Below, piece by piece: positions 1-64,000 of a DNA stretch of 64,000 nucleotides (positions are counted from its first letter, which is position 1; each line of letters begins with the position of its first letter). Position numbers and translations under genes: made by a program. The notes under the pieces were generated by a model. It had not been told where the DNA came from and did no database searches. It saw only the letters and a list, made by a program, of their open reading frames with translations. The stretch comes from a bacterium (lineage in GTDB: Bacteria; Patescibacteriota; Microgenomatia; Curtissbacterales; GWA2-41-24). Where the stretch lies: the NCBI GenBank assembly GCA_021813945.1, contig JAKAJD010000001.1:73744-137743 (forward strand), in the 5' to 3' direction.

Positions 1-90
1 TCACGAAAACGTATCAATAACTAGATTTTTAGGGATTGCAATTATGCTTGTTGGCATATTCGTGGTAGCCCGTTCTTAACAAACCCCTTT

Positions 91-1014
91 ATGGATAAAG
101 TTCTCATAACAGGTGGATCTGGGTTTATAGGTTCTAATCTAGCCAATTATTTGTATGACCTTGGAACAAAAGTTTATGTAATAGACGATTTATCCAAAGG
201 GAAAAAAGAATATTTAAAAAAAGGTATTCAATTAGAAGTAACAGACATCGCTTCAAACAAAGCAATCGACTTTATCAAGAAGGTTAAACCAGAATTCATT
301 GTCCACTTAGCTGCGCAATCGAATCAAGAAATATCATTTAAGAATCCGAAAGCTGATTTAGAAAAAAACTTCTTTCCCATTGCAAAAATCACTGAGGTGG
401 CTTCTCAAATCAAAGTCAAAAAATTTGTTTTTTCCTCCTCGGCAGCAATTTATGCAGAAACAGAAAATGTTCCGATAGACGAGTTGTCGAAAAAAGAGCC
501 AACATCCCCCTACGGGGTCAGTAAGCTTTGCTCGGAATATTATCTTAACTTTGCGGGCAAACACTATAACTTGCCATATATTACTCTAAGATTTTCAAAT
601 GTTTACGGAGAAAATCAAGATTCGACCGCAGAAGGAGGTGTGGTTGCAATTTTTATCCTAAAAGCCATAAAAGGTGAAAAAATAACAATTTTCGGCAGTG
701 GTGAGCAAACCAGGGATTTTATATATGTAAAAGACGTCATCGATCTAATATATAGGTCTATGAATTCTCAACTTAAGGGGGAATTTAACGTCGGAACATC
801 CAGGGAGACATCTATTAATACATTATCAAATCTTATATTAAAAATTACGAATAAAAAACTTTCTGTTCAGTACGAAAAAAATCGGAACTTTGGCGTAAAG
901 CGAAACGCCCTTTCCAATCAAAAAATCTATCGGCATCTAAATTGGAAGCCTAAAATCTCCCTAGAGACTGGTTTAAATTTAACGGCAAATTTTTTTAAGG
1001 TTAGATCATCGTGA
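91..1014 (+). CDS. NAD-dependent nucleotide-sugar epimerase/dehydratase (extended SDR, GalE-like)
   Basis: N-terminal Rossmann motif VLITGGSGFIGSNL and catalytic YxxxK (PYGVSKLCSE). Length 307 aa. ATG at 91. Confidence 0.8.
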   Translation: MDKVLITGGSGFIGSNLANYLYDLGTKVYVIDDLSKGKKEYLKKGIQLEVTDIASNKAIDFIKKVKPEFIVHLAAQSNQEISFKNPKADLEKNFFPIAKITEVASQIKVKKFVFSSSAAIYAETENVPIDELSKKEPTSPYGVSKLCSEYYLNFAGKHYNLPYITLRFSNVYGENQDSTAEGGVVAIFILKAIKGEKITIFGSGEQTRDFIYVKDVIDLIYRSMNSQLKGEFNVGTSRETSINTLSNLILKITNKKLSVQYEKNRNFGVKRNALSNQKIYRHLNWKPKISLETGLNLTANFFKVRSS

Positions 1015-1700
1015 AGGTTTTAATAATTATTCCCGCCTATAATGAACAAAAATCGATAGGAGATGTCTTAGACCGCCTAATAAAAGTAAGACTAGAAGGT
1101 GCCGAAAGGGAAATTATAGTAGTCAACGATGGTTCTACAGACAGAACTGCCAAGGAGGTATCAAAAAGAAATGTACCAATTCTAAATCATGTAATAAATA
1201 GAGGACTCGGCGGTGCTCTTCAAACAGGGTTTGAATATGCCAGGAGAGTTAAACCTGACTACATAGTGACAATCGACTCAGACGGTCAACACAATCCCCA
1301 AGACATAGAAAAACTGATAAAGCCGCTTTTAGGAGGTCACGCAGACGTTGTTATTGGATCACGTATGCTCCAGAATCAAAAAATGCCATTGGATCGAAAA
1401 ATAATAAATCACCTTGCAAATATAGTTACATTTTTGCTTTGGTCTATCTGGATAACCGACAGTCAATCCGGCTTAAGGGCTTTCACGATGAAAGCAGTCG
1501 AAAAAATTAACATCAAAACAAACAGGATGGAAGTTTCAAGCGAATTGATAAAGGAAATCGGCAAAAATCACCTAAGGGTGGCGGAAGTACCTATTAGCCC
1601 GATTTACACTACCTACTCTAGGAGCAAAGGGCAAAAAAATGCAAATGCATTAAATATTTTAGTAAAATTACTTATACATAAATTTGCAGACATAAAATGA
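1011..1700 (+). CDS. GT2 glycosyltransferase, short DPM1/GtrB/ArnC-like polyprenyl-phosphate sugar synthase
   Basis: IIPAYNE ... VVNDGSTD ... DSDGQH (DXD) motifs. 229 aa. GTG start overlapping the upstream stop (GTGA). Confidence 0.8.
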   Translation: MKVLIIIPAYNEQKSIGDVLDRLIKVRLEGAEREIIVVNDGSTDRTAKEVSKRNVPILNHVINRGLGGALQTGFEYARRVKPDYIVTIDSDGQHNPQDIEKLIKPLLGGHADVVIGSRMLQNQKMPLDRKIINHLANIVTFLLWSIWITDSQSGLRAFTMKAVEKINIKTNRMEVSSELIKEIGKNHLRVAEVPISPIYTTYSRSKGQKNANALNILVKLLIHKFADIK

Positions 1701-2050
1701 TAATCACAAAGATACTGATCACAGGTTTTGTTATTTTTGCTCTTTCCAGAGTGATACTTCGCTTCAAGGAGGGTAAAATATCATTCGTTGGTTTGCTTGG
1801 TTGGCTTTTGCTTTGGGGAACTATAGAAGTTATTGTATGGGCCCCTAAAATAACAACTGATTTTGCCAAAATATTCGGAATTGGTAGAGGTGTAGACCTT
1901 ATAATCTATGGCTCAATCGTTTCTATTTTCTACCTTATTTTCAGAATTTACGTAAAATTCGAAGACATGGAAAGACAAATTACGGAAGTTGTAAAAGCAA
2001 TTGCTTTAAAAAAGGTATCCAATAAACCTGTCCAAAAATCTTCTAAATGA
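1697..2050 (+). CDS. small 3-TM membrane protein (DUF2304/GtrA-like candidate partner of the preceding GT2)
   Basis: 117 aa with three hydrophobic helices (ILITGFVIFALSRVIL, FVGLLGWLLLWGTIEVIVWA, LIIYGSIVSIFYLIF). ATGA-coupled to the GT2 at 1011. Confidence 0.5.
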   Translation: MIITKILITGFVIFALSRVILRFKEGKISFVGLLGWLLLWGTIEVIVWAPKITTDFAKIFGIGRGVDLIIYGSIVSIFYLIFRIYVKFEDMERQITEVVKAIALKKVSNKPVQKSSK

Positions 2051-3174
2051 AAATTCTGCTAGTTACGGAATTTTTCCCTTCGGGGAATGATTTTAAATTT
2101 TCTGGAGGAGTAGAGGCAAGAACATTTTTTGTGGCCAAGCATCTATCTAAAAAGCATCAGGTTACAATCATAACTAGTCGTCTTTTTGGGACTCCAAAGG
2201 AAGAAATTAGGCTAGGGTTTAAAATAATAAGAGTTGGAAATTCGAGAAAGTACAAAGCCACGACAGGAAGCGTAATTAGTCGGTTAAAGTTTATATACGA
2301 TGTAATTCGAGAAGCCAAAAACAATTCATTTGATATAGTTGAAGGTACAAATTTTATCACGCACTTTATCGCCAAAAGGATATCAGTTCAGCAAAAAATT
2401 CCTGTAGTTTTTTGGTACCCAGATGTATGGGTTGGATCATGGATTAAAAATGCTGGCCTCACAGGAATTTTTGGCGAAATCTTAGAAAGGGTAAATATTT
2501 TATCTCAAGCTGATTGTTACATAGCAATTTCTCAAACAACGGCAAATAAATTAAAAAACAAAGTAAGTAACAAAGTAAATATAATCTACTGTGGTGTTGA
2601 TCAAAATGAATTTGTTGCTAAATACAAAAAGTTTCCTAATCCAACTCTCATTTGTGTTTCAAGACTAGCGAAGTATAAAAACACTAAAACTCTTATCTTT
2701 GCATTTGCATATCTCAGAAAAAAAATCAAAAATCTAAATCTTTTACTCGTAGGAAACGGACCCCAGAAAAAAGCTTTAGTTTCTTTATCTAAAGCTTTAA
2801 ATGTAGAAAACCATGTGAAATTTGTTTCTAACATCCCGAGAAAAGAATTAATCAAACTTTATAAATCGTCGCATGTATTTTCTCTACCGAGCCACGTAGA
2901 AGGTTTTGGAATTGCTACTATAGAAGCAGCTGAATCTGGTCTGCCTTATGTTAACAGTGATATAGAAATTCAACGGGAGATCACACAAAATTCGAAAGGT
3001 GGTTTTTTAGTAAATCCTAACGAACCGCTTATGTTTGCAGAAAAATTTGAAGATTTATTAAATAACAAGACCCTATATTCGAAAAAATCGCAAGAAGCAA
3101 AATTACTAGCCAAAAGTTATAGATGGGATCAAATAGCCAAGCAAACTGAATCAGTTTATAAATCTCTCTTATGA
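2047..3174 (+). CDS. GT-B fold glycosyltransferase (GT4 family)
   Basis: C-terminal EX7E-type motif EGFGIATIEAAESGLPYV. ATGA overlap with the upstream gene. Confidence 0.8.
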   Translation: MKILLVTEFFPSGNDFKFSGGVEARTFFVAKHLSKKHQVTIITSRLFGTPKEEIRLGFKIIRVGNSRKYKATTGSVISRLKFIYDVIREAKNNSFDIVEGTNFITHFIAKRISVQQKIPVVFWYPDVWVGSWIKNAGLTGIFGEILERVNILSQADCYIAISQTTANKLKNKVSNKVNIIYCGVDQNEFVAKYKKFPNPTLICVSRLAKYKNTKTLIFAFAYLRKKIKNLNLLLVGNGPQKKALVSLSKALNVENHVKFVSNIPRKELIKLYKSSHVFSLPSHVEGFGIATIEAAESGLPYVNSDIEIQREITQNSKGGFLVNPNEPLMFAEKFEDLLNNKTLYSKKSQEAKLLAKSYRWDQIAKQTESVYKSLL

Positions 3175-4259
3175 AAATTGCAGTACTTATAGATACGTGG
3201 TTTCCTGCGGTTGGAGGGGGTCAAATAAATGCTTGGGAAATTTCTAGTAGACTCGCTCAAAATGGACAAATTATTGAAATTATTACAAGAAATTGCGGTG
3301 TAGATAATTACAAAGGTTCTAAATATCTGACGATAAGAAAACTTGGCAGATTGTCAAAGCCTACTGATGACATTGCCAGACTGAAATACCTTTTCGAATC
3401 CCTAATCTATTTAATTAAAAATGATTTTGATGTAGTTTTGGCTCATGCATTTTTGCCGGGACTAGTAGCAAAGATCTTTATGATTATCAAAGGGAAACCG
3501 GCGATTTTTATTGTGCATGGTACGTCTATTGATACTAATCTTTTAAAAGGGTTTAAGGCTTGGCTAGAAAAATTTATATCGACCCAGATAAAATATTCTG
3601 CCCAAATAACTGTATCTCGGGATTTTCTGAAAGTAAAAAACGTCAATGACAAGATTGAATATATTCCAAACGGAATAAATCCAATATTTTTTAAACAGCC
3701 AGTCGAGCTTAAAAAACGGGTAAAAAAACAATTACTTTTCGTTGGGCGACTTCACCCTCAAAAAAACCTAATTAACCTTATTGAAGCGATAAAAATCTTA
3801 AAAACAGAAAGCTTTCCTGTTGAACTGTTAATTGTTGGCGACGGCCCCCAAAAACGCCAGATAAAAGAGTTGATCAAAAAATACAATCTTGAAGATTTTG
3901 TAAAACTAGAAGGTCCAAAAACACCTAGTCAGCTTATTAACTACTACCTTGCTTCAACTGCCTTTATTCTGCCCTCGATTTATGAAGGTCAGGCACTAAC
4001 ACTTCTAGAAGCTTGGGCATGCAAATTGCCAGTTATTGTTTCAAAAACTGGCGATAATACTTATTTGGTGAAAGAAGGCAAGAACGGATATTTTATCCAA
4101 AATCAAGACGATCCAATAAGTATCAGCAAAGCTATTAAAAAAGCTTTAAACAATAATGAATTAGGCAAAATTGGCCAAAATGGTTTTCTTGATGTAAAAA
4201 ATTATTTTTCCTGGGATTATTCTGCACAACAAATCATAAAGTTATTAAAAAATTTATAA
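3171..4259 (+). CDS. GT-B fold glycosyltransferase (GT4 family)
   Basis: YEGQALTLLEAWACKLPVIVS motif. ATGA overlap. Confidence 0.8.
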   Translation: MKIAVLIDTWFPAVGGGQINAWEISSRLAQNGQIIEIITRNCGVDNYKGSKYLTIRKLGRLSKPTDDIARLKYLFESLIYLIKNDFDVVLAHAFLPGLVAKIFMIIKGKPAIFIVHGTSIDTNLLKGFKAWLEKFISTQIKYSAQITVSRDFLKVKNVNDKIEYIPNGINPIFFKQPVELKKRVKKQLLFVGRLHPQKNLINLIEAIKILKTESFPVELLIVGDGPQKRQIKELIKKYNLEDFVKLEGPKTPSQLINYYLASTAFILPSIYEGQALTLLEAWACKLPVIVSKTGDNTYLVKEGKNGYFIQNQDDPISISKAIKKALNNNELGKIGQNGFLDVKNYFSWDYSAQQIIKLLKNL

Positions 4260-4261
4260 CT

Positions 4262-5038
4262 ATGGTACAGGCTCCACTAACACCTTCAAGATACGACTCA
4301 ACAGAATTTCTAAAAAAAAGGTTACAACCTATTTTAAAGAGGAATCAAAAAATTATGGATGTTGGTTGTGGTAAATTATTTTTTCTGGATTTTATATTGA
4401 AAACTAAAAAAAAGATAAATTATTTTGGAATAGACATAAGCCCGAAAACAAATATTAAATTCAAAAAAAATATTAAAGGCAAAATAGTAAAAAAAAGCAT
4501 TTTATCTTTTAATTCAAATAAAAAATTCGATTTAATTGTTTGTTTATGGGTATTAGAGCATATCGAGAATGATATGATCGCACAAAAAATAATGATCAAG
4601 CATTTAAAAAGTAACGGTTATCTTATTATCGCAGTGCCGAGCATATGGACCTGGCCTTTTGAGTTCGGCAGACACGGTTTCCATTATTATTCCTTAGAAG
4701 CAATAAAAAAAATTTCCACAAAAGAAGGCCTCGCCATAAAAGAAACATACAGGGCGGGTGGTCTATTTGGCTTACTTTTTACACTGGCATATAATTGGCC
4801 AAGATTTGTCATTTTAGTTGTGTGTTTTCCTGTATATAAATTTCTTTCATCAACAAAAATCATTTCAACTCCTTGGTCAGAATTTTCAAAAAAAGTTATA
4901 GATTCAACCTGGTATAGATATCATAAGAATCCACAATTAGTTAATTTGCATAATCGGATTGTTAAGGCAATTGTTAGACTAGATAATAGGATAAAAATTT
5001 TTCCGCAAAGTTACATTATAATATTCCAGAAGCCATGA
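4262..5038 (+). CDS. class I SAM-dependent methyltransferase with hydrophobic C-terminal segment
   Basis: SAM motif I IMDVGCGKLFF. Acidic post-I motif FDLIVCLWVLEH. C-terminal stretch AGGLFGLLFTLAYNWPRFVILVVCFPVY looks membrane-embedded. Confidence 0.7.
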   Translation: MVQAPLTPSRYDSTEFLKKRLQPILKRNQKIMDVGCGKLFFLDFILKTKKKINYFGIDISPKTNIKFKKNIKGKIVKKSILSFNSNKKFDLIVCLWVLEHIENDMIAQKIMIKHLKSNGYLIIAVPSIWTWPFEFGRHGFHYYSLEAIKKISTKEGLAIKETYRAGGLFGLLFTLAYNWPRFVILVVCFPVYKFLSSTKIISTPWSEFSKKVIDSTWYRYHKNPQLVNLHNRIVKAIVRLDNRIKIFPQSYIIIFQKP

Positions 5039-5838
5039 AAGGACCTAAAATTAGTGTCATTTTGTCAGTTTATAATGGCATGCCCTTTCTAAAATATGCT
5101 GTAGAAAGCATCCTTAAACAAACATATAGCAACTTTGAATTCATTATAGTTAACGACGCATCAAATGACGGAACTTTAAAATATCTCAAGAGCTTAAAAG
5201 ACAAGCGCATCAAAATTATCACTAATCAAAAAAATCTCGGCCTTGCGGCTTCTTTAAACAAAGCACTTTCAATCGCGAAAGGAGAATATATTGCTCGTAT
5301 GGATGCGGATGATATAAGTCTTCCAAACAGGTTTAAAACTCAAGTTGAATATCTACGCGCAAATCCTGAAGTCAGCCTCTGTGGCTGCTGGGTTGATCTT
5401 ATAGACAAGAATGGAAAAGTCATTGGAGAAAAAAGATATCCTGCAAATGACTTAGAATTAAAAAACGCCCTCAAATGGTATCAGCCAATTGTTCACCCAA
5501 CTTTTATGGCAACAAAGAAATTCTATAAAAGTTTAAATGGATATGACACTCAGTTTGATTATGCGGAAGATTATGAACTCTTATCAAGGGCAATCAAAAA
5601 TAATAAATTTGCAAACATCCCATCGAAATTATTTTTATGGAGGCTAGCAAATGATAGGAGATCAAGAAGATATATGAGAAACATAGATATTGCTGACTAT
5701 AAAGTAAAACTTAAAATCCTAAAAGAAAATTACTTTGGAAAATTGTATATCCTATATGTATTTAAAAAATTCATCACAACCTTTTTAATCCCTATTGAGT
5801 TAAAAATGTTTATCGCAAAAAAATTTAAACTTGCGTGA
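5035..5838 (+). CDS. GT2 glycosyltransferase
   Basis: SVILSVYNG ... FIIVNDASNDGT ... ARMDADD motifs. Confidence 0.8.
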   Translation: MKGPKISVILSVYNGMPFLKYAVESILKQTYSNFEFIIVNDASNDGTLKYLKSLKDKRIKIITNQKNLGLAASLNKALSIAKGEYIARMDADDISLPNRFKTQVEYLRANPEVSLCGCWVDLIDKNGKVIGEKRYPANDLELKNALKWYQPIVHPTFMATKKFYKSLNGYDTQFDYAEDYELLSRAIKNNKFANIPSKLFLWRLANDRRSRRYMRNIDIADYKVKLKILKENYFGKLYILYVFKKFITTFLIPIELKMFIAKKFKLA

Positions 5839-7391
5839 AGTCAAAGCTTAAAATTAGAAAAACGCTAGCTCAACATTACGATTTAATCATTGGTTTTCTA
5901 CTTTTCATATCTTACCGGCTTTTTTTCACTTGGATTTTATGGCATGGCCGACATGTTCCACCAGAACCAGACGACTCTTATTATTATCTGGCAAACGCAA
6001 AACATTTTCTAACTATCGACACATTCGAAAGGTTTAGATTGCTACCCTTTTCGCTTTGGTTGAATTTACTGAGCATTTTTACCAAGTTCAATTTAGAAAC
6101 GGCATATCAGTTAAATTTTTATCTTGGGCCAATAATAATGTTTGCGGCGATCTATTATTTTGTCCACGAACTAGAAAATAGCCGCATTATCCGCCTACTT
6201 CTGTTAGTCATAGTTGGGCTGTATTCTGGCAGTGGTGATTATCATGGTTTCTATTGGGTAGTTGAAAGTTTTTATCAGCTTGCAGTCTTTTTTATAATTT
6301 TTGGCATACTGATAAGGGATCAGAAAATAAAAGTACGTTGGTTATTGCCTATCTGCTTCTTGTTTATTTTTATTCATCCAACAAGCGCTTTTTTGTCAGC
6401 AATTTTTATACTTTATCCAATATTCCTTTTCTTGCTGGCAAAAACAGATTCAACGAGAGCTTTTAAAAATTCATTTCTGCTAATCATTAGTTTAGGAATT
6501 CCATTCCTCGTATATTTAATCCTAAGCAAAGCTTACCCAAGTGCAAATAGTCCACAGTCAATAGATATTCAAACTCGTTTAATAAGAGAATTCTTCTTAG
6601 GAAGATTAAGTCCCATTAGTTTTTCCGTAATTTGGCAAAATTATTTTGCAATATTTTTTATAAATATTGGCACAATAGTGATATATTTTGCTATGTTTGC
6701 ATTAGCTTATTATCAAAGAAAATTTAAACTTCTCGCAATATTTTTTTCAATTTCTGTGGTTGTTTTGCTTTCATCGTTTATACCTTATGGCTCAAGGACT
6801 TTAAATTTCCTTTGGCCCACAACATTCTTCTTAATAGCTTATTTTTTAGTAGGAATTTGGAGAGTGCTGGAAAAAACTAATTCTAGATTAAAATTAAGAT
6901 ATCTTACTATGTTACCCGTGGCAGCACTATTTTTTATAGTGACTATATTTAACATAATTTCAGTTTCTGCCGAAAACGGGGCAAAAAACTATAATTGGTA
7001 TAGACCCTGTATAAGTCAAGCTCAAAATTTTAACTTATACTTTACTTCCCACGAATCAATGAATGCCTTTTCGCTTTACCAAGACAGTGAAAAAAATCTG
7101 CATTTTTTATCTATAGAGGCGTTGAATAGCTTGTCAAACTCTGAAAATTTGTTAATAGAAACAAAAAACGAAAACTTAAAACCGCAGCCATTAAACGGAA
7201 TTGAAGAATATTTAACAAGCAGAATCACGCGCAGGAGCGCTCTTGGCAATGTTCAGTATCCACAAAATGCATGGACGACACCAGCAGCGGATCTGGAATC
7301 TATAAAGGAATTCTTAGATAAAAAAAACCTAGAACTTGAAAGCTATCTAGATTGCGGTCACTTTAAAACCTCAATTATCAAAACGTTATGA
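5835..7391 (+). CDS. polytopic membrane protein, putative GT-C glycosyltransferase
   Basis: More than 10 hydrophobic helices. Acidic pair after the first helix (PPEPDDSYYYLANAKHF) as in the first extracytoplasmic loop of ArnT/PMT-type GT-C. Soluble C-terminal ~120 aa. GTG start. Confidence 0.45.
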   Translation: MKSKLKIRKTLAQHYDLIIGFLLFISYRLFFTWILWHGRHVPPEPDDSYYYLANAKHFLTIDTFERFRLLPFSLWLNLLSIFTKFNLETAYQLNFYLGPIIMFAAIYYFVHELENSRIIRLLLLVIVGLYSGSGDYHGFYWVVESFYQLAVFFIIFGILIRDQKIKVRWLLPICFLFIFIHPTSAFLSAIFILYPIFLFLLAKTDSTRAFKNSFLLIISLGIPFLVYLILSKAYPSANSPQSIDIQTRLIREFFLGRLSPISFSVIWQNYFAIFFINIGTIVIYFAMFALAYYQRKFKLLAIFFSISVVVLLSSFIPYGSRTLNFLWPTTFFLIAYFLVGIWRVLEKTNSRLKLRYLTMLPVAALFFIVTIFNIISVSAENGAKNYNWYRPCISQAQNFNLYFTSHESMNAFSLYQDSEKNLHFLSIEALNSLSNSENLLIETKNENLKPQPLNGIEEYLTSRITRRSALGNVQYPQNAWTTPAADLESIKEFLDKKNLELESYLDCGHFKTSIIKTL

Positions 7392-8506
7392 AGATTTGCT
7401 CTCCTCAACTAGGCCTTAACCCTAAATCCAATCTTGGAGGAGAAATTCACGACCATTTTGTTATTCACAACCTTGCAAAAAGAGGTCATAAAATTTTTGT
7501 TTATTTGCCAAAAGGAAGAAACTATCAAAAAAACCCGAACATTATTATAAAACGAGCGCCAATAAAGCACATACCGGCGTTTATATTTAATTTGCTTATA
7601 ATCCCTTATTTATTCAAAGCCTACAAAGAGGAAAAATTCGATATTTTACGTGTTCACAACCCATATTTTGTTGGTTTGGGAGCGATAGTTTTTAAGTTCT
7701 TCTATCCCAATGTGCCTGTCATTGCAACGTATCATCTTGAAGAAAAGTCACCAATATTTACATTAATCAATAAACTAACCATAAATAGGTACGACAAGAT
7801 TATTTGTGTCAGCAATTATTTAAAGAATTGGCTTATGAATGATTACAATGTGGAAAGTAAAAAAATTAGTGTTATATACAATGGAGTAGATCCTAATATA
7901 AGGCCTGCAGCAAAAAATGGGAACTTTCTAAAAAAATATAATCTTGGCGGAAAATTTACGATCCTTTTCATGGGCTTATTAATTCCAAGAAAAAACCCTT
8001 TATTCCTAATTAAAGTTTTCAAGCAACTAAAAAAGAATCACAGAAATGTGTCATTAATGATTTGCGGTTCCGGTCCTTTAAAAAATCAAATACGTGAATT
8101 TATTAAAAAAAATATGCTTACCGATGTGCATTTAATAGATTCCATCTATGGTCAGGAGAAGAAAGAAATTTTTAACCTTTGCGATGTTTTTGCGCTACCC
8201 AGCCTTAACGAAGGTTTCGGACTAGTAGTTGCCGAGGCAATGGCATGTGCCAAACCTGTTGTTGTTGCAGACAATTCATCCCTTGTTGAGTTAGTTACTG
8301 ATGGTAAAGAAGGTTACACCTTAAATTATAATATTAATGCATGGGTTAACAAATTCACATCACTTATAAAAAACAAGGACTTAAGATTGAGCATCGGCCT
8401 GAGTGCTTCGTCTAAGGTCAAAAAGCAATTTAATTGGCAAATATCAACACAAATGTATGAAAGCGTTCTGTTAAGCTTGAAAGATGAGAATCCACCCCAG
8501 AATTAA
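7388..8506 (+). CDS. GT-B fold glycosyltransferase (GT4 family)
   Basis: NEGFGLVVAEAMACAKPVVV motif. Confidence 0.8.
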   Translation: MKICSPQLGLNPKSNLGGEIHDHFVIHNLAKRGHKIFVYLPKGRNYQKNPNIIIKRAPIKHIPAFIFNLLIIPYLFKAYKEEKFDILRVHNPYFVGLGAIVFKFFYPNVPVIATYHLEEKSPIFTLINKLTINRYDKIICVSNYLKNWLMNDYNVESKKISVIYNGVDPNIRPAAKNGNFLKKYNLGGKFTILFMGLLIPRKNPLFLIKVFKQLKKNHRNVSLMICGSGPLKNQIREFIKKNMLTDVHLIDSIYGQEKKEIFNLCDVFALPSLNEGFGLVVAEAMACAKPVVVADNSSLVELVTDGKEGYTLNYNINAWVNKFTSLIKNKDLRLSIGLSASSKVKKQFNWQISTQMYESVLLSLKDENPPQN

Positions 8507-10250
8507 TATCCTAATAGTTGTAGCGTTACTAGTAGGCTTTATTTACTTCTTGCCTCACTTAATTTTTTACAGTTTTAGTTTAAATAGAGGTGTATATTAT
8601 CCACTTAATTTTTCTGAGCTGGCATATGCATCCCAGGTAAAGGAAATAACAGAAGGCCATCTTTCCGTAGGCGACTCTCAAATTTTTGAATATAAAAATA
8701 TCTTTCCGCCCATCTATCCGTATGTACCTATTTTTACACTTGCGGCAATGGCATTATCTTCTGGATCAATTGCAAGTGCTTTCGTTATTAGCGATTTTGT
8801 TTTTCCGGCATTAATATTTTTAATGATTTACTTATTTTCAAAAAAAATAACAAAAAATTCTGAATTTTCAACCTTTAATGGTTTGGCAACAGTATTTTTA
8901 TACTCAATAACTACAAATATTCCTCCCATTACGCCTTACCTCATAAGTCAGTTTTTCAAAAAACTTCTCATTACCGATATAACAATGCCGCTTCAATTTT
9001 CAAGAACACCTAACCCGCAAATCAGTTTCATTTTCCTCTTGATACCATTATTCACTCTGTATTTTTATCTCCTTAGGCCGAGCGTTAGAAAATTAATAAT
9101 AATCACAATATTTGGAGCATTACTATTCAGCACCTACTTTTATCATGCAACCTTTTTTTATTTTACAATGCTTATTATTTTTGTAATTAGCTTATTCAGA
9201 AAGCAGTGGGATCAATCAAAACAGCTTATATTGTGCCTATCTGTTTTAACAGTCATCGCCTTACTTTATAGGCATTTGTCTTCGCAAGCACCCTATTCTT
9301 ATTCACAGATAATGGCAGGGTATTTTAATATAAAATACCCTGACTGGATTTTCAGTTTAAGATACCTTTCTATTTCAATAATCGTCTATTTTCTTGTTAG
9401 AGTTAAAAATGCCTCACTTTTAATATTTGCAACAGCCGTTGTTTTATCATCAATTGTGTGCATGAATTTTCAATTATTTTTTGGCTGGACAATTTCTCCG
9501 GGGCATTGGCCGCAAACAACCATTGAACCGGTTATATTAATTATCTTTCTGATAGCCCTCCATCAATATCTTGTAAACAAAGTATCTCTCGGCAAATTGT
9601 ATGTTATCTTAAGCATTTTAATATTAGCTCACGCTCTTATTTTCCAGCTTAAGTTTGCGGATAAGTTTATAAATAATGTTGTTATTTCCAATGATAAATA
9701 TGCGGCAATTACGTGGCTTAAAAATCATGCAGATAAAAATTCGGTGGTTTTATCACTCGACGTAGAAAAATTTCAGTCCTATATCACTGTGCTAACGAAT
9801 GCAAATAATTTTGTTCCTATTTACTCTTATCATTATGCTTCTTTGGACGAAATATGGATGCGAAATTTATATGCATATAAAATCTATTCGCTTGATATGT
9901 CAAATATAAAATTTGAGAGTTTAAAACCCGCCATTTATTCTTTTGGTGAAGCTTTTAACATAAATAAATATAAACATTACTCTTTAAACGAATACCCTCA
10001 GGAATATATTGCAAAAATGCAAAATTGTTTTCCTAGTATTTGCGCCGGATACTATGTGATTCCCAAAACTATTATGTCCTACTACAAATCGGTTTATCAA
10101 AATTTAAATTTAAGAGATATGCCTTATAAACTGGATTTTGTTGTCTATGGGGATTATGAAAGGAGAATAGGAGCCTCTCCTCCCAAAGGAGATATAGTTT
10201 ACACTTCAGGGGCTACAAGCATTTATAAAATGCCTAGCGATTTGCATTAG
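8484..10250 (+). CDS. large polytopic membrane protein, function unknown (possible GT-C)
   Basis: 588 aa. N-terminal two-thirds is strongly hydrophobic with many predicted TM helices. C-terminal ~170 aa is soluble. No diagnostic motif recognised. Confidence 0.4.
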   Translation: MRIHPRINILIVVALLVGFIYFLPHLIFYSFSLNRGVYYPLNFSELAYASQVKEITEGHLSVGDSQIFEYKNIFPPIYPYVPIFTLAAMALSSGSIASAFVISDFVFPALIFLMIYLFSKKITKNSEFSTFNGLATVFLYSITTNIPPITPYLISQFFKKLLITDITMPLQFSRTPNPQISFIFLLIPLFTLYFYLLRPSVRKLIIITIFGALLFSTYFYHATFFYFTMLIIFVISLFRKQWDQSKQLILCLSVLTVIALLYRHLSSQAPYSYSQIMAGYFNIKYPDWIFSLRYLSISIIVYFLVRVKNASLLIFATAVVLSSIVCMNFQLFFGWTISPGHWPQTTIEPVILIIFLIALHQYLVNKVSLGKLYVILSILILAHALIFQLKFADKFINNVVISNDKYAAITWLKNHADKNSVVLSLDVEKFQSYITVLTNANNFVPIYSYHYASLDEIWMRNLYAYKIYSLDMSNIKFESLKPAIYSFGEAFNINKYKHYSLNEYPQEYIAKMQNCFPSICAGYYVIPKTIMSYYKSVYQNLNLRDMPYKLDFVVYGDYERRIGASPPKGDIVYTSGATSIYKMPSDLH

Positions 10251-10277
10251 ATTTTGCCTGAAGCTATTATCAGTGGA

Positions 10278-11528
10278 ATGAAGGCGCTTTTATTATCCGA
10301 TTATTTTTATCCGTTTACACCAGGTGGTAGTGAATGGAGTGTCTATGAGCTTGCCAAAGCTCTGCAAAAAAACAAAGCTGAGGTTTCGATCGTAACTATA
10401 AATTACGGCTCAAAAAAACTAGAGATATTTGACTCCTTAAAAATTTTTAGAATTCCTTTTTTTAAAAAATTGAAGGAAAGAAGAAGTGTTGTAAACCCGA
10501 TATGGCAAAACAATCCACTTTTCTTTTTGGCTTCGGCCTACTTTATCACTAGAATTGTGCAATCAGAGAAAGCGGATGTTATTAATGTTCATGGGAAGTT
10601 TTTAATCCCTGGCGGGATAATCGCTGGTTGGCTTACAAAAAAACCAGTGATTGTTACGATACGCGACAAACAGCTATTATGTTCAATCGGAAAATGTTTC
10701 TTTGATCCCAAAAGGTATAAAGCCTGCAATTTTTGGGAATACTTGACCTTGGATTTTCCCTGGTTTATTCAAAATTATACTAACAGAAATGTATTTATTT
10801 CAGTATACGTTCTTTGTGGTGTAATATGGTCAAAACTTGCCGGAGAGATAATTAAATTTTTTGCAAAAAAAGCGAGCATTATAACAACAATAAGCAATTC
10901 TCAAAAAAAATATCTAGAGTCTAACGGTTTTGAAAATGTTGAAGTAATTTACAATACAGCAAATTTCGAAAAACCTAATGTTTCTGTTTCCAAGTCTAAA
11001 GCTGTTTTATTTGTTGGGAAGCTTTCGAAAGGGAAAGGAATAGAGTTGCTACTTGATGCAGCTGAAAAACTGCTCAAAAAAAACAAAATTAAATTCATAT
11101 TCGCAGGTTCAGTGCAATCATCAAAGATAAAAAAACGGCTTGAGGAAAGACAACTTAAACCTCACATAGAACTATTGGGGGGGGTAAATTACCGCAATTT
11201 ACCCTCTATTTACAAACGATCTTCTGTCCTTGTTATGCCATCTATTTATCCCGAATCGTTTGGCAGGTCTGCTCTTGAGGCACTTTCTTATGGTACGCCG
11301 GTAGTTGTCACAAATACTGGTGCATTACCGGAAATAGTTGATGACAAGATAACAGGCCGCATTGTAAAAACCGACCCAAAAAGCTTAAAAGAAGCATTAT
11401 TGGATGTGATGAAAAACGAGAATCGCTACAGATCGAATATTGCCACACGCTATAAAAAGCTCAAAAGAAGGTTTATGGAAAATCCTGTTAAAGAATATAT
11501 AAGTGTATACAATAGCCAAATAAAATGA
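10278..11528 (+). CDS. GT-B fold glycosyltransferase (GT4 family)
   Basis: PESFGRSALEALSYGTPVVV motif. The ORF track begins at TTG 10254; the first ATG (MKALLLSDYFYP, a typical GT4 N-terminus) is at 10278. Confidence 0.75.
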   Translation: MKALLLSDYFYPFTPGGSEWSVYELAKALQKNKAEVSIVTINYGSKKLEIFDSLKIFRIPFFKKLKERRSVVNPIWQNNPLFFLASAYFITRIVQSEKADVINVHGKFLIPGGIIAGWLTKKPVIVTIRDKQLLCSIGKCFFDPKRYKACNFWEYLTLDFPWFIQNYTNRNVFISVYVLCGVIWSKLAGEIIKFFAKKASIITTISNSQKKYLESNGFENVEVIYNTANFEKPNVSVSKSKAVLFVGKLSKGKGIELLLDAAEKLLKKNKIKFIFAGSVQSSKIKKRLEERQLKPHIELLGGVNYRNLPSIYKRSSVLVMPSIYPESFGRSALEALSYGTPVVVTNTGALPEIVDDKITGRIVKTDPKSLKEALLDVMKNENRYRSNIATRYKKLKRRFMENPVKEYISVYNSQIK

Positions 11529-12598
11529 ATCTTGGAATATTTCTGGGCATTGGCGAAAGCCTAAAACAAATGGAAAAATCCGGTCAAAAAGATCGGTTCA
11601 TAAGCTTGTATCTTGCGAAATACGCCAAGGATTTTGACAAGGTTTATCTCTTTAGTTATGAAAATGAGTCATGCAGCTTGCCCGCAAATGTCTTCATTGT
11701 CTCAAAGAAGTCATCCATTCACCGCTATCTATACTCGCTTCTTATTCCAATAATCAGTCATAAACAGGTCAACAATTGTGACATTATCCGCGGCTTTGGC
11801 TTAACTAGCGCTGTGCCTGCGCTCCTTACATCAAAACCCTTTATTTTCAATTGGCCATATAACTACATCGAGTTTTTAAAAATCGAAAAGAAATACTTTC
11901 TTATATCAATATATTATGTGCTGGAGAAGATAGCGTTTATGAGAGCAAAAATCGTTTTAGTTGCCACAAAGCAAAAGCTTAACAATCTAACTGGAGACAA
12001 GTTTATTTATTTACCAAATGGGGTTGATTTAGCTGTATTTAAAAGCAAGGGCACATTAGGGAAAGGGATAGTATTTATTGGTCGTCTGGAAAAGCAGAAA
12101 AATCTTATTTTTTTATTAGATGCGGTTTCAAAACTTCCCAGAAAGCTAAGGTTAATAACCTTCTTTGGTTCTGGATCACAAGAGCCAATCCTTAAAGAAT
12201 ATGCAATCCTAAAAAAAGTATCTCTTAATATTCAATCCCCTGTTAACAATGTAGAGTTACCAAGAGTACTCCGAAAATTCTCGATTTTCGCATTACCTTC
12301 TCTTGCTGAAGGTAATCCTAAAGTTCTTTTAGAAGCAATGGCAACGGGCTTGGTTCCGGTAGTGACAAATTTTATTACTGCAAGGGAAGTTGTTAAAAAT
12401 TCTCAAAACGGTTTTATCACAAATTACGAAACCATCGAGTTTTCGAATAAGTTAAAAATGTTATCTGAAAATAGTGAGCTTGGGAAGAAAATGTCCAGAA
12501 ACGCTGTCCGCACAATTTCTGAAAACTTTAACATAGATAAACTTATAGCCAAAGAAGTATCCCTGATAAAAGACGCTGCCTTGGCTAAAATAATATAA
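11525..12598 (+). CDS. GT-B fold glycosyltransferase (GT4-like)
   Basis: AEGNPKVLLEAMATGLVPVV motif. ATGA overlap with the upstream gene. Confidence 0.7.
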   Translation: MNLGIFLGIGESLKQMEKSGQKDRFISLYLAKYAKDFDKVYLFSYENESCSLPANVFIVSKKSSIHRYLYSLLIPIISHKQVNNCDIIRGFGLTSAVPALLTSKPFIFNWPYNYIEFLKIEKKYFLISIYYVLEKIAFMRAKIVLVATKQKLNNLTGDKFIYLPNGVDLAVFKSKGTLGKGIVFIGRLEKQKNLIFLLDAVSKLPRKLRLITFFGSGSQEPILKEYAILKKVSLNIQSPVNNVELPRVLRKFSIFALPSLAEGNPKVLLEAMATGLVPVVTNFITAREVVKNSQNGFITNYETIEFSNKLKMLSENSELGKKMSRNAVRTISENFNIDKLIAKEVSLIKDAALAKII

Positions 12599-12600
12599 TA

Positions 12601-12612
12601 TGCCCTAGGGCA
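12601..12612. repeat. perfect 12-bp palindrome TGCCCTAGGGCA followed by a T-rich tract, 3 nt after the stop of the GT4 gene
   Basis: Read directly. Followed by ACCCATATTTTTGTTT. Could be a weak terminator hairpin or a protein-binding site. Confidence 0.35.
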
Positions 12613-12640
12613 ACCCATATTTTTGTTTCAGCAAATTACT

Positions 12641-12669
12641 TTCACCTCGGATATATAAACTTATATAAT
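12641..12669 (+). promoter_or_regulatory. weak sigma70-like promoter TTCACC-N17-TATAAT, leaderless-like
   Basis: TATAAT at 12664-12669 lies only 7 nt upstream of ATG 12677. Poor -35 (TTCACC at 12641-12646). Confidence 0.3.
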
Positions 12670-12676
12670 TAACTTC

Positions 12677-13537
12677 ATGTATTCAAATCTTTCAGACATA
12701 GAAAAGAAATTGACTGCTCACGTGTCAAAAACATTAGCACTATATACAAAAAGGAGTCCGAGGGAAACAGCTAGCGCCCTTCTTTCCTGGAAAAGAGCAC
12801 AAGATCTTTACGACGAGATGGTAAGCTCTATTGGTCCGTTAAAAGGTAAGAGGCTTCTGGAGATAGGTTGCGGTTATGGCTTGTTTTTAACCATATGTCT
12901 AAATAACGGTGTGAAGGCGGAAGGTATTGAACCGGCAAGCCAAGAATTTTATAAGTTTACATTTAATATTGGCAAAGAAATATTAAAAAGGTCCAGACAC
13001 TCAAAGAGATTAATTAAGAATTCCTGCGGAGAAAAGTTACCGTACAAAAATAGTACATTCAACGCTGTTGTTTCGCTCTATACACTTGAGCACGTTCAAA
13101 ATGTAGAAAAGGTTTTATCTGAGTGTTCTAGAGTTCTTAAAAAAGGTGGTTATTTGTATATCGTGGTTCCAAACTACGGTTCTTTTTGGGAAGGGCATTA
13201 TGGTATACCCTGGATACCTTATCTGCCTAAAAGCATGGCAAGGCTTTATGTAAGATTATATGGAAAGCTACCAAATGCAATTGATGAACTACAATTTGTC
13301 AACCAAATTACTTTAGAGAAAATTTTAAAAAGTAAGCCCGTAAAAGTTAAAACATGGGGGGCAGCCTCTTTTGTAAAACAAGTCCAAGACACCTCTTTAT
13401 CCGGCGGAACTCTTGGCTCTGCAAAAAGAATCCTAGATATTCTTAGGTATTTAGGGATCTTAAAATTTACTGCCCATATGGCTTGCTTTGTGAAAGCTCA
13501 AACACCTATCATTTTGGTTGCCGAAAAAGTATCTTGA
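12677..13537 (+). CDS. class I SAM-dependent methyltransferase
   Basis: Motif I LLEIGCGYGLF. Motif post-II VVSLYTLEHV. Confidence 0.7.
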   Translation: MYSNLSDIEKKLTAHVSKTLALYTKRSPRETASALLSWKRAQDLYDEMVSSIGPLKGKRLLEIGCGYGLFLTICLNNGVKAEGIEPASQEFYKFTFNIGKEILKRSRHSKRLIKNSCGEKLPYKNSTFNAVVSLYTLEHVQNVEKVLSECSRVLKKGGYLYIVVPNYGSFWEGHYGIPWIPYLPKSMARLYVRLYGKLPNAIDELQFVNQITLEKILKSKPVKVKTWGAASFVKQVQDTSLSGGTLGSAKRILDILRYLGILKFTAHMACFVKAQTPIILVAEKVS

Positions 13538-13540
13538 GAA

Positions 13541-14602
13541 ATGACGCTAAACGAGAAGACAAAATCGGTAATATATTTTGGTTCATACGATCCAAATTAC
13601 TCAAGAAACAGAATAATCAGAAAAGGACTAGAGGCGAATGGGGTCAAAGTTTTTACAAATCAAGCCAAAGGTATTATATTCATCCGATATTTTAAGCTTG
13701 TTTTATCCTTCCTCAAAGTGCAAACGAAAATCACTGCAATTATTGTTGGTTTCCCAGGACATTACGATATGCCACTCGCTTTTATACTTGGCAAAATTTT
13801 CAAAAAAAGAGTCTTTTATGATATTTTCGCCTCTACTTACGAGACATACGTTTTAGATCGAAAAGTCGTAAAGGAAAAGTCTTTAAGAGCAAAGTTTTTT
13901 TATTTGCTTGATTGGGTAGGCTTAAAACTAGCAGACTATGTTGTTGTCGACACAAAAGCACATGGCAGATTTTATCAAAAATTATATGGCGTTGATTTCA
14001 AAAAAACAATTCTTGTATATGTCGGTTCAGACACAGACTATTTTTATCCCAGGAAAACCAAAGAAACGACTGATGTACTTTTTTATGGGAGTTATCAACC
14101 CCTGCAAGGAACAGATGTTATCATCAAAGCAGCCGCAATTCTCCCTAACGTAAAATTTAAGATGATAGGAGAGGGACAGGAAAAAGCATTAGCAGAGTCG
14201 TTAGCAAAAAATTTAAAGCTCAAAAATGTTGATTTTGTTGACTGGTTATCATTAAAAAATTTAGCTGTCGAAATACGCAGAGCCAAAATATGCCTCGGAA
14301 TTTTTGGAAACTCCCAAAAAGCCAAAACCGTTATCCCTAACAAAGTTTACGATTATTTAGCTACGGGAAAACCCGTTATCACTGTAGATTCAGTTGCTTC
14401 TAGGGAAATTTTAAAAAATCAAGAAACAGGCACTCTCGTCAAACCTGGAGAAGACGTTGAGCTTGCAAAGCAAATTAACAGATTGATACAAGACTTTAAA
14501 CACGCGAAAATAGCTGCCGCTAAAGGGTATAAACTTTTCACTGAAAAATTCAGGCCAATTTTAGTAACAAGAAATTTAACATCTAAAATTTATGAAGAAT
14601 AA
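13541..14602 (+). CDS. GT-B fold glycosyltransferase (GT4-like, divergent)
   Basis: N-terminal domain VIYFGSYDPNYSRNRI. C-terminal nucleotide-sugar-binding-like segment KVYDYLATGKPVITVDS. Confidence 0.55.
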   Translation: MTLNEKTKSVIYFGSYDPNYSRNRIIRKGLEANGVKVFTNQAKGIIFIRYFKLVLSFLKVQTKITAIIVGFPGHYDMPLAFILGKIFKKRVFYDIFASTYETYVLDRKVVKEKSLRAKFFYLLDWVGLKLADYVVVDTKAHGRFYQKLYGVDFKKTILVYVGSDTDYFYPRKTKETTDVLFYGSYQPLQGTDVIIKAAAILPNVKFKMIGEGQEKALAESLAKNLKLKNVDFVDWLSLKNLAVEIRRAKICLGIFGNSQKAKTVIPNKVYDYLATGKPVITVDSVASREILKNQETGTLVKPGEDVELAKQINRLIQDFKHAKIAAAKGYKLFTEKFRPILVTRNLTSKIYEE

Positions 14603-16046
14603 ATTTTACTGCCTGGTTGCTTTTTCGGTTCTAATAGTTGCTCATATTTTTTTGCTACTAAAAAGCAGTCTATATATCACACCAGAATTAATCTTCCCAG
14701 TGTGGGTTACGTCAAATGCAAAAGTTTTTGTATCAGAGATCCAATCAGTATATCCACCGAGCCTGTTCTATATTGTCAGTTTATTGTATCGATATTCTAA
14801 TAACCTTTTCTTTTCTGTGAACGTTATTCAGCTCTTATTTATTTTAACGATTGATGGCTTGCTATTTAACTATTTAGTAAGAAAATTTAATTTTAAACTT
14901 GCGATTCTGGGTCTTGCATTTTATATCCCCTGGCAAGTTTATTTTAGGGGTAATTATTTATGGTTTGATTTGGCTACAATACCATTCGTTTTATTATCTT
15001 TTCTGTTTTTCGAAAAATACCTAGATCATTATGAAATTAATCAGCTTGCATCTTCCTCTGCGTTTCTTGCACTGGGACTATTATTCAAAAATACAGTTTT
15101 ATGGATTTATATATTATATTTCGTATGGCTTTCTAGTCTCGCGATTACGAAATCAGTTAAATTAAGGTCGTACATTAAGACTTTAATAATCTTATTAATT
15201 CCACTTGTAACTGCCATTGGCATAAATTTTTTAACTGTTCTCGAAAAAACCACTTTTGAATTTGCTTTTTATTGGAATTTTTTAATTCAAAACATAATTT
15301 ATCCTAGAATGCCTACTCTGCAAAGAAGCATAGAAAGTAACTATGCCTTGCCAATGGTTATTATTCTGTCGATAATTATCATTTCGTGTTTAGTTATAGA
15401 AAAATATTCTAAACTGAAAAATGATCAAAAATTATTCATCTATTCATTTTCGTTTGTTTCTCTTGCCAATATATATCCGCGGTGGAGCGATTTTCATGTT
15501 CAACCATTTTTAGTCTTTTTAACAATAGCGGTGATTTATGCAATCTCTTTACTAGACAAACTAACAAAATTTCATAAAAAAACTTTGACACTTATTGGCT
15601 TCGTTATTCTAACGTTGACTGTTTTAATATTTGTCAAAAGAATTAGTGCTGAAAGGACAAATATTAACGTCAACAGAATAGATTATATTTCTGAATACGC
15701 TCCTACAACATTAACAAGCTTAATTAAAGGAAAAGATATTTTCGTAGAAGACTTTTCGCTATACAATGGTGTCAGTACAAATCAAGACATAGACGCATCC
15801 GGGGGCCAAACGTTTAAGCTTGCCATAACTAGCCCAGATAAATTTTTCAAGTTCACAAGTGCACAAGAAACGTTTAATTTTGTTTCAAAAAAAAACCCTC
15901 AGCTTATTATTATTCCTATGCAAGTTCAAGAAAGAGAAATATCAGGAATAAATCTAACCAGCTTTGAAAAATTAATAAAAGACAAATATCGTCTGCAAGC
16001 AAATGTAGCAGGAGTTTACTTTATATACAACCGTGAAACAAATTAA
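14592..16046 (+). CDS. polytopic membrane protein, DUF2029/GT87-like putative GT-C
   Basis: About 10 TM helices. YPP motif after the first helices (EIQSVYPPSLFYIVSLL), shared with 31668-33011 and 45159-46568. Soluble C-terminal ~130 aa. Confidence 0.4.
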   Translation: MKNKFYCLVAFSVLIVAHIFLLLKSSLYITPELIFPVWVTSNAKVFVSEIQSVYPPSLFYIVSLLYRYSNNLFFSVNVIQLLFILTIDGLLFNYLVRKFNFKLAILGLAFYIPWQVYFRGNYLWFDLATIPFVLLSFLFFEKYLDHYEINQLASSSAFLALGLLFKNTVLWIYILYFVWLSSLAITKSVKLRSYIKTLIILLIPLVTAIGINFLTVLEKTTFEFAFYWNFLIQNIIYPRMPTLQRSIESNYALPMVIILSIIIISCLVIEKYSKLKNDQKLFIYSFSFVSLANIYPRWSDFHVQPFLVFLTIAVIYAISLLDKLTKFHKKTLTLIGFVILTLTVLIFVKRISAERTNINVNRIDYISEYAPTTLTSLIKGKDIFVEDFSLYNGVSTNQDIDASGGQTFKLAITSPDKFFKFTSAQETFNFVSKKNPQLIIIPMQVQEREISGINLTSFEKLIKDKYRLQANVAGVYFIYNRETN

Positions 16047-16047
16047 A

Positions 16048-17055
16048 TTAGTAACGAGTCTTTACAGTGTCAACTAGCCTTCTGGCAGTTAATACGCAAG
16101 TGTTAAGCTTTGCAGAAAGTATGGCAAAATACCCGTTTCCATAGTCGATTAAGTCGGTAATTCTTTCGTCCGAGAGCTCGACATCTGGTCGAAGTACTTT
16201 TATAACTCTCAAAGTATCTATTAACTTTGCATTTTTCATCGATGGGATGTATGTCGAATCTTTGTAGTTAGCAGTTTTATCAGAATGGTTTAAAGGGGGA
16301 TATTTTGAAACAGATCTAACTGCCGAGCTTTCAACGTTCCAAAGGAGATGGTATGGAGTTTTACTATAAGGGAGTATTGAATAAAAATTACCATCCATGA
16401 TAGTGACGCCAATCCCGGATAGTTCTTTTGGCAGATTTAAAACTGGAACATTGCATATGTCGTATCGGTATTTTTTAACCGGTAAATTTAGTATTTGGTT
16501 GATTCGATTTAAACTTGAATAGGTGGCATTTACAATTATCTGAAATTTATTCTTATCTTCAATTTGAAATTGCCTGTTTAAAAATACCTTAACCTTTGTT
16601 TTTTTCAATAAGCGTTTTGCAATCAGCTTCATTTTTTCAAGATCTATTATTTGTTCTTTGACGGAAATGCAACCTGAAACTTCTCGAGCATTTAAAATAT
16701 TGTTTGCAGGAAATTTTTCTTCGTGTGGTAAATTTAGCTTTTCGCAAAACTTTATGTATTGCTCAAAACTTACCCTGGAACCGTTTTTACTTATTGCATA
16801 ATAATTTTCTTTAACATCAATTAATGCTTCATCAAAATATTCTTTGAAACTTGGAATTCCCTCCTGACACTGTTTGGCTGTAGCAAGACTGCGAGGATAA
16901 TGATAGCCAAGATGAAACCTATTTTGATTCACGTTTGTTGCCCCCAACATCAAATCTTGATTCTGCTCGATGAGGGTTGTATCAACATTTGCTTTGGCCA
17001 GTTCGATGGCGGTTGTAACCCCGAAAATACCACCACCAACAACGAGAGCTTTCAT
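16048..17055 (-). CDS. FAD-dependent oxidoreductase (DAO-like)
   Basis: N-terminal dinucleotide-binding motif MKALVVGGGIFGVTTAIELA. 335 aa. Confidence 0.6.
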   Translation of the reverse strand: MKALVVGGGIFGVTTAIELAKANVDTTLIEQNQDLMLGATNVNQNRFHLGYHYPRSLATAKQCQEGIPSFKEYFDEALIDVKENYYAISKNGSRVSFEQYIKFCEKLNLPHEEKFPANNILNAREVSGCISVKEQIIDLEKMKLIAKRLLKKTKVKVFLNRQFQIEDKNKFQIIVNATYSSLNRINQILNLPVKKYRYDICNVPVLNLPKELSGIGVTIMDGNFYSILPYSKTPYHLLWNVESSAVRSVSKYPPLNHSDKTANYKDSTYIPSMKNAKLIDTLRVIKVLRPDVELSDERITDLIDYGNGYFAILSAKLNTCVLTARRLVDTVKTRY

Positions 17056-17056
17056 A

Positions 17057-18055
17057 TCAAATATTGAGGTATTTTAACAGGGCCTGAAATCTCTTTAAAT
17101 AGGTATGATCCATTTTGGTCCTTCTCCAGCCAGCCCCGGCAATTTTTTCTCTTGCGAAGTCATTTTTTAGATAAAATTTCGTTTTTTCTATTAATTCCTT
17201 GCTGTTTTCAAAAACTTCAATTTCCTTGCCAGGGTCAAAAAGATTGTAAAGACTTTTTCTTTTGTTGGCCAACAAAAAACCTCCAGCACCTGTCACCTCG
17301 AAAGTTCTAACATTAGTTCCCTCGCTGTAAATATTTTCTACAACGTGGACATTTAGATTAATCTTGGTGACACGAATTATTTTTATCATTTCTTCTACTG
17401 TTATTGGACCACCCTGATAACACTTTGAAAGTGTTGAGTTACGCCATTGTTTACCACCCCATATTTTGAGTCCATATTTTGCAACAGGGGCAATCTTGGC
17501 CTCTCTGTGGGCTTGCCAATTAGCTATAAAGTTAATATTGTACCTTTTATTATTCGGGGCAGCCTTTTGCTCTGGCATTGTACAAAACGGTAAATACAAC
17601 ACATTTCTAAACCCGTTTTTGTGATAAATTTTTGTGCGCCACGCATCCCAATAGACAAAACAATCGTAAGCTTTTATAAAATCAGAATTTTTTCCACTAT
17701 TTGGCAAATGATCAGGATACCAATTGACTGCTAGGATACCCAGCTTTTTAAGTCTTAAAACTGTGTCGAGAAGAATAATTTCGCCTTTAAACGTCATAAA
17801 TAAATCCGGTTTCCACGATTTTGCAACTCTCAAAATCTCACTGTTTGCAATAACCCTTTTTATACTTGGGCGGTCATGACAGGTTAGCTCATCAGTGATC
17901 CTTTTTGGCAAGCGAAAGTAGTTTTTAGCAGCTGCCACAATATCAGTCTTGCGGTAGTCAATATTTCTGACTTCCCAACCAAGCTGCTTAAATGTTAAAA
18001 GCGATGGTTTTAGAAAAGATGAATCGCCTGGGATTGCAAGAAGTATTTTCTTCAT
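17057..18055 (-). CDS. CgeB-like glycosyltransferase (DUF3880 + Glyco_trans_1_2-like C-terminus)
   Basis: C-terminal RTFEVTGAGGFLLANKRKSLYNLFDPGKEIEVFENSKELIEKTKFYLKNDFAREKIAGAG matches the CgeB/Glyco_trans_1_2 pattern. The track start (TTG 18172) overlaps the divergent gene; the first ATG (MKKILLAIPGD) is at 18055. Confidence 0.5.
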   Translation of the reverse strand: MKKILLAIPGDSSFLKPSLLTFKQLGWEVRNIDYRKTDIVAAAKNYFRLPKRITDELTCHDRPSIKRVIANSEILRVAKSWKPDLFMTFKGEIILLDTVLRLKKLGILAVNWYPDHLPNSGKNSDFIKAYDCFVYWDAWRTKIYHKNGFRNVLYLPFCTMPEQKAAPNNKRYNINFIANWQAHREAKIAPVAKYGLKIWGGKQWRNSTLSKCYQGGPITVEEMIKIIRVTKINLNVHVVENIYSEGTNVRTFEVTGAGGFLLANKRKSLYNLFDPGKEIEVFENSKELIEKTKFYLKNDFAREKIAGAGWRRTKMDHTYLKRFQALLKYLNI

Positions 18056-18085
18056 TTGCCTAATTATAGTATCTTTACATATAAG
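18056..18085 (+). promoter_or_regulatory. candidate sigma70-like promoter for the formyltransferase gene (TTGCCT-N18-TATAAG)
   Basis: TTGCCT at 18056-18061, 18-nt spacer, TATAAG at 18080-18085, about 23 nt upstream of ATG 18109. The minus strand of the same 53-bp divergent gap carries a TATAAT 7 nt upstream of ATG 18055. Confidence 0.3.
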
Positions 18086-18108
18086 ATATTGTAAAATATC
18101 GAGAATTA

Positions 18109-19044
18109 ATGGCTGTTTATAAAAAGGTTCAGTACCCCGTAAAAATAATTTTTTTAGGTAGTAGACCCGCAAGTGTTAAAGCTCTTGAAATAATAGAGAG
18201 AAAGATTAAGGATCACAAGAAAAACTGGGTTGATGTGACAGTCGTAACTAGTTCAGATGAGCACCCGCCCGAAAGCGTCGTCAAATGGTGGAATGTAGGA
18301 AACCTTGGAAAAGTCGCAAGTAAAATTGGTTTTAAAACACTGGATTCAATATCAGATTTACCGGCTGATCATTTTGATCTTGGTATAAGCTTTTTTTTTA
18401 CAGATATAATCCCAGAAAGAATGATTAATAATAGTTCACGAGGCATCGTTAATATTCATTTTGGTTACCTGCCAACAAATGGTTACTCCAAAAGTAAAGG
18501 GTCACCCCATAAAAAAGGCGAGCCTTATAGCAGGGGAACATATCGCGGAAGCAATGTGCTAAGTCATGCAATAATCAATAATGAAAAATGGCAAGCAGTG
18601 ACACTTCACTTTATAAGCAAAATAATAGATTTGGGGCCTGTTATAGAGCAAGTGTGGAATCCAATCACGAGCAAAACAACTGCATGGGATTTACAGAAGT
18701 TAAGTGAGGACAAAGCTATAAGTCTTTTAGATAAATACTTTTCTCAATTGGTAGACAATCCAGAGAAAATTAAGACCCTTAAACCCGAGCTGTCAAAATA
18801 TCCGTACTATAATAGATCATTATTGCAGGATGCAAAAATATTGCCTCATAACATTTCAAAAGAAAAATTGAACTTATTTGCTAGAGCAATGTCGTTCCCA
18901 AACACAGAACCACCATATTTTTTGGACAAGAACAGTAAAGGTGAGATAAAAAAAAGCTACGTGATATATAAAAAAAACGAGGGAGTAATTATAATGGAGC
19001 CAACACAAAAAAAATTCATCCAAAAAATTGAAGACATAACATGA
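18109..19044 (+). CDS. sugar/THF N-formyltransferase (Fmt/ArnA-N-like) with catalytic-loop insertion and C-terminal extension
   Basis: N-terminus KIIFLGS. The formyl-transferase catalytic segment is split: NIHFGYLP [22-aa insert TNGYSKSKGSPHKKGEPYSRGT] YRGSNVLSHAIINNE. Then GVTLHF...IDLGPVIEQ (catalytic Asp). About 110 extra aa at the C-terminus. Confidence 0.65.
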   Translation: MAVYKKVQYPVKIIFLGSRPASVKALEIIERKIKDHKKNWVDVTVVTSSDEHPPESVVKWWNVGNLGKVASKIGFKTLDSISDLPADHFDLGISFFFTDIIPERMINNSSRGIVNIHFGYLPTNGYSKSKGSPHKKGEPYSRGTYRGSNVLSHAIINNEKWQAVTLHFISKIIDLGPVIEQVWNPITSKTTAWDLQKLSEDKAISLLDKYFSQLVDNPEKIKTLKPELSKYPYYNRSLLQDAKILPHNISKEKLNLFARAMSFPNTEPPYFLDKNSKGEIKKSYVIYKKNEGVIIMEPTQKKFIQKIEDIT

Positions 19045-19059
19045 AACTATATAAAATAT

Positions 19060-20322
19060 TTAGTTGTTAACATCCGAATTTGTTGAACGTTTTAATAAAT
19101 AAAATTGCGTTGCAGCCTGAAGAGACCTAACTATAACTTTACTAACTACAGCTCCCATCAGTCCAAAAAGTGGAATTAAAATGATAAGGCTGATAACAGT
19201 TATTGCTAGGTAAACAATGTTCATCGCATAAATAGATCGTGTATCCCGCCTCTTAATAAGCCCTAAGCTTAGCAAGTTTCCTGGATAGTAAAGAAGGCTA
19301 AGAGAAAAAATTTGTGAAATAAAAGTCGCAGACGTTGAGTAACCAGGAAAAAGAATTTTAAAAATCACTGGGGCCAGAACAATATACATGCCAACAATCG
19401 CCAAAACTGGTATTTCAAGTTGGACAGATTTTTTCCACAGATCTCCAAAAAGGTTTTTTTCGCTTATTGATGCAATTTTTGGTTGCCCCAAACCTAAAAG
19501 AACTTTAAAAAAAGTATGAATTTGCATAGGTATTAAAATCGCAAAAGCGTAAATTGCATTATTGGTAAATCCTAAAAGTAGAGGTACTAAGAACCTATCC
19601 AAATAATCAGCGGAAATTGTAAAAAATTGTGAAAGACTTAAATGCATGCCTAAACTTGCCATATCTTCGTCCATAATGTTGTTTTCAATGTCCTTATAAG
19701 CAATATAAGCTAATATCATTCCGGCAATTGCTGTTGACCAGGCAGAAAAAAGAGCAACGAGAATTATGCTCGGGAATTTCCACAAGGCAAAAGCAGTTGC
19801 CAAAAGGGAAGAATATTGAAATATGATGGAAAAAATGGCGACCTTTTTAAAATTCTTCTTGCCTGTTAAAAAAGATATGGAAAGACTAGTCGCGCTAGAA
19901 ATAGGAAATGCAAGAGCGCTTACGAATGTCGCTAAACCCAAGCTAGGATTTTGCCTAAAAGAAAAATAAACTGATCCAAAAACCAGCAAAAGAAATCCTA
20001 TCATTGACCATCTAAAAACAGATCGAACGGCGAATTTATAAGTGCCGTCTTTGCCTTCTGCAACCGATTGCGTTAATGCTTGCCCCATGCCTGGGAGCGC
20101 AGTTAAGCTCATGAATCCCAAAGCAGACATTAAAAAAGAAAATTGACCGTAAATATCCTTGGGCCAAATTCTTGCAAATAAAGCGGAAAGAAAGATGCCA
20201 CCGACAAACGAAATTAATGTCGAAAATGCTAACCAAAAACCTCCATGCAAAAAGTAAGGAAGGTCAAGGCCAAATAGATTGGAATACTTATCAACTTGCG
20301 ATTTTAAGAAACTTTTTTCCAT
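19060..20322 (-). CDS. Wzx-like oligosaccharide flippase / polysaccharide biosynthesis protein (MOP superfamily)
   Basis: 420 aa with about 12 predicted TM helices spread over the whole length. No large soluble domain. Confidence 0.55.
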   Translation of the reverse strand: MEKSFLKSQVDKYSNLFGLDLPYFLHGGFWLAFSTLISFVGGIFLSALFARIWPKDIYGQFSFLMSALGFMSLTALPGMGQALTQSVAEGKDGTYKFAVRSVFRWSMIGFLLLVFGSVYFSFRQNPSLGLATFVSALAFPISSATSLSISFLTGKKNFKKVAIFSIIFQYSSLLATAFALWKFPSIILVALFSAWSTAIAGMILAYIAYKDIENNIMDEDMASLGMHLSLSQFFTISADYLDRFLVPLLLGFTNNAIYAFAILIPMQIHTFFKVLLGLGQPKIASISEKNLFGDLWKKSVQLEIPVLAIVGMYIVLAPVIFKILFPGYSTSATFISQIFSLSLLYYPGNLLSLGLIKRRDTRSIYAMNIVYLAITVISLIILIPLFGLMGAVVSKVIVRSLQAATQFYLLKRSTNSDVNN

Positions 20323-21881
20323 ATTGTAATTTTCCCGCCGTCGGGTAATTTTATTTCATTGGGCATTTCTTTCCATGTATTAGAATCTATGTTGTTCAAT
20401 AATGTTTCATTGAAAACATTCAAATCTTTCGGACCTGTAACGCCTCCCGTTTTCATAATCATGTAGTCACCTTTATCAAAAGCGGCTTGAATTTCAAAAT
20501 AATTGGTATTTTTTGGAAAATAAGAAACCGTATGAATCTCAAGAGGCAATTTTGCCAAGAGCGCATAGTATTGTAAGGTATTTATATTATAAGCTTCATT
20601 CTCCGACGCTGAAATAACTATTTTACGTACACCATTCTTATTATCGTTCGAGATATATGTCAGTGTTTCTGAAACTGGCCATTTTTGAGAATTCGATGCC
20701 TTGACGTAGTTTCCAATTTGCTTATCAGCAAGTATTAAGGGTCCAATTGCCAATTCTTTATTAATTAGCTTGGCGGCAAACACCGCAGTATTTAAAAAGA
20801 CAAGAACAGGAAATATCATCGTAAGAACCAATATCACCAATAATCGCTTTGGGAAAAGAATTGTAATCAATCTAGAAATAAAGATTGCAACGACTGGAAG
20901 TAGAGGCAGCATTAAACGGTAGTCTTTATTTGGACCCAAGTAAAAAATAATAAAAGGGATTAAGAACCATCCAAGCAAAGTAGAATTTAGTTTGAGTCTT
21001 TTCCTTTGAAAATAAAACAGAATAATAAGAGTGAGAGATATTACAAACCAATACGCAGACATTCCATAATTTATAAAATCTAAAGCAGAACGGTATAAGT
21101 TACTAGCAGAAAAAGAGGACCCATAGTATAGACTTCCAAGAAGTGAAGTGTCTGTAGATCTTTTAGCTTTCCAAAGAACAGTCAAGATGTTTCTGGCATA
21201 CCAGGGTAGTGTAATTACCAAGGCAGGCACGGAAAAAATTAAAAGGTTTTTTAGATTAAAAATCGCCTTCTTGTTTTTTCTCCATACTTCGTAAATCAGT
21301 ATAGTTGCCGGCCCAGTGATAAAGAGAAAAAAATGAAACTTCATCATCATCCCTAATCCGGAGGTAATTCCCACAAAAAATAAATATTTTTTATTTTTAA
21401 GCTGTTCTGTTTTAAAAGCAAAAAAGATCCAGGCTACTACAAAAGCAGTCAAACCAAATTCAACTAAAAAATAACGAGATAGCCCATAAAAAAGGGGCAT
21501 CGTAGAAATTACAAGGCAAGAAATAAAGGCAGTTCCTTCGTCGAATAGTAAAGAGACGAGCTTAATGAAAAAGACGAAAAACATTAAGGCAAAAACTATA
21601 TTCAGGGTCACTGCAACATGATAACTTGAGCCAAAAATTAAGTATAAGGGAATAGGCAAAATCGTAATAAGCGGAGCTTTCGTTCCTAAAATCGTGGTTG
21701 TTTTCGCCAAAAAACTAAAAATTCCTTGCTCATTTAATGTTTGAAACAACATTTGAGCGCCAGTTAGGTAGTGTGCCTCATCCCAGAAAGGGGGAAGATT
21801 ATTTTTAAAAATCCAAAAGGCAGTAATTGATGTAAAAAGTAAAATCCATAAATAAAAAACAAAACGCCAACGGGAACTCAT
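20304..21881 (-). CDS. GT-C membrane glycosyltransferase, ArnT/PMT_2-like (GT39/GT83-type)
   Basis: N-terminal TM helix followed by PPFWDEAHYLTGAQ (DE motif of the first loop). More than 10 TM helices, then a soluble C-terminal ~150 aa domain. Confidence 0.6.
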   Translation of the reverse strand: MSSRWRFVFYLWILLFTSITAFWIFKNNLPPFWDEAHYLTGAQMLFQTLNEQGIFSFLAKTTTILGTKAPLITILPIPLYLIFGSSYHVAVTLNIVFALMFFVFFIKLVSLLFDEGTAFISCLVISTMPLFYGLSRYFLVEFGLTAFVVAWIFFAFKTEQLKNKKYLFFVGITSGLGMMMKFHFFLFITGPATILIYEVWRKNKKAIFNLKNLLIFSVPALVITLPWYARNILTVLWKAKRSTDTSLLGSLYYGSSFSASNLYRSALDFINYGMSAYWFVISLTLIILFYFQRKRLKLNSTLLGWFLIPFIIFYLGPNKDYRLMLPLLPVVAIFISRLITILFPKRLLVILVLTMIFPVLVFLNTAVFAAKLINKELAIGPLILADKQIGNYVKASNSQKWPVSETLTYISNDNKNGVRKIVISASENEAYNINTLQYYALLAKLPLEIHTVSYFPKNTNYFEIQAAFDKGDYMIMKTGGVTGPKDLNVFNETLLNNIDSNTWKEMPNEIKLPDGGKITIWKKVS

Positions 21882-22573
21882 CGAATCCGCTTATTTGCAA
21901 TCACAACCTCCCGTACGAGGTAATAAATAAATTTAAATCCAGTTGGTATCGCATATGAGGTACTTTGCCCCCCAATTCTATTACCCTCAATAGTTGGTAT
22001 TTCTGCGATTTTAGCGCGAGCCTTAAGGGCTCTGATTGTCATCTGAAACTCTATTGCGAAACCGGATGCATCCAAATTTAATCTTTTAAATAAACTTCTT
22101 TTTATCGCCCTGTAGCCATTTATTGTATCGCTTACTTGCCCTCCCCAAATTAAGCGTACCGCAAGAGAAAATACTATATTGGCCCATGCCCTAAACTTCA
22201 AGACTTTATCATCTTCTTCATTACGAGAATTTTTTTTGAATCTTGAGGCGATAGCCAAATCATTTCCTGCTTTTAACAAATTAATAAGTTTTGGTATGTC
22301 TGCAGGATTTTCATTACCATCTGGACTAAAAAAAACTAAATACTCTCCGTGAGATTTTGCAATAGCAATTTTAAAGGCCTCACCTCGGCCTTGTTTTTTT
22401 TGCTTTACGACTGGAATTTGGTTTTTTTTAAAAAACTCAACGGTTCCATCTGTAGATTTGAAATCCACCGCAAAAAACTCATCGACTGCTTCGAATGGAA
22501 TCTTACGGATAAGTGCCTTGACACCATCGATTTCATTTCTTGTCAAAATTACTAAAGTTGATTTTTGTACCAT
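21878..22573 (-). CDS. GT2 glycosyltransferase, short DPM1-like polyprenyl-phosphate sugar synthase
   Basis: LVILTRNE ... KSTDGT ... SPDGNENP motifs. 231 aa. 4-nt overlap with the downstream GT-C. Confidence 0.7.
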   Translation of the reverse strand: MVQKSTLVILTRNEIDGVKALIRKIPFEAVDEFFAVDFKSTDGTVEFFKKNQIPVVKQKKQGRGEAFKIAIAKSHGEYLVFFSPDGNENPADIPKLINLLKAGNDLAIASRFKKNSRNEEDDKVLKFRAWANIVFSLAVRLIWGGQVSDTINGYRAIKRSLFKRLNLDASGFAIEFQMTIRALKARAKIAEIPTIEGNRIGGQSTSYAIPTGFKFIYYLVREVVIANKRIR

Positions 22574-23517
22574 GAAATTGTCCTTTCCAAACCATCTTCC
22601 AGTTGTATTTGCGCTTTAAAACCGGTTTTTTCAAATGCTTTTTTAGTATCACAATTGCGCCTTGGTTGACCATCAGGTTTAGTAGTATCAAATTTAATCG
22701 TTGCTCTTTTACCAGATATTTTAACTATCATTTTTGCGAGATCCCCAATAGTGATTTCCTCATCTGCCCCGATGTTAACTGGATCTGCAATAGGATATTT
22801 TTCCGTTGTGACAAGAAGACCTTTCGCAAAATCTTCGGCATATAAAAAAGATCTAGTTTGTTTGCCGCTACCCCAAACAATTAACGGGTTTTCACCATCA
22901 AAAACACGTTTTATCATTCCAGGGATAACATGAGATATTTTGGGATCGAAATTGTCCCTTGGACCATATGCATTATAAGGTCTGGCTATTGCAACTTTCA
23001 TACCAAATTCCATTTGATAAAATTTACCAAAGAGCTCGGCCACTCTTTTTGCCCACCCATAGCCCAAATTTGTGGGTTCTGGATCATTCAAAAAACCCTC
23101 ATTTTCAGGCGTGGGTATTGTGCAGTTACGAGGATAAACACATGCAGAGCTTGTAATGAGAAATCTCTCCACCTTATTTCTACGGCCAGCTTCGATCATA
23201 TTTTTCGCAATTGCCACGTTATCACTAAACATCGTCGCTGGGTGATTAAGATTAAACTGAATTCCAGCAACTTTAGATGCCAAGTTAAGAATTACTTCTT
23301 GATTTTTAGATACCTTCATCGCAGCTCCGAAATCAGCAAGATCACATTTGATGACGGAAACCTTATCTTTTAAGTGGTCGATATTTTTTGTATGCCCCGA
23401 ACTCGTACTAACCGTTACCTTTGCATTCGCCTGAACTAAAATTTCCACAACAAAAGAACCTATAAATCCAGCGCCACCTGTTACAAGGACTCTTTTATTT
23501 CTCCAAAAGTTTTGCAT
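22552..23517 (-). CDS. extended SDR, GDP-L-fucose synthase (Fcl/GMER/ColC)-like 3,5-epimerase/4-reductase
   Basis: VLVTGGAGFIGSFVV. YGWAKR (YxxxK). C-terminal KPDGQPRRNCDTKKAFEKTGF resembles the Fcl PDGTPRKLLD signature. Confidence 0.6.
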   Translation of the reverse strand: MQNFWRNKRVLVTGGAGFIGSFVVEILVQANAKVTVSTSSGHTKNIDHLKDKVSVIKCDLADFGAAMKVSKNQEVILNLASKVAGIQFNLNHPATMFSDNVAIAKNMIEAGRRNKVERFLITSSACVYPRNCTIPTPENEGFLNDPEPTNLGYGWAKRVAELFGKFYQMEFGMKVAIARPYNAYGPRDNFDPKISHVIPGMIKRVFDGENPLIVWGSGKQTRSFLYAEDFAKGLLVTTEKYPIADPVNIGADEEITIGDLAKMIVKISGKRATIKFDTTKPDGQPRRNCDTKKAFEKTGFKAQIQLEDGLERTISWYKNQL

Positions 23518-24700
23518 TTTTCAAAAAAATACCAAATAGATCTTGTACATATTTTATATCATCTTGTACTAGGTACGGATGACTACCAATAATAAATCCT
23601 CGATCTTCCAACATTTTTGCAACGGGAAACTTTAAGCTTATATCTCCAAAAACCTTTTTATAAATAGGTTGAGATAAAAGCGGCATGAATAGTCGTGTCT
23701 CTACACCGTGTTCTTCCAAAAATAAAAGAAACTCCTCTTTTTCGATTCGTTTATCTAAAATCACTATTGGATAAAGCATGTAGCAATGCTCTGCATTTTT
23801 TCTGATCTGTGGCAATTGGAAAAAATGCGAATATCGGCTCAAGGCATTTGTTAATGATTTACCAACTTTTTGCCTTTTTTTAATAATAGAATTTTTGTTC
23901 TCCAGCTCAGCCAGACCCAGGGCACCTTCCATCTCAGTTAATCGGAAGCTGTAGCCTATATGCTCAAATTGAAATCTTCTTTCAATAAGAGAGTTTAAGC
24001 GGATCCGGTTATTTGTGTCATCATCTTCAATCTTAAGATAAATATTGTCTCTGCCATGAAACATAAGACTCTTCATCATCACTGCCAATTGTTCATCATT
24101 TGTGGTGACTATTCCCCCCACGCCGGTCACGATAATGTGAGCAACATAAGTGGAAAAAACCGCTATGTCTCCAAAGGATCCAACTGGCTGATCTAGATAA
24201 TTTACAAACATGGCTTCACAGGAATCTTCTATCACTTTCAAATTGTATTTTCTTGCGATTTTCATAATTTTTTGCATCTCTGCGCTTTGGCCAAATAGAT
24301 GAACAGGCATGATAGCTTTAGTTTTTGGTGAAATCTTCTCTTCGATTTTTAATGGATCAATACAATAATATTTCTCTTCAACATCGACAAAGACAGGTTT
24401 CAAATTATTGTGGAGAACTGCATTTGAAGACGCAATGAAGGTCAAAGCCGGGACAATTACTTCATCCCCGTCTTCCCACGAATAAGCTTCCTTCAGTGCA
24501 TGGATTGCAACCTGTAGCGCGCTAGTTCCGCTGTTTGTAACAATTGCATATTTACGGTTATGAAGTCTTGCAAACTCTTTCTCAAATTTTTCGGTAAATG
24601 AGCCGTAAGACAACCTATTATCGTTTAAGGTTTGGAGTACGTATTTTTTTGCTTTTTGGGATATTTTCAAATCGGCGATCGCAATATGCCTTTTTGTCAT
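23495..24700 (-). CDS. DegT/DnrJ/EryC1-family PLP/PMP enzyme with His replacing the Schiff-base Lys; predicted ColD/E1-type nucleotide-sugar 3-dehydratase
   Basis: DegT-fold motifs are present (NSGTSALQVAIHAL, GDEVIVPALTF, TKAIMPVHLFG, VIEDSCEA). The active-site segment reads FSTYVAHIIVTGVGG. The paralogs at 27934 and 34602 have FSFYPTKNLGAFGDGG and FSFHGTKNAASGEGG, so Lys is replaced by His here. Confidence 0.65.
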   Translation of the reverse strand: MTKRHIAIADLKISQKAKKYVLQTLNDNRLSYGSFTEKFEKEFARLHNRKYAIVTNSGTSALQVAIHALKEAYSWEDGDEVIVPALTFIASSNAVLHNNLKPVFVDVEEKYYCIDPLKIEEKISPKTKAIMPVHLFGQSAEMQKIMKIARKYNLKVIEDSCEAMFVNYLDQPVGSFGDIAVFSTYVAHIIVTGVGGIVTTNDEQLAVMMKSLMFHGRDNIYLKIEDDDTNNRIRLNSLIERRFQFEHIGYSFRLTEMEGALGLAELENKNSIIKKRQKVGKSLTNALSRYSHFFQLPQIRKNAEHCYMLYPIVILDKRIEKEEFLLFLEEHGVETRLFMPLLSQPIYKKVFGDISLKFPVAKMLEDRGFIIGSHPYLVQDDIKYVQDLFGIFLKNAKLLEK

Positions 24701-24740
24701 TGCATAACTTTAACAAAAAAGGTCCATTCAGTAAATGTCA

Positions 24741-24769
24741 TTGTCCAAACTAGGTTGAAAGTCTATAAT
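24741..24769 (+). promoter_or_regulatory. sigma70-like promoter TTGTCC-N17-TATAAT, leaderless-like
   Basis: TTGTCC at 24741-24746, exact 17-nt spacer, TATAAT at 24764-24769. Only 10 nt upstream of ATG 24780. Confidence 0.45.
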
Positions 24770-24779
24770 TTACACATTC

Positions 24780-25517
24780 ATGAAGAAACCAGTAGTAGGA
24801 ATTTTGGGAGCAGGTGAGGTTGGACAAACAGTCTCTAAAATTTTCTCAAAAAAATACTCAGTGCTAAAAAAAGATTTGAATTATGACGAACTTAAAAAAT
24901 TCAAAATAGAGGTTTTACATGTTTGCTTACCATATAACAATAAATTCGAAACGATCGTTTTAGCACAAATTAAAAAAAACAAACCGAAACTAGCAATCAT
25001 TCATTCCACCGTTAAACCTGGAACAACTGCTAAAATTTTTAAAAAAGCAAAAATTCCAACTGTTCACTCACCAGTTATGGGTACGCATCCGAATTTAGAA
25101 TCAGACATACTAAAATTTGTAAAAATTATTGGGCCGGAAGATAGAGAGTCGGCAAAACTTGCTGTAAATCATCTCAAAAGTGTTGGAATTAAATCGAGGA
25201 TTTTCAGAAATTCACTAGAGTCTGAAATTGCCAAACTCTTTGACACAACATACTATGGCTGGAATATTATTTTTTCAAAAATAGTTTGGCAAGTATGCAA
25301 AAAGGCAGGTGTAAATTTTGAAAACGTGTACACAAATTTGAATAAAATCTACAATGAAGGTTATCGAGAATCGAAAGAGAATGTAATAAGACCAATACTT
25401 AATTACCAACCAGGGCCAATTGGAGGGCATTGTGTAGTTCCTAACGCTAAACTGCTTCATTCATCGTCACCTAATATAGTCTCAAAAACATTGATTGCTG
25501 AGAATAAAAAATTCTAA
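24780..25517 (+). CDS. NAD(P)-binding Rossmann protein, possibly a truncated UDP-glucose/GDP-mannose dehydrogenase-like enzyme
   Basis: VVGILGAGEVGQTV dinucleotide fold. GPIGGHCVVPNAKLL resembles the GGxCxxKD catalytic-Cys motif of NDP-sugar 6-dehydrogenases. Only 245 aa, so the UDP-binding C-terminal domain is missing. Confidence 0.35.
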   Translation: MKKPVVGILGAGEVGQTVSKIFSKKYSVLKKDLNYDELKKFKIEVLHVCLPYNNKFETIVLAQIKKNKPKLAIIHSTVKPGTTAKIFKKAKIPTVHSPVMGTHPNLESDILKFVKIIGPEDRESAKLAVNHLKSVGIKSRIFRNSLESEIAKLFDTTYYGWNIIFSKIVWQVCKKAGVNFENVYTNLNKIYNEGYRESKENVIRPILNYQPGPIGGHCVVPNAKLLHSSSPNIVSKTLIAENKKF

Positions 25518-25523
25518 AGGGTC

Positions 25524-26099
25524 GTGATAAAAATAAGTGCATTAGAAAAAAAACAAATTGCCGAAGTTGCTAAAATTCACAAAAAAGTGTTATCCGACGG
25601 ATTCGTATCGACATTGTCAGAAAACTTTTTAAATAAGTTTTATCTCGCTTTAACAGAGTCTCCCGATATTTTTACCCTTGTTGCAACACGAAACAAAAAA
25701 ATTCTAGGGTTCGTAAGTTGCACGACAAACGTTAAAAAACTGCCATTTTTCCTTATCAGAAATTTATGGAAAGATATAATCCTAGAAATGCTAAAAAATC
25801 CTTCAGTAATTCTTAAATTTATAGAGTCCATCTTCTATCCAAGTTTTAATGATTCTGCAGTTTCCTGTGAGGCTCTATCAATCGCAGTAATAAATACTGA
25901 AAGAGGCCAGGGAATCGGGAAGAACTTAATTTTAAATGCCAAATCAGAATTTAAAAGAAGAAAATTTGCCGAGTTTCAGCTATCGGTTAGAAGCACCATG
26001 CTAAATGCAAATAATTTCTACCAAAAAATTGGATTATCGAAAATTAAAACTGCAAAATTCTTAGGTGAAGAAATTAATTTTTGGAAAGGTAAGTGTTAA
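25524..26099 (+). CDS. GNAT family N-acetyltransferase
   Basis: Acetyl-CoA-binding motif RGQGIGKNLI. 191 aa. GTG start. Confidence 0.6.
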   Translation: MIKISALEKKQIAEVAKIHKKVLSDGFVSTLSENFLNKFYLALTESPDIFTLVATRNKKILGFVSCTTNVKKLPFFLIRNLWKDIILEMLKNPSVILKFIESIFYPSFNDSAVSCEALSIAVINTERGQGIGKNLILNAKSEFKRRKFAEFQLSVRSTMLNANNFYQKIGLSKIKTAKFLGEEINFWKGKC

Positions 26100-27937
26100 T
26101 AACCCAATCTAAACAGATCTAGCTTAAATTCTCGCTTAGCGCCCAAAAAGCTTCTGGTCAAATCCAAGGTTGTTATGTAGCTAACTTTTGCGTTAACATT
26201 GTCCTCTCTTGGCCAGGCATCCAGTTTGCCGGGAACCGAATCGAAAACTCGGCTAACCAGAAGAAATTTCGGATTGTATTTTTGGTAATTGCTATTAACT
26301 CCGCCAACAAAATTTAAATTTGGAGCCCAATAAATAGGCCAAAAATATGCGTCTATTGAGAGCTCATGGGCGTAAAAGCCTATGACTCCTTGTTTGCCAA
26401 CCAGGCTCCCAAGAGAAGCGGAAGACTCAGCAATATTATATGTAGGCTTATAAACTATCGTTGAAATTCCGACGAGATTAAATAAGATGTTTATACCCAA
26501 AAAAGGCAAAACTAAAATTTTTGTTGATTGGTTCCTATTCAAAAATATATAGAAAATTACAAATAGTACTGCCACAATCGATGACACGACTGCTGTTTTT
26601 GGGCCAGATAGCAGATCAAAAAAATTCAAATATGACCAAAAAGTTCCAACAAAAGAGGCAATCGGCAAAAAGAGTAAAATACTGATGTCAAAAAATATAA
26701 ACTCTTTGATTAACCATTTTTTTCTGAAAGCAATTAGAGCAATAATAACTACTAAAAATAATGAAAGGTATGGAAGCTTTTCTACAATTAATTGGTTGGC
26801 AGTAAGCCTTTTGGCGATGGCCAAAATTACTTTGGCAGATATTAAAGCAATTGGGATGGAAGCAATAATTGCAATGGCAAAATTTAAATTTTTCTTTGCC
26901 CCAGAAAAAAAAGATAAGCTTTTTAGCTGAATTCTGCTCGTTTTAATTTCAAAAACGGTTTGGGAAGCTAGTATTGCAATTGGAATAATCAAACCTAGGA
27001 TTCTAGCGTTTGAAAGGCGAGAAATAAATGGGCCCAAAATTAGAATGCCGCAAAACCAAAGTATTAAAAATTTTCGCTCTGTTGTGCGTGTTCTCTTATC
27101 GGATAAATAATTAATTGCGTTTGCCAGTGCAAGGATAACAAGTGTAAAAAGAAATGGTGAACCCCAAAAGGGGTGAAGAAAGAATCTACCAACATTGCTC
27201 CAAATATCACTTAAAGTCTCAGGGGCGTACCAATTACCGAAAGTTTTATAGATCAGTCCAATTTGTCTTCCCCAAATTGTGTAAAGTGAACCAAAAGTCA
27301 GAAGCACTAGTCCTGAAAATGGGATTAAAAATTTTAATATTTTTTTTACTGTTATGTTTTTATTTCTAATATTGGTAAGAAGGATTAATCCTGCTGAAGG
27401 GAGATAAAGAAAAGAGGTGGTTTTTGATAGGATGCTAAGTGCAAAAGCAGCACCTCCAAGTGCTTCTTTTTTCTCTTTTAACAAAAAGAAAAAACCAACT
27501 GTTGCAAACATAACAGAAAGCGATTCACCAACTGCTAACCGATTATGAAGCAAAAGCAACGTATTTATAGAAACAAGTAAAGCAGAAAGCAAAGCAACTT
27601 TAACTGACATTTTAAGGGCGATTTTGTATGTAAAAAGAACAGTTATTACTCCAGCTAAAGCGCTGATTAGTCTGGCTTGCCAAAAACCTACACCAAAAGC
27701 TAAAAAACTTAAAAGCGCACCGACGCTAAAAAGAGGTGCTGCCGCAAAATCATGATAAAAATCGTCGCGAGCAGTTTGATGAAATAAAGCGAGGTTTCTA
27801 GCGTTGTACAGCCAATAACCCTCATCTCCTACTTGTCCACTATCCAAAAGTATTGAGGGGTCCGATCCCAAAGAATTAAATCGTAAAAACGCCGCAAGTA
27901 TTATTACTAGTACAAAAACTATTTTATGTTTCTTCAC
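26096..27937 (-). CDS. GT-C membrane glycosyltransferase, ArnT/PMT_2-like
   Basis: 613 aa. DSGQVGDEGYWLYNARNLA (DE motif) after the first helix. More than 12 TM helices plus a C-terminal soluble domain. GTG start. Confidence 0.6.
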   Translation of the reverse strand: MKKHKIVFVLVIILAAFLRFNSLGSDPSILLDSGQVGDEGYWLYNARNLALFHQTARDDFYHDFAAAPLFSVGALLSFLAFGVGFWQARLISALAGVITVLFTYKIALKMSVKVALLSALLVSINTLLLLHNRLAVGESLSVMFATVGFFFLLKEKKEALGGAAFALSILSKTTSFLYLPSAGLILLTNIRNKNITVKKILKFLIPFSGLVLLTFGSLYTIWGRQIGLIYKTFGNWYAPETLSDIWSNVGRFFLHPFWGSPFLFTLVILALANAINYLSDKRTRTTERKFLILWFCGILILGPFISRLSNARILGLIIPIAILASQTVFEIKTSRIQLKSLSFFSGAKKNLNFAIAIIASIPIALISAKVILAIAKRLTANQLIVEKLPYLSLFLVVIIALIAFRKKWLIKEFIFFDISILLFLPIASFVGTFWSYLNFFDLLSGPKTAVVSSIVAVLFVIFYIFLNRNQSTKILVLPFLGINILFNLVGISTIVYKPTYNIAESSASLGSLVGKQGVIGFYAHELSIDAYFWPIYWAPNLNFVGGVNSNYQKYNPKFLLVSRVFDSVPGKLDAWPREDNVNAKVSYITTLDLTRSFLGAKREFKLDLFRLGY

Positions 27938-29031
27938 TTTTTTCCAACGAAGAAGTTTTTTACTTGCGAAATAACTTCATCCTGGTCGGTTTCCTTAAGG
28001 CTAGGATAAATGGGAAGACTTAAAATTTTGGCTTGTATTTCTTCGGTGACATCAAGCCGCTCATCTGCGAATTCCTTAAAAGCCGGCTGTCTGTAAGTAG
28101 GGTAGGGGTAATGGATATCAGACCCAACGCCATGTTGTTTGAGGTATTTTTTCAGCCTGTCGCGTTCTTTGGTTGCAATCACAAAAAGATGGTTTGCCGA
28201 TTTTGCTTTTGGGATGATTTTTTGAAATCTTAATTTAAGAGCAGATAATTTGTCTCTATACCGTGCGGCTATTTTCTCTCTCATCGTGTTTTCATCAGAA
28301 AGAACAGACAATTTTACTCTTAAAATCGCAGCTTGAATTTCATCAAGCCTACTGTGAGGGTAAGCACTTACATGCCAAAATCTTTTGGTTTGGCCCCCAT
28401 GTCTTAATATTTTGACCGCCGCAAAAACGCTCTTGTTATTTGTTGTAACCGCACCTCCATCACCAAAAGCGCCTAAATTTTTGGTTGGATAAAAACTAAA
28501 TGCTCCCGCATCACCAAAAGTACCTACCAATTTTTCTTCTATCATTGCACCGTTTGCTTGGCAAGCATCTTCAACAACTTTAATTTTTGCATCTTTCGCG
28601 AAGTCCAAAACCTTTTTCATATCGCATGGATTACCATAAATATGAACCGGCATAATAGCTTTAACTTTCAAATCCATTTTTCTGCTTGCTTCAGCGACAT
28701 CAATAGTCCAGCCATTAGGGTCAATATCGCAAAAAACTGGAATAGCTCCAGCTTCTAAAATCGCAATAATTGTAAAGGGCGAAGTGAATGAGACTGTCAA
28801 AACCTTATCACCTACCCCTATTCCTAGCGCTTTTAGCGAAAGTGTAAGCGAATCGGTTCCGCTGCCAACACCACAAATAAATTTGCTACCGATAAACTCG
28901 CCAAATTCGGATTCAAACTTTTCTAGCTGTTGACTCAAGATGTAAGAATTTGACTTTACAACCTCATCGATTGCCAATCGAATTTTTTTCAATATCTGAG
29001 GATTCGTCGTTAAATCAGTAACAGGAATCAT
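27934..29031 (-). CDS. DegT/DnrJ/EryC1-family PLP-dependent sugar aminotransferase (PglE/PseC-like)
   Basis: GVGSGTDSLTLSLKALG, KAIMPVHIYG and the Lys-containing FSFYPTKNLGAFGDGGAV. The track start is TTG 29070; the first ATG gives the typical N-terminus MIPVTDL at 29031. Confidence 0.85.
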   Translation of the reverse strand: MIPVTDLTTNPQILKKIRLAIDEVVKSNSYILSQQLEKFESEFGEFIGSKFICGVGSGTDSLTLSLKALGIGVGDKVLTVSFTSPFTIIAILEAGAIPVFCDIDPNGWTIDVAEASRKMDLKVKAIMPVHIYGNPCDMKKVLDFAKDAKIKVVEDACQANGAMIEEKLVGTFGDAGAFSFYPTKNLGAFGDGGAVTTNNKSVFAAVKILRHGGQTKRFWHVSAYPHSRLDEIQAAILRVKLSVLSDENTMREKIAARYRDKLSALKLRFQKIIPKAKSANHLFVIATKERDRLKKYLKQHGVGSDIHYPYPTYRQPAFKEFADERLDVTEEIQAKILSLPIYPSLKETDQDEVISQVKNFFVGKK

Positions 29032-29032
29032 A

Positions 29033-30016
29033 TTAGAAATAATATTTCTTGTTTGCCATATAATAGTCAATAGTTTTTTTAATTCCTTCGTTTATATCTG
29101 TTTTTGGTTTCCAGCCGCAAACTTTACCTATTTTTGATATATCGGCAATGTAGTCTCCAACTTCAATTTTTTTTCTATTTTTCGGAAATTCGATTATTCT
29201 GATTTTACCCGAACCCCACACCTTTATTATTGATTGGGTAAAGCCTAAAAGAGAAATTGGCATCCCTCCTAAGTTATAAACTTGTTCATCAGCTTTTTTT
29301 AAGTTACCAGCCTTAAGGCAAGCCAGAACTACATCATCTACGTAATTAACATCCCTAATCTGCTTGCCGCCACCCATGAGCGAGACAGTTTTCCCTTCCA
29401 TGATTTGTCTTATAAACCAATTTAAAACACCTTGTTTAGAGTGTTTCATCTGGTGCCTTGGCCCAAAAGTATTGGTCATTCTAAGTGAGACAACTTGTAT
29501 TCCATAAACTTTTTGATACATAAAATGATATTTCTCTCCGGCTATCGCATCAACACCATTTATGTCGGTCGGCTCTAAGGGGTGGCTTTCATCGACCGGC
29601 AAATAGTGCGCTTTTCCATACTGGTTTCTCGTTCCAGCATAAACAATCTTCACCCCTCTGTTATATTTTTTACAAGCTTCAAGCAAACATAATTGAGCTC
29701 GGCAATTTATATCCAAATCCAAAAAGGGATTTGCCATACTATCCACGTGAGAAAGTGTTCCGGCAAGATTGAAAATAATATCTTTACCCTTAACCGCCCT
29801 TGCAATCTCCTTATCGTTACGTAAGTCGGCAATTTTTAATCTGACAAAGCTTCTAACTGGTTTAATATTAAATTTATTGCCACCCATACCAGGTACTAGT
29901 GAATCATATATTTCAACATTTGCTCCGCGCTCAACGAGTGCAATTGCCAAGTTACTTCCAATAAATCCGAGCCCACCTGTTATGAGTACTCGTTTGTTTT
30001 TGTATAAATTAGTCAT
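29033..30016 (-). CDS. extended SDR nucleotide-sugar epimerase/dehydratase (UXS/ArnA-C-related)
   Basis: VLITGGLGFIGSNLAIAL. YxxxK. LRMTNTFGPR...NWFIRQ resembles the UXS segment RIFNTFGPRM...SNFI. Confidence 0.7.
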   Translation of the reverse strand: MTNLYKNKRVLITGGLGFIGSNLAIALVERGANVEIYDSLVPGMGGNKFNIKPVRSFVRLKIADLRNDKEIARAVKGKDIIFNLAGTLSHVDSMANPFLDLDINCRAQLCLLEACKKYNRGVKIVYAGTRNQYGKAHYLPVDESHPLEPTDINGVDAIAGEKYHFMYQKVYGIQVVSLRMTNTFGPRHQMKHSKQGVLNWFIRQIMEGKTVSLMGGGKQIRDVNYVDDVVLACLKAGNLKKADEQVYNLGGMPISLLGFTQSIIKVWGSGKIRIIEFPKNRKKIEVGDYIADISKIGKVCGWKPKTDINEGIKKTIDYYMANKKYYF

Positions 30017-30740
30017 ATCGTTTTAAAATTATTAAATTCCGCCACAAGTCTATTTGTTCAACAAGTGTCTTAGAAATCCGCCTAAAGTTAAAAAATTGTG
30101 AATGTCCATAAAGCCTAGGATAATGATGCACGCCAACCTCCGAGAATTTAGCACCATGCTTTTGAAGCTTTTTAACCAGTTCGACGCAAATGACTCCACT
30201 ATCGTAATGCAAATTTATCTTATTGAGAGCTTTTCTTCTAATTAGCCTAAAATCGCAGTCTATGTCTCTCACTTTTATGTTAAAAACCAGTCTGGAAAAA
30301 TGATGATAAAGTGTACCTATTACCATTCGGTAAAAAGCGTCATGCCTCTTCAATTTATAGCCTTGAACCACATCAATATTTGAAGTCATTCTTGGAAGCA
30401 ACTTTAAAATTTCTTTTACGTCGTATTGACCGTCACCATCTGTATAGAATACCAACTCTTTAGTTGCATATTTAAAACCTGATTTTAGCGCACCTCCGTA
30501 ACCTCGATTTTTTTTATGAAAGATTAACTTAAGGTTAAAATTTTTTTCTGCCAAATCTCTTAAAATTTTACGACTGTTATCTGTCGAACCGTCATCTACA
30601 ACAATCACTTCCCAATCCCGCGCAACCTTTTTTAAAACCTCACTCGCTTCTACGACGAGCTTACTAATTGAGCTCTCGTCGTTGTAGCAGGGAAAAAATA
30701 CTGAAATCGAAGGTTTCAATTTCAATTCGCTCTCAGCCAT
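30009..30740 (-). CDS. GT2 glycosyltransferase, short DPM1/ArnC-like polyprenyl-phosphate sugar synthase
   Basis: SVFFPCYNDE ... VVDDGSTDNS ... TDGDGQY motifs. The track start is GTG 30788; the first ATG (MAESELK) is at 30740. Confidence 0.75.
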   Translation of the reverse strand: MAESELKLKPSISVFFPCYNDESSISKLVVEASEVLKKVARDWEVIVVDDGSTDNSRKILRDLAEKNFNLKLIFHKKNRGYGGALKSGFKYATKELVFYTDGDGQYDVKEILKLLPRMTSNIDVVQGYKLKRHDAFYRMVIGTLYHHFSRLVFNIKVRDIDCDFRLIRRKALNKINLHYDSGVICVELVKKLQKHGAKFSEVGVHHYPRLYGHSQFFNFRRISKTLVEQIDLWRNLIILKRYD

Positions 30741-31675
30741 AAAATATACCTTTTTAAACCTTCCTTGAGGTCCGTTTCCGGCTTCCACCCTAGTAATCTG
30801 TTTGCTTTTTTAATGTCTGCCCATGTGTTTTCCATATCACCCGCACATTTACTGAGCTTTATTATTTTAGTTTTTTTGCCAGTTACATACTCAATCATTT
30901 TTATGAAATCTGAAATAACAATTGGATGATTATTTCCAAGATTTATCACCTCAAAACCGGATTCTTTTTCTAGCGATAAAACAATACCATTTGTAATATC
31001 ATCAACAAATGTGTAATCTCGACTTGATAATCCATCGCCATACTGTTGTATTGTCTCACCATTAAAGATTTTTTTTGTAAAAATAGCCGGGGCCATGTCT
31101 GGCCGGCTTCTTGGGCCATAAACCGTAAAAAAACGGAGGATTGTGCAGTTAAGGTCGAACGACTTGTGAAACGATTCGACAAAAAATTCAGCAGAGCGCT
31201 TTGATGCTCCATAAGGTGAAATTATTTGATCACAAGGATCACTTTCCGAAAAAGGCAATTGTTTAGAATTGCCATAAACGGAAGAGGAAGAGCCGAAAAT
31301 AAACCTTTTGACTTTATAATCAACGCTGAGCTTTAAAAGATTTACTGTTCCTAAAACATTTACCTTCGCGTATAATTTCGGTTTGTTAATAGACGGTCTA
31401 ACGCCGGCTCTAGCCGCCAAATGGACAATAACATCGATTTTCTCATTTCTAAAAATCCTCTCGAGTTTGTTGAGATTTAATATATCCTCGCGGTACAGCT
31501 TAAAATTGTGTTTTTTTAAAACACTAATAATATTTTCCTCTTTGATTTTAGGGTCGTAATAATCATTGAAATTATCAACACCAATCACGTCATATTTTCG
31601 CAAGAGCAACTTTTCGACCAAGTTAGAACCAATAAACCCGGCAGCGCCTGTAACCAGAATTTTTGATTTAGACAT
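30722..31675 (-). CDS. extended SDR, UDP-glucuronate 4-epimerase-like
   Basis: ILVTGAAGFIGSNLVEKLL...VDNFNDYYD and LRFFTVYGPRSRPDMAPAIF match the UDP-GlcA 4-epimerase signature RFFTVYGPWGRPDMA. Confidence 0.7.
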   Translation of the reverse strand: MSKSKILVTGAAGFIGSNLVEKLLLRKYDVIGVDNFNDYYDPKIKEENIISVLKKHNFKLYREDILNLNKLERIFRNEKIDVIVHLAARAGVRPSINKPKLYAKVNVLGTVNLLKLSVDYKVKRFIFGSSSSVYGNSKQLPFSESDPCDQIISPYGASKRSAEFFVESFHKSFDLNCTILRFFTVYGPRSRPDMAPAIFTKKIFNGETIQQYGDGLSSRDYTFVDDITNGIVLSLEKESGFEVINLGNNHPIVISDFIKMIEYVTGKKTKIIKLSKCAGDMENTWADIKKANRLLGWKPETDLKEGLKRYILWLRAN

Positions 31676-33011
31676 GGATTAATTTTTTGCTACCACTAGC
31701 GGCTATTGCCAAAAGCAATATTTGTGATGCAGTGAAATAGTAATTAGAGTTTCCAATTGGTCCTAAAAAAATTGTGGTTATAAACACAAGACCAATTATT
31801 GTTAACATTTTAGCCAAATTTACTGTCGAAGGAATCAGTAGCCAAAAAACTATAACTGAAATTACAGCTAACAAAGGAAAAACAAACTGGGGTGGGTAAT
31901 AATGAAATTGCCGATCAATAAATGTTGAAAACGTAAGCGAAAATCTCTGGATTTGCGCAAAAGACGCTCCGCCAATGTTGATAGTTACGATGCTTTTATA
32001 AAAAGCTTTCCAGTCGAGTAGGGCAAAAGGCAAATGGAGTGCAAAAAAAGCAAGAATTCCTGCCAACACAATTTTTTTATTGGCAAAATTCTCATTCTTT
32101 AAAAGAAAAAGCAGCGGCAAAGCGTAAAATATCTTAACAGATACTGTTAGGGCTAAGAAAATACCGGACAAAACATATCTGCGGTTTAGAAAAAAAAGAA
32201 TACCCAAAAAAAACAATGAAGTTATTAATACATCGGTAGCAGAAAAAGTTAAAAAAGAAAATTGCCTGGGATTAAAAAGGTAAATTAGCGAAATTATTTG
32301 AGAAATCTCTTGGTCCGACCAAAATCTCATTGAAATTTTATAGAGGGAAATTGCAGCTAGAAAATTGGCAACAATGAGTAGATAGCGTGGCTCGTGAAAT
32401 ATTAAGTCAAATGGCAAAAATAATAAAATTGTTGCTGGTCCGTAAGCAAAATGGCTATATCCAAAATTTTTTACCTCGAACTGAGAATTAGTAGCTGCCG
32501 TTTCATAAGGATTTTGAAGGGACACAAGTCGTAAAGGTCCATATCTTAACACTTGGTAAACGTCAATGTTTGGAACTTTAACTATCCTGATTAGACTAAG
32601 TTGAATAATAAACGAGATCAATAATATCAACAAAAATTTATTTTTCAGAATTTTATATAAGATCGTTTTGTCAGATTTTTTTATGAAATAAAGAAGAATT
32701 AAAATAGGCGCAAGAAACATCGCAAATCGATTAACCCACATTGCCAAACTTAAAAATCCGTTTACATCTTCGACATTTAAAGTGAAGGCAAAAATCGAAA
32801 ACATAAACAAAATGATTATTAAAATAGACTTAAAATCTGCAGTTAATGTTATCCCTATGCTTTTTTTCATAAAGACAATAACTAAAAGCAAAAAGACTGT
32901 AGCAAGCAACAGATAAAAACCGCTTGTTGAAAACCATAGGTTAACACTGTAAATGAATGTTGAGAAGAGAAAAGCTGCAATAAGAAATGTCAGATTAAGT
33001 CTACTTGTCAT
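31668..33011 (-). CDS. polytopic membrane protein, DUF2029/GT87-like putative GT-C
   Basis: 447 aa, about 12 TM helices. LQNPYETAA...FAYGPATILLFLPF segment is similar to the YPP-motif proteins at 14592 and 45159. Confidence 0.4.
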   Translation of the reverse strand: MTSRLNLTFLIAAFLFSTFIYSVNLWFSTSGFYLLLATVFLLLVIVFMKKSIGITLTADFKSILIIILFMFSIFAFTLNVEDVNGFLSLAMWVNRFAMFLAPILILLYFIKKSDKTILYKILKNKFLLILLISFIIQLSLIRIVKVPNIDVYQVLRYGPLRLVSLQNPYETAATNSQFEVKNFGYSHFAYGPATILLFLPFDLIFHEPRYLLIVANFLAAISLYKISMRFWSDQEISQIISLIYLFNPRQFSFLTFSATDVLITSLFFLGILFFLNRRYVLSGIFLALTVSVKIFYALPLLFLLKNENFANKKIVLAGILAFFALHLPFALLDWKAFYKSIVTINIGGASFAQIQRFSLTFSTFIDRQFHYYPPQFVFPLLAVISVIVFWLLIPSTVNLAKMLTIIGLVFITTIFLGPIGNSNYYFTASQILLLAIAASGSKKLIHV

Positions 33012-33649
33012 CTCTTTTGAGCTTTGATTAAAACTTCCATACCTAGATTTGTGTATTTAATACTTAAGATTCTAAAACCTGAAGCCTTAATTTTTTTGGT
33101 TAAATCTTTAGGCTTTAAACAATTTATGTGGCTATGGTTCCATACAGAACCTTTCCATTTTGTCCAGAACCACCAAACTGTTCTAAAAAGCATGCTATCT
33201 GTATCTTGAATAACAATTAAATTACCCTTTCTTTTTAAGACCCTGTTTATCTCTGAAAGAGCTTGATCTGGGTCGTGCAAATGCTCTAGAGTTTCTACTG
33301 CTAGTACTATATCGAAAGAACTTTTCCTAAATGGCAACTTATGAGCATCTCCATGCAGGAAGGTGATATTCTGTTTAGTTTTTATTGCATATTTTATGGC
33401 GTTTGCGTATTTATCGATGCCGGTTATAGCAATTTTCGGGAATAGTTTTTTGATTGCTGCAGCCGTTGTGCCATCAGCGCAACCAATATCAAGAAGCTTA
33501 GTGTGACGATTCTCCAGCAGTTTTGCTAGATTGCTCCATTTATGTTGATGCCAATATTTTTGAAATAAATTGCTTTTCGTCCCACTTTCATAATAATCAG
33601 GTGGAACCTGTTTTAATATTTCTTCAAATTGTGCTGAATCCGGGCTCAT
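33008..33649 (-). CDS. class I SAM-dependent methyltransferase
   Basis: Motif I LLDIGCADGTT. FDIVLAVETLEHL. Confidence 0.7.
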   Translation of the reverse strand: MSPDSAQFEEILKQVPPDYYESGTKSNLFQKYWHQHKWSNLAKLLENRHTKLLDIGCADGTTAAAIKKLFPKIAITGIDKYANAIKYAIKTKQNITFLHGDAHKLPFRKSSFDIVLAVETLEHLHDPDQALSEINRVLKRKGNLIVIQDTDSMLFRTVWWFWTKWKGSVWNHSHINCLKPKDLTKKIKASGFRILSIKYTNLGMEVLIKAQKR

Positions 33650-34605
33650 AAAACCTTTTTAAAATAATTTATCGTCTCCAAGAGGCCTGTCTCAAGGTTA
33701 ACTTTAGGTTGCCAGCCCAAAAGTACCCTTGCTTTTTGAATGTCAGGCTTTCTTTGCTTAGGATCGTCTTGGGGAAGATCGTTATAAGAAATTTCGCTTT
33801 CAGAATTAGTCAGTCTTTTGATTGTTTTTGCAAACTCCAGAATCGTTTTTTCGTCAGGGTTACCAATATTTATTACCTCTCCCTTGGCGCTCTCTGTTTC
33901 CATTGCATTTATTAAGCCTTCGACCTGATCTGAAACGTAGCAAAATGATCGAGTCTGGCTTCCTGAACCATATATGGTCAAAGGCTTGTTTTCCAGAGCT
34001 TCTTTTATAAAATTCACGACAGCCCTGCCCTCATTCACATTCATTCTTGGTCCATAAGTATTAAAAATTCTAACAATTCTTCCATCCATCGCTTTTTCTC
34101 TGACAAACGCGGCCACAATAGTTTCTCCAAATCTCTTAGATTCATCGTAAACTGAGCGTGGTCCGGTTGTAGAAACATTACCCCTGTAATTTTCATCCTG
34201 CGGAGATTTTTCCGGATCGCCATAAATTTCTGAAGTTGAGGCAAATAAAAGCCTTGCACCAGTTTTAAGCGCTAAATCGCACATATTCCAAGTCCCTATA
34301 CTATTTACTTTCATTGTCTCAAACGGATGTGCAATATACGAAACTCTAGAATGCGCATTTGGGTCTGCGGGGGATGCCAAATGGTAGATTTCATCAATTT
34401 TACTAAATTTCCGATTTAAAAAAGGCTGACTGACATCAAAGTTAATAAAATTAAAATTTTTCTTTGAGAGTAAATGAGCAACATTTTTTTCTGTTCCTGA
34501 GATTAAATTATCCAAACAGATTACTGTGTCACCGCGCTCGGTTGCAAAGTCACACAAATGGCTGCCTATAAATCCAGCTCCCCCGGAAATCAGTATTGTT
34601 TTCAT
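33646..34605 (-). CDS. UDP-glucuronate decarboxylase (UXS / ArnA C-terminal domain-like)
   Basis: Matches the UXS family along the whole length: ILISGGAGFIGSHL, DNLISG, YHLASPA, STSEIYGDP, YDESKR, RIFNTYGPRMNVNEGRAVVNFI, GSGSQTRSF, DDPKQRKPDI. Confidence 0.85.
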   Translation of the reverse strand: MKTILISGGAGFIGSHLCDFATERGDTVICLDNLISGTEKNVAHLLSKKNFNFINFDVSQPFLNRKFSKIDEIYHLASPADPNAHSRVSYIAHPFETMKVNSIGTWNMCDLALKTGARLLFASTSEIYGDPEKSPQDENYRGNVSTTGPRSVYDESKRFGETIVAAFVREKAMDGRIVRIFNTYGPRMNVNEGRAVVNFIKEALENKPLTIYGSGSQTRSFCYVSDQVEGLINAMETESAKGEVINIGNPDEKTILEFAKTIKRLTNSESEISYNDLPQDDPKQRKPDIQKARVLLGWQPKVNLETGLLETINYFKKVL

Positions 34606-35735
34606 AATATTTTTCCTAAAACTGCTGCGATGAAATCCATTTCAGATCGCTTTAACCTTGGATGCATTGGTAAACGGATTAAAGTAGAAGCAACCTCTTC
34701 AGTCACAGGTAGCCAGCCGGCTTTATACCCTAACTTTTTTCCCATTACAGACATATGTAGAGGCAAATAATGAAAAGAAGCTTCGACACCATACATTCTT
34801 AATTCAGAAATAACCTTGTCGCGAGAAATTCGAGGAACTCTTATAGCAAAAATATGCCAGTTGGGAGAAGTTCCGTTTGAAACTTGCGGCAAGACTAATT
34901 TTGATGATAGCTTGTTTAATTTTTTGAGTAAATACTCTGCATTCTTTTTTCTAAGATCTGTTATTTTTTCGAGTTTTTTAACTTGTTCTAGCGCAATCGC
35001 GGAAAGAATATCGGAAAGTATTAAACTACGGCCAACATTTACCCAAGAATATTTTCTTCTTTCACCTCTCATAAAAGATGAACGATTCGTACCTTTTTCT
35101 CTGATTATTTCTGCGATTTTAAAAATACTTTTGTCATTAGTTACAAAAGCTCCACCCTCACCGCTAGCAGCGTTCTTAGTTCCATGGAAGGAAAAACAGC
35201 CAATATTCCCCAAAGTACCTAAATTTTTTCCCATAAATTTTGCTCCAAGAGCATGTGCGGCATCTTCAATCACAATTAGATTATTTTTTTGGGCAATTTT
35301 GTCTATACTTTCCATATCACAAGCCATTCCGGCATAATGAACCACCATAATAGCCTTTGTTTTTTTTGTAATTTTCTTTTCTATTTCCAAAGGGTCAATG
35401 TTATAGGTGTTGATATCAATGTCAGCAAAAACCGGCTTCGCACCCGCTAGGATTACTGCGTTTGCACAGGATGAAAAAGTAAAACTTGGCATTATCACTT
35501 CTGCACCTTTTTTAATTGCACATGCACTTGCAAGCTCCAATGCGGCTGTTCCAGAACCGGTCGGTAAGACATATTTTATCCCCAAATCTTTCTCCAGTAA
35601 TTTTGCTAGCTTCTCACTGTAGGATAGATCACCTACCCCCGTACCAGATCTGATAGCATCAATTGCAGCCTTTTCTTCTTCTCGCCCCCAGAAAGTTTTA
35701 TGCAAAGGAATAGTAAATGAATTATTTTTTGACAT
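34602..35735 (-). CDS. DegT-family PLP-dependent aminotransferase, ArnB-like (UDP-4-keto-pentose aminotransferase type)
   Basis: PTGSGTAALELASACAI, KAIMVVHYAG, VIEDAAHALGA, and FSFHGTKNAASGEGG, which is close to the ArnB segment SFHAIKNITCAEGG. Confidence 0.8.
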   Translation of the reverse strand: MSKNNSFTIPLHKTFWGREEEKAAIDAIRSGTGVGDLSYSEKLAKLLEKDLGIKYVLPTGSGTAALELASACAIKKGAEVIMPSFTFSSCANAVILAGAKPVFADIDINTYNIDPLEIEKKITKKTKAIMVVHYAGMACDMESIDKIAQKNNLIVIEDAAHALGAKFMGKNLGTLGNIGCFSFHGTKNAASGEGGAFVTNDKSIFKIAEIIREKGTNRSSFMRGERRKYSWVNVGRSLILSDILSAIALEQVKKLEKITDLRKKNAEYLLKKLNKLSSKLVLPQVSNGTSPNWHIFAIRVPRISRDKVISELRMYGVEASFHYLPLHMSVMGKKLGYKAGWLPVTEEVASTLIRLPMHPRLKRSEMDFIAAVLGKIL

Positions 35736-36441
35736 TGGCTATTTGTTTTTTAAATTCTAATATGCTCCTAATATATCTAATCGTATCCGGCATAATCTTA
35801 ACGGTCGATTTCTTTTCATGCCTCCGAACAAACAAAACTGGAATCTGTGTAATTTTAAGACCCGCTAAATTTGCCCTCGCACAAATTTCAGTGTCCCAAA
35901 ACCAGTGCTTGTCCTTAACTTTTTTGAGAACTGGTAAAATAGTTTTTTTCCTGAAAAACTTATAGCCAGCTTCCGTATCGTCAACTGGAATGTTTAAAAG
36001 CACCTTGATGAGAGCCGCATAAGTATGTGATGCAACAACCCGTGTTAAAGATTTAAAACCTCTCTCGTAATACCTTTTTCCAACCACCATATCGCAGCCA
36101 TTCTCCACCTCTTTGATAAAAAGCGGAATATAACTTGGAGATACCTCACAATCGACGTCTATAAAACCACAAATTGAACCCCGTGACACTTGAATACCGT
36201 CAGTTACTGATTTCCCTCGTCCAAGATTTTTTTTATGAAAAATTACTCGAGAATTTGGAATTTTTTTTAAATTTCTCGCTAACACTTCTCTTGTCTTATC
36301 AGTACTCTTATCTTCTACAAATACAATTTCCCAGTTGCCAGAAAATTGCCTAACTTCGAAAAGAATTTTATTTAAGCTCTCTTCGAAAGTAGAGCCTTCA
36401 TTGTAACAAGCAAGTATTAGTGAATAATCAATTTTTTGCAT
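35722..36441 (-). CDS. GT2 glycosyltransferase, short DPM1/ArnC-like polyprenyl-phosphate sugar synthase
   Basis: LILACYNEG ... VEDKSTDKT ... DVDCE motifs. 239 aa. Confidence 0.75.
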   Translation of the reverse strand: MQKIDYSLILACYNEGSTFEESLNKILFEVRQFSGNWEIVFVEDKSTDKTREVLARNLKKIPNSRVIFHKKNLGRGKSVTDGIQVSRGSICGFIDVDCEVSPSYIPLFIKEVENGCDMVVGKRYYERGFKSLTRVVASHTYAALIKVLLNIPVDDTEAGYKFFRKKTILPVLKKVKDKHWFWDTEICARANLAGLKITQIPVLFVRRHEKKSTVKIMPDTIRYIRSILEFKKQIANVKK

Positions 36442-36450
36442 CGGCTCATT

Positions 36451-37722
36451 TTAAGGCAAATTGTTACAGTTCTCAAATACTGAAAAACAAGTTTTGTAAT
36501 TTTTATCCTTAAACCAAAAACCAATTGCATCACCTTGTCCTAGAGCAATATATGCATCGTAAGAACTCGAAACAGAGTTGTCTGCAAATATAAGGGTAGA
36601 TCCAGACGGCAAATTAGATCTATCTATTTGAGAAATATAATAATATGCCAGATTTGCCCGTTGTGTTACCCAATTATCCTGTTCTATAAGCTGAACACTA
36701 AAAAAAGCAATAAATATAAAAGCCAGTATCATCACAACTGCATATCTTAATTTAACCTTGCTCAAAGTCATTCCGATAAACGAGCCAACTGAAAATATTG
36801 GAATATTAATGTAGTTTGCAGCGAGGTGGGTGGGGATCAATACGAATGGGAACAAGCCTACAATAAATACTGCAAAGAAAAATTTTAGAAGCGTCAAATC
36901 CGTATACTTCTTGAGATTATTTAAGAAAAAAATTGCAATCGCAAAGACCCAAAACAGTAAAATTACTGTAACAAGCTGATCTTTTGAAACTCCAGGGAAG
37001 CCGAATGATCTTAAAATATAATATTTCAAAGCTCCCAAAACAGCAGGTGAGACCATTATTTTATATGAGTCAAAAGTACTTTTTGGGGTAAGGAATATTT
37101 TTGCAATTAGAAAGAAAAAAGAAATTAAAAATAATCCGATATTAGTTTTTAAAATCTTACCCTCTCTTCTTAAAAAATCGAAGACAAGTATAATCACCAA
37201 ACCAACAATCATTGCCTCAGAAGCTAAAATGGAAAGCGTAAAGAAGCACAAAGTCAATCTCTCTTGTTTTTTAAGATGGTAGAAAAAAGAAATAATAAAG
37301 AAGCAAAAGCCAATCGCTGTTGCTCCTCCTGAAATCCAGTAGTAAGTATTAAACTGCGAAGGGTTTACCGCGTAAATTAAAGCCGCAATAAAGGCCCCTA
37401 TCTTAGAAAACCCAAGCGCTTTTAAAGTTTTAAAAATAAAGAAACTGGCGGTCATCTGAATAACAAGCGTTAAGAAGTGATACCAAAAATAGTCCTTCCC
37501 AAAAAGATCCCCGCTTATAAGAAAGTAAAGATTATGAAAGGGCCTCCAGTGTGTAACTTGCGGCGGACCGAAAGCTCTCAGAATATCAAGTATTAGGCCG
37601 TGGCCAGAAAATTGCGAAATTAAAATAAAATCATCCTGAGCAAAAAAAGTGAAAAATCCTGCCCCGAAAACAAAAATAGCGCCTAAAAAAAGAGCTATTA
37701 AAACTAGAGTGTTTATTTTCAC
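36451..37722 (-). CDS. polytopic membrane protein, putative GT-C
   Basis: 423 aa. FFAQDDFILIS acidic pair right after the first helix. About 11 TM helices. The GTG start at 37722 overlaps the divergent ORF, so the start is uncertain. Confidence 0.45.
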   Translation of the reverse strand: MKINTLVLIALFLGAIFVFGAGFFTFFAQDDFILISQFSGHGLILDILRAFGPPQVTHWRPFHNLYFLISGDLFGKDYFWYHFLTLVIQMTASFFIFKTLKALGFSKIGAFIAALIYAVNPSQFNTYYWISGGATAIGFCFFIISFFYHLKKQERLTLCFFTLSILASEAMIVGLVIILVFDFLRREGKILKTNIGLFLISFFFLIAKIFLTPKSTFDSYKIMVSPAVLGALKYYILRSFGFPGVSKDQLVTVILLFWVFAIAIFFLNNLKKYTDLTLLKFFFAVFIVGLFPFVLIPTHLAANYINIPIFSVGSFIGMTLSKVKLRYAVVMILAFIFIAFFSVQLIEQDNWVTQRANLAYYYISQIDRSNLPSGSTLIFADNSVSSSYDAYIALGQGDAIGFWFKDKNYKTCFSVFENCNNLP

Positions 37723-37774
37723 CAGTTTATTCTATCATTGCAAACACAAATCGGCTCCTGATAATATAAAACCC

Positions 37775-39343
37775 GTGTCAGGGCTTACAAAACTTTTGAT
37801 AGCGGCCGCTTTTTTAAACGGCTTATCCTGGATTGTTCTCATACCAATCTGGCAATATCCAGACGAACAATCCCATTTCGCACAAGTTCAAGATATTGCA
37901 GAATTGAAAAACAACCCCAAAACAGGGTTTAACACTTCTTTGGAAATTGCCACTGCCGAAAGATTATTAGGCACAGAACGTGACGGCTTAGGAAATAACC
38001 AGTTTACCTATCAGCCCTATTACCACATCGATTATTCAAACACAAAAGATGGTTTATATGAAAATTTTATTAGCAATCTTCCCAAAGATAGTAGAACATC
38101 CATGGTCAAATGGGAAGCAACCCAAAACCCTCCCCTTTATCATATAATGGCCTCAAATTTCTACAGGCTCACAACAAGAAATAATCTTTTCACAAGGGTC
38201 TATGCTATTAGAATTTTCTCTCTTTTAATTTACCTAGCCTTAATATTAATCTTGACCAATGCTTCTAAATTAATATTTGCTAAAGAAAAAGAGGCTCAAA
38301 CAATTTTGCCAGGGATAATTGCTTTTACGCCAATGCTAGTTTTTTCAACCACGGGCGTCTTGCCTGACCCGCTTACTATCTTTCTTTTTACGGCTATTTT
38401 TACCGTTTGTTTGCACCTTATAAGAACTAAAATATCTCTTTCTCACATAATATTACTTGCAGTTCTCAATACCCTTGGAATTTTCACAAGACAACAGTTT
38501 GAAATAGCAATGCCCATCTCACTGCTTGCTGTAATTTATGGTTTGTATCAGCTAACACCAAAAAGTAAAAAATTAGCCTTTTGGGCTGGCCTTTTTCTTC
38601 TTGCGGCAATTTCCGTTGTTTCAATTAAAATCCATCCAGGTATTTTAACGTTTCCTGAAATAGGAATACCGAATCTAGCCCTCATTTTTACAAGTCAATT
38701 CGTTAGCTACTTGGTATCAAGCCTCAAACATTATTACAGTCAAACATTACCTTGGTACTGGGGCGTTTATAAATGGCTTTCATTTACTATGCCCCATATC
38801 TATTACCAGGTTATAAATCGAATTATTGTGCTAGCTTTGTTTGGTTTACTCATTTTTGCAGTTAAAATTATAAAAAATCGCAAACTTACAAAAACCGCTC
38901 TGCTTCTGATTTTTTTGATTATCTCCTGCTTCCTGTATTTTGCGATATTCCTCTTGTGGGACTTTTATTTTCAAAAACAATACGGGTATTCTTTTGGAGT
39001 TCAAGGTCGATATTTCTTGCCTTTTGTGCTGCCCTTGTCTGCTATTTTATTTTTTGGCCTTAGAGAATTATTTAAGATTTTTCTTAAAAATAATTTGCCA
39101 TATTTTTATTTTACGATTGCCTTTATAATGATCATTTTCAACGATGCTTCCTTAGCATATGTTTCTTCAACTTATTATTTTACTTCGAATATTCATGTTT
39201 TCATTAATCAAGCCAGTCAATACAAACCTGAAATATTTAAGGGCAACACCATAATTATTCTTATTTGTCTTGCCCTGTTGCTTCAAGTCTTATATTTATA
39301 TAAACTTCTAAGATATTCATTTAGCGCAAATGAAAGCAATTGA
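37775..39343 (+). CDS. polytopic membrane protein, putative GT-C
   Basis: WQYPDEQSHFAQ (DE motif) after the first helix. More than 12 TM helices. The track start (GTG 37649) overlaps the divergent gene by 74 nt; in-frame GTG 37775 or TTG 37796 are more plausible. No ATG is available. Confidence 0.4.
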   Translation: MSGLTKLLIAAAFLNGLSWIVLIPIWQYPDEQSHFAQVQDIAELKNNPKTGFNTSLEIATAERLLGTERDGLGNNQFTYQPYYHIDYSNTKDGLYENFISNLPKDSRTSMVKWEATQNPPLYHIMASNFYRLTTRNNLFTRVYAIRIFSLLIYLALILILTNASKLIFAKEKEAQTILPGIIAFTPMLVFSTTGVLPDPLTIFLFTAIFTVCLHLIRTKISLSHIILLAVLNTLGIFTRQQFEIAMPISLLAVIYGLYQLTPKSKKLAFWAGLFLLAAISVVSIKIHPGILTFPEIGIPNLALIFTSQFVSYLVSSLKHYYSQTLPWYWGVYKWLSFTMPHIYYQVINRIIVLALFGLLIFAVKIIKNRKLTKTALLLIFLIISCFLYFAIFLLWDFYFQKQYGYSFGVQGRYFLPFVLPLSAILFFGLRELFKIFLKNNLPYFYFTIAFIMIIFNDASLAYVSSTYYFTSNIHVFINQASQYKPEIFKGNTIIILICLALLLQVLYLYKLLRYSFSANESN

Positions 39344-39884
39344 CGAAACCGGAGCCAAAAAGACAATAAGATTTGTACTCTATGTGTTTTACGAGGTGTT
39401 AATACACAGAATAATTAGCCACCTTTTGTATTTTCCTCAAGTAAGAAAATTTTCTCTTCAAATATTAGGATCCAAAATCGGCAATGATTCAATAATTATG
39501 GACGTCAAATTTTTTAATTGGCACCATACTGGGCCAAAGGGTCTAAAAATTGGCGATAGGTGCTTCATTGGAGATGAGGCGATGTTAGATCTTTATGATA
39601 ATGTGACACTTGAAAACGATGTTACATTAGCTCAGCGAGTCTTAGTATTAACGCATATGAATGTGGGATACAAAAATCATCCATTGCAAAAATACTTCCC
39701 CAAAGTTTCAAAGCCCGTTGTTCTTAAAGAAGGCTGCTTTATAGGAGCATCAGTAACGATATTGCCGGGTGTTACAGTAGGTGAGCGTTCTTTTGTTGCG
39801 GCCGGGTCTATAGTTACATCTAATATTCCCAAAGAAAGCGTTTTTGCAGGTGTGCCTGCTAAGCTGATTCGAAAGATTAAATAA
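39330..39884 (+). CDS. left-handed beta-helix (hexapeptide) sugar O-acetyltransferase
   Basis: Hexapeptide repeats GDRCFIGDEAMLDLYDNVTLENDVTL ... EGCFIGASVTILPGVTVGERSFVAAGSIV. Confidence 0.75.
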   Translation: MKAIDETGAKKTIRFVLYVFYEVLIHRIISHLLYFPQVRKFSLQILGSKIGNDSIIMDVKFFNWHHTGPKGLKIGDRCFIGDEAMLDLYDNVTLENDVTLAQRVLVLTHMNVGYKNHPLQKYFPKVSKPVVLKEGCFIGASVTILPGVTVGERSFVAAGSIVTSNIPKESVFAGVPAKLIRKIK

Positions 39885-40459
39885 TGGCTTCTGACAATTC
39901 ATACTTGTACCATAGGTTAAGATCTTTAATACTGCCTCTTTATCAAATAGATCAAGAGTTGCCTAAAAAAGGCAAAATAACCGAATTAGGCTGTGGCCAG
40001 GGTATCATTTCAAAATACCTCTCAAAGGAAAAAAAAAGAGAAATTACAGGAATCGATATGGATAAAAAAAGAATTCCTAAATTCAGCAATTCAAATCTTA
40101 AATTTAAAGTTGCAGACATCACAAAAATCAAATATCCGAAACAAGACGCATTTGTTATTTCTGATGTTCTCCACCATCTTAGCCATAAAGATCAAAAAAA
40201 TTTATTATCAAATATCTTTAAATCTACCAACAAAAACGGTTTTCTGGTTATCAAAGAAATAGACGCAGAAGATTTTCTTAGAAGTAAACTCTCAAGATTT
40301 TGGGATTTCATTTTTTATCCAAAGGACAGAATCAGTTATCAAAAATCCAGTGAACTTAAAAAATATCTTAGAAAACTTGGCTTCGATGTAAATGTAAAAA
40401 AAGCGTGCCAATTATTTCCGGGTTCGACAATACTTTTTGTTTGCAAGAAGAATGGCTAA
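39884..40459 (+). CDS. class I SAM-dependent methyltransferase
   Basis: Motif I ITELGCGQGII. DAFVISDVLHHL. TAATG coupling to the upstream gene. Confidence 0.65.
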   Translation: MASDNSYLYHRLRSLILPLYQIDQELPKKGKITELGCGQGIISKYLSKEKKREITGIDMDKKRIPKFSNSNLKFKVADITKIKYPKQDAFVISDVLHHLSHKDQKNLLSNIFKSTNKNGFLVIKEIDAEDFLRSKLSRFWDFIFYPKDRISYQKSSELKKYLRKLGFDVNVKKACQLFPGSTILFVCKKNG

Positions 40460-42032
40460 GTTATTCAAGAAATTTTGGCCATTATTTGTAATTATTGCTT
40501 TAGCGATAGTCTTGCGGGTTGTAAAACTTCAGAATCTTTTTTATTTTACTTACGACGAATCAATCCCCGCATTTGTAGGTAGAAGATTAATACTTTGGCA
40601 TCACTTACCCTTAATTGGAGGAGCCACTCCTTTTGGTTTTCATTTGGCCCCCTATTTTTACTGGTTTTTGGCGAGCATACTTTTTTTTGGCAAATTAAAT
40701 CCGATAGCTTGGGGTTATGCCGGGGCTCTCTTATCAACTATCACGACTTATTTAATTTACAGGGTAGGATCAACATTCCAAAATAAAAAACTGGGAATAA
40801 CCGCTGCAATTTTTTGGGCGTTTTCATATCTTGCCAATGTATATGATAGACATCTTTGGGCATTGTATTGGGGACCCCTACTTTCTCTTGTTGTTATCCT
40901 TTGTCTTTACAAATTAATAAAAGGTAAAGAAAATTTCATTTTTGCGCTATCTGCTGCTCTAGTTTGGGGTATAACAACTGATCCTTCCAATCTAATCTTT
41001 GTAATTTTGACCATTATCGTATTTGTTATCTACAAGCTACCTTTAACGAAAAAAACAGTCTTAGCAATAGTCATTTTTTTATTATCGTTTTCTCCTTTGG
41101 TTTATTTTGATCTTCGCCATAACTTTGCAAACACAAAACCTGTATTAAATTTCCTAAAAGCAGGAAAGAACAATCCGGGCTTCACGAGAGCATCGTTCGA
41201 TCAAAATTTCCTATTATTCCCCAGAACTTTTACTCGGCTAATATACAAATTCGGTGACAATGAAATTTCCAAACAATACTCATATTGCAGGGCCTACATA
41301 ACCGAGAAATTTCGTGCGATTCCCGAAGTTTTTGTGTTTTCGTCTTCGGTAATCTTAATCGGATTTACACTCTGGTCTTTTAAAAGGAAAAATCGAAATA
41401 CTTGGCAAGTCGTTGGCATCCTCGTTGTGCTTTATCTCTTCGGTATCCAATTATACGGGACAATTCTAAAAGCTGACATTTTCGAACATTACATAACAGG
41501 ACTTTTTGCCATATTTTTGTTGATATTTGCAAAAATTATTTCCCATCTTCCAAAAAAATCTTGGGTTTTAGCTATCGCATTTTTTATTTTTTTCAATCTT
41601 CAAAAATTGGCTGCAGCGCAAAACGGTTTAGGTTTAACCGAAAAAAAGGCGGCCGTTAACTTTACCTTGAATGAAGTCGGAAACGAACCCTTTTCATTGG
41701 AATCGTTATCAACCTGCTGGAAATATTCAGGCTATCGTTATTTGTTTGCAGCTTTTGGTAGGGAGCCGGTCAAAAGTTATGTTGACCCAAATTTTAGTTA
41801 TCTCTACGGCACAACTGCTGTTTGGGACCATCATCCAAAAACTATCGCGGCTTTCGTAATCCATGATTTTGCTCCAGAGACAGAAGCTTTTTATCAAAAG
41901 TACGCCCTATACAAATCACACGAAATAAAAAGTGCTTTATTTGGGAATCTAGAAGTTATAATAATGGATAATACTTCCGGGTGGTTTGATGAGCCGGTAA
42001 TTAATTCTTTTAGGCAACCCATTCAAAGTTAA
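40452..42032 (+). CDS. GT-C membrane glycosyltransferase, ArnT/PMT_2-like
   Basis: YFTYDESIPAFVGRR (DE motif) after the first helix. About 12 TM helices plus a soluble C-terminal ~140 aa. The track start is TTG 40437; the first ATG (MAKLFKKFWPLF) is at 40452. Confidence 0.5.
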   Translation: MAKLFKKFWPLFVIIALAIVLRVVKLQNLFYFTYDESIPAFVGRRLILWHHLPLIGGATPFGFHLAPYFYWFLASILFFGKLNPIAWGYAGALLSTITTYLIYRVGSTFQNKKLGITAAIFWAFSYLANVYDRHLWALYWGPLLSLVVILCLYKLIKGKENFIFALSAALVWGITTDPSNLIFVILTIIVFVIYKLPLTKKTVLAIVIFLLSFSPLVYFDLRHNFANTKPVLNFLKAGKNNPGFTRASFDQNFLLFPRTFTRLIYKFGDNEISKQYSYCRAYITEKFRAIPEVFVFSSSVILIGFTLWSFKRKNRNTWQVVGILVVLYLFGIQLYGTILKADIFEHYITGLFAIFLLIFAKIISHLPKKSWVLAIAFFIFFNLQKLAAAQNGLGLTEKKAAVNFTLNEVGNEPFSLESLSTCWKYSGYRYLFAAFGREPVKSYVDPNFSYLYGTTAVWDHHPKTIAAFVIHDFAPETEAFYQKYALYKSHEIKSALFGNLEVIIMDNTSGWFDEPVINSFRQPIQS

Positions 42033-43092
42033 AAAATCGCATTAAAAGATAAGATTGAAAAAGCATTGCCAAGAAAATATAGAAATAGAAAAATAGTTTA
42101 CGCTTCGCCAAAAAATCTCCGAATGGAATAAATAATGGAAATGCAGCTAAAATTTCCCTTAAGCCGCCTAAATATGTGCCTGAATAGAGGGGTACTACAA
42201 TCGTCAACAGGCTATAAAGCCAAAGCGGTTTGTTGATTTTTTTGAATCCGACAATTGCCAGAAGCAAAAGAAAAGGTGTAACGCCGACCTGCAAAAGATT
42301 TATTGGCACCGGTTTATATGAACCGAAAACTTGCCCGATTACTACCATGGATTCTTTAAACAATTGTAGAAACGACAAAACGCCTATATGCCGTCCCCAG
42401 CCAGTAGTCTGTGCCGTTGCAAAAAGAGTAATATTCCCGAATGCAAAATAAAGATAAACAGAATAGGCTATGAGACCGATTGCGGAAACAGGCAGTGTCC
42501 ACCAGTATTTTTTTAGGTTTTCTTTACCAGACAAGATCAATTTTAAACCAAGGTAAAGAGTAAGTAGAATTCCTATTGGCCTAGTTGCGCTTGCAAGTGA
42601 CGCAACCAAAGCCCCTTTGGCATATTGCCTCTTTTCAATGAACAGAAGGGATATTGCAGAAAGCGCCAGAAACAATGGCTCTGAAAATGCGCCATTAAGT
42701 AAAGAGCTTGATGGAAAAGCTAAAAATATTAAAATAACCTCCCCCTTTATTTTAGAATAGCCTAAAACAGTGATAAGTCTTTCATACGCCAAAACAAAAA
42801 CAAGCATAAAAAAACCAACAGCTATTTTTGCAACAACCGGATTAGTCCCCAAAATTCTAACTACCAATGGCCACAAAGGAAAAAACGCTGCGCTTTCACC
42901 TCTATATCCATTTTTTGCAATAGCCATATAGTGGGCTGTATCAGCATTCGTAGTCCAAATAAGGGTAAATCTTTGTGTCAGCGTTGCCCAGGAAAGTACC
43001 TGGTTTGGATAAAGCATCGAAGGGAAAATAATTATTTCAAAAATATGAATTGCGACAATCCATCCTACAAAAATCGCAAGTGCCGTTTTCAT
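42010..43092 (-). CDS. PIG-V/GT76-like mannosyltransferase-family membrane protein
   Basis: TNADTAHYMAIAKNGYRGESAAFFPLWPLVV resembles the D-x-x-HY-x-IA-x-x-GY ... FFP motif of the PIG-V family. The track start is TTG 43125; the first ATG (MKTALAIF) is at 43092. Confidence 0.5.
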   Translation of the reverse strand: MKTALAIFVGWIVAIHIFEIIIFPSMLYPNQVLSWATLTQRFTLIWTTNADTAHYMAIAKNGYRGESAAFFPLWPLVVRILGTNPVVAKIAVGFFMLVFVLAYERLITVLGYSKIKGEVILIFLAFPSSSLLNGAFSEPLFLALSAISLLFIEKRQYAKGALVASLASATRPIGILLTLYLGLKLILSGKENLKKYWWTLPVSAIGLIAYSVYLYFAFGNITLFATAQTTGWGRHIGVLSFLQLFKESMVVIGQVFGSYKPVPINLLQVGVTPFLLLLAIVGFKKINKPLWLYSLLTIVVPLYSGTYLGGLREILAAFPLFIPFGDFLAKRKLFFYFYIFLAMLFQSYLLMRFFNFEWVA

Positions 43093-43227
43093 TAACTTAT
43101 TTACCCAACAGTCTACACAAATCAAATCCTCTAAATCAACGATAAGAATTTTAGCTTGTATTAATTAGTTTGGGGAACTTTAAAATAGTAGAAACGCAAA
43201 TTTTTAAATTGTATACTTCTACGTGTA

Positions 43228-44475
43228 ATGGCTTCACATCTAAAGGGACTGATATTTTCAGATACAGGTAAAGATACGCTGATAGTATCCGTGGGTACAT
43301 TAATAAACGTTGTTGCTGGTAGCGCTTTTTTTATCTTGGTGCCGCGCCTATTAGGACCAATAAATTTTGGGATCTTCTCAGCCGTTATTGCAACGGGACT
43401 TTTTCTTTCGGCAATAGCAAATTTTGGTATTGACACTGGTGTTCTGAATTTTGCAAAAAATAGCGCTAAATCTAATGAGGTATTTTCTATTGCAATCAAG
43501 TCGTATATATTTTTAGGAACAATTGCAGCTGTTTTAGGATTTATTTTATCTAAACCTCTTGCAAGCTTCTTGGGTCAGCCGCAAATAGCAACATTATTAA
43601 ATATCGCCTTTCTTTTTACCATTATTTCACTGATCACAAATTTTTACGTCGCCGCACTTCAGTCCAGAAAGGAATTCGTTAAAGCTTCAATTGTAAGTAT
43701 TGCATCCAACATGGCAAGAATTATTATTCTTCTAATCTCCGCCTATTTTTTTGTAGTTGGATTGTATTTTGTAACTATACTTTTTTTCTCTGCAAACATA
43801 ATTTCAATTTTCGCCGGTACCCTCTTTCTGAAGTTTGATTATGTTTCAAAAACAGATTTAAAAATTGCTGCGTTTCACAGATATAATTTTTGGATTGCGC
43901 TTTCTCTTATCGTATCTTCGATACCTTTTGACAATTATTTATTACTAAAACTCTCGGGACCGTTTCAGGCAGGGTTATACGCTGCCTCATTTAAAATTCT
44001 TACATTTGCGTATCAGTTTGGAGGAAATTTTACCAGGGTGCTTGCACCTAGATTGGCCTCGTTCGACTCAAATCAAAAGGCAAAAAGCTTTTCCATTAAA
44101 AGTCTCCCCTTTACATTTGCTGCTGTTCTTGGACTTTTTGTATTGATTTTACTCTCACATCCTCTCACCAAGCTTCTTTTTGGCAAGAGCTTCATTCAAT
44201 CAGGCTCGATAATGCAGGTGCTGGCAGTTGGTTTTATGTTTTTCTTTGCTGCAACAATACCGTCCTCTTTAATCCTCTATTACTTTGGCAAATCTAGTAT
44301 CTCGTTTTTAATTACAGCAATAAGGTACATTACATTTGTAATTCTGCTTATTTTGTTTATCCCAAGGCTTAATGCAACAGGGGCCGCATATGCATTCAGC
44401 CTAAGCGAAGCACTGTCATTTGTTTTGATGACAACATACGTTGTTTTTAAATTCAAAAATGGATACTCCAATTAA
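43228..44475 (+). CDS. Wzx-like oligosaccharide flippase / polysaccharide biosynthesis protein (MOP superfamily)
   Basis: 415 aa with about 12 TM helices throughout. Typical N-terminus GTLINVVAGSAFFILVPRLLGPINFGIFSA. Confidence 0.6.
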   Translation: MASHLKGLIFSDTGKDTLIVSVGTLINVVAGSAFFILVPRLLGPINFGIFSAVIATGLFLSAIANFGIDTGVLNFAKNSAKSNEVFSIAIKSYIFLGTIAAVLGFILSKPLASFLGQPQIATLLNIAFLFTIISLITNFYVAALQSRKEFVKASIVSIASNMARIIILLISAYFFVVGLYFVTILFFSANIISIFAGTLFLKFDYVSKTDLKIAAFHRYNFWIALSLIVSSIPFDNYLLLKLSGPFQAGLYAASFKILTFAYQFGGNFTRVLAPRLASFDSNQKAKSFSIKSLPFTFAAVLGLFVLILLSHPLTKLLFGKSFIQSGSIMQVLAVGFMFFFAATIPSSLILYYFGKSSISFLITAIRYITFVILLILFIPRLNATGAAYAFSLSEALSFVLMTTYVVFKFKNGYSN

Positions 44476-45184
44476 GCTTTCAGTAATTATCCCTTGCTAT
44501 AACGAGAAAGGTAGATTCGTGGAAGGTATAGGGCATCTCTTAAGTTATCTAAATAAACAAAAAAACGGCTGGGAATTAATATTGGTTAATGATGGATCAT
44601 CAGACGAAACGCTGAATCTCATGAAAGAGGTTGTCAACAGAAATGTCAAAATAATTTCTTATGCAAAAAATAAAGGAAAAGGTCATGCGATAAAAATAGG
44701 GGTTGAAAGGGCAAAGGGTGAGATAATTTTATTTTCAGACCTGGACCACTCAGTTCCCATTTCTACGATTGAGTCATTTTACAAATACTTTGAAAAAGGA
44801 TATGACGTTGTCATTGGTTCAAGGAGGGTCAAGGGCTCAAAATTTGTTAAGCACCAACCTCCGCTTCGAGAGAACTTGGGTCGGGGGTTCAGTTTTCTGG
44901 TCAGAATATTAATAGACTGGCAGATTAAAGATGCTACTTGTGGTTTTAAAGCTTTCAAAAAAGAGCCTGCAAAAAAACTTTTTTCAAAAATTTCCATCTA
45001 CGATTGGGCTTTTGACGCTGAACTTTTGTTTTTATGCAAAAAATATGGTTTCAAATATGTTCAAGCCCCTGTTGTCTGGAAAGATGAAAAAGGGTCAAAA
45101 GTTTCTATTGCTCGTGATGTTATTGGATCACTTTTCGGCTTAATAAAAATAAGAATTAATGATATTAATAAAAAGTATTTATAA
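44459..45184 (+). CDS. GT2 glycosyltransferase, short DPM1-like polyprenyl-phosphate sugar synthase
   Basis: SVIIPCYNE ... LVNDGSSDET ... SDLDHS motifs. The track start is TTG 44441; the first ATG is at 44459. Confidence 0.75.
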   Translation: MDTPIKLSVIIPCYNEKGRFVEGIGHLLSYLNKQKNGWELILVNDGSSDETLNLMKEVVNRNVKIISYAKNKGKGHAIKIGVERAKGEIILFSDLDHSVPISTIESFYKYFEKGYDVVIGSRRVKGSKFVKHQPPLRENLGRGFSFLVRILIDWQIKDATCGFKAFKKEPAKKLFSKISIYDWAFDAELLFLCKKYGFKYVQAPVVWKDEKGSKVSIARDVIGSLFGLIKIRINDINKKYL

Positions 45185-46568
45185 ATTTAAAGAAATATTT
45201 TTGCTGCCATTGGTGCTTTTGCATCTTATTTTGCTTATCAATACAAAATTCACTCTTTGGCCAGAAATGGTGGTTTACCCATATCTTGCCAACAACGGCT
45301 TCCGCCTGTATCAAGATATAATAAATCCTTATCCACCAGCTTTCCTTCTTTTTTTAAATATTTTTGGCAAATTTTTTGGTTATTTTCCTCTTCCGTTCCA
45401 ATTATTAACCTGGGTAATCATCGTTTTATGCGATTTTTCAATTTATATTACGGTTCTTAAAATTACCAAAAACTACTATAATGCCGCATTAGCTAGTTTA
45501 TTTTTCGTAATATTTTCTGTTCCTTTTGGGATAAACGGTTTATGGTTTGACCTTGTTCAAACGCCGTTTCTGATTTTTTCTATATATTATTTTTACAAAT
45601 ATTTAAATTTTAAAAAAATCATTGATTTTCAAAAATCATTTTATTTAGTTGTTATCAGTTTTTTTATAAAGCAGCAGGTGCTTTGGATTGTAATATTTTA
45701 TTTGGCTTTTATTATCGTAAAAGAAAAGGCGAGGATATTTAAAATTGCAAAAGATTTACTTTATCCGTTCGGATTGTTTTGTTTTCTTCTTTTAATACAA
45801 TTTGCATATTTTTATAAGCTTGGCACTTTGAAAGATTTTATTTTTTGGACAATTTATCAACCTCTTATATTAGGCTCATCTTTACCGGGATATGTTTTAT
45901 TACCTTCAATAAAACAAATATTAATTGCTCTTATACCTCTTCTATTTGCTTGGTCAATGAATTTATTTTCAAAACCAAAAAATTTAATTCTCATGATCTT
46001 ACCGGTGCCACTCATTTTATTTGCTTTCCCAAGATTTGATTATTTCCATCTTATCTCTTACCTAGCGGGAGTTTCCTTGGTAATCGGCGTAACCTTTAAA
46101 TTTTCAAAGAATTCTCAAATCAAACAACTATTTATACCTTTAGGATTGGCAGCTTTGCTAATTATATTTTCTGTACACTTTTTTAAATCAAATTGGCAGC
46201 AACCAGTACGTTTTTTCGAAAGGGATACTTTGTCTGCTGCTGCTTTTTTAGATACAGTAACTACTAAAGATTCTTTAATTTATATTCAAAACGGTCCAGA
46301 TCAGCTCCTTCCCCTGGCAGATCGTTTACCACCAAAACCTTGGGCTATTCAGTTCCCATGGTATATGGAAATAGGCGATTTACAATCAAGAACGGTTGCT
46401 TCAATCCGTAACAAAAATCCACAATTCGTGGTTTTTAAACCTTATGATCAAAAAGCTAAATACGATCTTGGTTCGTATAGGCCAACGTTAATTGCGAGTT
46501 ATCTGGACGAAAACTATCAAAATTTAATCCAGATCAATAGCACCCTATGGTTAAGAGTAAAAAAATAG
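45159..46568 (+). CDS. polytopic membrane protein, DUF2029/GT87-like putative GT-C
   Basis: LYQDIINPYPPAFLLFL (YPP motif). About 12 TM helices. Soluble C-terminal ~110 aa. Confidence 0.4.
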   Translation: MILIKSIYKFKEIFLLPLVLLHLILLINTKFTLWPEMVVYPYLANNGFRLYQDIINPYPPAFLLFLNIFGKFFGYFPLPFQLLTWVIIVLCDFSIYITVLKITKNYYNAALASLFFVIFSVPFGINGLWFDLVQTPFLIFSIYYFYKYLNFKKIIDFQKSFYLVVISFFIKQQVLWIVIFYLAFIIVKEKARIFKIAKDLLYPFGLFCFLLLIQFAYFYKLGTLKDFIFWTIYQPLILGSSLPGYVLLPSIKQILIALIPLLFAWSMNLFSKPKNLILMILPVPLILFAFPRFDYFHLISYLAGVSLVIGVTFKFSKNSQIKQLFIPLGLAALLIIFSVHFFKSNWQQPVRFFERDTLSAAAFLDTVTTKDSLIYIQNGPDQLLPLADRLPPKPWAIQFPWYMEIGDLQSRTVASIRNKNPQFVVFKPYDQKAKYDLGSYRPTLIASYLDENYQNLIQINSTLWLRVKK

Positions 46569-48484
46569 AAGAGTTACCACAGATCGTACTTCTAGGAGTT
46601 ATCTGCTTGCTCTTTTTGCTACCATTTTTAGCCCATCCAACCTTTTTGTCATTAAAAGACAACGACTTGGGCAGAACCTACATCCCTCTTTACACATCAG
46701 TTAGGAATTCGTTCTTATCCTACAAAAGCATTCCACTTTGGCGAAGCGATCAGATGATGGGGGAATCATTGGTTTCAAACCCTCTGTCAAGCATTTTTTA
46801 TCCTGGCAATATTTTATTTTTAATCTTTTCTGCAAGTTTCGCAGCGGCAGTTTATTATCTTCTACATTTTTTACTAGCAGCTTTTGCAACCTTTTATCTT
46901 GCAAGATCATTTGGTTTTCAAAAGTTACAATCTTTCGCGGCGGCACTTTTTTATGCGTTTTCAACAAAAATGCTTTTGCATGTATCCGCAGGTCACATTA
47001 CTATGGTGGCGGCATTTTCGTATTTCCCACTGATTTTTTTATCGATCCGCCAGCTTTTAAATAAGCCGTCACTTAAGTGGTTGGTCGTGGGATCATTTTC
47101 ATTAGCGTCTGCTTTAATCTTATATGCAACAATTTTTTACTACATTGCCATCTTCTCTTTTGTTTACATAACCTACTTTCTAATCTCTCAAAGGAAACGG
47201 ACAACATCCAAAAAACTCACAAACCACATTAAAATCTTGATAGCACTTGGATTGTTAACATTAGGACTGTCGGCAATCGAATTTATCCCTCAAATCCTTT
47301 TTGGCCCCCAATCAACCAGATCAGCCCTATCCTATCAAGACGTGGCTCTGCCTCTTTTCAACTTTAAACGCTATCTTACAAGTTTGCTGTTTCCTTATTT
47401 AGATTTTAGGAATTTGGATCATGAATCCTTTCTTTATTTGGGTTTCATCCCAATTGTTTTATCCGTATGGGGATTTCTCTCTTTACCTACCAGAAAAAAA
47501 ATCGTTGTGAGTCTCATTGGGTTTCTTACAATCTTATTTACGCTTGGCCAGTCCACGCCTGTTTTTAAAATTGCATATTATATTTTGCCGCTCTTGAAAT
47601 ACAGCCGCATCACGACGAGAATCTGGTTTGCGATTGCCCTGGTTGCAGCGTTACTTTCAGCCTACGCACTTGGAAAAATTAAAAACCAAAAAATTGTTTA
47701 TTTAATTCTCGCACTGTTTTTAATTGAAAATATTTCAATAGGATACGCTAAAATTTTTCAAATATCTGATTTAAAAAATAACAATATTAGCATGTATCAA
47801 TATCTTGCAGCGGACAATGATGTCTTCAGGATCTATTGCACGACATACTGCTTTAATCCGCAGCTGCTTCAAAAATATCATTTGCAAATCCTAAACGGAG
47901 AAAGCCCAATTCAAGACAAAAATTTTGTAACATTTCTTGCCCAGGCGGGCGGCTATTCTTGGGATAAGTTTGCCGTGATTTTTCCGCCTTATCAAATCTG
48001 GCAGGTATCAAACCCACCAATGCCCAGGGCAGATTTATTGGGCTTAGCCAATGTAAAATACATTGCATCGACGTACCCGCTCAACAATAATGGTTTCCAG
48101 CCCCAAAACAAATTCGATGATATTTTCCTTTATAAAAACATGTTCTATAAATCCCGTGCCTACTTCGAAAACTTAGATGCCCCGGTTAATTTAATAAAAT
48201 ATGAGCCAAACCGCATTATTCTTACATTTAAAAGTGCTGATACTCCAAGAAAACTAGTTTTTTCTGAAGATTACGCCCCCGGTTGGATAGCAACTCACAA
48301 CTTTCAAGACTATAAGATGGAGCCTTATCAAGGTACCTTTAGAAGTATAACGGTTCCTCCAGGTATATCATCCATAGAGCAAGAGTACACGCCGCAAGGT
48401 TTTATGGTTGGAAAGATAGCAACAGTAGCAACGATTGTGTTTTTAGTGATTTTCTTCTGGTATACTCGTAAAAAATTAGCATAA
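46547..48484 (+). CDS. YfhO-like large membrane protein (GT-C-type glycosyl transferase family)
   Basis: 645 aa. N-terminal region PLWRSDQMMGESLVSNPLSSIFYPGNILFL resembles the YfhO family pattern. Many TM helices plus a C-terminal soluble domain with a terminal TM anchor. Confidence 0.5.
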   Translation: MVKSKKIEELPQIVLLGVICLLFLLPFLAHPTFLSLKDNDLGRTYIPLYTSVRNSFLSYKSIPLWRSDQMMGESLVSNPLSSIFYPGNILFLIFSASFAAAVYYLLHFLLAAFATFYLARSFGFQKLQSFAAALFYAFSTKMLLHVSAGHITMVAAFSYFPLIFLSIRQLLNKPSLKWLVVGSFSLASALILYATIFYYIAIFSFVYITYFLISQRKRTTSKKLTNHIKILIALGLLTLGLSAIEFIPQILFGPQSTRSALSYQDVALPLFNFKRYLTSLLFPYLDFRNLDHESFLYLGFIPIVLSVWGFLSLPTRKKIVVSLIGFLTILFTLGQSTPVFKIAYYILPLLKYSRITTRIWFAIALVAALLSAYALGKIKNQKIVYLILALFLIENISIGYAKIFQISDLKNNNISMYQYLAADNDVFRIYCTTYCFNPQLLQKYHLQILNGESPIQDKNFVTFLAQAGGYSWDKFAVIFPPYQIWQVSNPPMPRADLLGLANVKYIASTYPLNNNGFQPQNKFDDIFLYKNMFYKSRAYFENLDAPVNLIKYEPNRIILTFKSADTPRKLVFSEDYAPGWIATHNFQDYKMEPYQGTFRSITVPPGISSIEQEYTPQGFMVGKIATVATIVFLVIFFWYTRKKLA

Positions 48485-48534
48485 TGGCAAAAATTTGTTT
48501 TTTAAGTTTTTTAGGCCCGCAGTCCAAAGGATGA
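48484..48534 (+). other. 16-codon mini-ORF (MAKICFLSFLGPQSKG) that duplicates the 5-prime end of the downstream GT4 gene
   Basis: Its ATG overlaps the stop of the YfhO-like gene (TAATG). The first 30 nt are about 22/30 identical to the first 30 nt of the gene at 48557 (MSKIAFLSFY). Its TGA stop lies in the loop of the hairpin at 48519-48541. Confidence 0.4.
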
Positions 48535-48541
48535 GGACTGC
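48519..48541 (+). other. stem-loop (7-bp stem GCAGTCC/GGACTGC, 9-nt loop AAAGGATGA) in the 72-bp gap upstream of the GT4 gene
   Basis: Perfect inverted repeat read directly. Not followed by a U-tract, so it is not a canonical intrinsic terminator. Confidence 0.4.
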
Positions 48542-48556
48542 AAAAACTTTACAAAT

Positions 48557-49624
48557 ATGTCTAAGATTGCATTTTTAAGTTTTTATTCAGGCATTGCGGA
48601 CAGGGGAGTAGAAACGTTTGTCTATGAAATTACAAAAAGGCTTGCAAAAAAACACGTAGTGACAATTTTTCAAGCAGGCCAACTCATTAAAAATCGTGAA
48701 ATCAGAACCTATCAGATTAAAGCTTTTGCCGCCCAGCCAAAATCTTCGAAAGGTATTTTGGGAAAAATTTATTTGGATTGGCAGTCGCTAAAAATTTTAA
48801 TTTTTACATTAAAATCGGTGCCAAAAATTTTAAGCGGAAAATTTGACGTAGTCATTCCCCTAAATGGTGGCTGGCAAGTGGTTCTTTGTAGGCTTATTAC
48901 CAAAATCTCGAGATCAAAAATGTTAATTTCCGGGCATGCCGGAATAGGCTCTGACGATGCCTGGAACATCTTTTTTAGGCCGGACGTTTTCGTAGCCCTG
49001 ACAAATCAAGAAAATGCTTGGGTAAAGCGCATTGCCCCGGAAATGAAAACTACAGTTATCTCAAACGGTGTAGATCTTTCTATTTTTAATCCAGAAGTTA
49101 AACCCAAAAAAATGAATCTCAAAGACCCGATAGTTGTGTGTTGTGCGGCGCTTGTGCCATATAAAAGAGTTGATTTAACTATAAAGGCGGTTGCAAAAAC
49201 TCAAATGAGCCTTTTGGTTATAGGCGACGGACAAGAAAGGGGAAATATAGACTCGCTGGGAAAGCGCCTTCTGAAAGAAAGATACCAGAGAATTGTTGTA
49301 CCCTACCAACAAATGCCCTCTTACTACAAAGCCGGAAAAGTTTTTACATTAGCCTCAAAAACTGAGGCCTTTGGTATAGTCTATGTTGAGGCAATGGCTT
49401 GTAATTTACCAGTTGTTACAACAAGCGACAAATCCAGGCATGAAATAATTGGTGATGCAGGAATTTTAACTAATCCCGAAGACTCTCAAAAGTATGCCCG
49501 CGATTTAGAAATCGCAGCAAAAACAAACTACAGAAACTCCCCCTACAATCAAGCTTTAAAATTTAGTTGGAACAAAACCGCCGAAAAATATTCGGATTTG
49601 ATAAAAGCCCTCAGCTCAAATTAA
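48557..49624 (+). CDS. GT-B fold glycosyltransferase (GT4 family)
   Basis: TEAFGIVYVEAMACNLPVVTT motif. Confidence 0.8.
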   Translation: MSKIAFLSFYSGIADRGVETFVYEITKRLAKKHVVTIFQAGQLIKNREIRTYQIKAFAAQPKSSKGILGKIYLDWQSLKILIFTLKSVPKILSGKFDVVIPLNGGWQVVLCRLITKISRSKMLISGHAGIGSDDAWNIFFRPDVFVALTNQENAWVKRIAPEMKTTVISNGVDLSIFNPEVKPKKMNLKDPIVVCCAALVPYKRVDLTIKAVAKTQMSLLVIGDGQERGNIDSLGKRLLKERYQRIVVPYQQMPSYYKAGKVFTLASKTEAFGIVYVEAMACNLPVVTTSDKSRHEIIGDAGILTNPEDSQKYARDLEIAAKTNYRNSPYNQALKFSWNKTAEKYSDLIKALSSN

Positions 49625-49627
49625 TCT

Positions 49628-50464
49628 ATGAAACCTTTGATTTCTGTTATCATTCCTGCCTACAATGAACAAGATCTGATCGCACAATGTCTTGACTCAA
49701 TCACCAAACAAACGTATAAACCTTTAGAGGTCATTGTTGTTGATGATGGCTCAAACGACAAAACTTTACAAATCGCAAAAGGATTTAAAGTCAAAATCTT
49801 AACCCAAAATCATAAGGGTCCCGGAGTAGCCCGCAATTTAGCAGCATCGATCGCCAACGGTGAAATTCTGGTTTTCGTGGACAGCGATATGACCTTTGAG
49901 AAAGATTTCATTGCGGACCTCGTGGCACCGATCTTAAAAAAAGAGTCAATTGGAACTTTTTCAAAAAATGAAATGAACTCAAACGCAGACAATACTTGGT
50001 CAGCCTGTTGGAATATCAACAGAAATTTGCCTCCGGACAGGCTTATCCCTTTAGATTATCCGCAAAAAGCCCCCGTTTTTAGAGCAATTTTAAAAGCCGA
50101 ATTTGAAAAAGTTGGCGGATTTGAAGTTTCGGGACAGTATACAGACGACTGGTCTCTTTCAAGAAAGTTAAAAGTTGAATCAACTCTTGCAGAAAGAGCA
50201 AAATACTACCACAAAAACCCATCAAGCATTTCCGAAATTTTCAAACAAGCACGCTGGATTGGCAAAAATGAATTTATCGTAGGGTCTCTTGTACGAAAAA
50301 TTAAATCACTTATTTTTTATAGTCTACCCGTCTCTTTAGCAATCGGGGTTTATAAAGCCGCAAAAAGAAAAAATCCTTCCTTTATAATATTCAAAGTTAT
50401 TTACGACTTTGCTGTTTTTATATCTGTTGTTATGTCTTTTTTTAAAGAAGATAAAGCAAAATAA
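49628..50464 (+). CDS. GT2 glycosyltransferase
   Basis: SVIIPAYNEQ ... VVDDGSNDKT ... DSDM motifs. Confidence 0.8.
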   Translation: MKPLISVIIPAYNEQDLIAQCLDSITKQTYKPLEVIVVDDGSNDKTLQIAKGFKVKILTQNHKGPGVARNLAASIANGEILVFVDSDMTFEKDFIADLVAPILKKESIGTFSKNEMNSNADNTWSACWNINRNLPPDRLIPLDYPQKAPVFRAILKAEFEKVGGFEVSGQYTDDWSLSRKLKVESTLAERAKYYHKNPSSISEIFKQARWIGKNEFIVGSLVRKIKSLIFYSLPVSLAIGVYKAAKRKNPSFIIFKVIYDFAVFISVVMSFFKEDKAK

Positions 50465-51897
50465 TGATTTTTTTGATACTTTTTGTTGGGCTTATTCTAA
50501 GACTTATCAGTCTTAACCAAAGCCTTTGGTTAGACGAAGCCATTAATGCAGTTTTCGTAAGGTCTCTCAACCTAAAGTCACTTATTTTCAATTACTCTCT
50601 TTCAGATTTTCATCCTCCTGCGTATCACGTTTTAATGCGCGGATGGATATTATTATTCGGATCTTCGGAAATTGCATTGAGAATGCCTTCAGTGATATTT
50701 GGAGTTGCGTCAATTTACCTAATTTATAAAATTGGAAAAACCCTCTTCGACGAAAAAACAGCGCTTATTGCTGCAACTCTTCTTTCAGTAGCACCACTTC
50801 ACATTTACTATTCTCAAGAGGCTCGGATGTACATGATGGCCTTCTTCTTTATAACTTCATCAGTCTATTTTTTTATCATGATCTTAAAGTTCGACAAGCT
50901 TTTCTATTGGATAGGTTTTATAGTCTCAACAGTACTGTTTCTTTATTCGGATTATTTACCATATCTCATGATTCCAACATATTTGATTTATCTTTTTGTC
51001 TTTAGAAAGAGAATCTCAAAATCGACCGTTAAATCATTTATCCCTGCATTTTTATTAATTTCTATTTTTATCGTCCCATGGTTATTGGTATTTCCAAAAC
51101 AACTGTCAACCGGCCTTTCTGCAGCAGCTGCCTCTCCAAGCTGGTCTCAAGTTGTGGGAGCACCTCAGCTAAAAACTCTTATGGTGACGTTTGTAAAATT
51201 CACAATTGGCAGAATTACAGAGGATAACAAACTCTCCTACGCCTTAATGTTTGCACCCATTGGATTTTTTGTGTCGCTTCTTTTTGCATTTTCAACGCTT
51301 AGAACTTCAAGACTAAGATCGTTTTTATATTTTTGGTTGTTTCTGCCGATTATTATTGCCTTTATCGTTTCTTTTTTCATTCCAATTTTTTCTTACTTTC
51401 GCTTAATTTTCGCACTTGGAGCATTTTATCTAATTTGGGCCTCCGCAATAAATACGGTCAACTGGACTTTACCTACAAGAATCCTTCTTGTTATTGCCAT
51501 TGCCATAAATTTAGGCTCCTCAATAATTTATCTTTTAAACCCAAAGTTTCAAAGAGAGGACTGGAAGAAAGCAGCTGCATACGTTTCCCGAAATGCTGAC
51601 AGAAACTCGATCGTTCTTTTCGAATCAACTTACACTCTTGCACCTTTTGATTATTACAACAGCCTAAATATAGATGCAAAAGGAGCTTTAGACAGTTTCA
51701 GTCCTTCGCCCGAAAAGGTTGCCGAAAATGTCAAAAATTACACACACGGTAAAAGCAAAGTCTTTCTCTTCCAGTATTTGTCACCAATAACAGACCCCAG
51801 GGGATTGGTTTTCGAAAATCTTTCAAAAGCTGGTTACACAAACATTAAAACCGAAGATATAAACGGTGTTGGGTTCATTTACGAATTTGAAAAATGA
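50464..51897 (+). CDS. GT-C membrane glycosyltransferase, ArnT/PMT_2-like
   Basis: SLWLDEAINAVF (DE motif) after the first helix. About 11 TM helices plus a soluble C-terminal ~140 aa. TAATG coupling to the upstream gene. Confidence 0.6.
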   Translation: MIFLILFVGLILRLISLNQSLWLDEAINAVFVRSLNLKSLIFNYSLSDFHPPAYHVLMRGWILLFGSSEIALRMPSVIFGVASIYLIYKIGKTLFDEKTALIAATLLSVAPLHIYYSQEARMYMMAFFFITSSVYFFIMILKFDKLFYWIGFIVSTVLFLYSDYLPYLMIPTYLIYLFVFRKRISKSTVKSFIPAFLLISIFIVPWLLVFPKQLSTGLSAAAASPSWSQVVGAPQLKTLMVTFVKFTIGRITEDNKLSYALMFAPIGFFVSLLFAFSTLRTSRLRSFLYFWLFLPIIIAFIVSFFIPIFSYFRLIFALGAFYLIWASAINTVNWTLPTRILLVIAIAINLGSSIIYLLNPKFQREDWKKAAAYVSRNADRNSIVLFESTYTLAPFDYYNSLNIDAKGALDSFSPSPEKVAENVKNYTHGKSKVFLFQYLSPITDPRGLVFENLSKAGYTNIKTEDINGVGFIYEFEK

Positions 51898-51926
51898 GAA
51901 ACAGTCTTTACGAATTTGAATAATGA
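51878..51926 (+). repeat. tandem 20-bp direct repeat (TTTACGAATTTGAAaAATGA / TTTACGAATTTGAAtAATGA) spanning a gene junction
   Basis: Copy 1 (51878-51897) is the last 20 nt including the TGA stop of the GT-C gene. Copy 2 (51907-51926) contains the ATG (51923) of the next methyltransferase gene. 19/20 identical with a 9-nt spacer. Confidence 0.7.
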
Positions 51927-52666
51927 AAAATATCGTAGTTGATTTTTTTAATAAATTCTATTGGAGGCAACATCCCGAAGCTGCCCTCAGATATTTGCCG
52001 GTCGTATCTCAGATAAGAAAGTCAAAACTTCAGGATTCGAAAATCCTAGAAATAGGCTCCGGCTCGCTTGGTATCTCACCATATCTCAAAAAGAAAATCG
52101 ACGCCATTGACGTTGATTTTTCGGGTCCCCAAACTGATTTAATAACTAAAGTTAAGGGAGAAGCGTGGAATTTACCTTTTAGAAAAAATGCGTACGATGT
52201 TTCAATTTCTGTCGACGTTTTAGAACACATCCCACCAAATTTAAGGGAACAAACCATTTACGAAATGTTAAGAGTTACAAAACAACTGGCAATTGTAGTT
52301 GTTCCAAGCGGTGACGATTCCGAAAAACAAGACAAAAAACTTCAAGCCAAATGGAACCACATCTTCAAAGAGAAAAACCAGTTTTTAGAAGAACATGTCA
52401 AAAACGGCCTGCCAACATCGGAAGAAATTTTGGTCTACGTCGATAAATCACTTCGCAAACTCAAAAAAACTGCAAGAACAAAATCCTACGCAAATTTAAA
52501 CTTAACAGTCAGAAGTATTCTGATGAATACCTGGATTACAAAGAACAAATTTAAGTACTACCTTTACCTTAAAGGCTATTTACTTCTTATTCCAATTTTA
52601 AAGTTCTGCAACTTCGGGAAAACTTACAGAAGGGTCTTTGTGATAGAATTTGGATCGTCCAAATAG
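51923..52666 (+). CDS. class I SAM-dependent methyltransferase
   Basis: Motif I ILEIGSGSLGIS. YDVSISVDVLEHI. Confidence 0.65.
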   Translation: MKNIVVDFFNKFYWRQHPEAALRYLPVVSQIRKSKLQDSKILEIGSGSLGISPYLKKKIDAIDVDFSGPQTDLITKVKGEAWNLPFRKNAYDVSISVDVLEHIPPNLREQTIYEMLRVTKQLAIVVVPSGDDSEKQDKKLQAKWNHIFKEKNQFLEEHVKNGLPTSEEILVYVDKSLRKLKKTARTKSYANLNLTVRSILMNTWITKNKFKYYLYLKGYLLLIPILKFCNFGKTYRRVFVIEFGSSK

Positions 52667-52667
52667 T

Positions 52668-53888
52668 ATGAAGATTGCAATCGATATTTCACAGATTGTT
52701 TACGGAACAGGAGTCTCACGTTATAGTGAAAATTTGGTCAAAGCCCTACTGCAAGTAGATAACAAAAACCAGTACATCCTCCTTGCTTCCTCCTTAAGAA
52801 GCTACGGTAAGCTTGCCGCGTTCAAGGAAGAGCTCGAAAATTATCCGAATGTTGAGTTTAAATTCTCCAAATTGCCGCCTTCGATTTTGGAATTTTTATG
52901 GAACCGCCTCCACACATACCCTATTGAAAAAATGGTTGGTCCTGTGGATATTTTTCACTCTTCGGACTGGCTAGAGCCTCCGGTTATGTCAAAGGCTACC
53001 AAAAAGGTAACAACTGTCCACGACATGATTTCTTACTTATTCCCGTCATCCATGCATCCAAAAATCATTTCAAACCAAAAAAGAAGAATGGCACTTGTTA
53101 AAAAAGAATCCGATGCAATCATTGCCGATTCCAAAACTACAAAAGATGATGTGGTAAAGTTTTTAGAAATTCCCGAAGAAAAAGTAAAAGTAATTCCTCT
53201 TGCAGCGTCGGAAGATTTTAAACCTCAAAACGATGAATTTGTGGAAAATACCATGGCAAAATATAAGCTAAAAAAACCTTATATTCTTTCCGTTGCTACC
53301 CAGGAACCTCGAAAAAACCTTCAAAAATTGCTTGACGCTTTTGAGCAAGTTCTAAAAGTCAAACCCGATGCAAACTTGGTTTTAGTAGGAAAATATGGGT
53401 GGGGAGGCGGTTTGCATACTCCGGGAAATGTCATTTGGACAAATTATGTTCCCGAAGAAGACCTCGTCAATTTATATTCCGGCTGCCAGGTTTTTGTTTA
53501 TCCATCCCTATACGAGGGTTTCGGTTTGCCGATTTTAGAAGCCATGGCCTGCGGTGCACCGGTTATTACCTCCAATAACTCGTCTATGGAGGAAGTTGGC
53601 AAAAACGCAGCCATTTTAGTTGACCCAAGAAACGAAAAACAAATAGCAAAAGCAATTGAATTTGTCCTTAACCTCAATGGCGAAAATTACGAAAAAATGA
53701 AACATGCTAGTATCAGTCGCGCAAAAGAATATTCATGGGAAAAAACTGCCAAAGATACCTTAAAATTATATGAAGATTTAGTGAAGGAATCAGAAACTCA
53801 GGATGATCTAGTATATGACCATCAGAATAATCGATACAATCCAGATGAACAAGAAGAAATTTCTCCGGACAATTCCTCAATCGAGTAA
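52668..53888 (+). CDS. GT-B fold glycosyltransferase (GT4 family, mannosyltransferase-like)
   Basis: YEGFGLPILEAMACGAPVITSNNSSMEEV. The track start is TTG 52650; the first ATG (MKIAIDIS, a typical GT4 N-terminus) is at 52668, right after the upstream TAG. Confidence 0.8.
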   Translation: MKIAIDISQIVYGTGVSRYSENLVKALLQVDNKNQYILLASSLRSYGKLAAFKEELENYPNVEFKFSKLPPSILEFLWNRLHTYPIEKMVGPVDIFHSSDWLEPPVMSKATKKVTTVHDMISYLFPSSMHPKIISNQKRRMALVKKESDAIIADSKTTKDDVVKFLEIPEEKVKVIPLAASEDFKPQNDEFVENTMAKYKLKKPYILSVATQEPRKNLQKLLDAFEQVLKVKPDANLVLVGKYGWGGGLHTPGNVIWTNYVPEEDLVNLYSGCQVFVYPSLYEGFGLPILEAMACGAPVITSNNSSMEEVGKNAAILVDPRNEKQIAKAIEFVLNLNGENYEKMKHASISRAKEYSWEKTAKDTLKLYEDLVKESETQDDLVYDHQNNRYNPDEQEEISPDNSSIE

Positions 53889-53897
53889 AATAAAAGT

Positions 53898-54986
53898 ATG
53901 CTAATCGGCATCGACGGAAACGAGGCAAATGTAAAAAACCGCGTCGGTTCGGGCGTCTACGCGTTCGAACTTCTCAAAGAGTTTTCCAAAAACAAAACCC
54001 ACAATTTTACTGTTTATTTAAAAGAAAATCCTGAGCCCGATCTACCGAAAGAGTCAGAAAACTTTCATTATCTAGTATTCGGTCCGAGAAAACTTTGGAC
54101 TAGGTTTGCCCTACCTGTAAAACTGACTTTTGGCCCGGAAATCGATATTTTTTTCTCCATGGGACATTACGGTCCTTATTTTTCAAAAGTCCCTTACGCT
54201 GTCACTATTTTCGATTTGTCGTACCTCCATTTTCCGAAACTTTTTAAACAAGACGATCTATATCAACTAACTAACTGGTCAAAACGGTCAATCCTAAAAT
54301 CCAAACATATTTTTGCTATATCCGAGTCAACTAAGTCAGACATCATCAAAAATTACGGTGTCGATCCTTCCAAAATCATAGTTACTTATATGGGTTATGA
54401 TCAAAGCTTTAAACCTCAGCCAAAATTGGCAATCAATAAAGTCAAAAACAAATACAAAATAGAGCGGGATTACATAATCTTTATCGGAACCCTTCAGCCG
54501 CGCAAGAACATCGAAAAACTGATCGAGGCTTTCTCGGCATTAGACGCCGGAAGTTTGAATTTGGTAATTGTCGGTAAAAAAGGCTGGCTTTACGATTCCA
54601 TATTTCAAAAGGTCAAGGATAACGAATTGGAATCAAAGGTCATTTTTACAGACTTCGTGCCATCAAGTGATCTACCGACCCTGATTTCAGGCTCAAAAGC
54701 ATACGTTCTGCCTTCCCTTTGGGAAGGTTTCGGCATTCCGGTTATCGAAGCACAAGCTTGTGGTGTGCCTGTTGTCGTTTCGAATACCTCATCGCTTCCG
54801 GAAGTAGTAGGAGAAAGCGGAATTCTTATCAATCCCGAAAACATTGATTCAATCGCAGACGGCATCAAAAAGGCACTAGATGAAAAAACAAGCTCAGCCC
54901 TTGCCAAAAAAGGCTTCGAAAACATCGAGCGGTTCTCCTGGCAAAAATGCGCCCAGCAGACACTCAGGGTATTAGAAGGCCTGTAG
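53898..54986 (+). CDS. GT-B fold glycosyltransferase (GT4 family), tandem paralog of the previous gene
   Basis: WEGFGIPVIEAQACGVPVVVSNTSSLPEVV. Confidence 0.8.
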   Translation: MLIGIDGNEANVKNRVGSGVYAFELLKEFSKNKTHNFTVYLKENPEPDLPKESENFHYLVFGPRKLWTRFALPVKLTFGPEIDIFFSMGHYGPYFSKVPYAVTIFDLSYLHFPKLFKQDDLYQLTNWSKRSILKSKHIFAISESTKSDIIKNYGVDPSKIIVTYMGYDQSFKPQPKLAINKVKNKYKIERDYIIFIGTLQPRKNIEKLIEAFSALDAGSLNLVIVGKKGWLYDSIFQKVKDNELESKVIFTDFVPSSDLPTLISGSKAYVLPSLWEGFGIPVIEAQACGVPVVVSNTSSLPEVVGESGILINPENIDSIADGIKKALDEKTSSALAKKGFENIERFSWQKCAQQTLRVLEGL

Positions 54987-54998
54987 TCTGCGTGAAAA

Positions 54999-55027
54999 TT
55001 GATCGTACGACCAACCCATAGTATAAT
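54999..55027 (+). promoter_or_regulatory. sigma70-like promoter TTGATC-N17-TATAAT
   Basis: TTGATC at 54999-55004, exact 17-nt spacer, TATAAT at 55022-55027. 37 nt upstream of ATG 55065, in a 78-bp intergenic gap. Confidence 0.45.
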
Positions 55028-55064
55028 TAACCAATAAAGCTGTGTTTTGCTTTATACTTAAGAT

Positions 55065-55661
55065 ATGAAGGACCGCATGGGTAAAGAATTATCCGGTGGG
55101 GAAGTGGTATCAAAAGGCTTAAACCGCATTAAGTGGATCTGGCTGGATTTAGTGCTTTTTAAGCTCAATCTCGTTTCTGCAATAATCCCTTTTCATTCTG
55201 TCCGAAAATTCGTTTTTCGCCTCTTCGGTTTAAAAATAGGCAAAAATTCATTTATCCATATGCGCACCCGCTTTTTTAATCCCGCCGGGATATCAATCGG
55301 TGTTGGATCAATCGTAGGGGATGCCTGTTTTCTAGACGGCCGCGCTCGCCTCACAATAGGGAATAACGTGGATATAGCAACAGGCGTCATGGTCTACAAC
55401 AGCGAACACGACATTCATTCCGAAAATTTTGCCCCGATTGATGGAGAAGTGGAAATAGGGGACTACGTCTTTATCGGCCCCCGCGCCATTATCCTGCCGG
55501 GAGTTAAAATCGGTAAAGGCGCAGTTGTAGCAGCCGGCGCAGTTGTCACATCAAGCGTCAAAGATTTCGAAATAGTTGGTGGAGTTCCAGCTAAAGTCAT
55601 CGGTGAACGCAAAGCCAAAGACCTTCACTATAAACTCGGCCGCGCCAGACTTTTCCAGTAA
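55065..55661 (+). CDS. left-handed beta-helix (hexapeptide) sugar O-acetyltransferase (WcaF/Mac-like)
   Basis: Hexapeptide repeats ISIGVGSIVGDACFLDGRARLTIGNNVDIATGVMVYN ... IGDYVFIGPRAIILPGVKIGKGAVVAAGAVV. Confidence 0.75.
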   Translation: MKDRMGKELSGGEVVSKGLNRIKWIWLDLVLFKLNLVSAIIPFHSVRKFVFRLFGLKIGKNSFIHMRTRFFNPAGISIGVGSIVGDACFLDGRARLTIGNNVDIATGVMVYNSEHDIHSENFAPIDGEVEIGDYVFIGPRAIILPGVKIGKGAVVAAGAVVTSSVKDFEIVGGVPAKVIGERKAKDLHYKLGRARLFQ

Positions 55662-55664
55662 ATT

Positions 55665-56555
55665 ATGGATCTTTCCGTAATAATCGTTAATTGGAATACC
55701 AAAAAACTTCTCGATGATTGTTTATCATCCATCTACAAATTCACTCGGGGTATCAAGTTTGAGGTGATAGTAATGGACAACGCTTCAGAAGACGGCAGCA
55801 CGCAAATGGTTGAAAAAAAATTTCCGCAAGTTAAGCTCATCAAAAACAAAGATAATATCGGTTTCACCAAAGCAAACAATCAAGGTATAAAAGTCGCGAA
55901 AGGGGACAGCATATTCCTTTTAAACTCCGATACGTATCTCATTGAAAACTCGCTCAAAAAACTTGTCGAAAAATCACAAACTGAGAATCCAAAAGTTGTT
56001 TTGGCTCCCCTGCTTCTAAACGAAAACCGCTCAATTCAACAATCCGTCGGCTTTTTCCCAAATCTCCCCCAAATTTTTTTCTGGATGAGCTTTATTGACG
56101 ATCTGCCGTTCGGTCAGTTTCTCAAACCGTATCATGAGGACCATGACACTTTTTACCAAAAAGAACAGGAAGTAGACTGGGCGACCGGTGCAGCAATCCT
56201 GGTTCCAAAAGAAGCAATAAAAAAGGCAGGCCCACTTGATGAAAAAATTTTTATGTACGGCGAAGATGTTGAATGGTGTTACCGGCTTAAAAAATTTGGG
56301 TATAAGATGCTTTTCTCACCGACAACGAAAATTGTCCACATTGGCAGGGGCTCATCCAAAAAAATACCCACGCGAGCTTTTATCGGTGAGTACCAAGGAG
56401 TCAAGTATTTTTATCAGAAATACAAAAGCTTTTTGGCTTTGCAAATTGCACGCATCTTCCTTAAAATAGGAGCATTACTACGCGTCGTTATATTTTCAAT
56501 TCTAGGCAGAAAGGAGCTTGCCCAAAGCTATGTCGAAGCTTTTAAAGTGGCTTGA
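55665..56555 (+). CDS. GT2 glycosyltransferase (WbbL/RfbF-like)
   Basis: SVIIVNWNT ... VMDNASEDGS ... NSDT motifs. Confidence 0.8.
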   Translation: MDLSVIIVNWNTKKLLDDCLSSIYKFTRGIKFEVIVMDNASEDGSTQMVEKKFPQVKLIKNKDNIGFTKANNQGIKVAKGDSIFLLNSDTYLIENSLKKLVEKSQTENPKVVLAPLLLNENRSIQQSVGFFPNLPQIFFWMSFIDDLPFGQFLKPYHEDHDTFYQKEQEVDWATGAAILVPKEAIKKAGPLDEKIFMYGEDVEWCYRLKKFGYKMLFSPTTKIVHIGRGSSKKIPTRAFIGEYQGVKYFYQKYKSFLALQIARIFLKIGALLRVVIFSILGRKELAQSYVEAFKVA

Positions 56556-58092
56556 CGACCACATACTTGAATACCTGAGCTTTGCGCTTTTAATTTTTAT
56601 CCCCTTATACCCGAAACTCCCTCTTGCCGATCTCATTCGAGGGTACATTGTGCGTTTGAGGTTAGACGATATTTTAGTTGCTTTTGCATTTGCTATTTGG
56701 ATAATTTGGCTTTTGAGGAAAAAAGTTTCTCTTAAAGGAAATCCTCTCTTTGTACCGATGGCTATTTACATCATTGTCGGTTTTATATCTTCACTTTCTG
56801 CAATTTTTATAACCAAAACTGTGCCCTTTCAGCTGATCCATATGGAAAAGCTGTTTTTAAACTACGGACGAAGAATCGAATATTTTTCCGTTTTTTTCGT
56901 TTTCTTTTCTTCCATAAAATCACTCGAGCAAATTAAAAAATATGTATATGTCGCAGCTGTAGTCTTGCTTTTGGTTTCGATTTACGGATTTGGTCAAAAA
57001 TATCTTTACTGGCCTGCTTTTTCAACCATGAATAGGGAATTTTCCAAAGGTATCGTTCTTTATCTAACGCCTCACGCCAGGGTCCTTTCAACTTTCGGAG
57101 GCCATTATGACCTTGCCGCATATTTAGTCGTAGTTTTAACACTTTTTATTCCACTCATTTTCGTAGTCAAAAAAATCTGGGTAAAATTCGCTCTAGCTTT
57201 AATTTCATTTTCCGGTTTTTGGCTTTTGATACTAACCGTTTCAAGGACTTCGTTTCTTGCTTACCTTGCATCAATTACAATTGCCTTTCTTATTCTTGCG
57301 ACGAAAAAAAGCTGGAAGTGGTCACTTATTCATTGGATTGTCGTAATCTTTATTTCGCTTGGAATTATGCTTTCATTTGGAGATTTGTCGCAACGTTTCT
57401 CACACGTCTTAAAATTGGATGCCATTAAAAACACGGCACTTTCTCCTATCAAAAAAGAATTGCCTTCCGGCAAAAATGTAGCTTTTCTAGATATTGGCTC
57501 AAATTCCGACATGCCACCAACCACAGTTAAACCGGGGTCAACACCGCAACCTGGGCAAAAACCATCCGATGTTTACAAAGAAGTTCCTCTCTACGGTACT
57601 CAATCTGGAACATATGCTGCAATTCCGAGGGTTTATTCTCAAAATGCGGTTTCTTATGACCTTTCAACCGGAATCCGCCTTGACTATACATGGCCTCATG
57701 CCATTGCCGGTTTTGAGAAAAATCCGCTTCTAGGCTCCGGCTATTCAACGCTTCAAAAAAGTAATATTGAAACTTTCACAGAAGCCGAATCTACCGATAA
57801 TGATTTCCTGAGAGCACTGGGTGAAACGGGCCTTTTGGGCTTTCTTAGCTTCTTTGGAATCATTGCCCTGGTTTGCTATTTGGGACTTCGGGATTTTGGC
57901 AAAATCGACAATCTCTTTTATGCAACCATAGTTGCCGCTATTTCTGCAGGGATTATTGGCCTTCTTGTAAACGGTATTCTAATTGATGTTTTTGAAGCCT
58001 CAAAAGTGGCTTATATTTTGTGGATTATGGCGGCTATATTGCTAGCAACTGTTAAGTTGGCCACACGCCAGCCTAAAACGTCCAAAACGTGA
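56530..58092 (+). CDS. O-antigen ligase/polymerase-family (Wzy_C-like) membrane protein
   Basis: Many TM helices. TVSRTSFLAYLASI (the SR..L motif of Wzy_C). A large loop ends in NPLLGSGYST...DNDFLRALGETGLLGFL, which resembles the NPLFGxGxG...HNxYLqxlxExGxxG pattern of O-antigen ligases. AAGGAG lies 13 nt upstream of ATG 56530; the track start is TTG 56518. Confidence 0.55.
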   Translation: MSKLLKWLDDHILEYLSFALLIFIPLYPKLPLADLIRGYIVRLRLDDILVAFAFAIWIIWLLRKKVSLKGNPLFVPMAIYIIVGFISSLSAIFITKTVPFQLIHMEKLFLNYGRRIEYFSVFFVFFSSIKSLEQIKKYVYVAAVVLLLVSIYGFGQKYLYWPAFSTMNREFSKGIVLYLTPHARVLSTFGGHYDLAAYLVVVLTLFIPLIFVVKKIWVKFALALISFSGFWLLILTVSRTSFLAYLASITIAFLILATKKSWKWSLIHWIVVIFISLGIMLSFGDLSQRFSHVLKLDAIKNTALSPIKKELPSGKNVAFLDIGSNSDMPPTTVKPGSTPQPGQKPSDVYKEVPLYGTQSGTYAAIPRVYSQNAVSYDLSTGIRLDYTWPHAIAGFEKNPLLGSGYSTLQKSNIETFTEAESTDNDFLRALGETGLLGFLSFFGIIALVCYLGLRDFGKIDNLFYATIVAAISAGIIGLLVNGILIDVFEASKVAYILWIMAAILLATVKLATRQPKTSKT

Positions 58093-59528
58093 AGAAGTTT
58101 GAAATTATCCTTTTGATTTTTATTTTATCGATTGCTTTTGCAGTCAGGTTATATAAAATTAACCGGCCAATTGCCGATTGGCATTCTTGGCGTCAGGCAG
58201 ACACCGCTGCTGTTTCCCGCAACTTCATAAAGGAGGGCTTCAACCCTTTGATCCCAACATATGATGACATGTCCTCTCAAACAAATGGTCTCGATAATCC
58301 CAACCGCTATCGCTTTGTGGAATTCCCAATCTATAACATTTTGATTGCTGCGGTCTGGTCGGTGACAGGGATAAACGTAACCTACGCCAGGCTAGTAACA
58401 GTAGTAATCACGCTTTTGTCTACTGGCCTTCTCTATCTTTTAGTTCGAAAATTCTCAGGAGTTATGGTTGCTGCGCTCTCTTCTTTTTTCTTTGCCACAA
58501 TTCCCTATAACGTTTTCTACTCATCCACAATTCTTCCTGCACCTCTTATGGTTATGTCAGTTTTGGCTTTGTATCTTTCATTTTCTAACTGGCTGGAAAA
58601 CGAAAAAAGCTTTCTCTGGGCAGCACTTTCCGTAATCTTCGCCAACGTCGCAATTTTGGTTTGGCCGATTGCCCTTTTTTTCATGTTGCCTATTATCTAC
58701 TTAACTTTTCAGAAGCATGAATTTGGAGCTATCAAAAAGCTTAATCTCTGGCTTTTTGCAATTTTGTCTTTGCTGCCATTTCTTTTCTGGAGAGCCTGGA
58801 TGACCAAATTCCCTGCCGGTATTCCAAGCTGGCAATTTTTAATAAATGAAGGCAACATCCGTTTTAAAGGCGCATTTTTTAGATGGTTAATTGCCGAAAG
58901 GTTTGGAAATTTAATCTTAACCGTTGGAGGCTTCTCTCTCTTTATTTTGGGTTTAGTTAGAAAACCAGAGACCAAAGAAAAGTTTTTTTACTACAGTTGG
59001 CTAGCCTCTGTCGCTTTTTATTTCACCGTTTTCGCGTCCGGAAATGTCAGGCACGACTATTATCAAATTCCTACTGTTCCAATTCTTGCAATTTTTATGG
59101 CTCTTGGCGTCAAGTTTTTGGTGGAAAAACCGAAAGAGTATTTCAACAAATACGTTGGAATCTTAGCCGCTGTAGTTTTGGTGCTTTTTATGTATGCATT
59201 CGGCTTTTACGAGGTACAAGGTCATTATTGGATCAACCGCCCTCAAATAATAGAAGCCGGTCAGGCTGCCGATCGTATTTTGCCCAAAAATGCGACCGTG
59301 ATTGCTCCCTATAACGGCGATACCGCCTTTCTTTATCAAACGAACCGCCACGGTTACCCGGTCGTAGACAGATCACTTTCAGATTTTGTGAAAAATGGAA
59401 CAGATTACCTAGTGTCCGTTGATGTTGCAGACGCCGGAATTGCCAACCTTGCCAAAAACTGCCGAACTCTAGAAAAAACTTCAGACTATGTAATCATTCA
59501 GTTAAGCCTTGATTGTGTTGGTAAGTAG
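58089..59528 (+). CDS. GT-C membrane glycosyltransferase, ArnT/PMT_2-like
   Basis: HSWRQADTAAVSRNF after the first helix. About 11 TM helices plus a soluble C-terminal ~110 aa. GTGA-coupled start. Confidence 0.5.
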   Translation: MKKFEIILLIFILSIAFAVRLYKINRPIADWHSWRQADTAAVSRNFIKEGFNPLIPTYDDMSSQTNGLDNPNRYRFVEFPIYNILIAAVWSVTGINVTYARLVTVVITLLSTGLLYLLVRKFSGVMVAALSSFFFATIPYNVFYSSTILPAPLMVMSVLALYLSFSNWLENEKSFLWAALSVIFANVAILVWPIALFFMLPIIYLTFQKHEFGAIKKLNLWLFAILSLLPFLFWRAWMTKFPAGIPSWQFLINEGNIRFKGAFFRWLIAERFGNLILTVGGFSLFILGLVRKPETKEKFFYYSWLASVAFYFTVFASGNVRHDYYQIPTVPILAIFMALGVKFLVEKPKEYFNKYVGILAAVVLVLFMYAFGFYEVQGHYWINRPQIIEAGQAADRILPKNATVIAPYNGDTAFLYQTNRHGYPVVDRSLSDFVKNGTDYLVSVDVADAGIANLAKNCRTLEKTSDYVIIQLSLDCVGK

Positions 59529-59530
59529 AA

Positions 59531-60724
59531 ATGAAAGTTTTAATGATTACACCATACTTGCCATACCCCCTGGTTTCCGGCGGTCAAATTAGAACCTACA
59601 ACCTTCTCAAAAACCTTTCTCAAAAACACGAAATAACACTTGCTTCCTTTATCCGCGACCCGCAAGAAGAAAATTACCTCAAGGAGCTAAAACCTTATTG
59701 CAAAAAGGTAATCCTTTTCAAAAGAAGAAAAGCTTGGTCGCCCTTAAATATCATGCTTTCAGCGGTAACTCCTTATCCTTTTTTAGTCAGTATTTATTAC
59801 GGAATCTCCGTCAAGAACCAAATCCAAAAGGAGCTGGAAACACAAAACTATGATCTCATCCACGCCGAAACTTTCTATGTCATGCCAAATATTCCCAAAA
59901 CTAAAGTACCCATTCTTCTTGTGGAACAAGTAATCGAGTATCTTGTTTATCAAAGGTTTGTCGAAAGCCTTCCAAAATATGCTGCCCCCCTAAAACTGCC
60001 GCTTATGTTTGATGTCGCCAAAATAAAAATCTGGGAAAGAACCTATTGGAAAAAAGCCAAACGCCTTGCGGCAATGTCCGAAGAGGACAAGAAATTTATT
60101 CTCAATTTCGACAAAAGCCTAGAAGTAGATGTTGTTGCAAACGGTGTTGACGTCGATTTCTTCACGAAAACCAAAAAAGAAAAAACAAAATACCCAACCG
60201 TTCTTTTTGTGGGTAATTTTAAGTGGCTTCCAAACAGGGATGCTACAAAGTTTTTGGTAGAAGAAATTTGGCCCAAAATTTTAGAAAAAATGCCAGATGC
60301 CCGGCTTTGGATAGTGGGCCGCAATCCACCAAAAGATATCCTTGCCTACTCAAATGAAAATATCAACGTGGATCAAAATGTAGAAGATATAAGAGCAGCT
60401 TACGGAGCCAGTGATGTTCTTTTGGCACCGATTCGAAACGGCCGGGGGACAAAATACAAAATTTTGGAGGCTATGGCAACCAAAACCCCAATTGTTGGAA
60501 CTCGCCTAGCTATAGAAGGCATCAATGTCGAAAATGGCAGGGAAGCTTACGTTGCGTCAAGTGCTGAAGATTTAGCGCAAAAAACGGTGGAGGTTTTGAA
60601 AAATCCTCAAATTGGCAAAAAGCTGGCAGAAAATGCCTATAGCCTCGTTGCCAAAGACTACAACTGGCCAAAGATTTCGGCAAAACTCGATGAGGTATAT
60701 AGAAAAGTTGGTCAAAACCTATGA
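59531..60724 (+). CDS. GT-B fold glycosyltransferase (GT4-like)
   Basis: C-terminal GTKYKILEAMATKTPIVGT. VLFVGNFKWLPNRDA. Confidence 0.7.
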   Translation: MKVLMITPYLPYPLVSGGQIRTYNLLKNLSQKHEITLASFIRDPQEENYLKELKPYCKKVILFKRRKAWSPLNIMLSAVTPYPFLVSIYYGISVKNQIQKELETQNYDLIHAETFYVMPNIPKTKVPILLVEQVIEYLVYQRFVESLPKYAAPLKLPLMFDVAKIKIWERTYWKKAKRLAAMSEEDKKFILNFDKSLEVDVVANGVDVDFFTKTKKEKTKYPTVLFVGNFKWLPNRDATKFLVEEIWPKILEKMPDARLWIVGRNPPKDILAYSNENINVDQNVEDIRAAYGASDVLLAPIRNGRGTKYKILEAMATKTPIVGTRLAIEGINVENGREAYVASSAEDLAQKTVEVLKNPQIGKKLAENAYSLVAKDYNWPKISAKLDEVYRKVGQNL

Positions 60725-61611
60725 AACTCTCAATCGTTATAGTTTCGTATAACACAAAGGAATTGCTGGAAGACTGTCTAAAGTCCATCCAGAATGCAAT
60801 TGGTAAAATCGAAACCGAAACATTTGTGGTTGACAACAACTCTGAAGATGGAACCCAAAAAGAAGTTAAGAAAAACTTTCCATGGGTAAAGTTAATTGCC
60901 AACAACCAAAATCTCGGTTTTTCCAAAGCCAATAACGTCGCTCTAAAAATTGTAAAAGGAGAATATGTCCTAATCCTTAACCCGGATACCGTACTTCAAA
61001 AAGATACGCTATCAAAAATGGCTGATTTCATGGATCAAAATCCGGATATTTCTATGGCAACCTGCAAAGTTGAACTTAAAAGCGGAAAACTGGATTTGGA
61101 CGCCCGGCGCCGCTTTCCAACACCCTGGCGCTCATTTTGCCACTTTTCCCACATTTCAAAGATTTTCAAAAATGTGAATTTTTTTAGCGAATATTACATG
61201 GACGATATCCCCGAAGATCAACAGCATGAGGTTGACGCTTGCGCCGGGGCCTTTATGTTTATCCGATCAAAAGATCTAAAAAAAGTTGGCTTTTTCGATG
61301 AGGATTTTTTCTTTTACGGTGAAGATTTAGATCTTTGTTACAGGTTTAGGCAGCAAGGTTTAAAAATTATCTATACGCCAATTACTAAAATCATCCACTA
61401 CAAAGGGGCATCGTCCGGCATCAAAAAACATTCAAAACACCTCTCTAAAATTAGTAAAGACTCAAAGGCAAAAGCAATAAAGGAATCTACCCGCGCCATG
61501 GAGCTTTTTTATAACAAACATTACAAATCAAAATACCCATTTTTTGTCACTCGTCCCGTGCTTTTAGCAATAGACACACTCACTCTAATTCGCCTTATGA
61601 GGTTAAAATGA
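60721..61611 (+). CDS. GT2 glycosyltransferase (WbbL/RfbF-like)
   Basis: SIVIVSYNT ... VVDNNSEDGT ... NPDT motifs. ATGA overlap. Confidence 0.8.
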   Translation: MKLSIVIVSYNTKELLEDCLKSIQNAIGKIETETFVVDNNSEDGTQKEVKKNFPWVKLIANNQNLGFSKANNVALKIVKGEYVLILNPDTVLQKDTLSKMADFMDQNPDISMATCKVELKSGKLDLDARRRFPTPWRSFCHFSHISKIFKNVNFFSEYYMDDIPEDQQHEVDACAGAFMFIRSKDLKKVGFFDEDFFFYGEDLDLCYRFRQQGLKIIYTPITKIIHYKGASSGIKKHSKHLSKISKDSKAKAIKESTRAMELFYNKHYKSKYPFFVTRPVLLAIDTLTLIRLMRLK

Positions 61612-62732
61612 AAATCGGTATAGATGCTCGTTTTGTTGGCCCTGAAGGAACAGGCCTTGGCAAATACACCGAAAAGCTTATCGAAAATCTTCAAAAAATC
61701 GACTCCGTTAATGAATATGTCATTTTTCTTAGGCAATCAAACTGGTCTTATCTAAATTTAAAAAATAAAAACTTCCAAAAAAAATTAGCAGATGTACCGT
61801 GGTACTCGGCAGAAGAACAGCTTAAAATGCCGGCAATTTACATGTCCCAAAATTTGGATCTTTTGCATGTTCCCCATTTCAATGTGCCGTTTCTATATCG
61901 AAAAAAATTTATTGTTACAATTCACGATTTAATCCACCACCATTTTTCGCAAGAATCTACAACGACAAGAAATCCGCTTATGTTTAAGATCAAAAGATTG
62001 GGGTATAAATCTACGATTGCAAACGCTATCAAAAGATCCCAAAAAATAATTGTCCCCTCAAACTTCGTCAAAAATGAAATCATATCAACTTTTAAGATCG
62101 ACTCCCAAAAAGTTGTTGTCACTTACGAAGCGGCCGAAGAAGAGTACTTTCAAAAGTCAAAAGTCAAAATTCACTTTTCGCAAGAAAACTTGCTCAAAGC
62201 AAGCAAGTCAAAACATGATCAGCTACTTTACGTCGGAAACGCTTATCCGCACAAGAATCTAAATAAGCTGCTGAACGCTATGATGTTTCTTGATCTAAAA
62301 CTTACGATAGTTTCACCACGAAACGTTTTTTCAAAAAGACTTGAGCATGAAGTTAAAAATCGAAGTCTTGATGAAAAGGTGAAAATTACACCTTACCAAG
62401 AACCTTCAGAACTTGTTAAAATCCTAAGATCGAGCGAGGCATATGTTTTCCCCTCCCTTGCCGAAGGGTTTGGCATACCGGGTCTAAACGCTATGGCAGC
62501 AGGTATTCCAGTCGTCGCCGCCAATATCCCAACACTTAAAGAAATCTATGGCGATGCCGCGGTTTATTTCGATCCCCAAGATGCTAATGACATTGCCGAA
62601 AAAATTAAATCAGTTACATTGTCATCTAAAAAAGCAGAGGACTTAATCAAAAAAGGTTTTTACCAAGCCAAAAAATACTCTTGGCTTAAAATGGCCAAAG
62701 AAACACTTGCTGTCTATAACAGTTTAAAATAA
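61608..62732 (+). CDS. GT-B fold glycosyltransferase (GT4 family)
   Basis: AEGFGIPGLNAMAAGIPVVAANIPTLKEIY. N-terminal MKIGIDARF. Confidence 0.8.
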   Translation: MKIGIDARFVGPEGTGLGKYTEKLIENLQKIDSVNEYVIFLRQSNWSYLNLKNKNFQKKLADVPWYSAEEQLKMPAIYMSQNLDLLHVPHFNVPFLYRKKFIVTIHDLIHHHFSQESTTTRNPLMFKIKRLGYKSTIANAIKRSQKIIVPSNFVKNEIISTFKIDSQKVVVTYEAAEEEYFQKSKVKIHFSQENLLKASKSKHDQLLYVGNAYPHKNLNKLLNAMMFLDLKLTIVSPRNVFSKRLEHEVKNRSLDEKVKITPYQEPSELVKILRSSEAYVFPSLAEGFGIPGLNAMAAGIPVVAANIPTLKEIYGDAAVYFDPQDANDIAEKIKSVTLSSKKAEDLIKKGFYQAKKYSWLKMAKETLAVYNSLK

Positions 62733-62741
62733 AATTGCCAA

Positions 62742-63455
62742 ATGCCAAAAGAAATCTTAATTGCCAAAAACATTACAAGGGAAGGTCCTGGTCTTATAGA
62801 AGAGGTGCTTCAGGAAGAAAGTTTACCTTATCGCATAGTTGATTTAAGCCAGGGTCAAGCAATTACTGCGCAAGACTCTTTTGATATCTTAGTTGTTATG
62901 GGAGGGCCAGATAGTGCAAATGACAAAACGCAAAAGATGCAGGCCGAGATCCAATCTGTTGAAGAAGCAATTAAATCCGGGAAACCATTTCTTGGTGTCT
63001 GTTTGGGCCTGCAGGTTATGGTAAAGGCAATGGGTGGGGAAGTAGTAAAAGGCAGCGCTCCAGAAATCGGTTTTCGAAGTCAATCCGGTGGTTTTAACGC
63101 AATAAATCTGACGATAGATGGAAAAAACGACCCTCTTTTCACCGGGCTTGGCTCAACTTTTCGAGTTTTTCACCTCCATGGGGAAACTGTTAATTTAACG
63201 CCCCAAATGAAACTTTTGGGAACCGGACGCGACGTAGACAATCAAATAGTTAGAGTAGGCACCAAAGCTTACGGAATCCAATGCCATTTTGAGCTCACAG
63301 GCGAAATGTTGGAAACTTGGCTTGCGCAGGATGATGATTTAAAAGCACAAGACCAGGGGCAAATAAGGTCCGATTTTGCAGCCAACCGGGCGAAATATAC
63401 CCAAGTCGGAAAAAAACTTGTCAGAAACTTTTTGGAAATTGCCCAAGCAGCTTGA
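62742..63455 (+). CDS. class I (type 1) glutamine amidotransferase-like protein
   Basis: Nucleophile elbow GVCLGLQVM and His/Glu pair IQCHFE of the GATase1 triad. Confidence 0.65.
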   Translation: MPKEILIAKNITREGPGLIEEVLQEESLPYRIVDLSQGQAITAQDSFDILVVMGGPDSANDKTQKMQAEIQSVEEAIKSGKPFLGVCLGLQVMVKAMGGEVVKGSAPEIGFRSQSGGFNAINLTIDGKNDPLFTGLGSTFRVFHLHGETVNLTPQMKLLGTGRDVDNQIVRVGTKAYGIQCHFELTGEMLETWLAQDDDLKAQDQGQIRSDFAANRAKYTQVGKKLVRNFLEIAQAA

Positions 63456-63459
63456 GTCC

Positions 63460-64000
63460 TTAAACGAATCGCTTTATCCACTTGTAAGTTTCCTCAAATA
63501 ATTTTTCCTCAGTTCCATCCTCATCAAAATTGTGTGTCGCGCCTTCAATAGTGGCCTTATCCTTTGGCTCATTCGCGGCATAAAATAATTCATTTCCGTC
63601 CTCGATCATTTCTCCGGCGCCCGCAATGATTATCTTAATTGGTGCTTTAATTTTTGCAATTAATTTCGTCGGAGCTAGTTTTTTATTGTTTTCTTCATAC
63701 ATTTCTTTTCCAATCGTAAAATCCTCAGCCCAGCCCTCTTGAAGTAAATACTTATCAATCGCCTTTACGTATTTTGCCTTAAGATGAACGTCTTTGTCCC
63801 CCGAAGAATCCCAAAGAATAGCAGCATCAAAATCTTGTTTTTGAGATAGTAAAACCGTTACTCCACCAAAACTATGGCCTGCGACAAATATTTTCTTAAC
63901 TCCTTTTTCCCTAAAATAAGAAATCACTGTATCCAAATCTTTACCTAAAAGTGAAAGAGGGGAGTCGTTCAACTTTCTAGCTCCCTCACGCCAGCTGTAT
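63460..64000 (-). CDS. alpha/beta hydrolase (partial; N-terminus beyond window end)
   Basis: Nucleophile elbow VAGHSFGG (GxSxG). The reading frame stays open to position 64000, so the gene is truncated by the window. Confidence 0.55.
   Translation of the reverse strand, partial: YSWREGARKLNDSPLSLLGKDLDTVISYFREKGVKKIFVAGHSFGGVTVLLSQKQDFDAAILWDSSGDKDVHLKAKYVKAIDKYLLQEGWAEDFTIGKEMYEENNKKLAPTKLIAKIKAPIKIIIAGAGEMIEDGNELFYAANEPKDKATIEGATHNFDEDGTEEKLFEETYKWIKRFV

What the first reader, a model, noticed from the sequence alone, without database searches (positions are those of the whole stretch)
91..63455. About 63 kb of contiguous glycan-assembly genes with an unusually high density of GT-C enzymes
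Nearly every one of about 60 genes encodes a glycosyltransferase, sugar-nucleotide modifying enzyme, tailoring enzyme or transporter:
- 11 GT4-like and 9 GT2 enzymes.
- About 15 large polytopic GT-C-type membrane proteins.
- 2 Wzx-like flippases and an O-antigen-ligase-like protein.
- Methyl-, acetyl- and formyl-transferases.

Five short DPM1-like GT2 enzymes (1011, 21878, 30009, 35722, 44459) would make polyprenyl-phosphate monosaccharides. The many GT-C enzymes would consume them outside the membrane. This logic is normally associated with protein O-mannosylation, mycobacterial LM/LAM or archaeal/eukaryotic lumenal glycosylation rather than classical O-antigen assembly.

The AT-rich, SD-poor, PIG-V/PMT_2-rich repertoire suggests a small-genome uncultivated bacterium. 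In such an organism this is a very large investment in one surface glycoconjugate, possibly an S-layer or pilin glycan or a wall glycopolymer. The structure and acceptor are unknown.
Basis: partly seen in the sequence, partly recalled or inferred. Interest (0 to 1): 0.7.

Follow-up and report, generated by a model that had tools for sequence, protein, structure and literature searches.

The report
Giant surface-glycan gene island in Curtissbacteria
A tiny-genome, uncultivated bacterium (Candidatus Curtissbacteria) spends at least 8% of its ~1 Mb genome on one gene island that appears to build cell-surface sugars largely outside the membrane, using about 20 membrane glycosyltransferases, several from unnamed families.

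Summary
Of 60 ORFs, 58 have glycan-related assignments:
- 11 GT4 plus 1 further GT-B enzyme, and 9 GT2.
- 14 GT-C-type membrane proteins.
- 2 MOP (Wzx-like) flippases and 1 Wzy_C protein.
- 5 methyl-, 3 acetyl- and 1 formyl-transferase.
- 5 SDR sugar-nucleotide enzymes and 3 DegT aminotransferases.

The six large ORFs with no Pfam hit are all polytopic. Two fold as GT-C (AlphaFold plus Foldseek), and four link to GT-C paralogs by profile or BLAST.

The five short GT2s have no TM helix. Their best matches are polyprenyl-phosphate sugar synthases (DPMS, ArnC, GtrB, PpgS, AglJ).

The window lies inside a 975,962-bp contig. Independent assemblies reproduce most of it at ≥99.99% identity in the same gene order, so it is not chimeric. 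The organism is Curtissbacteria-like.

The island runs past both window edges, for at least 82 kb. The flanks add six GT-Cs, an SMR-like candidate flippase and a Bac_transf phosphoglycosyltransferase.

Best reading: a polyprenyl-PP-based cytoplasmic assembly line, plus at least five three-component extracytoplasmic glycosylation modules in which several GT-Cs share each donor, as in mycobacterial LM/LAM. The acceptor and product are unknown. This is a new variant of a known kind.

The parts
91..1014 (+). SDR sugar-nucleotide epimerase/dehydratase (module 0)
   Evidence: Pfam Epimerase 187 bits. GalE-like and RmlB-like hits fall below equivalog cut-offs.
1011..1700 (+). Short TM-less GT2, polyprenyl-P-HexNAc synthase-like (PpgS/GacI/DPMS-like)
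   Evidence: NCBIfam PpgS 168 bits over the full length. Best PDB match is DPMS 5mlz at 1e-18, then ArnC and GtrB. No TM helix.
1697..2050 (+). DUF2304 small 3-TM protein, GacJ/Rv3632-like activator of the adjacent GT2
   Evidence: Pfam DUF2304 75.8 bits. 3 TM. GacJ is a DUF2304 protein and stimulates GacI; Rv3632 stimulates PpgS (10.1101/180810).
2047..3174 (+). GT4 glycosyltransferase
   Evidence: Glycos_transf_1 133.7 bits
3171..4259 (+). GT4 glycosyltransferase
   Evidence: Glycos_transf_1 133.7 bits
4262..5038 (+). SAM methyltransferase
   Evidence: Methyltransf_23/11
5035..5838 (+). GT2 (EpsE/SpsA-like), functional partner of the next gene
   Evidence: Glycos_transf_2 122 bits. EpsE 146 bits. 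Best PDB match is chondroitin synthase/SpsA. 47% identical to the GT2 domain fused to a g5835 homolog in P0043.
5835..7391 (+). GT-C-fold membrane glycosyltransferase, no Pfam/NCBIfam family
   Evidence: 8 TM. AF2 pLDDT 90, pTM 0.90. Foldseek top 24 hits are all GT-C (STT3 2e-7, ALG9, PglB, AglB, ArnT, DPY19, AftA). Invariant PEPDD after TM1.
7388..8506 (+). GT4 glycosyltransferase
   Evidence: Glycos_transf_1 121 bits
8484..10250 (+). GT-C-fold membrane glycosyltransferase, unmodelled family
   Evidence: 11 TM. AF2 pLDDT 85, pTM 0.87. Foldseek: PglB 2e-7, AftA, DPY19, STT3, ArnT. The family has 2,208 representatives. Some members are fused to a DPMS/ArnC-like GT2.
10254..11528 (+). GT4 glycosyltransferase
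   Evidence: Glycos_transf_1 133.6 bits
11525..12598 (+). GT4 glycosyltransferase
   Evidence: Glycos_transf_1 78.5 bits
12677..13537 (+). SAM methyltransferase
   Evidence: Methyltransf_23/11
13541..14602 (+). GT4 glycosyltransferase
   Evidence: Glycos_transf_1 71 bits
14592..16046 (+). GT-C (PMT_2-like, marginal)
   Evidence: PMT_2 25.6 bits against a cut-off of 26.1. 8 TM.
16048..17055 (-). FAD-dependent oxidoreductase, role in sugar modification uncertain
   Evidence: DAO 54 bits, NAD_binding_8. No specific NCBIfam.
17057..18172 (-). GT-B-type glycosyltransferase (Glyco_trans_1_2 only)
   Evidence: Glyco_trans_1_2 104 bits. Gene callers use a 332-aa start.
18109..19044 (+). Formyltransferase-like (amino-sugar N-formylation candidate)
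   Evidence: Formyl_trans_N 30.6 bits. Weak hits to fmt, the ArnA N-terminus and dTDP-4-amino-4,6-dideoxyglucose formyltransferase.
19060..20322 (-). MOP/Wzx-family flippase (module A)
   Evidence: Polysacc_synt 45.9 bits. 7 TM. Adjacent to a GT-C and a short GT2.
20304..21881 (-). GT-C (PMT_2) of module A
   Evidence: PMT_2 41.5 bits. WDE motif after TM1.
21878..22573 (-). Short TM-less GT2, polyprenyl-P-sugar synthase-like (module A)
   Evidence: Best NCBIfam hits are AglJ at 106.6 bits, dolichyl-P hexose transferase and PpgS. No TM helix.
22552..23517 (-). SDR (GDP-L-fucose-synthase-like reductase/epimerase)
   Evidence: Epimerase 180 bits. Fcl 210 bits, below cut-off.
23495..24700 (-). DegT-family sugar aminotransferase/dehydratase
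   Evidence: DegT_DnrJ_EryC1 326 bits. RfbH-like and PseC-like, below cut-offs.
24780..25517 (+). Short NDP-sugar-dehydrogenase-like protein
   Evidence: UDPG_MGDP_dh 23.8 bits. NDP-sugDHase 47.8 bits.
25524..26099 (+). GNAT acetyltransferase
   Evidence: Acetyltransf_10/1/7
26096..27937 (-). GT-C (PMT_2/PMT) of module B
   Evidence: PMT_2 37.6 bits, PMT 25.4 bits. 14 TM. GDE motif after TM1.
27934..29070 (-). DegT sugar aminotransferase (module B)
   Evidence: DegT 327 bits
29033..30016 (-). SDR dehydratase/epimerase (module B)
   Evidence: Epimerase 146 bits
30009..30788 (-). Short TM-less GT2, ArnC-like polyprenyl-P-aminosugar synthase candidate (module B)
   Evidence: NCBIfam ArnC 88 bits, PgfS 86 bits. 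Best PDB match is ArnC 9hwj at 4e-22, then GtrB.
30722..31675 (-). SDR, GalE-like 4-epimerase
   Evidence: GDP_Man_Dehyd 211 bits. GalE 205 bits against a cut-off of 262.
31668..33011 (-). GT-C, GT87 family
   Evidence: GT87 33.2 bits. 11 TM.
33008..33649 (-). SAM methyltransferase
   Evidence: Methyltransf_11 83.7 bits
33646..34605 (-). SDR, NDP-hexose 4,6-dehydratase or UDP-GlcA decarboxylase-like (module C)
   Evidence: RmlB 143 bits, ArnA C-terminus 112 bits, both below cut-offs.
34602..35735 (-). dTDP-4-amino-4,6-dideoxygalactose transaminase (module C)
   Evidence: NCBIfam NF008687 397.3 bits, above the equivalog cut-off of 375.
35722..36441 (-). Short TM-less GT2, polyprenyl-P-sugar synthase-like (module C)
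   Evidence: PgfS 61 bits, ArnC 53 bits. No TM helix.
36451..37722 (-). GT-C-like membrane protein, Curtissbacteria family without a Pfam model (module C)
   Evidence: At least 200 homologs. Invariant FFAQDDF and HWRP. hhalign 96% against the PMT_2 paralog profile.
37649..39343 (+). DUF2142 polytopic membrane protein (assigned to the Pfam GT-C clan from memory)
   Evidence: DUF2142 78 bits. 11 TM. PDE motif after TM1.
39330..39884 (+). Hexapeptide O-acetyltransferase (WcaF-like)
   Evidence: Hexapep. WcaF family 87 bits.
39884..40459 (+). SAM methyltransferase
   Evidence: Methyltransf_23 63 bits
40437..42032 (+). GT-C-like membrane protein (no Pfam)
   Evidence: 8 TM. BLAST 6e-5 to PMT_2 protein g50464. 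YDE motif after TM1.
42010..43125 (-). PIG-V-like (GT76-type) GT-C
   Evidence: BLAST 3e-21 to the flank Mannosyl_trans2 protein. 6 TM.
43228..44475 (+). MOP/Wzx-family flippase (module D)
   Evidence: Polysacc_synt 61 bits. MOP flippase family.
44441..45184 (+). Short TM-less GT2, GtrB/PgfS-like synthase (module D); likely ATG start at 44459
   Evidence: PgfS 87.7 bits, dolichyl-P hexose transferase 59.8 bits. 32% identical to the GT2 domain of GT2-GT-C fusion P0239.
45159..46568 (+). GT-C-like membrane protein (no Pfam) (module D)
   Evidence: 9 TM. BLAST 9e-9 to g14592.
46547..48484 (+). YfhO-family GT-C (module D)
   Evidence: YfhO 54.7 bits. YfhO works with CsbB in lipoteichoic acid glycosylation (PMC5836110).
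48557..49624 (+). GT4 glycosyltransferase
   Evidence: Glycos_transf_1 82.8 bits
49628..50464 (+). GT2 (EpsD-like chain-building type)
   Evidence: Glycos_transf_2 121 bits. EpsD 84 bits.
50464..51897 (+). GT-C (PMT_2)
   Evidence: PMT_2 66.2 bits. LDE motif after TM1.
51923..52666 (+). SAM methyltransferase
   Evidence: Methyltransf_11 29.9 bits
52650..53888 (+). GT4 glycosyltransferase
   Evidence: Glycos_transf_1 121 bits
53898..54986 (+). GT4 glycosyltransferase
   Evidence: Glycos_transf_1 132 bits
55065..55661 (+). Hexapeptide O-acetyltransferase (WcaF-like)
   Evidence: Hexapep 54 bits. WcaF family 101 bits.
55665..56555 (+). GT2 (rhamnosyltransferase/EpsD-like)
   Evidence: Glycos_transf_2 78 bits.
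56518..58092 (+). Wzy_C-family polymerase/ligase-like membrane protein
   Evidence: Wzy_C 46.2 bits. 11 TM.
58089..59528 (+). GT-C (PMT_2)
   Evidence: PMT_2 27.2 bits. The block 58089-62732 is conserved in two Curtissbacteria MAGs.
59531..60724 (+). GT4 glycosyltransferase
   Evidence: Glyco_trans_1_4 89.5 bits
60721..61611 (+). GT2
   Evidence: Glycos_transf_2 88.9 bits
61608..62732 (+). GT4 glycosyltransferase
   Evidence: Glycos_transf_1 103 bits
62742..63455 (+). Class-I glutamine amidotransferase; sits inside the island but its role is uncertain
   Evidence: GATase 79 bits. Glycan genes resume downstream.

Best explanation
The window is the central 64 kb of a surface-glycan island at least 82 kb long, in a Candidatus Curtissbacteria (Microgenomates, CPR) genome of about 1 Mb. 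Two kinds of machinery are interleaved in it.

**1. A cytoplasmic lipid-linked assembly line.** A Bac_transf phosphoglycosyltransferase and a ManC-like nucleotidyltransferase lie just right of the window. Twelve GT-B and four chain-building GT2 enzymes, with methyl- and acetyl-transferases, would build oligosaccharide on polyprenyl diphosphate. A MOP flippase would export it and a Wzy_C-family protein would polymerise or ligate it.

**2. At least five 'three-component' extracytoplasmic glycosylation modules.** In each module:
- Sugar-nucleotide tailoring enzymes make a specialised NDP-sugar. These are an SDR dehydratase/epimerase with or without a DegT aminotransferase, with formyl- and acetyl-transferases nearby. 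In three modules the product is probably a 4-amino(-6-deoxy) sugar.
- A TM-less GT2 of the DPMS/ArnC/GtrB/PpgS type loads that sugar onto polyprenyl monophosphate. In one module a DUF2304 GacJ-like subunit assists it.
- A MOP or SMR-like protein flips the lipid.
- One or more GT-C enzymes transfer the sugar to the growing glycan on the outer face of the membrane.

The window holds 14 GT-Cs (20 with the flanks) but only 5-6 donor synthases. Each donor is therefore probably used by several GT-Cs of different linkage or acceptor specificity, as in the mycobacterial LM/LAM/arabinogalactan relay.

**Shown:** family and fold assignments, gene adjacency, natural GT2-GT-C fusions, contig integrity, taxonomy and conservation in relatives.

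**Inferred:** donor identities, flippase substrates, topology, and the number and nature of the products and acceptors.
For: - Family census.
- All six no-Pfam large ORFs are polytopic.
- g8484 and g5835 give confident AF2 models. Their significant Foldseek hits are exclusively GT-C enzymes.
- g36451, g5835 and g8484 score 94-96% by hhalign against the local PMT_2 profile, aligned over the N-terminal module.
- g40437, g45159 and g42010 match GT-C paralogs by BLAST.
- Most of the GT-Cs carry an acidic pair 5-15 residues after TM1.
- The short GT2s best match DPMS, ArnC and GtrB structures and the PpgS, AglJ, ArnC and PgfS models. The control GT2 g5035 does not.
- g1011 is followed by a DUF2304 gene, as in GacI/GacJ and PpgS/Rv3632.
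- Both MOP genes abut a short-GT2 plus GT-C pair.
- An SMR/EamA-like 122-aa protein and a PIG-V-like GT-C lie just upstream of g91-g1697.
- Rosetta-stone fusions: g8484-family GT-Cs are fused to GT2 domains most similar to the window's short GT2s, and a g5835-family member is fused to a g5035-like GT2.
- g34602 passes the equivalog cut-off for dTDP-4-amino-4,6-dideoxygalactose transaminase.
- The PGT, NTP-transferase, DUF4012 and RecO genes lie in the right flank, and that core is conserved in six Curtissbacteria MAGs.
- Syntenic islands of about 60 kb or more occur in two related genomes, with module-level differences.
- All paralog pairs within the window are ≤37% identical (the closest flank pair is 41.5%), so the enzymes have diverged in specificity and are not recent duplicates.
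Against: - No biochemical data exist, and the acceptor and product are unknown.
- Modules B and C have no adjacent flippase.
- All NCBIfam hits to characterised synthases fall far below equivalog cut-offs, so donor sugars cannot be named.
- g5035, fused elsewhere to a GT-C, looks like a conventional chain-building GT2. The clean split between 'synthase' and 'chain-building' GT2s may therefore be too simple.
- No chain-length regulator, LCP ligase, S-layer, pilin or sortase-substrate gene was seen in the 84 kb examined.
- Four of the six no-Pfam GT-C calls rest on profile or BLAST similarity limited to the N-terminal ~110-290 residues. TM-rich sequences can inflate such scores.
- The left boundary of the island was not reached.
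Confidence: 0.7

Rival explanations
1. The GT-C enzymes mainly glycosylate proteins such as S-layer proteins, pilins or other secreted proteins. They would act as PMT-like O-glycosyltransferases or STT3/PglB-like oligosaccharyltransferases, rather than building a polysaccharide or lipoglycan.
For: - Several GT-Cs hit PMT/PMT_2, and three flank paralogs also hit STT3.
- The best Foldseek matches of g5835 and g8484 are STT3, PglB and AglB.
- Wzy_C is also the family of PglL/PilO O-oligosaccharyltransferases (from memory).
- CPR bacteria are described as having elaborate surfaces rich in type IV pili (PMC8080830).
Against: - No protein in the window or flanks carries the WWDxG motif of oligosaccharyltransferases.
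- No MIR domain was reported for any PMT-like protein.
- PMT scores are marginal (20-25 bits).
- No candidate acceptor gene lies within the 84 kb.
- Foldseek TM-scores of 0.4-0.57 indicate a shared GT-C fold, not orthology.
- Twenty GT-Cs with 5-6 donors fit stepwise polymer building and branching better than single-sugar protein modification.
Confidence: 0.2
2. The island is not one system. It is a co-located collection of several independent pathways, for example a wall polysaccharide, a lipoglycan and a protein glycan, that accumulated in a recombination-prone 'glycan hotspot' next to a conserved PGT-DUF4012 core.
For: - The window has ten strand-switch blocks.
- There is a module-level indel relative to the JGI 1.08-Mb relative.
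- Three of six related MAGs have unrelated DNA immediately upstream of the conserved core.
- The variable part has a GC of 0.30-0.38, against 0.40-0.42 in the conserved flank.
- A sensor kinase, a hydrolase and a GATase separate the main body from the PGT core.
Against: - Only one PGT and one Wzy_C protein were seen across 84 kb, which argues against many complete independent polyprenyl-PP pathways.
- Most modules are syntenic across three genomes.
- This rival concerns the number of products, not the mechanism, so it is compatible with the main explanation.
Confidence: 0.35
3. The SDR, DegT, GT2 and GT-C cassettes are Arn-like resistance systems. They would add cationic amino-sugars to membrane lipids or phosphates to reduce surface charge, rather than take part in glycan synthesis.
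For: - g30009's best PDB match is ArnC.
- ArnB-like aminotransferases, an ArnA-C-terminus-like SDR and a formyltransferase-like gene are present.
- The GT-Cs belong to PMT_2, the family that includes ArnT.
Against: - All Arn equivalog scores are far below cut-off: ArnC 88 against 529, ArnA 112 against 777, ArnB 208 against 631.
- No ArnD-like deformylase was detected.
- g34602 is an equivalog of a dTDP-4-amino-4,6-dideoxygalactose transaminase, not of ArnB.
- The cassettes are embedded among 21 cytoplasmic GTs.
- A lipid A acceptor is not expected in this lineage (inference; not tested here).
Confidence: 0.1
4. The finding is an artefact. Either the large membrane proteins are generic permeases or Wzy polymerases, or the 64 kb is a chimeric assembly of smaller loci.
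For: - Six large ORFs have no Pfam or NCBIfam hit.
- GC rises across the window.
Against: - The fold and profile evidence is GT-C specific. Transporters appear only at probability below 0.2 in the Foldseek lists.
- Independent assemblies from at least six samples match the window at 99.99-100% identity with the same gene order, covering all but about 4.3 kb of it (fetch limits). Each of the four genes looked up across the window lies on 0.2-1 Mb contigs in four sets of assemblies.
- The window contains no repeat of 40 bp or more.
- Related genomes are syntenic.
Confidence: 0.02

Closest known systems
GacI/GacJ/GacK/GacL of Streptococcus pyogenes (GlcNAc side chain of the group A carbohydrate) and PpgS/Rv3632/Rv3779 of M. 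tuberculosis
   Same: A TM-less GT2 makes polyprenyl-P-HexNAc. A DUF2304 small membrane partner is encoded immediately downstream. The system includes a Wzx-family flippase and a GT-C transferase. g1011 with g1697 reproduces the GT2-DUF2304 pair, and PpgS is g1011's top NCBIfam hit.
   Different: g1011 scores 168 bits against the PpgS equivalog cut-off of 370. The partner GT-C here is PIG-V-like and the candidate flippase is SMR-like. The acceptor is unknown. This is one of at least five modules rather than a stand-alone side-chain system.
Three-component / multi-component transmembrane glycosylation systems (GtrA/B/V; CsbB/GtcA/YfhO; Citrobacter ORF15/14/12 with GT136)
   Same: The logic matches: a polyprenyl-P-sugar synthase, a flippase and a GT-C that is genetically linked to them. 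Module D contains a MOP flippase, a GtrB/PgfS-like GT2 and a YfhO-family GT-C.
   Different: The synthases here lack the C-terminal TM helices of GtrB, CsbB and ArnC (no TM helix). Flippases are MOP-type or absent rather than GtrA-type. There are several GT-Cs per synthase. Many modules are concentrated in one island of a ~1 Mb genome.
Mycobacterial/corynebacterial LM, LAM and arabinogalactan assembly (Ppm1 with PimE/MptA-C; DPA with Emb/Aft)
   Same: Many GT-C enzymes draw on a few polyprenyl-P-sugar donors to elongate and branch a glycan outside the membrane. A GT87-family member is present (g31668). AftA, AftB, AftD and EmbB are among the fold matches.
   Different: No orthology was shown. 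No PRPP/DPA pathway genes were found. The genes here are clustered, whereas in mycobacteria they are dispersed. Amino- and deoxy-sugar tailoring dominates. The lineage and envelope are unrelated.
Arn (L-Ara4N lipid A modification) pathway
   Same: The order of chemistry is the same: SDR oxidation/decarboxylation or dehydration, DegT transamination, optional N-formylation, GT2 transfer to undecaprenyl-P, then a PMT_2-family GT-C. g30009's best structural relative is ArnC.
   Different: All Arn equivalog cut-offs are missed by wide margins. No ArnD was found. One aminotransferase is a WecE-type equivalog instead. A lipid A acceptor is not expected.
Wzx/Wzy-dependent O-antigen/capsule loci
   Same: The locus has a PGT (in the flank), many GT4 and GT2 enzymes, a MOP flippase, a Wzy_C protein, acetyl- and methyl-transferases, and lower GC in the variable part.
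   Different: No Wzz/PCP or export machinery was seen. There are 14-20 GT-Cs, where a typical locus has none or one. The size is at least 82 kb, against a typical 10-30 kb.

Membership tests
Three-component extracytoplasmic glycosylation system | GT2 polyprenyl-phosphate sugar synthase | tested here: met
   Five TM-less GT2s rank with PpgS, AglJ, ArnC, PgfS and dolichyl-P hexose transferase, and with the DPMS, ArnC and GtrB structures. Control GT2s do not. This is homology only; activity was not tested.
Three-component extracytoplasmic glycosylation system | Dedicated flippase for the polyprenyl-P-sugar | tested here: inconclusive
   MOP flippases adjoin modules A and D. An SMR/EamA-like 122-aa protein adjoins module 0, at 22.3 bits against a cut-off of 23.7. 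Modules B and C have none adjacent. Flippase substrates are unknown.
Three-component extracytoplasmic glycosylation system | GT-C-fold transferase genetically linked to the synthase | tested here: met
   Each short GT2 lies within 0-3 genes of a GT-C. GT2-GT-C fusions exist in the g8484 and g5835 families.
Three-component extracytoplasmic glycosylation system | Defined acceptor glycoconjugate modified after export | not testable with these tools
   No acceptor can be identified from sequence.
GT-C superfamily (for the six ORFs without a Pfam hit) | Polytopic membrane domain of about 8-13 TM helices | tested here: met
   6-11 hydrophobic segments by a Kyte-Doolittle scan. The AF2 models of g5835 and g8484 are helical bundles with a C-terminal mixed alpha/beta domain.
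GT-C superfamily (for the six ORFs without a Pfam hit) | GT-C fold | tested here: met
   For g5835 and g8484, all Foldseek hits with probability ≥0.9 are GT-C enzymes. They rest on hhalign at 96% (g36451) or on BLAST to paralogs.
GT-C superfamily (for the six ORFs without a Pfam hit) | Conserved acidic motif in the first extracytoplasmic loop | tested here: met
   g5835 has PEPDD with D46 invariant. g36451 has QDD with D30 and D31 invariant. g8484 has invariant D64 and E69. g40437 has YDE. g42010 and g45159 lack an obvious acidic pair.
GT-C superfamily (for the six ORFs without a Pfam hit) | Match to a curated GT-C sequence family (Pfam, NCBIfam or a PDB sequence) | tested here: not met
   No hits were found. 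By sequence these are unmodelled families.
Oligosaccharyltransferase STT3/PglB/AglB | WWDxG catalytic motif in the C-terminal domain | tested here: not met
   A regex scan of all window and flank proteins found none.
Protein O-mannosyltransferase (GT39 PMT) | PMT domain above threshold, plus MIR domains in loop 5 | tested here: not met
   The PMT model reaches threshold only for g26096 (25.4 against 22.7). No MIR domain was reported for any protein.
Arn (Ara4N) pathway | ArnA/B/C/D/T orthologs at equivalog level | tested here: not met
   ArnC 88 against 529, ArnA 112 against 777, ArnB 208 against 631 bits. No polysaccharide-deacetylase-type ArnD appears in the Pfam results.
Wzx/Wzy-dependent pathway | Initiating phosphoglycosyltransferase | tested here: met
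   Bac_transf 197.8 bits at L002 17191-17841, about 7.7 kb right of the window end. There is none inside the window.
Wzx/Wzy-dependent pathway | Wzx flippase and Wzy polymerase | tested here: inconclusive
   Two Polysacc_synt proteins and one Wzy_C protein are present. Context suggests the MOP proteins may serve the three-component modules instead. Whether the Wzy_C protein is a polymerase or a ligase is undetermined.
Wzx/Wzy-dependent pathway | Chain-length regulator (Wzz/PCP) | tested here: not met
   No Wzz or GNVR hit appears in the window or flank Pfam results. A DUF4012 protein of unknown role sits next to the PGT.

The most novel reading that the evidence does not exclude
Curtissbacteria, and perhaps many Microgenomates, may build their main envelope glycopolymer chiefly on the outer face of the membrane. 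A LAM-like relay of about 20 GT-C enzymes would be fed by at least five different polyprenyl-phosphate (amino/deoxy) sugar donors. The relay would include at least three GT-C families that no current database model recognises. This would be an undescribed class of CPR surface glycoconjugate, taking at least 8% of a ~1 Mb genome, and a plausible determinant of host-cell attachment or phage evasion.
Probability: 0.3. Interest if true: 0.8.

Novelty: new variant of a known kind. Interest (0 to 1): 0.6.

Why it matters
**Biology of CPR bacteria.** CPR/Patescibacteria are ultra-small, mostly episymbiotic bacteria with minimal metabolism. Published genome papers say only that they carry 'many glycosyltransferases' and have an elaborate surface (PMC5220378 counts 20 glycosyltransferases in a whole Parcubacterium genome; PMC8080830). 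Here a single island holds about 46 glycosyl-transfer enzymes, 20 of them GT-C. Its explicit modular logic can be tested biochemically.

**Hypothesis it supports.** It gives a concrete hypothesis for how a wall-bearing CPR bacterium decorates its surface: extracytoplasmic, donor-lipid-driven assembly.

**Enzyme discovery.** It flags new GT-C families as candidates for CAZy classification. One has about 2,200 cluster representatives and no model. It also provides natural GT2-GT-C fusions as pairing evidence.

**Comparative use.** Module-level variation between related genomes suggests the island behaves as a serotype-like locus. That bears on host recognition and phage pressure.

Tried and rejected
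**Searches that found nothing**
- Sequence profiles of the g5835, g8484 and g36451 families against PDB sequences gave no meaningful hit.
- NCBIfam found nothing for eight of ten membrane proteins.
- Six of the eight literature searches run looked for CPR/Microgenomates/Curtissbacteria together with glycosyltransferase or GT-C terms. They found no paper describing such islands. Only general remarks turned up.
- The tRNA and repeat scans were empty.
- The listing of cluster members gave no organism or protein names.

**Limits reached**
- Foldseek against afdb50 was unavailable.
- The left boundary of the island could not be reached.

**Readings rejected**
- Chimeric assembly.
- Permease or transporter identity for the large membrane proteins.
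- Canonical oligosaccharyltransferase, because there is no WWDxG motif.
- Canonical PMT, because there are no MIR domains.
- A true Arn pathway, because equivalog cut-offs are missed.
- Recent tandem duplication as the source of the GT-C richness. Paralogs within the window are ≤37% identical, and the closest flank pair is 41.5%.

Full report
**Observation.**
The window has 60 tightly packed ORFs, with coding density about 100%. Of 50 same-strand junctions, 35 overlap or abut. Pfam scans of all 60 gave:
- 11 Glycos_transf_1 (GT4) proteins and one further GT-B (Glyco_trans_1_2 only, 17057-18172).
- 9 GT2 proteins.
- 8 proteins in GT-C families: PMT_2 at 14592 (25.6 bits, just under the 26.1 cut-off), 20304, 26096, 50464 and 58089; GT87 at 31668; DUF2142 at 37649; YfhO at 46547.
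- 2 Polysacc_synt/MOP flippases (19060, 43228) and 1 Wzy_C protein (56518).
- 5 methyltransferases, 3 acetyltransferases and 1 formyltransferase-like protein.
- 5 SDR epimerase/dehydratases and 3 DegT aminotransferases.
- One FAD oxidoreductase, one short NDP-sugar-dehydrogenase-like protein, one DUF2304 protein, a GATase and a hydrolase fragment.

Shine-Dalgarno cores are not enriched upstream of the genes: 5 of 60, against 7% of random 17-mers.

**The large ORFs without any family hit.**
Six ORFs (5835, 8484, 36451, 40437, 42010, 45159) matched nothing in Pfam or NCBIfam. All are polytopic, with 6-11 hydrophobic segments.
- g8484 has only 12 relatives by the word-indexed search. An exhaustive profile search found 2,208 cluster representatives. 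Its AlphaFold model is confident (pLDDT 85, pTM 0.87). Its significant Foldseek hits are exclusively GT-C enzymes: PglB, AftA, DPY19, STT3 and ArnT.
- g5835 has 37 relatives. It gave pLDDT 90 and pTM 0.90. Its top 24 hits are STT3, ALG9, PglB, AglB, ArnT, DPY19 and AftA.
- g36451 belongs to a Curtissbacteria-rich family of at least 200 members. It has invariant FFAQDDF and HWRP motifs. It scores 96% by hhalign against a profile of the local PMT_2 paralogs. The g5835 and g8484 families score 94%.
- g40437 and g45159 match PMT_2-type paralogs by BLAST. g42010 matches the flank PIG-V-like protein at 3e-21.
- Most of the GT-Cs carry an acidic pair 5-15 residues after TM1.
- None has the WWDxG motif of oligosaccharyltransferases.

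So the window holds 14 GT-C-type proteins.

**The short GT2 enzymes.**
The five 229-259-aa GT2s have no TM helix.
- Their top NCBIfam hits are polyprenyl/dolichyl-phosphate sugar synthases: PpgS at 168 bits over the full length for g1011, AglJ for g21878, ArnC/PgfS for g30009 and g35722, and PgfS for g44441.
- The other four GT2s hit EpsE, EpsD and rhamnosyltransferase types.
- Against solved structures, g1011 is closest to Pyrococcus DPMS (5mlz), then ArnC and GtrB. g30009 is closest to ArnC.
- The control g5035 is closest to chondroitin synthase and SpsA, with no DPMS, ArnC or GtrB in its list.
- g1011 is followed by a DUF2304 gene. GacJ is a DUF2304 protein that complexes with and activates the GlcNAc-P-undecaprenol synthase GacI. 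The homolog Rv3632 stimulates PpgS (10.1101/180810).
- All scores are well below equivalog cut-offs, so the family-level role is supported but donor sugars cannot be named.

**Modules.**
Gene order resolves into repeated cassettes.
- *Module 0* straddles the left edge: a flank PIG-V-like GT-C and an SMR/EamA-like 122-aa protein (22.3 bits), then SDR g91, GT2 g1011 and DUF2304 g1697.
- *Module A* (minus strand, 24700 to 19060): DegT, SDR, GT2, PMT_2 GT-C, MOP flippase.
- *Module B* (33649 to 26096): methyltransferase, GT87, SDR, GT2 (ArnC-like), SDR, DegT, PMT_2 GT-C.
- *Module C* (37722 to 33646): GT-C g36451, GT2, DegT, SDR. The DegT passes the equivalog cut-off for dTDP-4-amino-4,6-dideoxygalactose transaminase (397 against 375).
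- *Module D* (43228 to 48484): MOP flippase, GT2, GT-C g45159, YfhO.

This is the three-component scheme of synthase, flippase and GT-C. It is described for O-antigen, rhamnan and teichoic-acid glycosylation, including examples that use MATE or Wzx-family flippases (PMC11127046; 10.1101/180810; PMC5836110 and PMC8035078).

Independent support comes from natural fusions.
- Three g8484-family proteins carry an N-terminal GT2 domain. That domain is most similar, over its full length, to the window's short GT2s.
- A g5835-family protein is fused to a GT2 that is 47% identical to the neighbouring g5035.

The rest of the window looks like cytoplasmic assembly and tailoring of a lipid-linked glycan. 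It consists of GT4 and GT2 enzymes, methyl- and acetyl-transferases, Wzy_C and further GT-Cs.

**Context.**
Exact-protein look-ups place the window at about 409.4-473.4 kb of a 975,962-bp contig, ena:ERZ27237587:k141_182599.
- Contigs from at least six other assemblies match the window at 99.99-100% identity with the same order. The fetched pieces cover all but about 4.3 kb of it. Each of the four genes looked up across the window lies on 0.2-1 Mb contigs in four sets of assemblies.
- There are no repeats of 40 bp or more and no tRNAs. Chimerism is excluded.

The island continues on both sides.
- Upstream lie at least four tandem PMT/PMT_2 GT-Cs (two of them also hit STT3; the first is cut by the end of the fetched flank), a GT2, a GT4, a PIG-V-like GT-C and the SMR-like protein.
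- Downstream lie a hydrolase, another PMT_2 GT-C, an unknown 226-aa protein, a sensor kinase, a GT4, a ManC-like nucleotidyltransferase, a Bac_transf PGT (198 bits), a DUF4012 protein and RecO.
- From the left end of the data to RecO is 82.3 kb, or 8.4% of the contig. This span holds 20 GT-Cs and about 46 glycosyl-transfer enzymes.

**Taxonomy and conservation.**
- The DUF4012 protein is 62-85% identical to proteins of Candidatus Curtissbacteria MAGs. The GT4, NTP-transferase, PGT, DUF4012 and RecO core is syntenic in all six hits.
- The 58089-62732 block is conserved in two of them. The others have unrelated DNA in that position.
- A JGI 1.08-Mb contig carries a syntenic island of at least 59 kb. 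It matches the first ~16 kb of the window and modules C, A and D, but lacks the 25524-33649 block.
- Curtissbacteria GCA_030647775.1 has the island about 30-70 kb from its PGT core.
- A Microgenomates MAG shows similar cassettes of GT2, large membrane protein, SDR and DegT.
- All paralog pairs within the window are ≤37% identical (the closest flank pair is 41.5%), so the richness is ancient diversification, not recent duplication.
- The variable part has lower GC (0.30-0.38) than the conserved right flank (0.40-0.42).

**Interpretation.**
The best-supported mechanism has two parts:
1. A polyprenyl-PP-based cytoplasmic assembly line.
2. At least five donor-lipid modules whose products are used outside the membrane by many GT-Cs.

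The ratio of 14-20 GT-Cs to 5-6 synthases implies that several GT-Cs share each donor, as in mycobacterial LM/LAM/AG assembly. This is analogy, not orthology.

Alternatives considered:
- Mainly protein glycosylation (confidence 0.2).
- Several independent products in a hotspot (0.35). This is compatible with the mechanism.
- Arn-like charge modification (0.1).
- Artefact (0.02).

The acceptor, donor sugars, flippase substrates and left boundary remain unknown.

**Novelty.**
All component types are known. What is new is the scale and concentration in a ~1 Mb CPR genome, the triple amino-sugar cassettes with TM-less synthases and MOP flippases, and several GT-C families that lack any curated model. 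I found no paper describing this. The literature only notes that glycosyltransferases are abundant in CPR genomes. I rate it a new variant of a known kind, with interest about 0.6.

Noticed in passing
window 8484-10250 and homologs P0211, P0239, P0284, P0179: The g8484 family has 2,208 cluster representatives and no Pfam or NCBIfam model. It includes natural fusions to an N-terminal DPMS/ArnC-like GT2 domain (three representatives) and to a GT4 domain (one). A weak DUF6798 hit appears in its C-terminal part. It is a candidate new CAZy GT-C family.
   Followed up: partly
window 5035-7391 and P0043: The EpsE/SpsA-like GT2 g5035 and the GT-C-fold g5835 are fused into one 738-aa protein in another metagenome, with 47% identity in the GT2 part. 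A GT2 that looks like a conventional chain-building enzyme may therefore also work directly with a GT-C.
   Followed up: partly
window ~52000-64000 and L002 11260-20714: GC steps up from 0.30-0.38 in the variable island to 0.40-0.42, with a single-gene peak of 0.47 at 55065-55661. The higher-GC part coincides with the blocks conserved in other Curtissbacteria.
   Followed up: partly
L005 9621-9989 (just left of the window): A 122-aa membrane protein has sub-threshold SMR (22.3 against 23.7 bits) and EamA hits. It sits between a PIG-V-like GT-C and the SDR/GT2/DUF2304 genes. It is a candidate ArnE/F- or Rv3789-like polyprenyl-P-sugar flippase.
   Followed up: partly
L002 17845-19659 (right flank): A 604-aa DUF4012 protein sits immediately after the PGT and is strictly syntenic in six Curtissbacteria MAGs. 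Its function is unknown. It could be a chain-length or assembly factor, or an acceptor.
   Followed up: no
L024 (JGI 3300027819, 1.08-Mb contig) against window 25524-33649: The related genome lacks the GNAT, module B, GT87 and methyltransferase block but keeps the neighbours in order. This is a module-sized indel, consistent with serotype-like variation.
   Followed up: partly
L016, L017 (CAZEDQ010000003.1, CAYHKI010000026.1): Two MAGs titled 'uncultured Gammaproteobacteria bacterium' carry the Curtissbacteria-type GT4, NTP-transferase, PGT, DUF4012 and RecO synteny at 57-86% protein identity. Their taxonomic labels are probably wrong.
   Followed up: no
window 18109-18172 and 37649-37722: Divergent ORF pairs overlap at their 5' ends only because the mechanical ORF list takes the most upstream TTG or GTG. 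Gene callers in other assemblies use shorter versions (332 aa; 334 or 522 aa).
   Followed up: yes
L002 13069-14872 (right flank, minus strand): A HisKA/HATPase sensor kinase sits next to an unannotated 226-aa protein, inside the glycan island. It may regulate surface-glycan expression.
   Followed up: no
L025 15418-15783 (Curtissbacteria GCA_030647775.1): A 23S_rRNA_IVP-family (four-helix-bundle) gene is inserted between the DegT and SDR genes of the module C homolog in a relative. It is absent from the window.
   Followed up: no

Follow-up and report, generated by a model that had tools for sequence, protein, structure and literature searches.

The Arn (PmrHFIJKLM) pathway comprises the ArnB aminotransferase, ArnA, the Und-P-L-Ara4FN synthase ArnC, ArnE/F and ArnT. 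Mycobacterial and corynebacterial cell walls involve sets of GT-C enzymes (EmbA-C, AftA-D, PimE/GT87 and Mpt), with decaprenyl-P-Araf and polyprenyl-P-Man as donors; in Mycobacterium, the GT-C genes are spread across a 4-Mb genome. Multi-component (three-component) transmembrane glycosylation has been described for GacI/GacJ/GacK/GacL in Streptococcus pyogenes, CsbB/GtcA/YfhO and the Csd systems of Lactococcus (PMC8035078). In these Gram-positive systems, a GT-A/GT2 enzyme makes a C55-P-sugar and a GT-C protein (PMT_2, YfhO or without Pfam domain) transfers the sugar externally. More recently, Kelly et al. 2024 described three-component pentofuranose side-chain systems, in which side chains are added after polymerisation by a lipid-P-sugar synthase together with a flippase and with a GT-C of the newly recognised family GT136 (PMC11127046).

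The window considered here, i.e. the whole 64-kb stretch of DNA that was analysed, is probably the centre of a glycan island that stacks many multi-component transmembrane glycosylation modules, with a conserved core and exchangeable cassettes.

Extent and GT-C content of the island

The cell-surface glycan island spans at least 82 kb, of which the window is the central part; it overruns the window at both ends and occupies ~8% of a 976-kb contig. The host genome, of ~1 Mb, belongs to the Patescibacteria (CPR), near Ca. Curtissbacteria. The window encodes 15 GT-C-type membrane glycosyltransferases, candidates included: 14 of GT-C_A type and one Wzy_C protein, a family placed in the GT-C_B class (PMC10920833). 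At least 21 GT-C-like genes are reached with the flanks, which also carry a Bac_transf gene and a ManC-type nucleotidyltransferase. Known multi-component loci contain one GT-C, rarely two or three that are dispersed, whereas 14 GT-C_A-type genes and five donor synthases lie here within 64 kb. Many GT-C paralogues of differing families, including GT87, build and branch an external glycan from lipid-P-monosaccharides in mycobacteria, much as the sequence-only reading proposed here, but there the genes are not packed in one island filling ~8% of a 1-Mb genome, and the sequence families are mostly different. Genes for DPPR synthase or arabinose epimerase are not seen in the island.

GT-C proteins of the window (Pfam PMT_2 threshold, 26.1 bits):
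5835-7391, + strand: predicted GT-C-fold membrane protein, Pfam-less family; invariant D46 (PPEPDDSY) after TM1
8484-10250, + strand: probable GT-C-like membrane protein; ~12 hydrophobic segments
14592-16046, + strand: PMT_2-like GT-C candidate, borderline (25.6 bits)
20304-21881, - strand: PMT_2 GT-C, module 1 (41.5 bits); D33-E34 after TM1
26096-27937, - strand: PMT_2 GT-C, 613 aa, module 2 (PMT_2 37.6, PMT 25.4 bits); D38-E39 after TM1
31668-33011, - strand: GT87 (DUF2029) GT-C (PF09594 33.2 bits, threshold 25); ~4 additional N-terminal helices
36451-37722, - strand: predicted GT-C-fold membrane protein, second Pfam-less family, module 3; invariant Q29-D30-D31-F32 after TM1
37775-39343 (ORF label 37649/37775), + strand: DUF2142 polytopic membrane protein, GT-C-like (PF09913 78 bits); invariant YPDEQ..NPPLYY
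40452-42032 (ORF label 40437), + strand: PMT_2-related GT-C candidate; invariant D35 (YDES)
42010-43092, - strand: PIG-V/Mannosyl_trans2-like GT-C, 360 aa; invariant D51 (360-aa numbering), AFFPLWP
45159-46568, + strand: GT-C-like candidate (PMT_2 just 16 bits); NPYPP after TM1
46547-48484, + strand: YfhO-family GT-C (PF09586 54.7 bits)
50464-51897, + strand: PMT_2 GT-C (66.2 bits); D24-E25
56530-58092 (ORF label 56518), + strand: Wzy_C membrane protein, O-antigen ligase/polymerase-type (PF04932 46.2 bits)
58089-59528, + strand: PMT_2 GT-C, marginal (27.2 bits)

All 14 ORFs of the sequence-only reading are found where it placed them, and the alternative starts at 37775, 40452, 43092 and 56530 match database gene calls (360 aa; 520 aa). 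Its list was incomplete, since 8484-10250 had been overlooked. The presence of at least four GT-C architectures in one locus is borne out and was understated: at least eight families, each very divergent from the others, are represented (PMT_2, GT87, PIG-V-like, YfhO, DUF2142, Wzy_C and several Pfam-less ones). Pfam assigns GT-C-type families (PMT_2 four times, GT87, DUF2142, YfhO, Wzy_C) to nine proteins if 14592, slightly under the PMT_2 threshold, is counted. The YfhO-like and O-antigen-ligase-like proteins were correctly recognised. So was the PIG-V/GT76-like one, as PF04188 (PIG-V family) is found in 40 of 70 homologues; a paralogue with 30% identity lies upstream of the window.

Two proposed groups hold in part. 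Among eight proteins regarded as ArnT/PMT_2-like, 20304, 26096, 50464 and 58089 exceed the PMT_2 threshold, while 37775 is a DUF2142 protein and its assignment to PMT_2 is rejected. The acidic pair (DE or DD) after TM1 attributed to all eight is present in seven; 58089 has the single residues D30 and D39 (ADWHSWRQAD). From a trio grouped with GT87 by a YPP/NPY motif, 31668 is confirmed, but 14592 and 45159 form a separate pair of paralogues (BLAST E 6.5e-9, the sole GT-C link of 45159) with no relationship to 31668 detectable by sequence comparison. Even at E<=10, Pfam returns nothing for 5835, 36451, 40437 and 42010, nor for 45159 apart from PMT_2 at 16 bits. No family search gave a transporter for any GT-C-type protein.

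Confident AlphaFold2 models nevertheless predict a GT-C fold for the two families 5835 (Pfam match on none of 37 homologues) and 36451 (none on the 120 homologues listed). At a Foldseek cut-off of E<=1e-3, every PDB match of both models is a GT-C enzyme. The best 25 matches of the 5835 model (pLDDT 89.4) are all GT-C (STT3, PglB, ALG9, ALG12, DPY19, AftA, ArnT), the matches of the 36451 model (pLDDT 92.7) are exclusively PglB, STT3, ALG9, ArnT and Pmt4, and AftA, Emb and PimE are among the structural matches of the 5835/36451 models. For 8484, 40437, 45159 and DUF2142, profile or BLAST comparisons provide evidence of moderate strength for a GT-C link. The 8484 family (782 cluster representatives, weak PMT_2 match in 4 of 52 members) aligns with the 5835 family in hhalign at 96.4% (E 1.3e-9); the alignment covers TM2 and the loop that precedes it, and 8484-10250 is a probable 15th GT-C-like protein. 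The 40437 protein, whose orthologues have no Pfam match, owes its link to PMT_2 solely to BLAST matches with 50464 and with a distant PMT_2-positive homologue (L022 protein); its family matches the DUF2142 protein in hhalign at 82.9%.

Alignments of five families (5835, 36451, DUF2142, 40437 and 42010) show an invariant Asp in the first loop. Given the short, mainly basic N-terminal tails, the positive-inside rule and homology would place this loop outside the membrane, and its conserved Asp is likely the catalytic residue.

Predicted donor synthases and amino-sugar modules

Five GT2 proteins without TM helices adjoin GT-C genes. Their joint profile matches DPMS (5mlz, 9e-40), then ArnC (1e-29) and GtrB (3e-27), other GT2 structures following at 5e-19 or weaker.

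Donor and export genes:
1011-1700, + strand: soluble DPMS/ArnC/GtrB-like GT2 (polyprenyl-phosphate glycosyltransferase type); Pfam Glycos_transf_2, no TM helix
1697-2050, + strand: DUF2304 small membrane protein; PF10066 on the called gene, 3 hydrophobic helices
5035-5838, + strand: generic GT2; start/stop overlap with GT-C 5835
19060-20322, - strand: Wzx-type flippase, end of Arn-like module 1 (Polysacc_synt 45.9 bits)
21878-22573, - strand: DPMS/ArnC-like GT2, module 1 (five-member profile)
22552-23517, - strand: SDR nucleotide-sugar epimerase/dehydratase/reductase, module 1
23495-24700, - strand: DegT-family sugar aminotransferase, module 1 (DegT_DnrJ_EryC1 325.8 bits)
27934-30788, - strand: module 2 donor genes (DegT 27934-29070, SDR 29033-30016, DPMS-like GT2 30009-30788)
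33646-36441, - strand: module 3 donor genes (SDR 33646-34605, DegT 34602-35735, DPMS-like GT2 35722-36441)
43228-44475, + strand: Wzx-type flippase, head of a Wzx-GT2-GT-C-YfhO block (Polysacc_synt 61 bits)
44441-45184, + strand: DPMS/ArnC-like GT2 (five-member profile)

GT2 and GT-C genes are joined through stop/start overlaps. Not all of these GT2 are DPMS-like: the best PDB matches of the GT2 at 5035 are chondroitin synthase and the SpsA type, and a generic GT2 (49628-50464) precedes GT-C 50464. In a relative, the protein P0101 consists of a GT2 (43% identity) fused to a 5835-like protein.

The soluble GT2 at 1011 and its small 3-TM DUF2304 neighbour, likely a GacJ-like partner, recall GacI/GacJ, and the Wzx-type flippase recalls GacK. 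Unlike known multi-component systems, most synthases of the island lack a recognisable membrane partner, a GtrA-type flippase is missing, and several GT-C families are Pfam-less. The likeness to GT136 systems is one of components, the synthases here being GT2 rather than PRPP-dependent and the flippases Wzx rather than MATE.

Three operons resemble the Arn pathway in associating a DegT aminotransferase, an SDR, an ArnC-like GT2 and a GT-C. A formyltransferase-like gene adjoins module 1, and upstream lies a small gene that matches the SMR family faintly. The aminotransferases are however far under the ArnB cutoff. The DegT of module 3 exceeds the NCBIfam cutoff for dTDP-4-amino-4,6-dideoxygalactose (dTDP-Fuc4N) transaminase (397 vs 375), and the other two SDR/DegT pairs are under every curated NCBIfam cutoff. 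Neither a bifunctional ArnA nor an ArnD deformylase is found, the GT2 proteins are devoid of the TM helices of ArnC, and lipid A is presumably absent from the host, judging by general knowledge of CPR envelopes. The three modules thus share Arn logic yet are not members of the pathway.

Proposed mechanism and alternative readings

From the observed gene content, we infer the steps, donors, acceptors and flippase assignments of a mechanism in which a Bac_transf enzyme, encoded just downstream of the window, would initiate a chain on a polyprenyl-pyrophosphate carrier. Cytoplasmic GT-B and GT2 enzymes would assemble the oligosaccharide, tailored by methyl- and acetyltransferases; the product would leave through Wzx flippases and be polymerised or ligated by a Wzy_C-type enzyme. 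In parallel, the five soluble DPMS/ArnC/GtrB-type GT2 would charge polyprenyl phosphate with single sugars. These are probably 4-amino(-6-deoxy) sugars for the three GT2 in operons with SDR and DegT genes, by analogy with the Arn pathway. The lipid-P-sugars would then be flipped, and at the outer face the 14 GT-C_A-type transferases would attach the sugars to the polymer, to envelope proteins or to both.

A glycan built largely outside the cytoplasm from lipid-linked donors had been anticipated. The use of such donors is supported by the five GT2, the two Wzx flippases and the GacJ-like DUF2304 partner, but ‘largely outside’ is overstated because the window encodes 16 cytoplasmic glycosyltransferases (12 GT-B and four generic GT2), with Bac_transf downstream. 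Nor can each GT-C add a different residue, with five donor synthases for 14 GT-C_A-type proteins; the idea fails in that form, although the transferases may still differ in linkage or acceptor. The analysis cannot distinguish a single branched glycan from multiple glycans or glycoproteins.

With a chance only slightly below even, several independent glycoconjugate systems lie side by side (e.g. a Wzx/Wzy polymer, a YfhO-decorated teichoic-acid-like polymer and side-chain modules), their exchangeable cassettes creating surface diversity among strains that serves to attach to hosts or evade phages. This reading, which is compatible with that of stacked modules and not exclusive of it, draws on the two Wzx genes, the several strand-switching transcription blocks, a GC content that varies between 31 and 41% along the window, and comparisons with at least ten related genomes, where swappable cassettes accompany a conserved core. 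A 1.08-Mb relative is devoid of the 8484 gene and of the 26096/GT87 module and has an additional 568-aa protein; the PIG-V-like gene is missing from the equivalent slot in ~10 genomes, and PTPS_related GT-C genes occupy the variable slot in L014, L019 and L021. Against independence stand the tight packing with overlapping genes over 82 kb and the fact that just one initiating Bac_transf is seen among the genes of the 84 kb covered. The conserved core order also argues for functional integration: the succession 36451 family, GT2, DegT and SDR is kept in most of ~10 related genomes (38-67% identity), and the divergent block of DUF2142, hexapeptide transferase, methyltransferase, 40437 and Wzx recurs in ~10 (38-67% identity).

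It is rather unlikely that most PMT_2/PMT/STT3-like proteins are protein O-/N-glycosyltransferases, acting on secreted or surface proteins (pilins, S-layer, disordered Ser/Thr-rich regions), instead of polysaccharide builders. PMT and STT3 Pfam matches, besides PMT_2, on 20304 and 26096, and on four upstream paralogues, point in this direction, as does protein glycosylation by GtrB and a GT-C, reportedly occurring in streptococci (PMC12041528). The best structural matches of the 5835 and 36451 models are oligosaccharyltransferases, but Foldseek rank among GT-C enzymes at TM ~0.5 and 10-13% identity cannot discriminate the acceptor type. Wzx, Wzy_C, Bac_transf and 12 GT-B nearby are typical of a polysaccharide locus, and no candidate glycoprotein is encoded within the window.

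Finally, it is quite improbable that 8484, 40437, 45159 and perhaps DUF2142 are transporters, polymer-export proteins or acceptor-binding accessories (partners on which PMC8035078 speculates), GT-C-like in hydropathy alone: Pfam, NCBIfam and PDB sequence searches give no match for the Pfam-less ones and the family's consensus Asp is unaligned in the 8484 protein of this genome, but the hhalign match of 8484 covers exactly the presumed catalytic loop and TM2 of a structurally modelled family, 40437 matches PMT_2 proteins in BLAST, the DUF2142 and 40437 alignments show an invariant DE/D motif after TM1, and no family search led to a transporter.

The mechanism proposed for the island, multi-component transmembrane glycosylation, is already known. 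What is new is its scale, with GT-C proteins unusual in number and diversity, and the presence of several undescribed GT-C families. As illustrated by GT136, glycan loci are still yielding new GT-C families (PMC11127046).

Gene content and extent of the island

On a metagenomic contig of 975,962 bp (ENA ERZ27237587, k141_182599), the window occupies roughly 409-473 kb; its GC content is low (31-41%). It is densely coded, with 60 ORFs of 150 aa or more whose stop and start codons often overlap, and a Pfam scan covering all 60 finds nearly all of them to be glycan-related. Glycosyltransferases account for 36 of the 60 genes, 15 of them of the GT-C type.

Gene classes accompanying the GT-C genes in the window (Pfam; number of genes)
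GT-B (GT4-type) transferases: 12
GT2 transferases: 9
SDR nucleotide-sugar epimerases/dehydratases: 5
DegT aminotransferases: 3
Methyltransferases: 5
Hexapeptide acyltransferases: 2, with 1 GNAT
Formyltransferase-like protein: 1
Nucleotide-sugar-dehydrogenase-like protein, short: 1
Putative Wzx-type flippases: 2

The dehydrogenase-like protein (24780-25517, forward strand) has 245 aa, compared with ∼410 aa for full enzymes, and matches the central part alone. It is probably no pseudogene, since a short form of 246 aa recurs in a related genome of 1.08 Mb. The 173-aa ORF at 34816-35337 (forward strand) is antisense to and entirely within the DegT gene 34602-35735 and is most likely spurious.

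The island runs past both ends of the window. It measures at least 82 kb, a lower bound because its 5′ boundary lies beyond the 10 kb examined upstream, and includes at least 21 GT-C-like genes on ∼8% of the contig. The flanks contain:

Upstream 10 kb (L005 1-9989): four tandem PMT/PMT_2/STT3-like genes
Upstream 10 kb (L005 1-9989): a second PIG-V-like gene
Upstream (L005): a 122-aa SMR-like candidate flippase, with a faint SMR-family match in a relative
Downstream (L006 10719-19659): a PMT_2 gene, a HisKA sensor kinase, a ManC-type nucleotidyltransferase, an initiating Bac_transf and DUF4012, followed by recO

Among the upstream PMT genes, three paralogues (b, c and d) share 32-42% mutual identity. 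Named homologues belong to Patescibacteria, mainly Ca. Curtissbacteria.

GT-C families with and without Pfam models

All 14 GT-C genes listed by a sequence-only reading of the window are found where that reading placed them. They are given here by start coordinate or span, together with a gene missing from that list (8484-10250).

GT-C genes and candidates of the window (gathering thresholds, in bits: PMT_2 26.1; GT87 25; YfhO 28.5; Wzy_C 31.7)
5835: no PMT_2 match
8484-10250, forward strand: 588-aa polytopic protein, Pfam-less
14592: PMT_2 score of 25.6 bits, just under threshold
20304: PMT_2 (PF13231; GT39/GT83-like), above threshold
26096: PMT_2, above threshold
31668-33011: sole GT87/DUF2029 (PF09594) member, 33.2 bits
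36451-37722, reverse strand: no PMT_2 match
37775: DUF2142
40452 (longest ORF 40437): no PMT_2 match
42010-43092: probably PIG-V-like, no PF04188 match at E≤10
45159: PMT_2 score of 16 bits, below threshold
46547-48484: YfhO (PF09586), 54.7 bits, covering the N-terminal 390 positions of the profile
50464: PMT_2, above threshold
56530-58092 (longest ORF 56518): Wzy_C (PF04932; GT-C_B), O-antigen ligase/polymerase type, 46.2 bits
58089: PMT_2, marginally above threshold

The PF09586 and Wzy_C scores bear out the earlier description of 46547-48484 as YfhO-like and of 56530-58092 as O-antigen-ligase-like. Counting the latter among the GT-C genes is defensible, because O-antigen ligases and polymerases are classed in the GT-C_B subclass (PMC10920833). 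The 37775 protein, previously taken for a PMT_2 member, is assigned by Pfam to DUF2142 instead. Its longest ORF, 37649, has a GTG start and runs 74 nt into the divergent 36451 gene; from the start at 37775 the protein is 522 aa long, in line with DUF2142 orthologues (516-534 aa).

A shared YPP/NPY motif had led to the grouping of 14592, 31668 and 45159 as GT87 proteins. This is correct for 31668, but 14592 and 45159 have no GT87 match at E≤10, and hhalign relates them to 31668 with a probability of 0.4% over shallow alignments. Pfam and hhalign together rule out a single GT87 family and leave these two as a separate pair, for which hhalign against the 40437 and PIG-V-like families, also with shallow alignments, gave nothing. 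In the case of 42010, PF04188 is carried by 40 of 70 homologues, including one that is 61% identical, and the upstream paralogue matches it weakly, so that the proposed PIG-V/Mannosyl_trans2-like (GT76-like) assignment is probable through transitive homology. The PIG-V-like and GT87 profiles show no detectable relationship in hhalign (4.7%). Both 42010-43092 and 31668-33011 match NF046093 (NCBIfam, ‘AZOBR_p60025 family cell surface glycopolymer formation protein’) weakly, with E ∼3e-4, far below the cutoff.

Single-sequence searches of Pfam (E≤10) and NCBIfam return nothing useful for 5835, 36451, 40437, 45159, 42010 and 8484. Homologues of the 5835 and 36451 families carry no Pfam domain on their GT-C part, the only matches being the GT2 domains of P0101, a metagenomic fusion protein. 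Alignment-based AlphaFold (AF2) models are confident for both 5835 (pLDDT 89.4, pTM 0.89) and 36451 (pLDDT 92.7, pTM 0.92). All their Foldseek matches in the PDB at E≤1e-3 are GT-C enzymes (STT3, PglB, AglB, ALG9, ALG12, DPY19, AftA, ArnT and Pmt4), with a probability of 1.0 and TM scores of 0.48-0.59. Because the models are confident and their matches exclusively GT-C, 5835 and 36451 are, as modeled, GT-C-fold proteins of undescribed sequence families. PDB profile searches with the alignments of the 5835, 36451, 8484, DUF2142 and 40437 families found no true relatives; fold comparison alone succeeded.

The 8484 family has 782 cluster representatives, and a few of its members match PMT_2 weakly. 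Its hhalign probability with the 5835 family is 96.4%, precisely over the loop that follows TM1 and over TM2, which makes 8484-10250 a probable additional GT-C. Close paralogy among Pfam-less families is not seen (hhalign 0.7% for 5835 versus 36451 and 17.8% for 8484 versus 36451). The 40437 protein is tied to PMT_2 by BLAST to 50464 and by a PMT_2-positive distant homologue, and by nothing else; its orthologues are Pfam-less. BLAST ties 45159 only to 14592. All-against-all BLAST of the window membrane proteins gave just three weak pairs, which rules out recent duplication inside the window. A transporter family, the other identity considered for these proteins, was suggested by no search for any candidate.

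Hydropathy indicates 7-13 hydrophobic segments in all candidates. Family alignments place an invariant acidic position after TM1: D46 in the 5835 family, D30/D31 in 36451, D30/E31 in DUF2142, D35 in 40437 and D51 in the PIG-V-like family. The DE or DD pair ascribed to eight proteins at this position is present in seven, while 58089 has single Asp residues only. The 8484 family has the consensus DE..Y, of which the window copy retains Glu and Tyr alone. Most candidates have short N-terminal tails with Lys/Arg; by the positive-inside rule, and by homology, this suggests an N-in orientation, which would place acidic loop 1 outside the membrane in most of them.

Donor synthases and Arn-like modules

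Five small GT2 proteins (1011, 21878, 30009, 35722 and 44441; 229-259 aa) have no predicted TM helix. Their common profile matches, over the full length, the structures of Pyrococcus Dol-P-Man synthase (9e-40), ArnC (1e-29) and GtrB (3e-27), far ahead of the remaining GT2 structures (5e-19 or weaker), and on these grounds they are assigned by homology as polyprenyl-phosphate sugar synthases. Their positions are as follows:

1011: GT2, then a DUF2304 protein of 117 aa with three helices
19060-24700 (module 1): operon with SDR, DegT aminotransferase, synthase 21878 and GT-C
26096-30788 (module 2): operon of the same content, with synthase 30009
33646-37722 (module 3): operon of the same content, with synthase 35722
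43228-48484: Wzx-GT2-GT-C-YfhO block, with synthase 44441

Among the five, an adjoining candidate membrane partner was identified for the 1011 synthase only. This pair is arranged like GacI/GacJ, a GT2 with a small membrane partner (PMC8035078). More generally, the synthase-GT-C modules follow the logic of Gram-positive multi-component transmembrane glycosylation systems. Since donor synthases adjoin GT-C genes, a polyprenyl-phosphate-linked donor for the GT-C enzymes is supported by gene order. Not every GT-C-adjacent GT2 has such a role, as 5035 and 49628 are generic GT2 proteins. P0101 (738 aa, JGI metagenome) joins a 5035-like GT2 (43% identity) to a 5835-like Pfam-less GT-C (36% identity), a fusion suggesting that 5035 and 5835 (5035-7391) act together.

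The three operons resemble the Arn pathway in their logic (aminotransferase, SDR, ArnC-like GT2 and GT-C) but do not belong to it. The cutoff for ArnB is 631 bits, and the DegT proteins reach 153-208; that for ArnA is 777, and the SDR proteins reach at most 112. As no deformylase is found among the 60 window ORFs either, membership in this pathway (L-Ara4N modification) is rejected. One DegT protein passes a curated NCBIfam cutoff, that of dTDP-4-amino-4,6-dideoxygalactose transaminase, and the others fall under every such cutoff. We infer that polyprenyl phosphate carrying 4-amino or 4-amino-6-deoxy sugars would serve as the donor. A block at 16048-19044, adjoining module 1, encodes an FAD-dependent oxidoreductase (DAO/NAD_binding_8), a Glyco_trans_1_2 protein and the formyltransferase-like protein, whose weak Formyl_trans_N match is ArnA N-terminal-like. 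Its product could be an N-formylated or oxidised sugar.

Conserved core, exchangeable cassettes and the proposed surface glycan

The 1.08-Mb relative has the same island, with cassettes gained or missing. A divergent core, [DUF2142 - hexapeptide transferase - methyltransferase - 40437 family - Wzx] on one side and [36451 family - GT2 - DegT - SDR] on the other, is kept at 38-67% identity in ∼10 species-level genomes, in which the matching slot lacks the PIG-V-like gene. Slots beside the 36451-family gene hold other GT-C-clan genes (PTPS_related, PMT_2 and a weak YfhO-like match). In three related loci an extra large membrane-protein gene separates the 36451-family gene from its GT2:

L014 7592-9283: Pfam-less
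L019 7258-8829: PTPS_related (GT-C-type)
L021 7233-8918: PTPS_related (GT-C-type)

This slot looks like a cassette insertion hotspot, and the overall picture is of exchangeable GT-C cassettes set around a conserved core. Some of the loci syntenic with Ca. Curtissbacteria are titled ‘uncultured Gammaproteobacteria bacterium’ (TPA MAG; L010, L011, L021 and L022) or ‘Saccharibacteria’ (L015 and L017), which look like taxonomic mislabels.

The reading with the best support is that stacked multi-component modules for extracytoplasmic glycosylation have been added to an assembly line of the Wzx/Wzy type. The sequence-only reading had proposed one branched glycan, built largely outside the cytoplasm from lipid-linked donors. 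The donor synthases beside GT-C genes agree with the latter part; with 16 Leloir-type transferases also encoded, ‘largely outside’ claims too much, and the gene content fits several glycans, with polysaccharide or protein acceptors, as well as a single branched one.

The mechanism class is already known. What is unusual is the concentration and diversity of GT-C enzymes in an ultrasmall genome, the existence of several GT-C families lacking both a Pfam model and a relative of solved structure, and the occurrence of Arn-like aminosugar modules in a lineage whose envelope is presumed to be Gram-positive-like. Among the papers searched, none dealt with GT-C abundance in CPR or described such an island. 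CPR/Patescibacteria are ultrasmall episymbionts, mostly uncultured, and to our knowledge hardly anything is known of the surface chemistry through which they meet hosts and phages. A more speculative proposal, which we consider rather unlikely as a whole, is that in Curtissbacteria-like CPR genomes of ∼1 Mb a single super-locus takes up ∼8% of the DNA and assembles an envelope glycan (or a glycoprotein coat) that is heavily branched, rich in amino sugars and made mainly by extracytoplasmic GT-C chemistry. In function this would be an ultrasmall episymbiont's counterpart to the assembly of mycobacterial arabinogalactan/LAM, would involve at least four GT-C families without Pfam or structural description (5835, 8484, 36451 and 40437/45159), and its cassette exchange would set host or phage specificity.

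With 36 of 60 genes encoding glycosyltransferases, construction of the surface glycan is a major investment for a reduced genome. The Pfam-less GT-C families, two of them backed by confident models, are candidates for new CAZy families and biochemistry. The three aminosugar operons, with SDR, aminotransferase, lipid-P-sugar synthase and GT-C, carry Arn-type logic to organisms presumably without lipid A, and the core with its swappable cassettes could mark surface serotype diversity in metagenomes.
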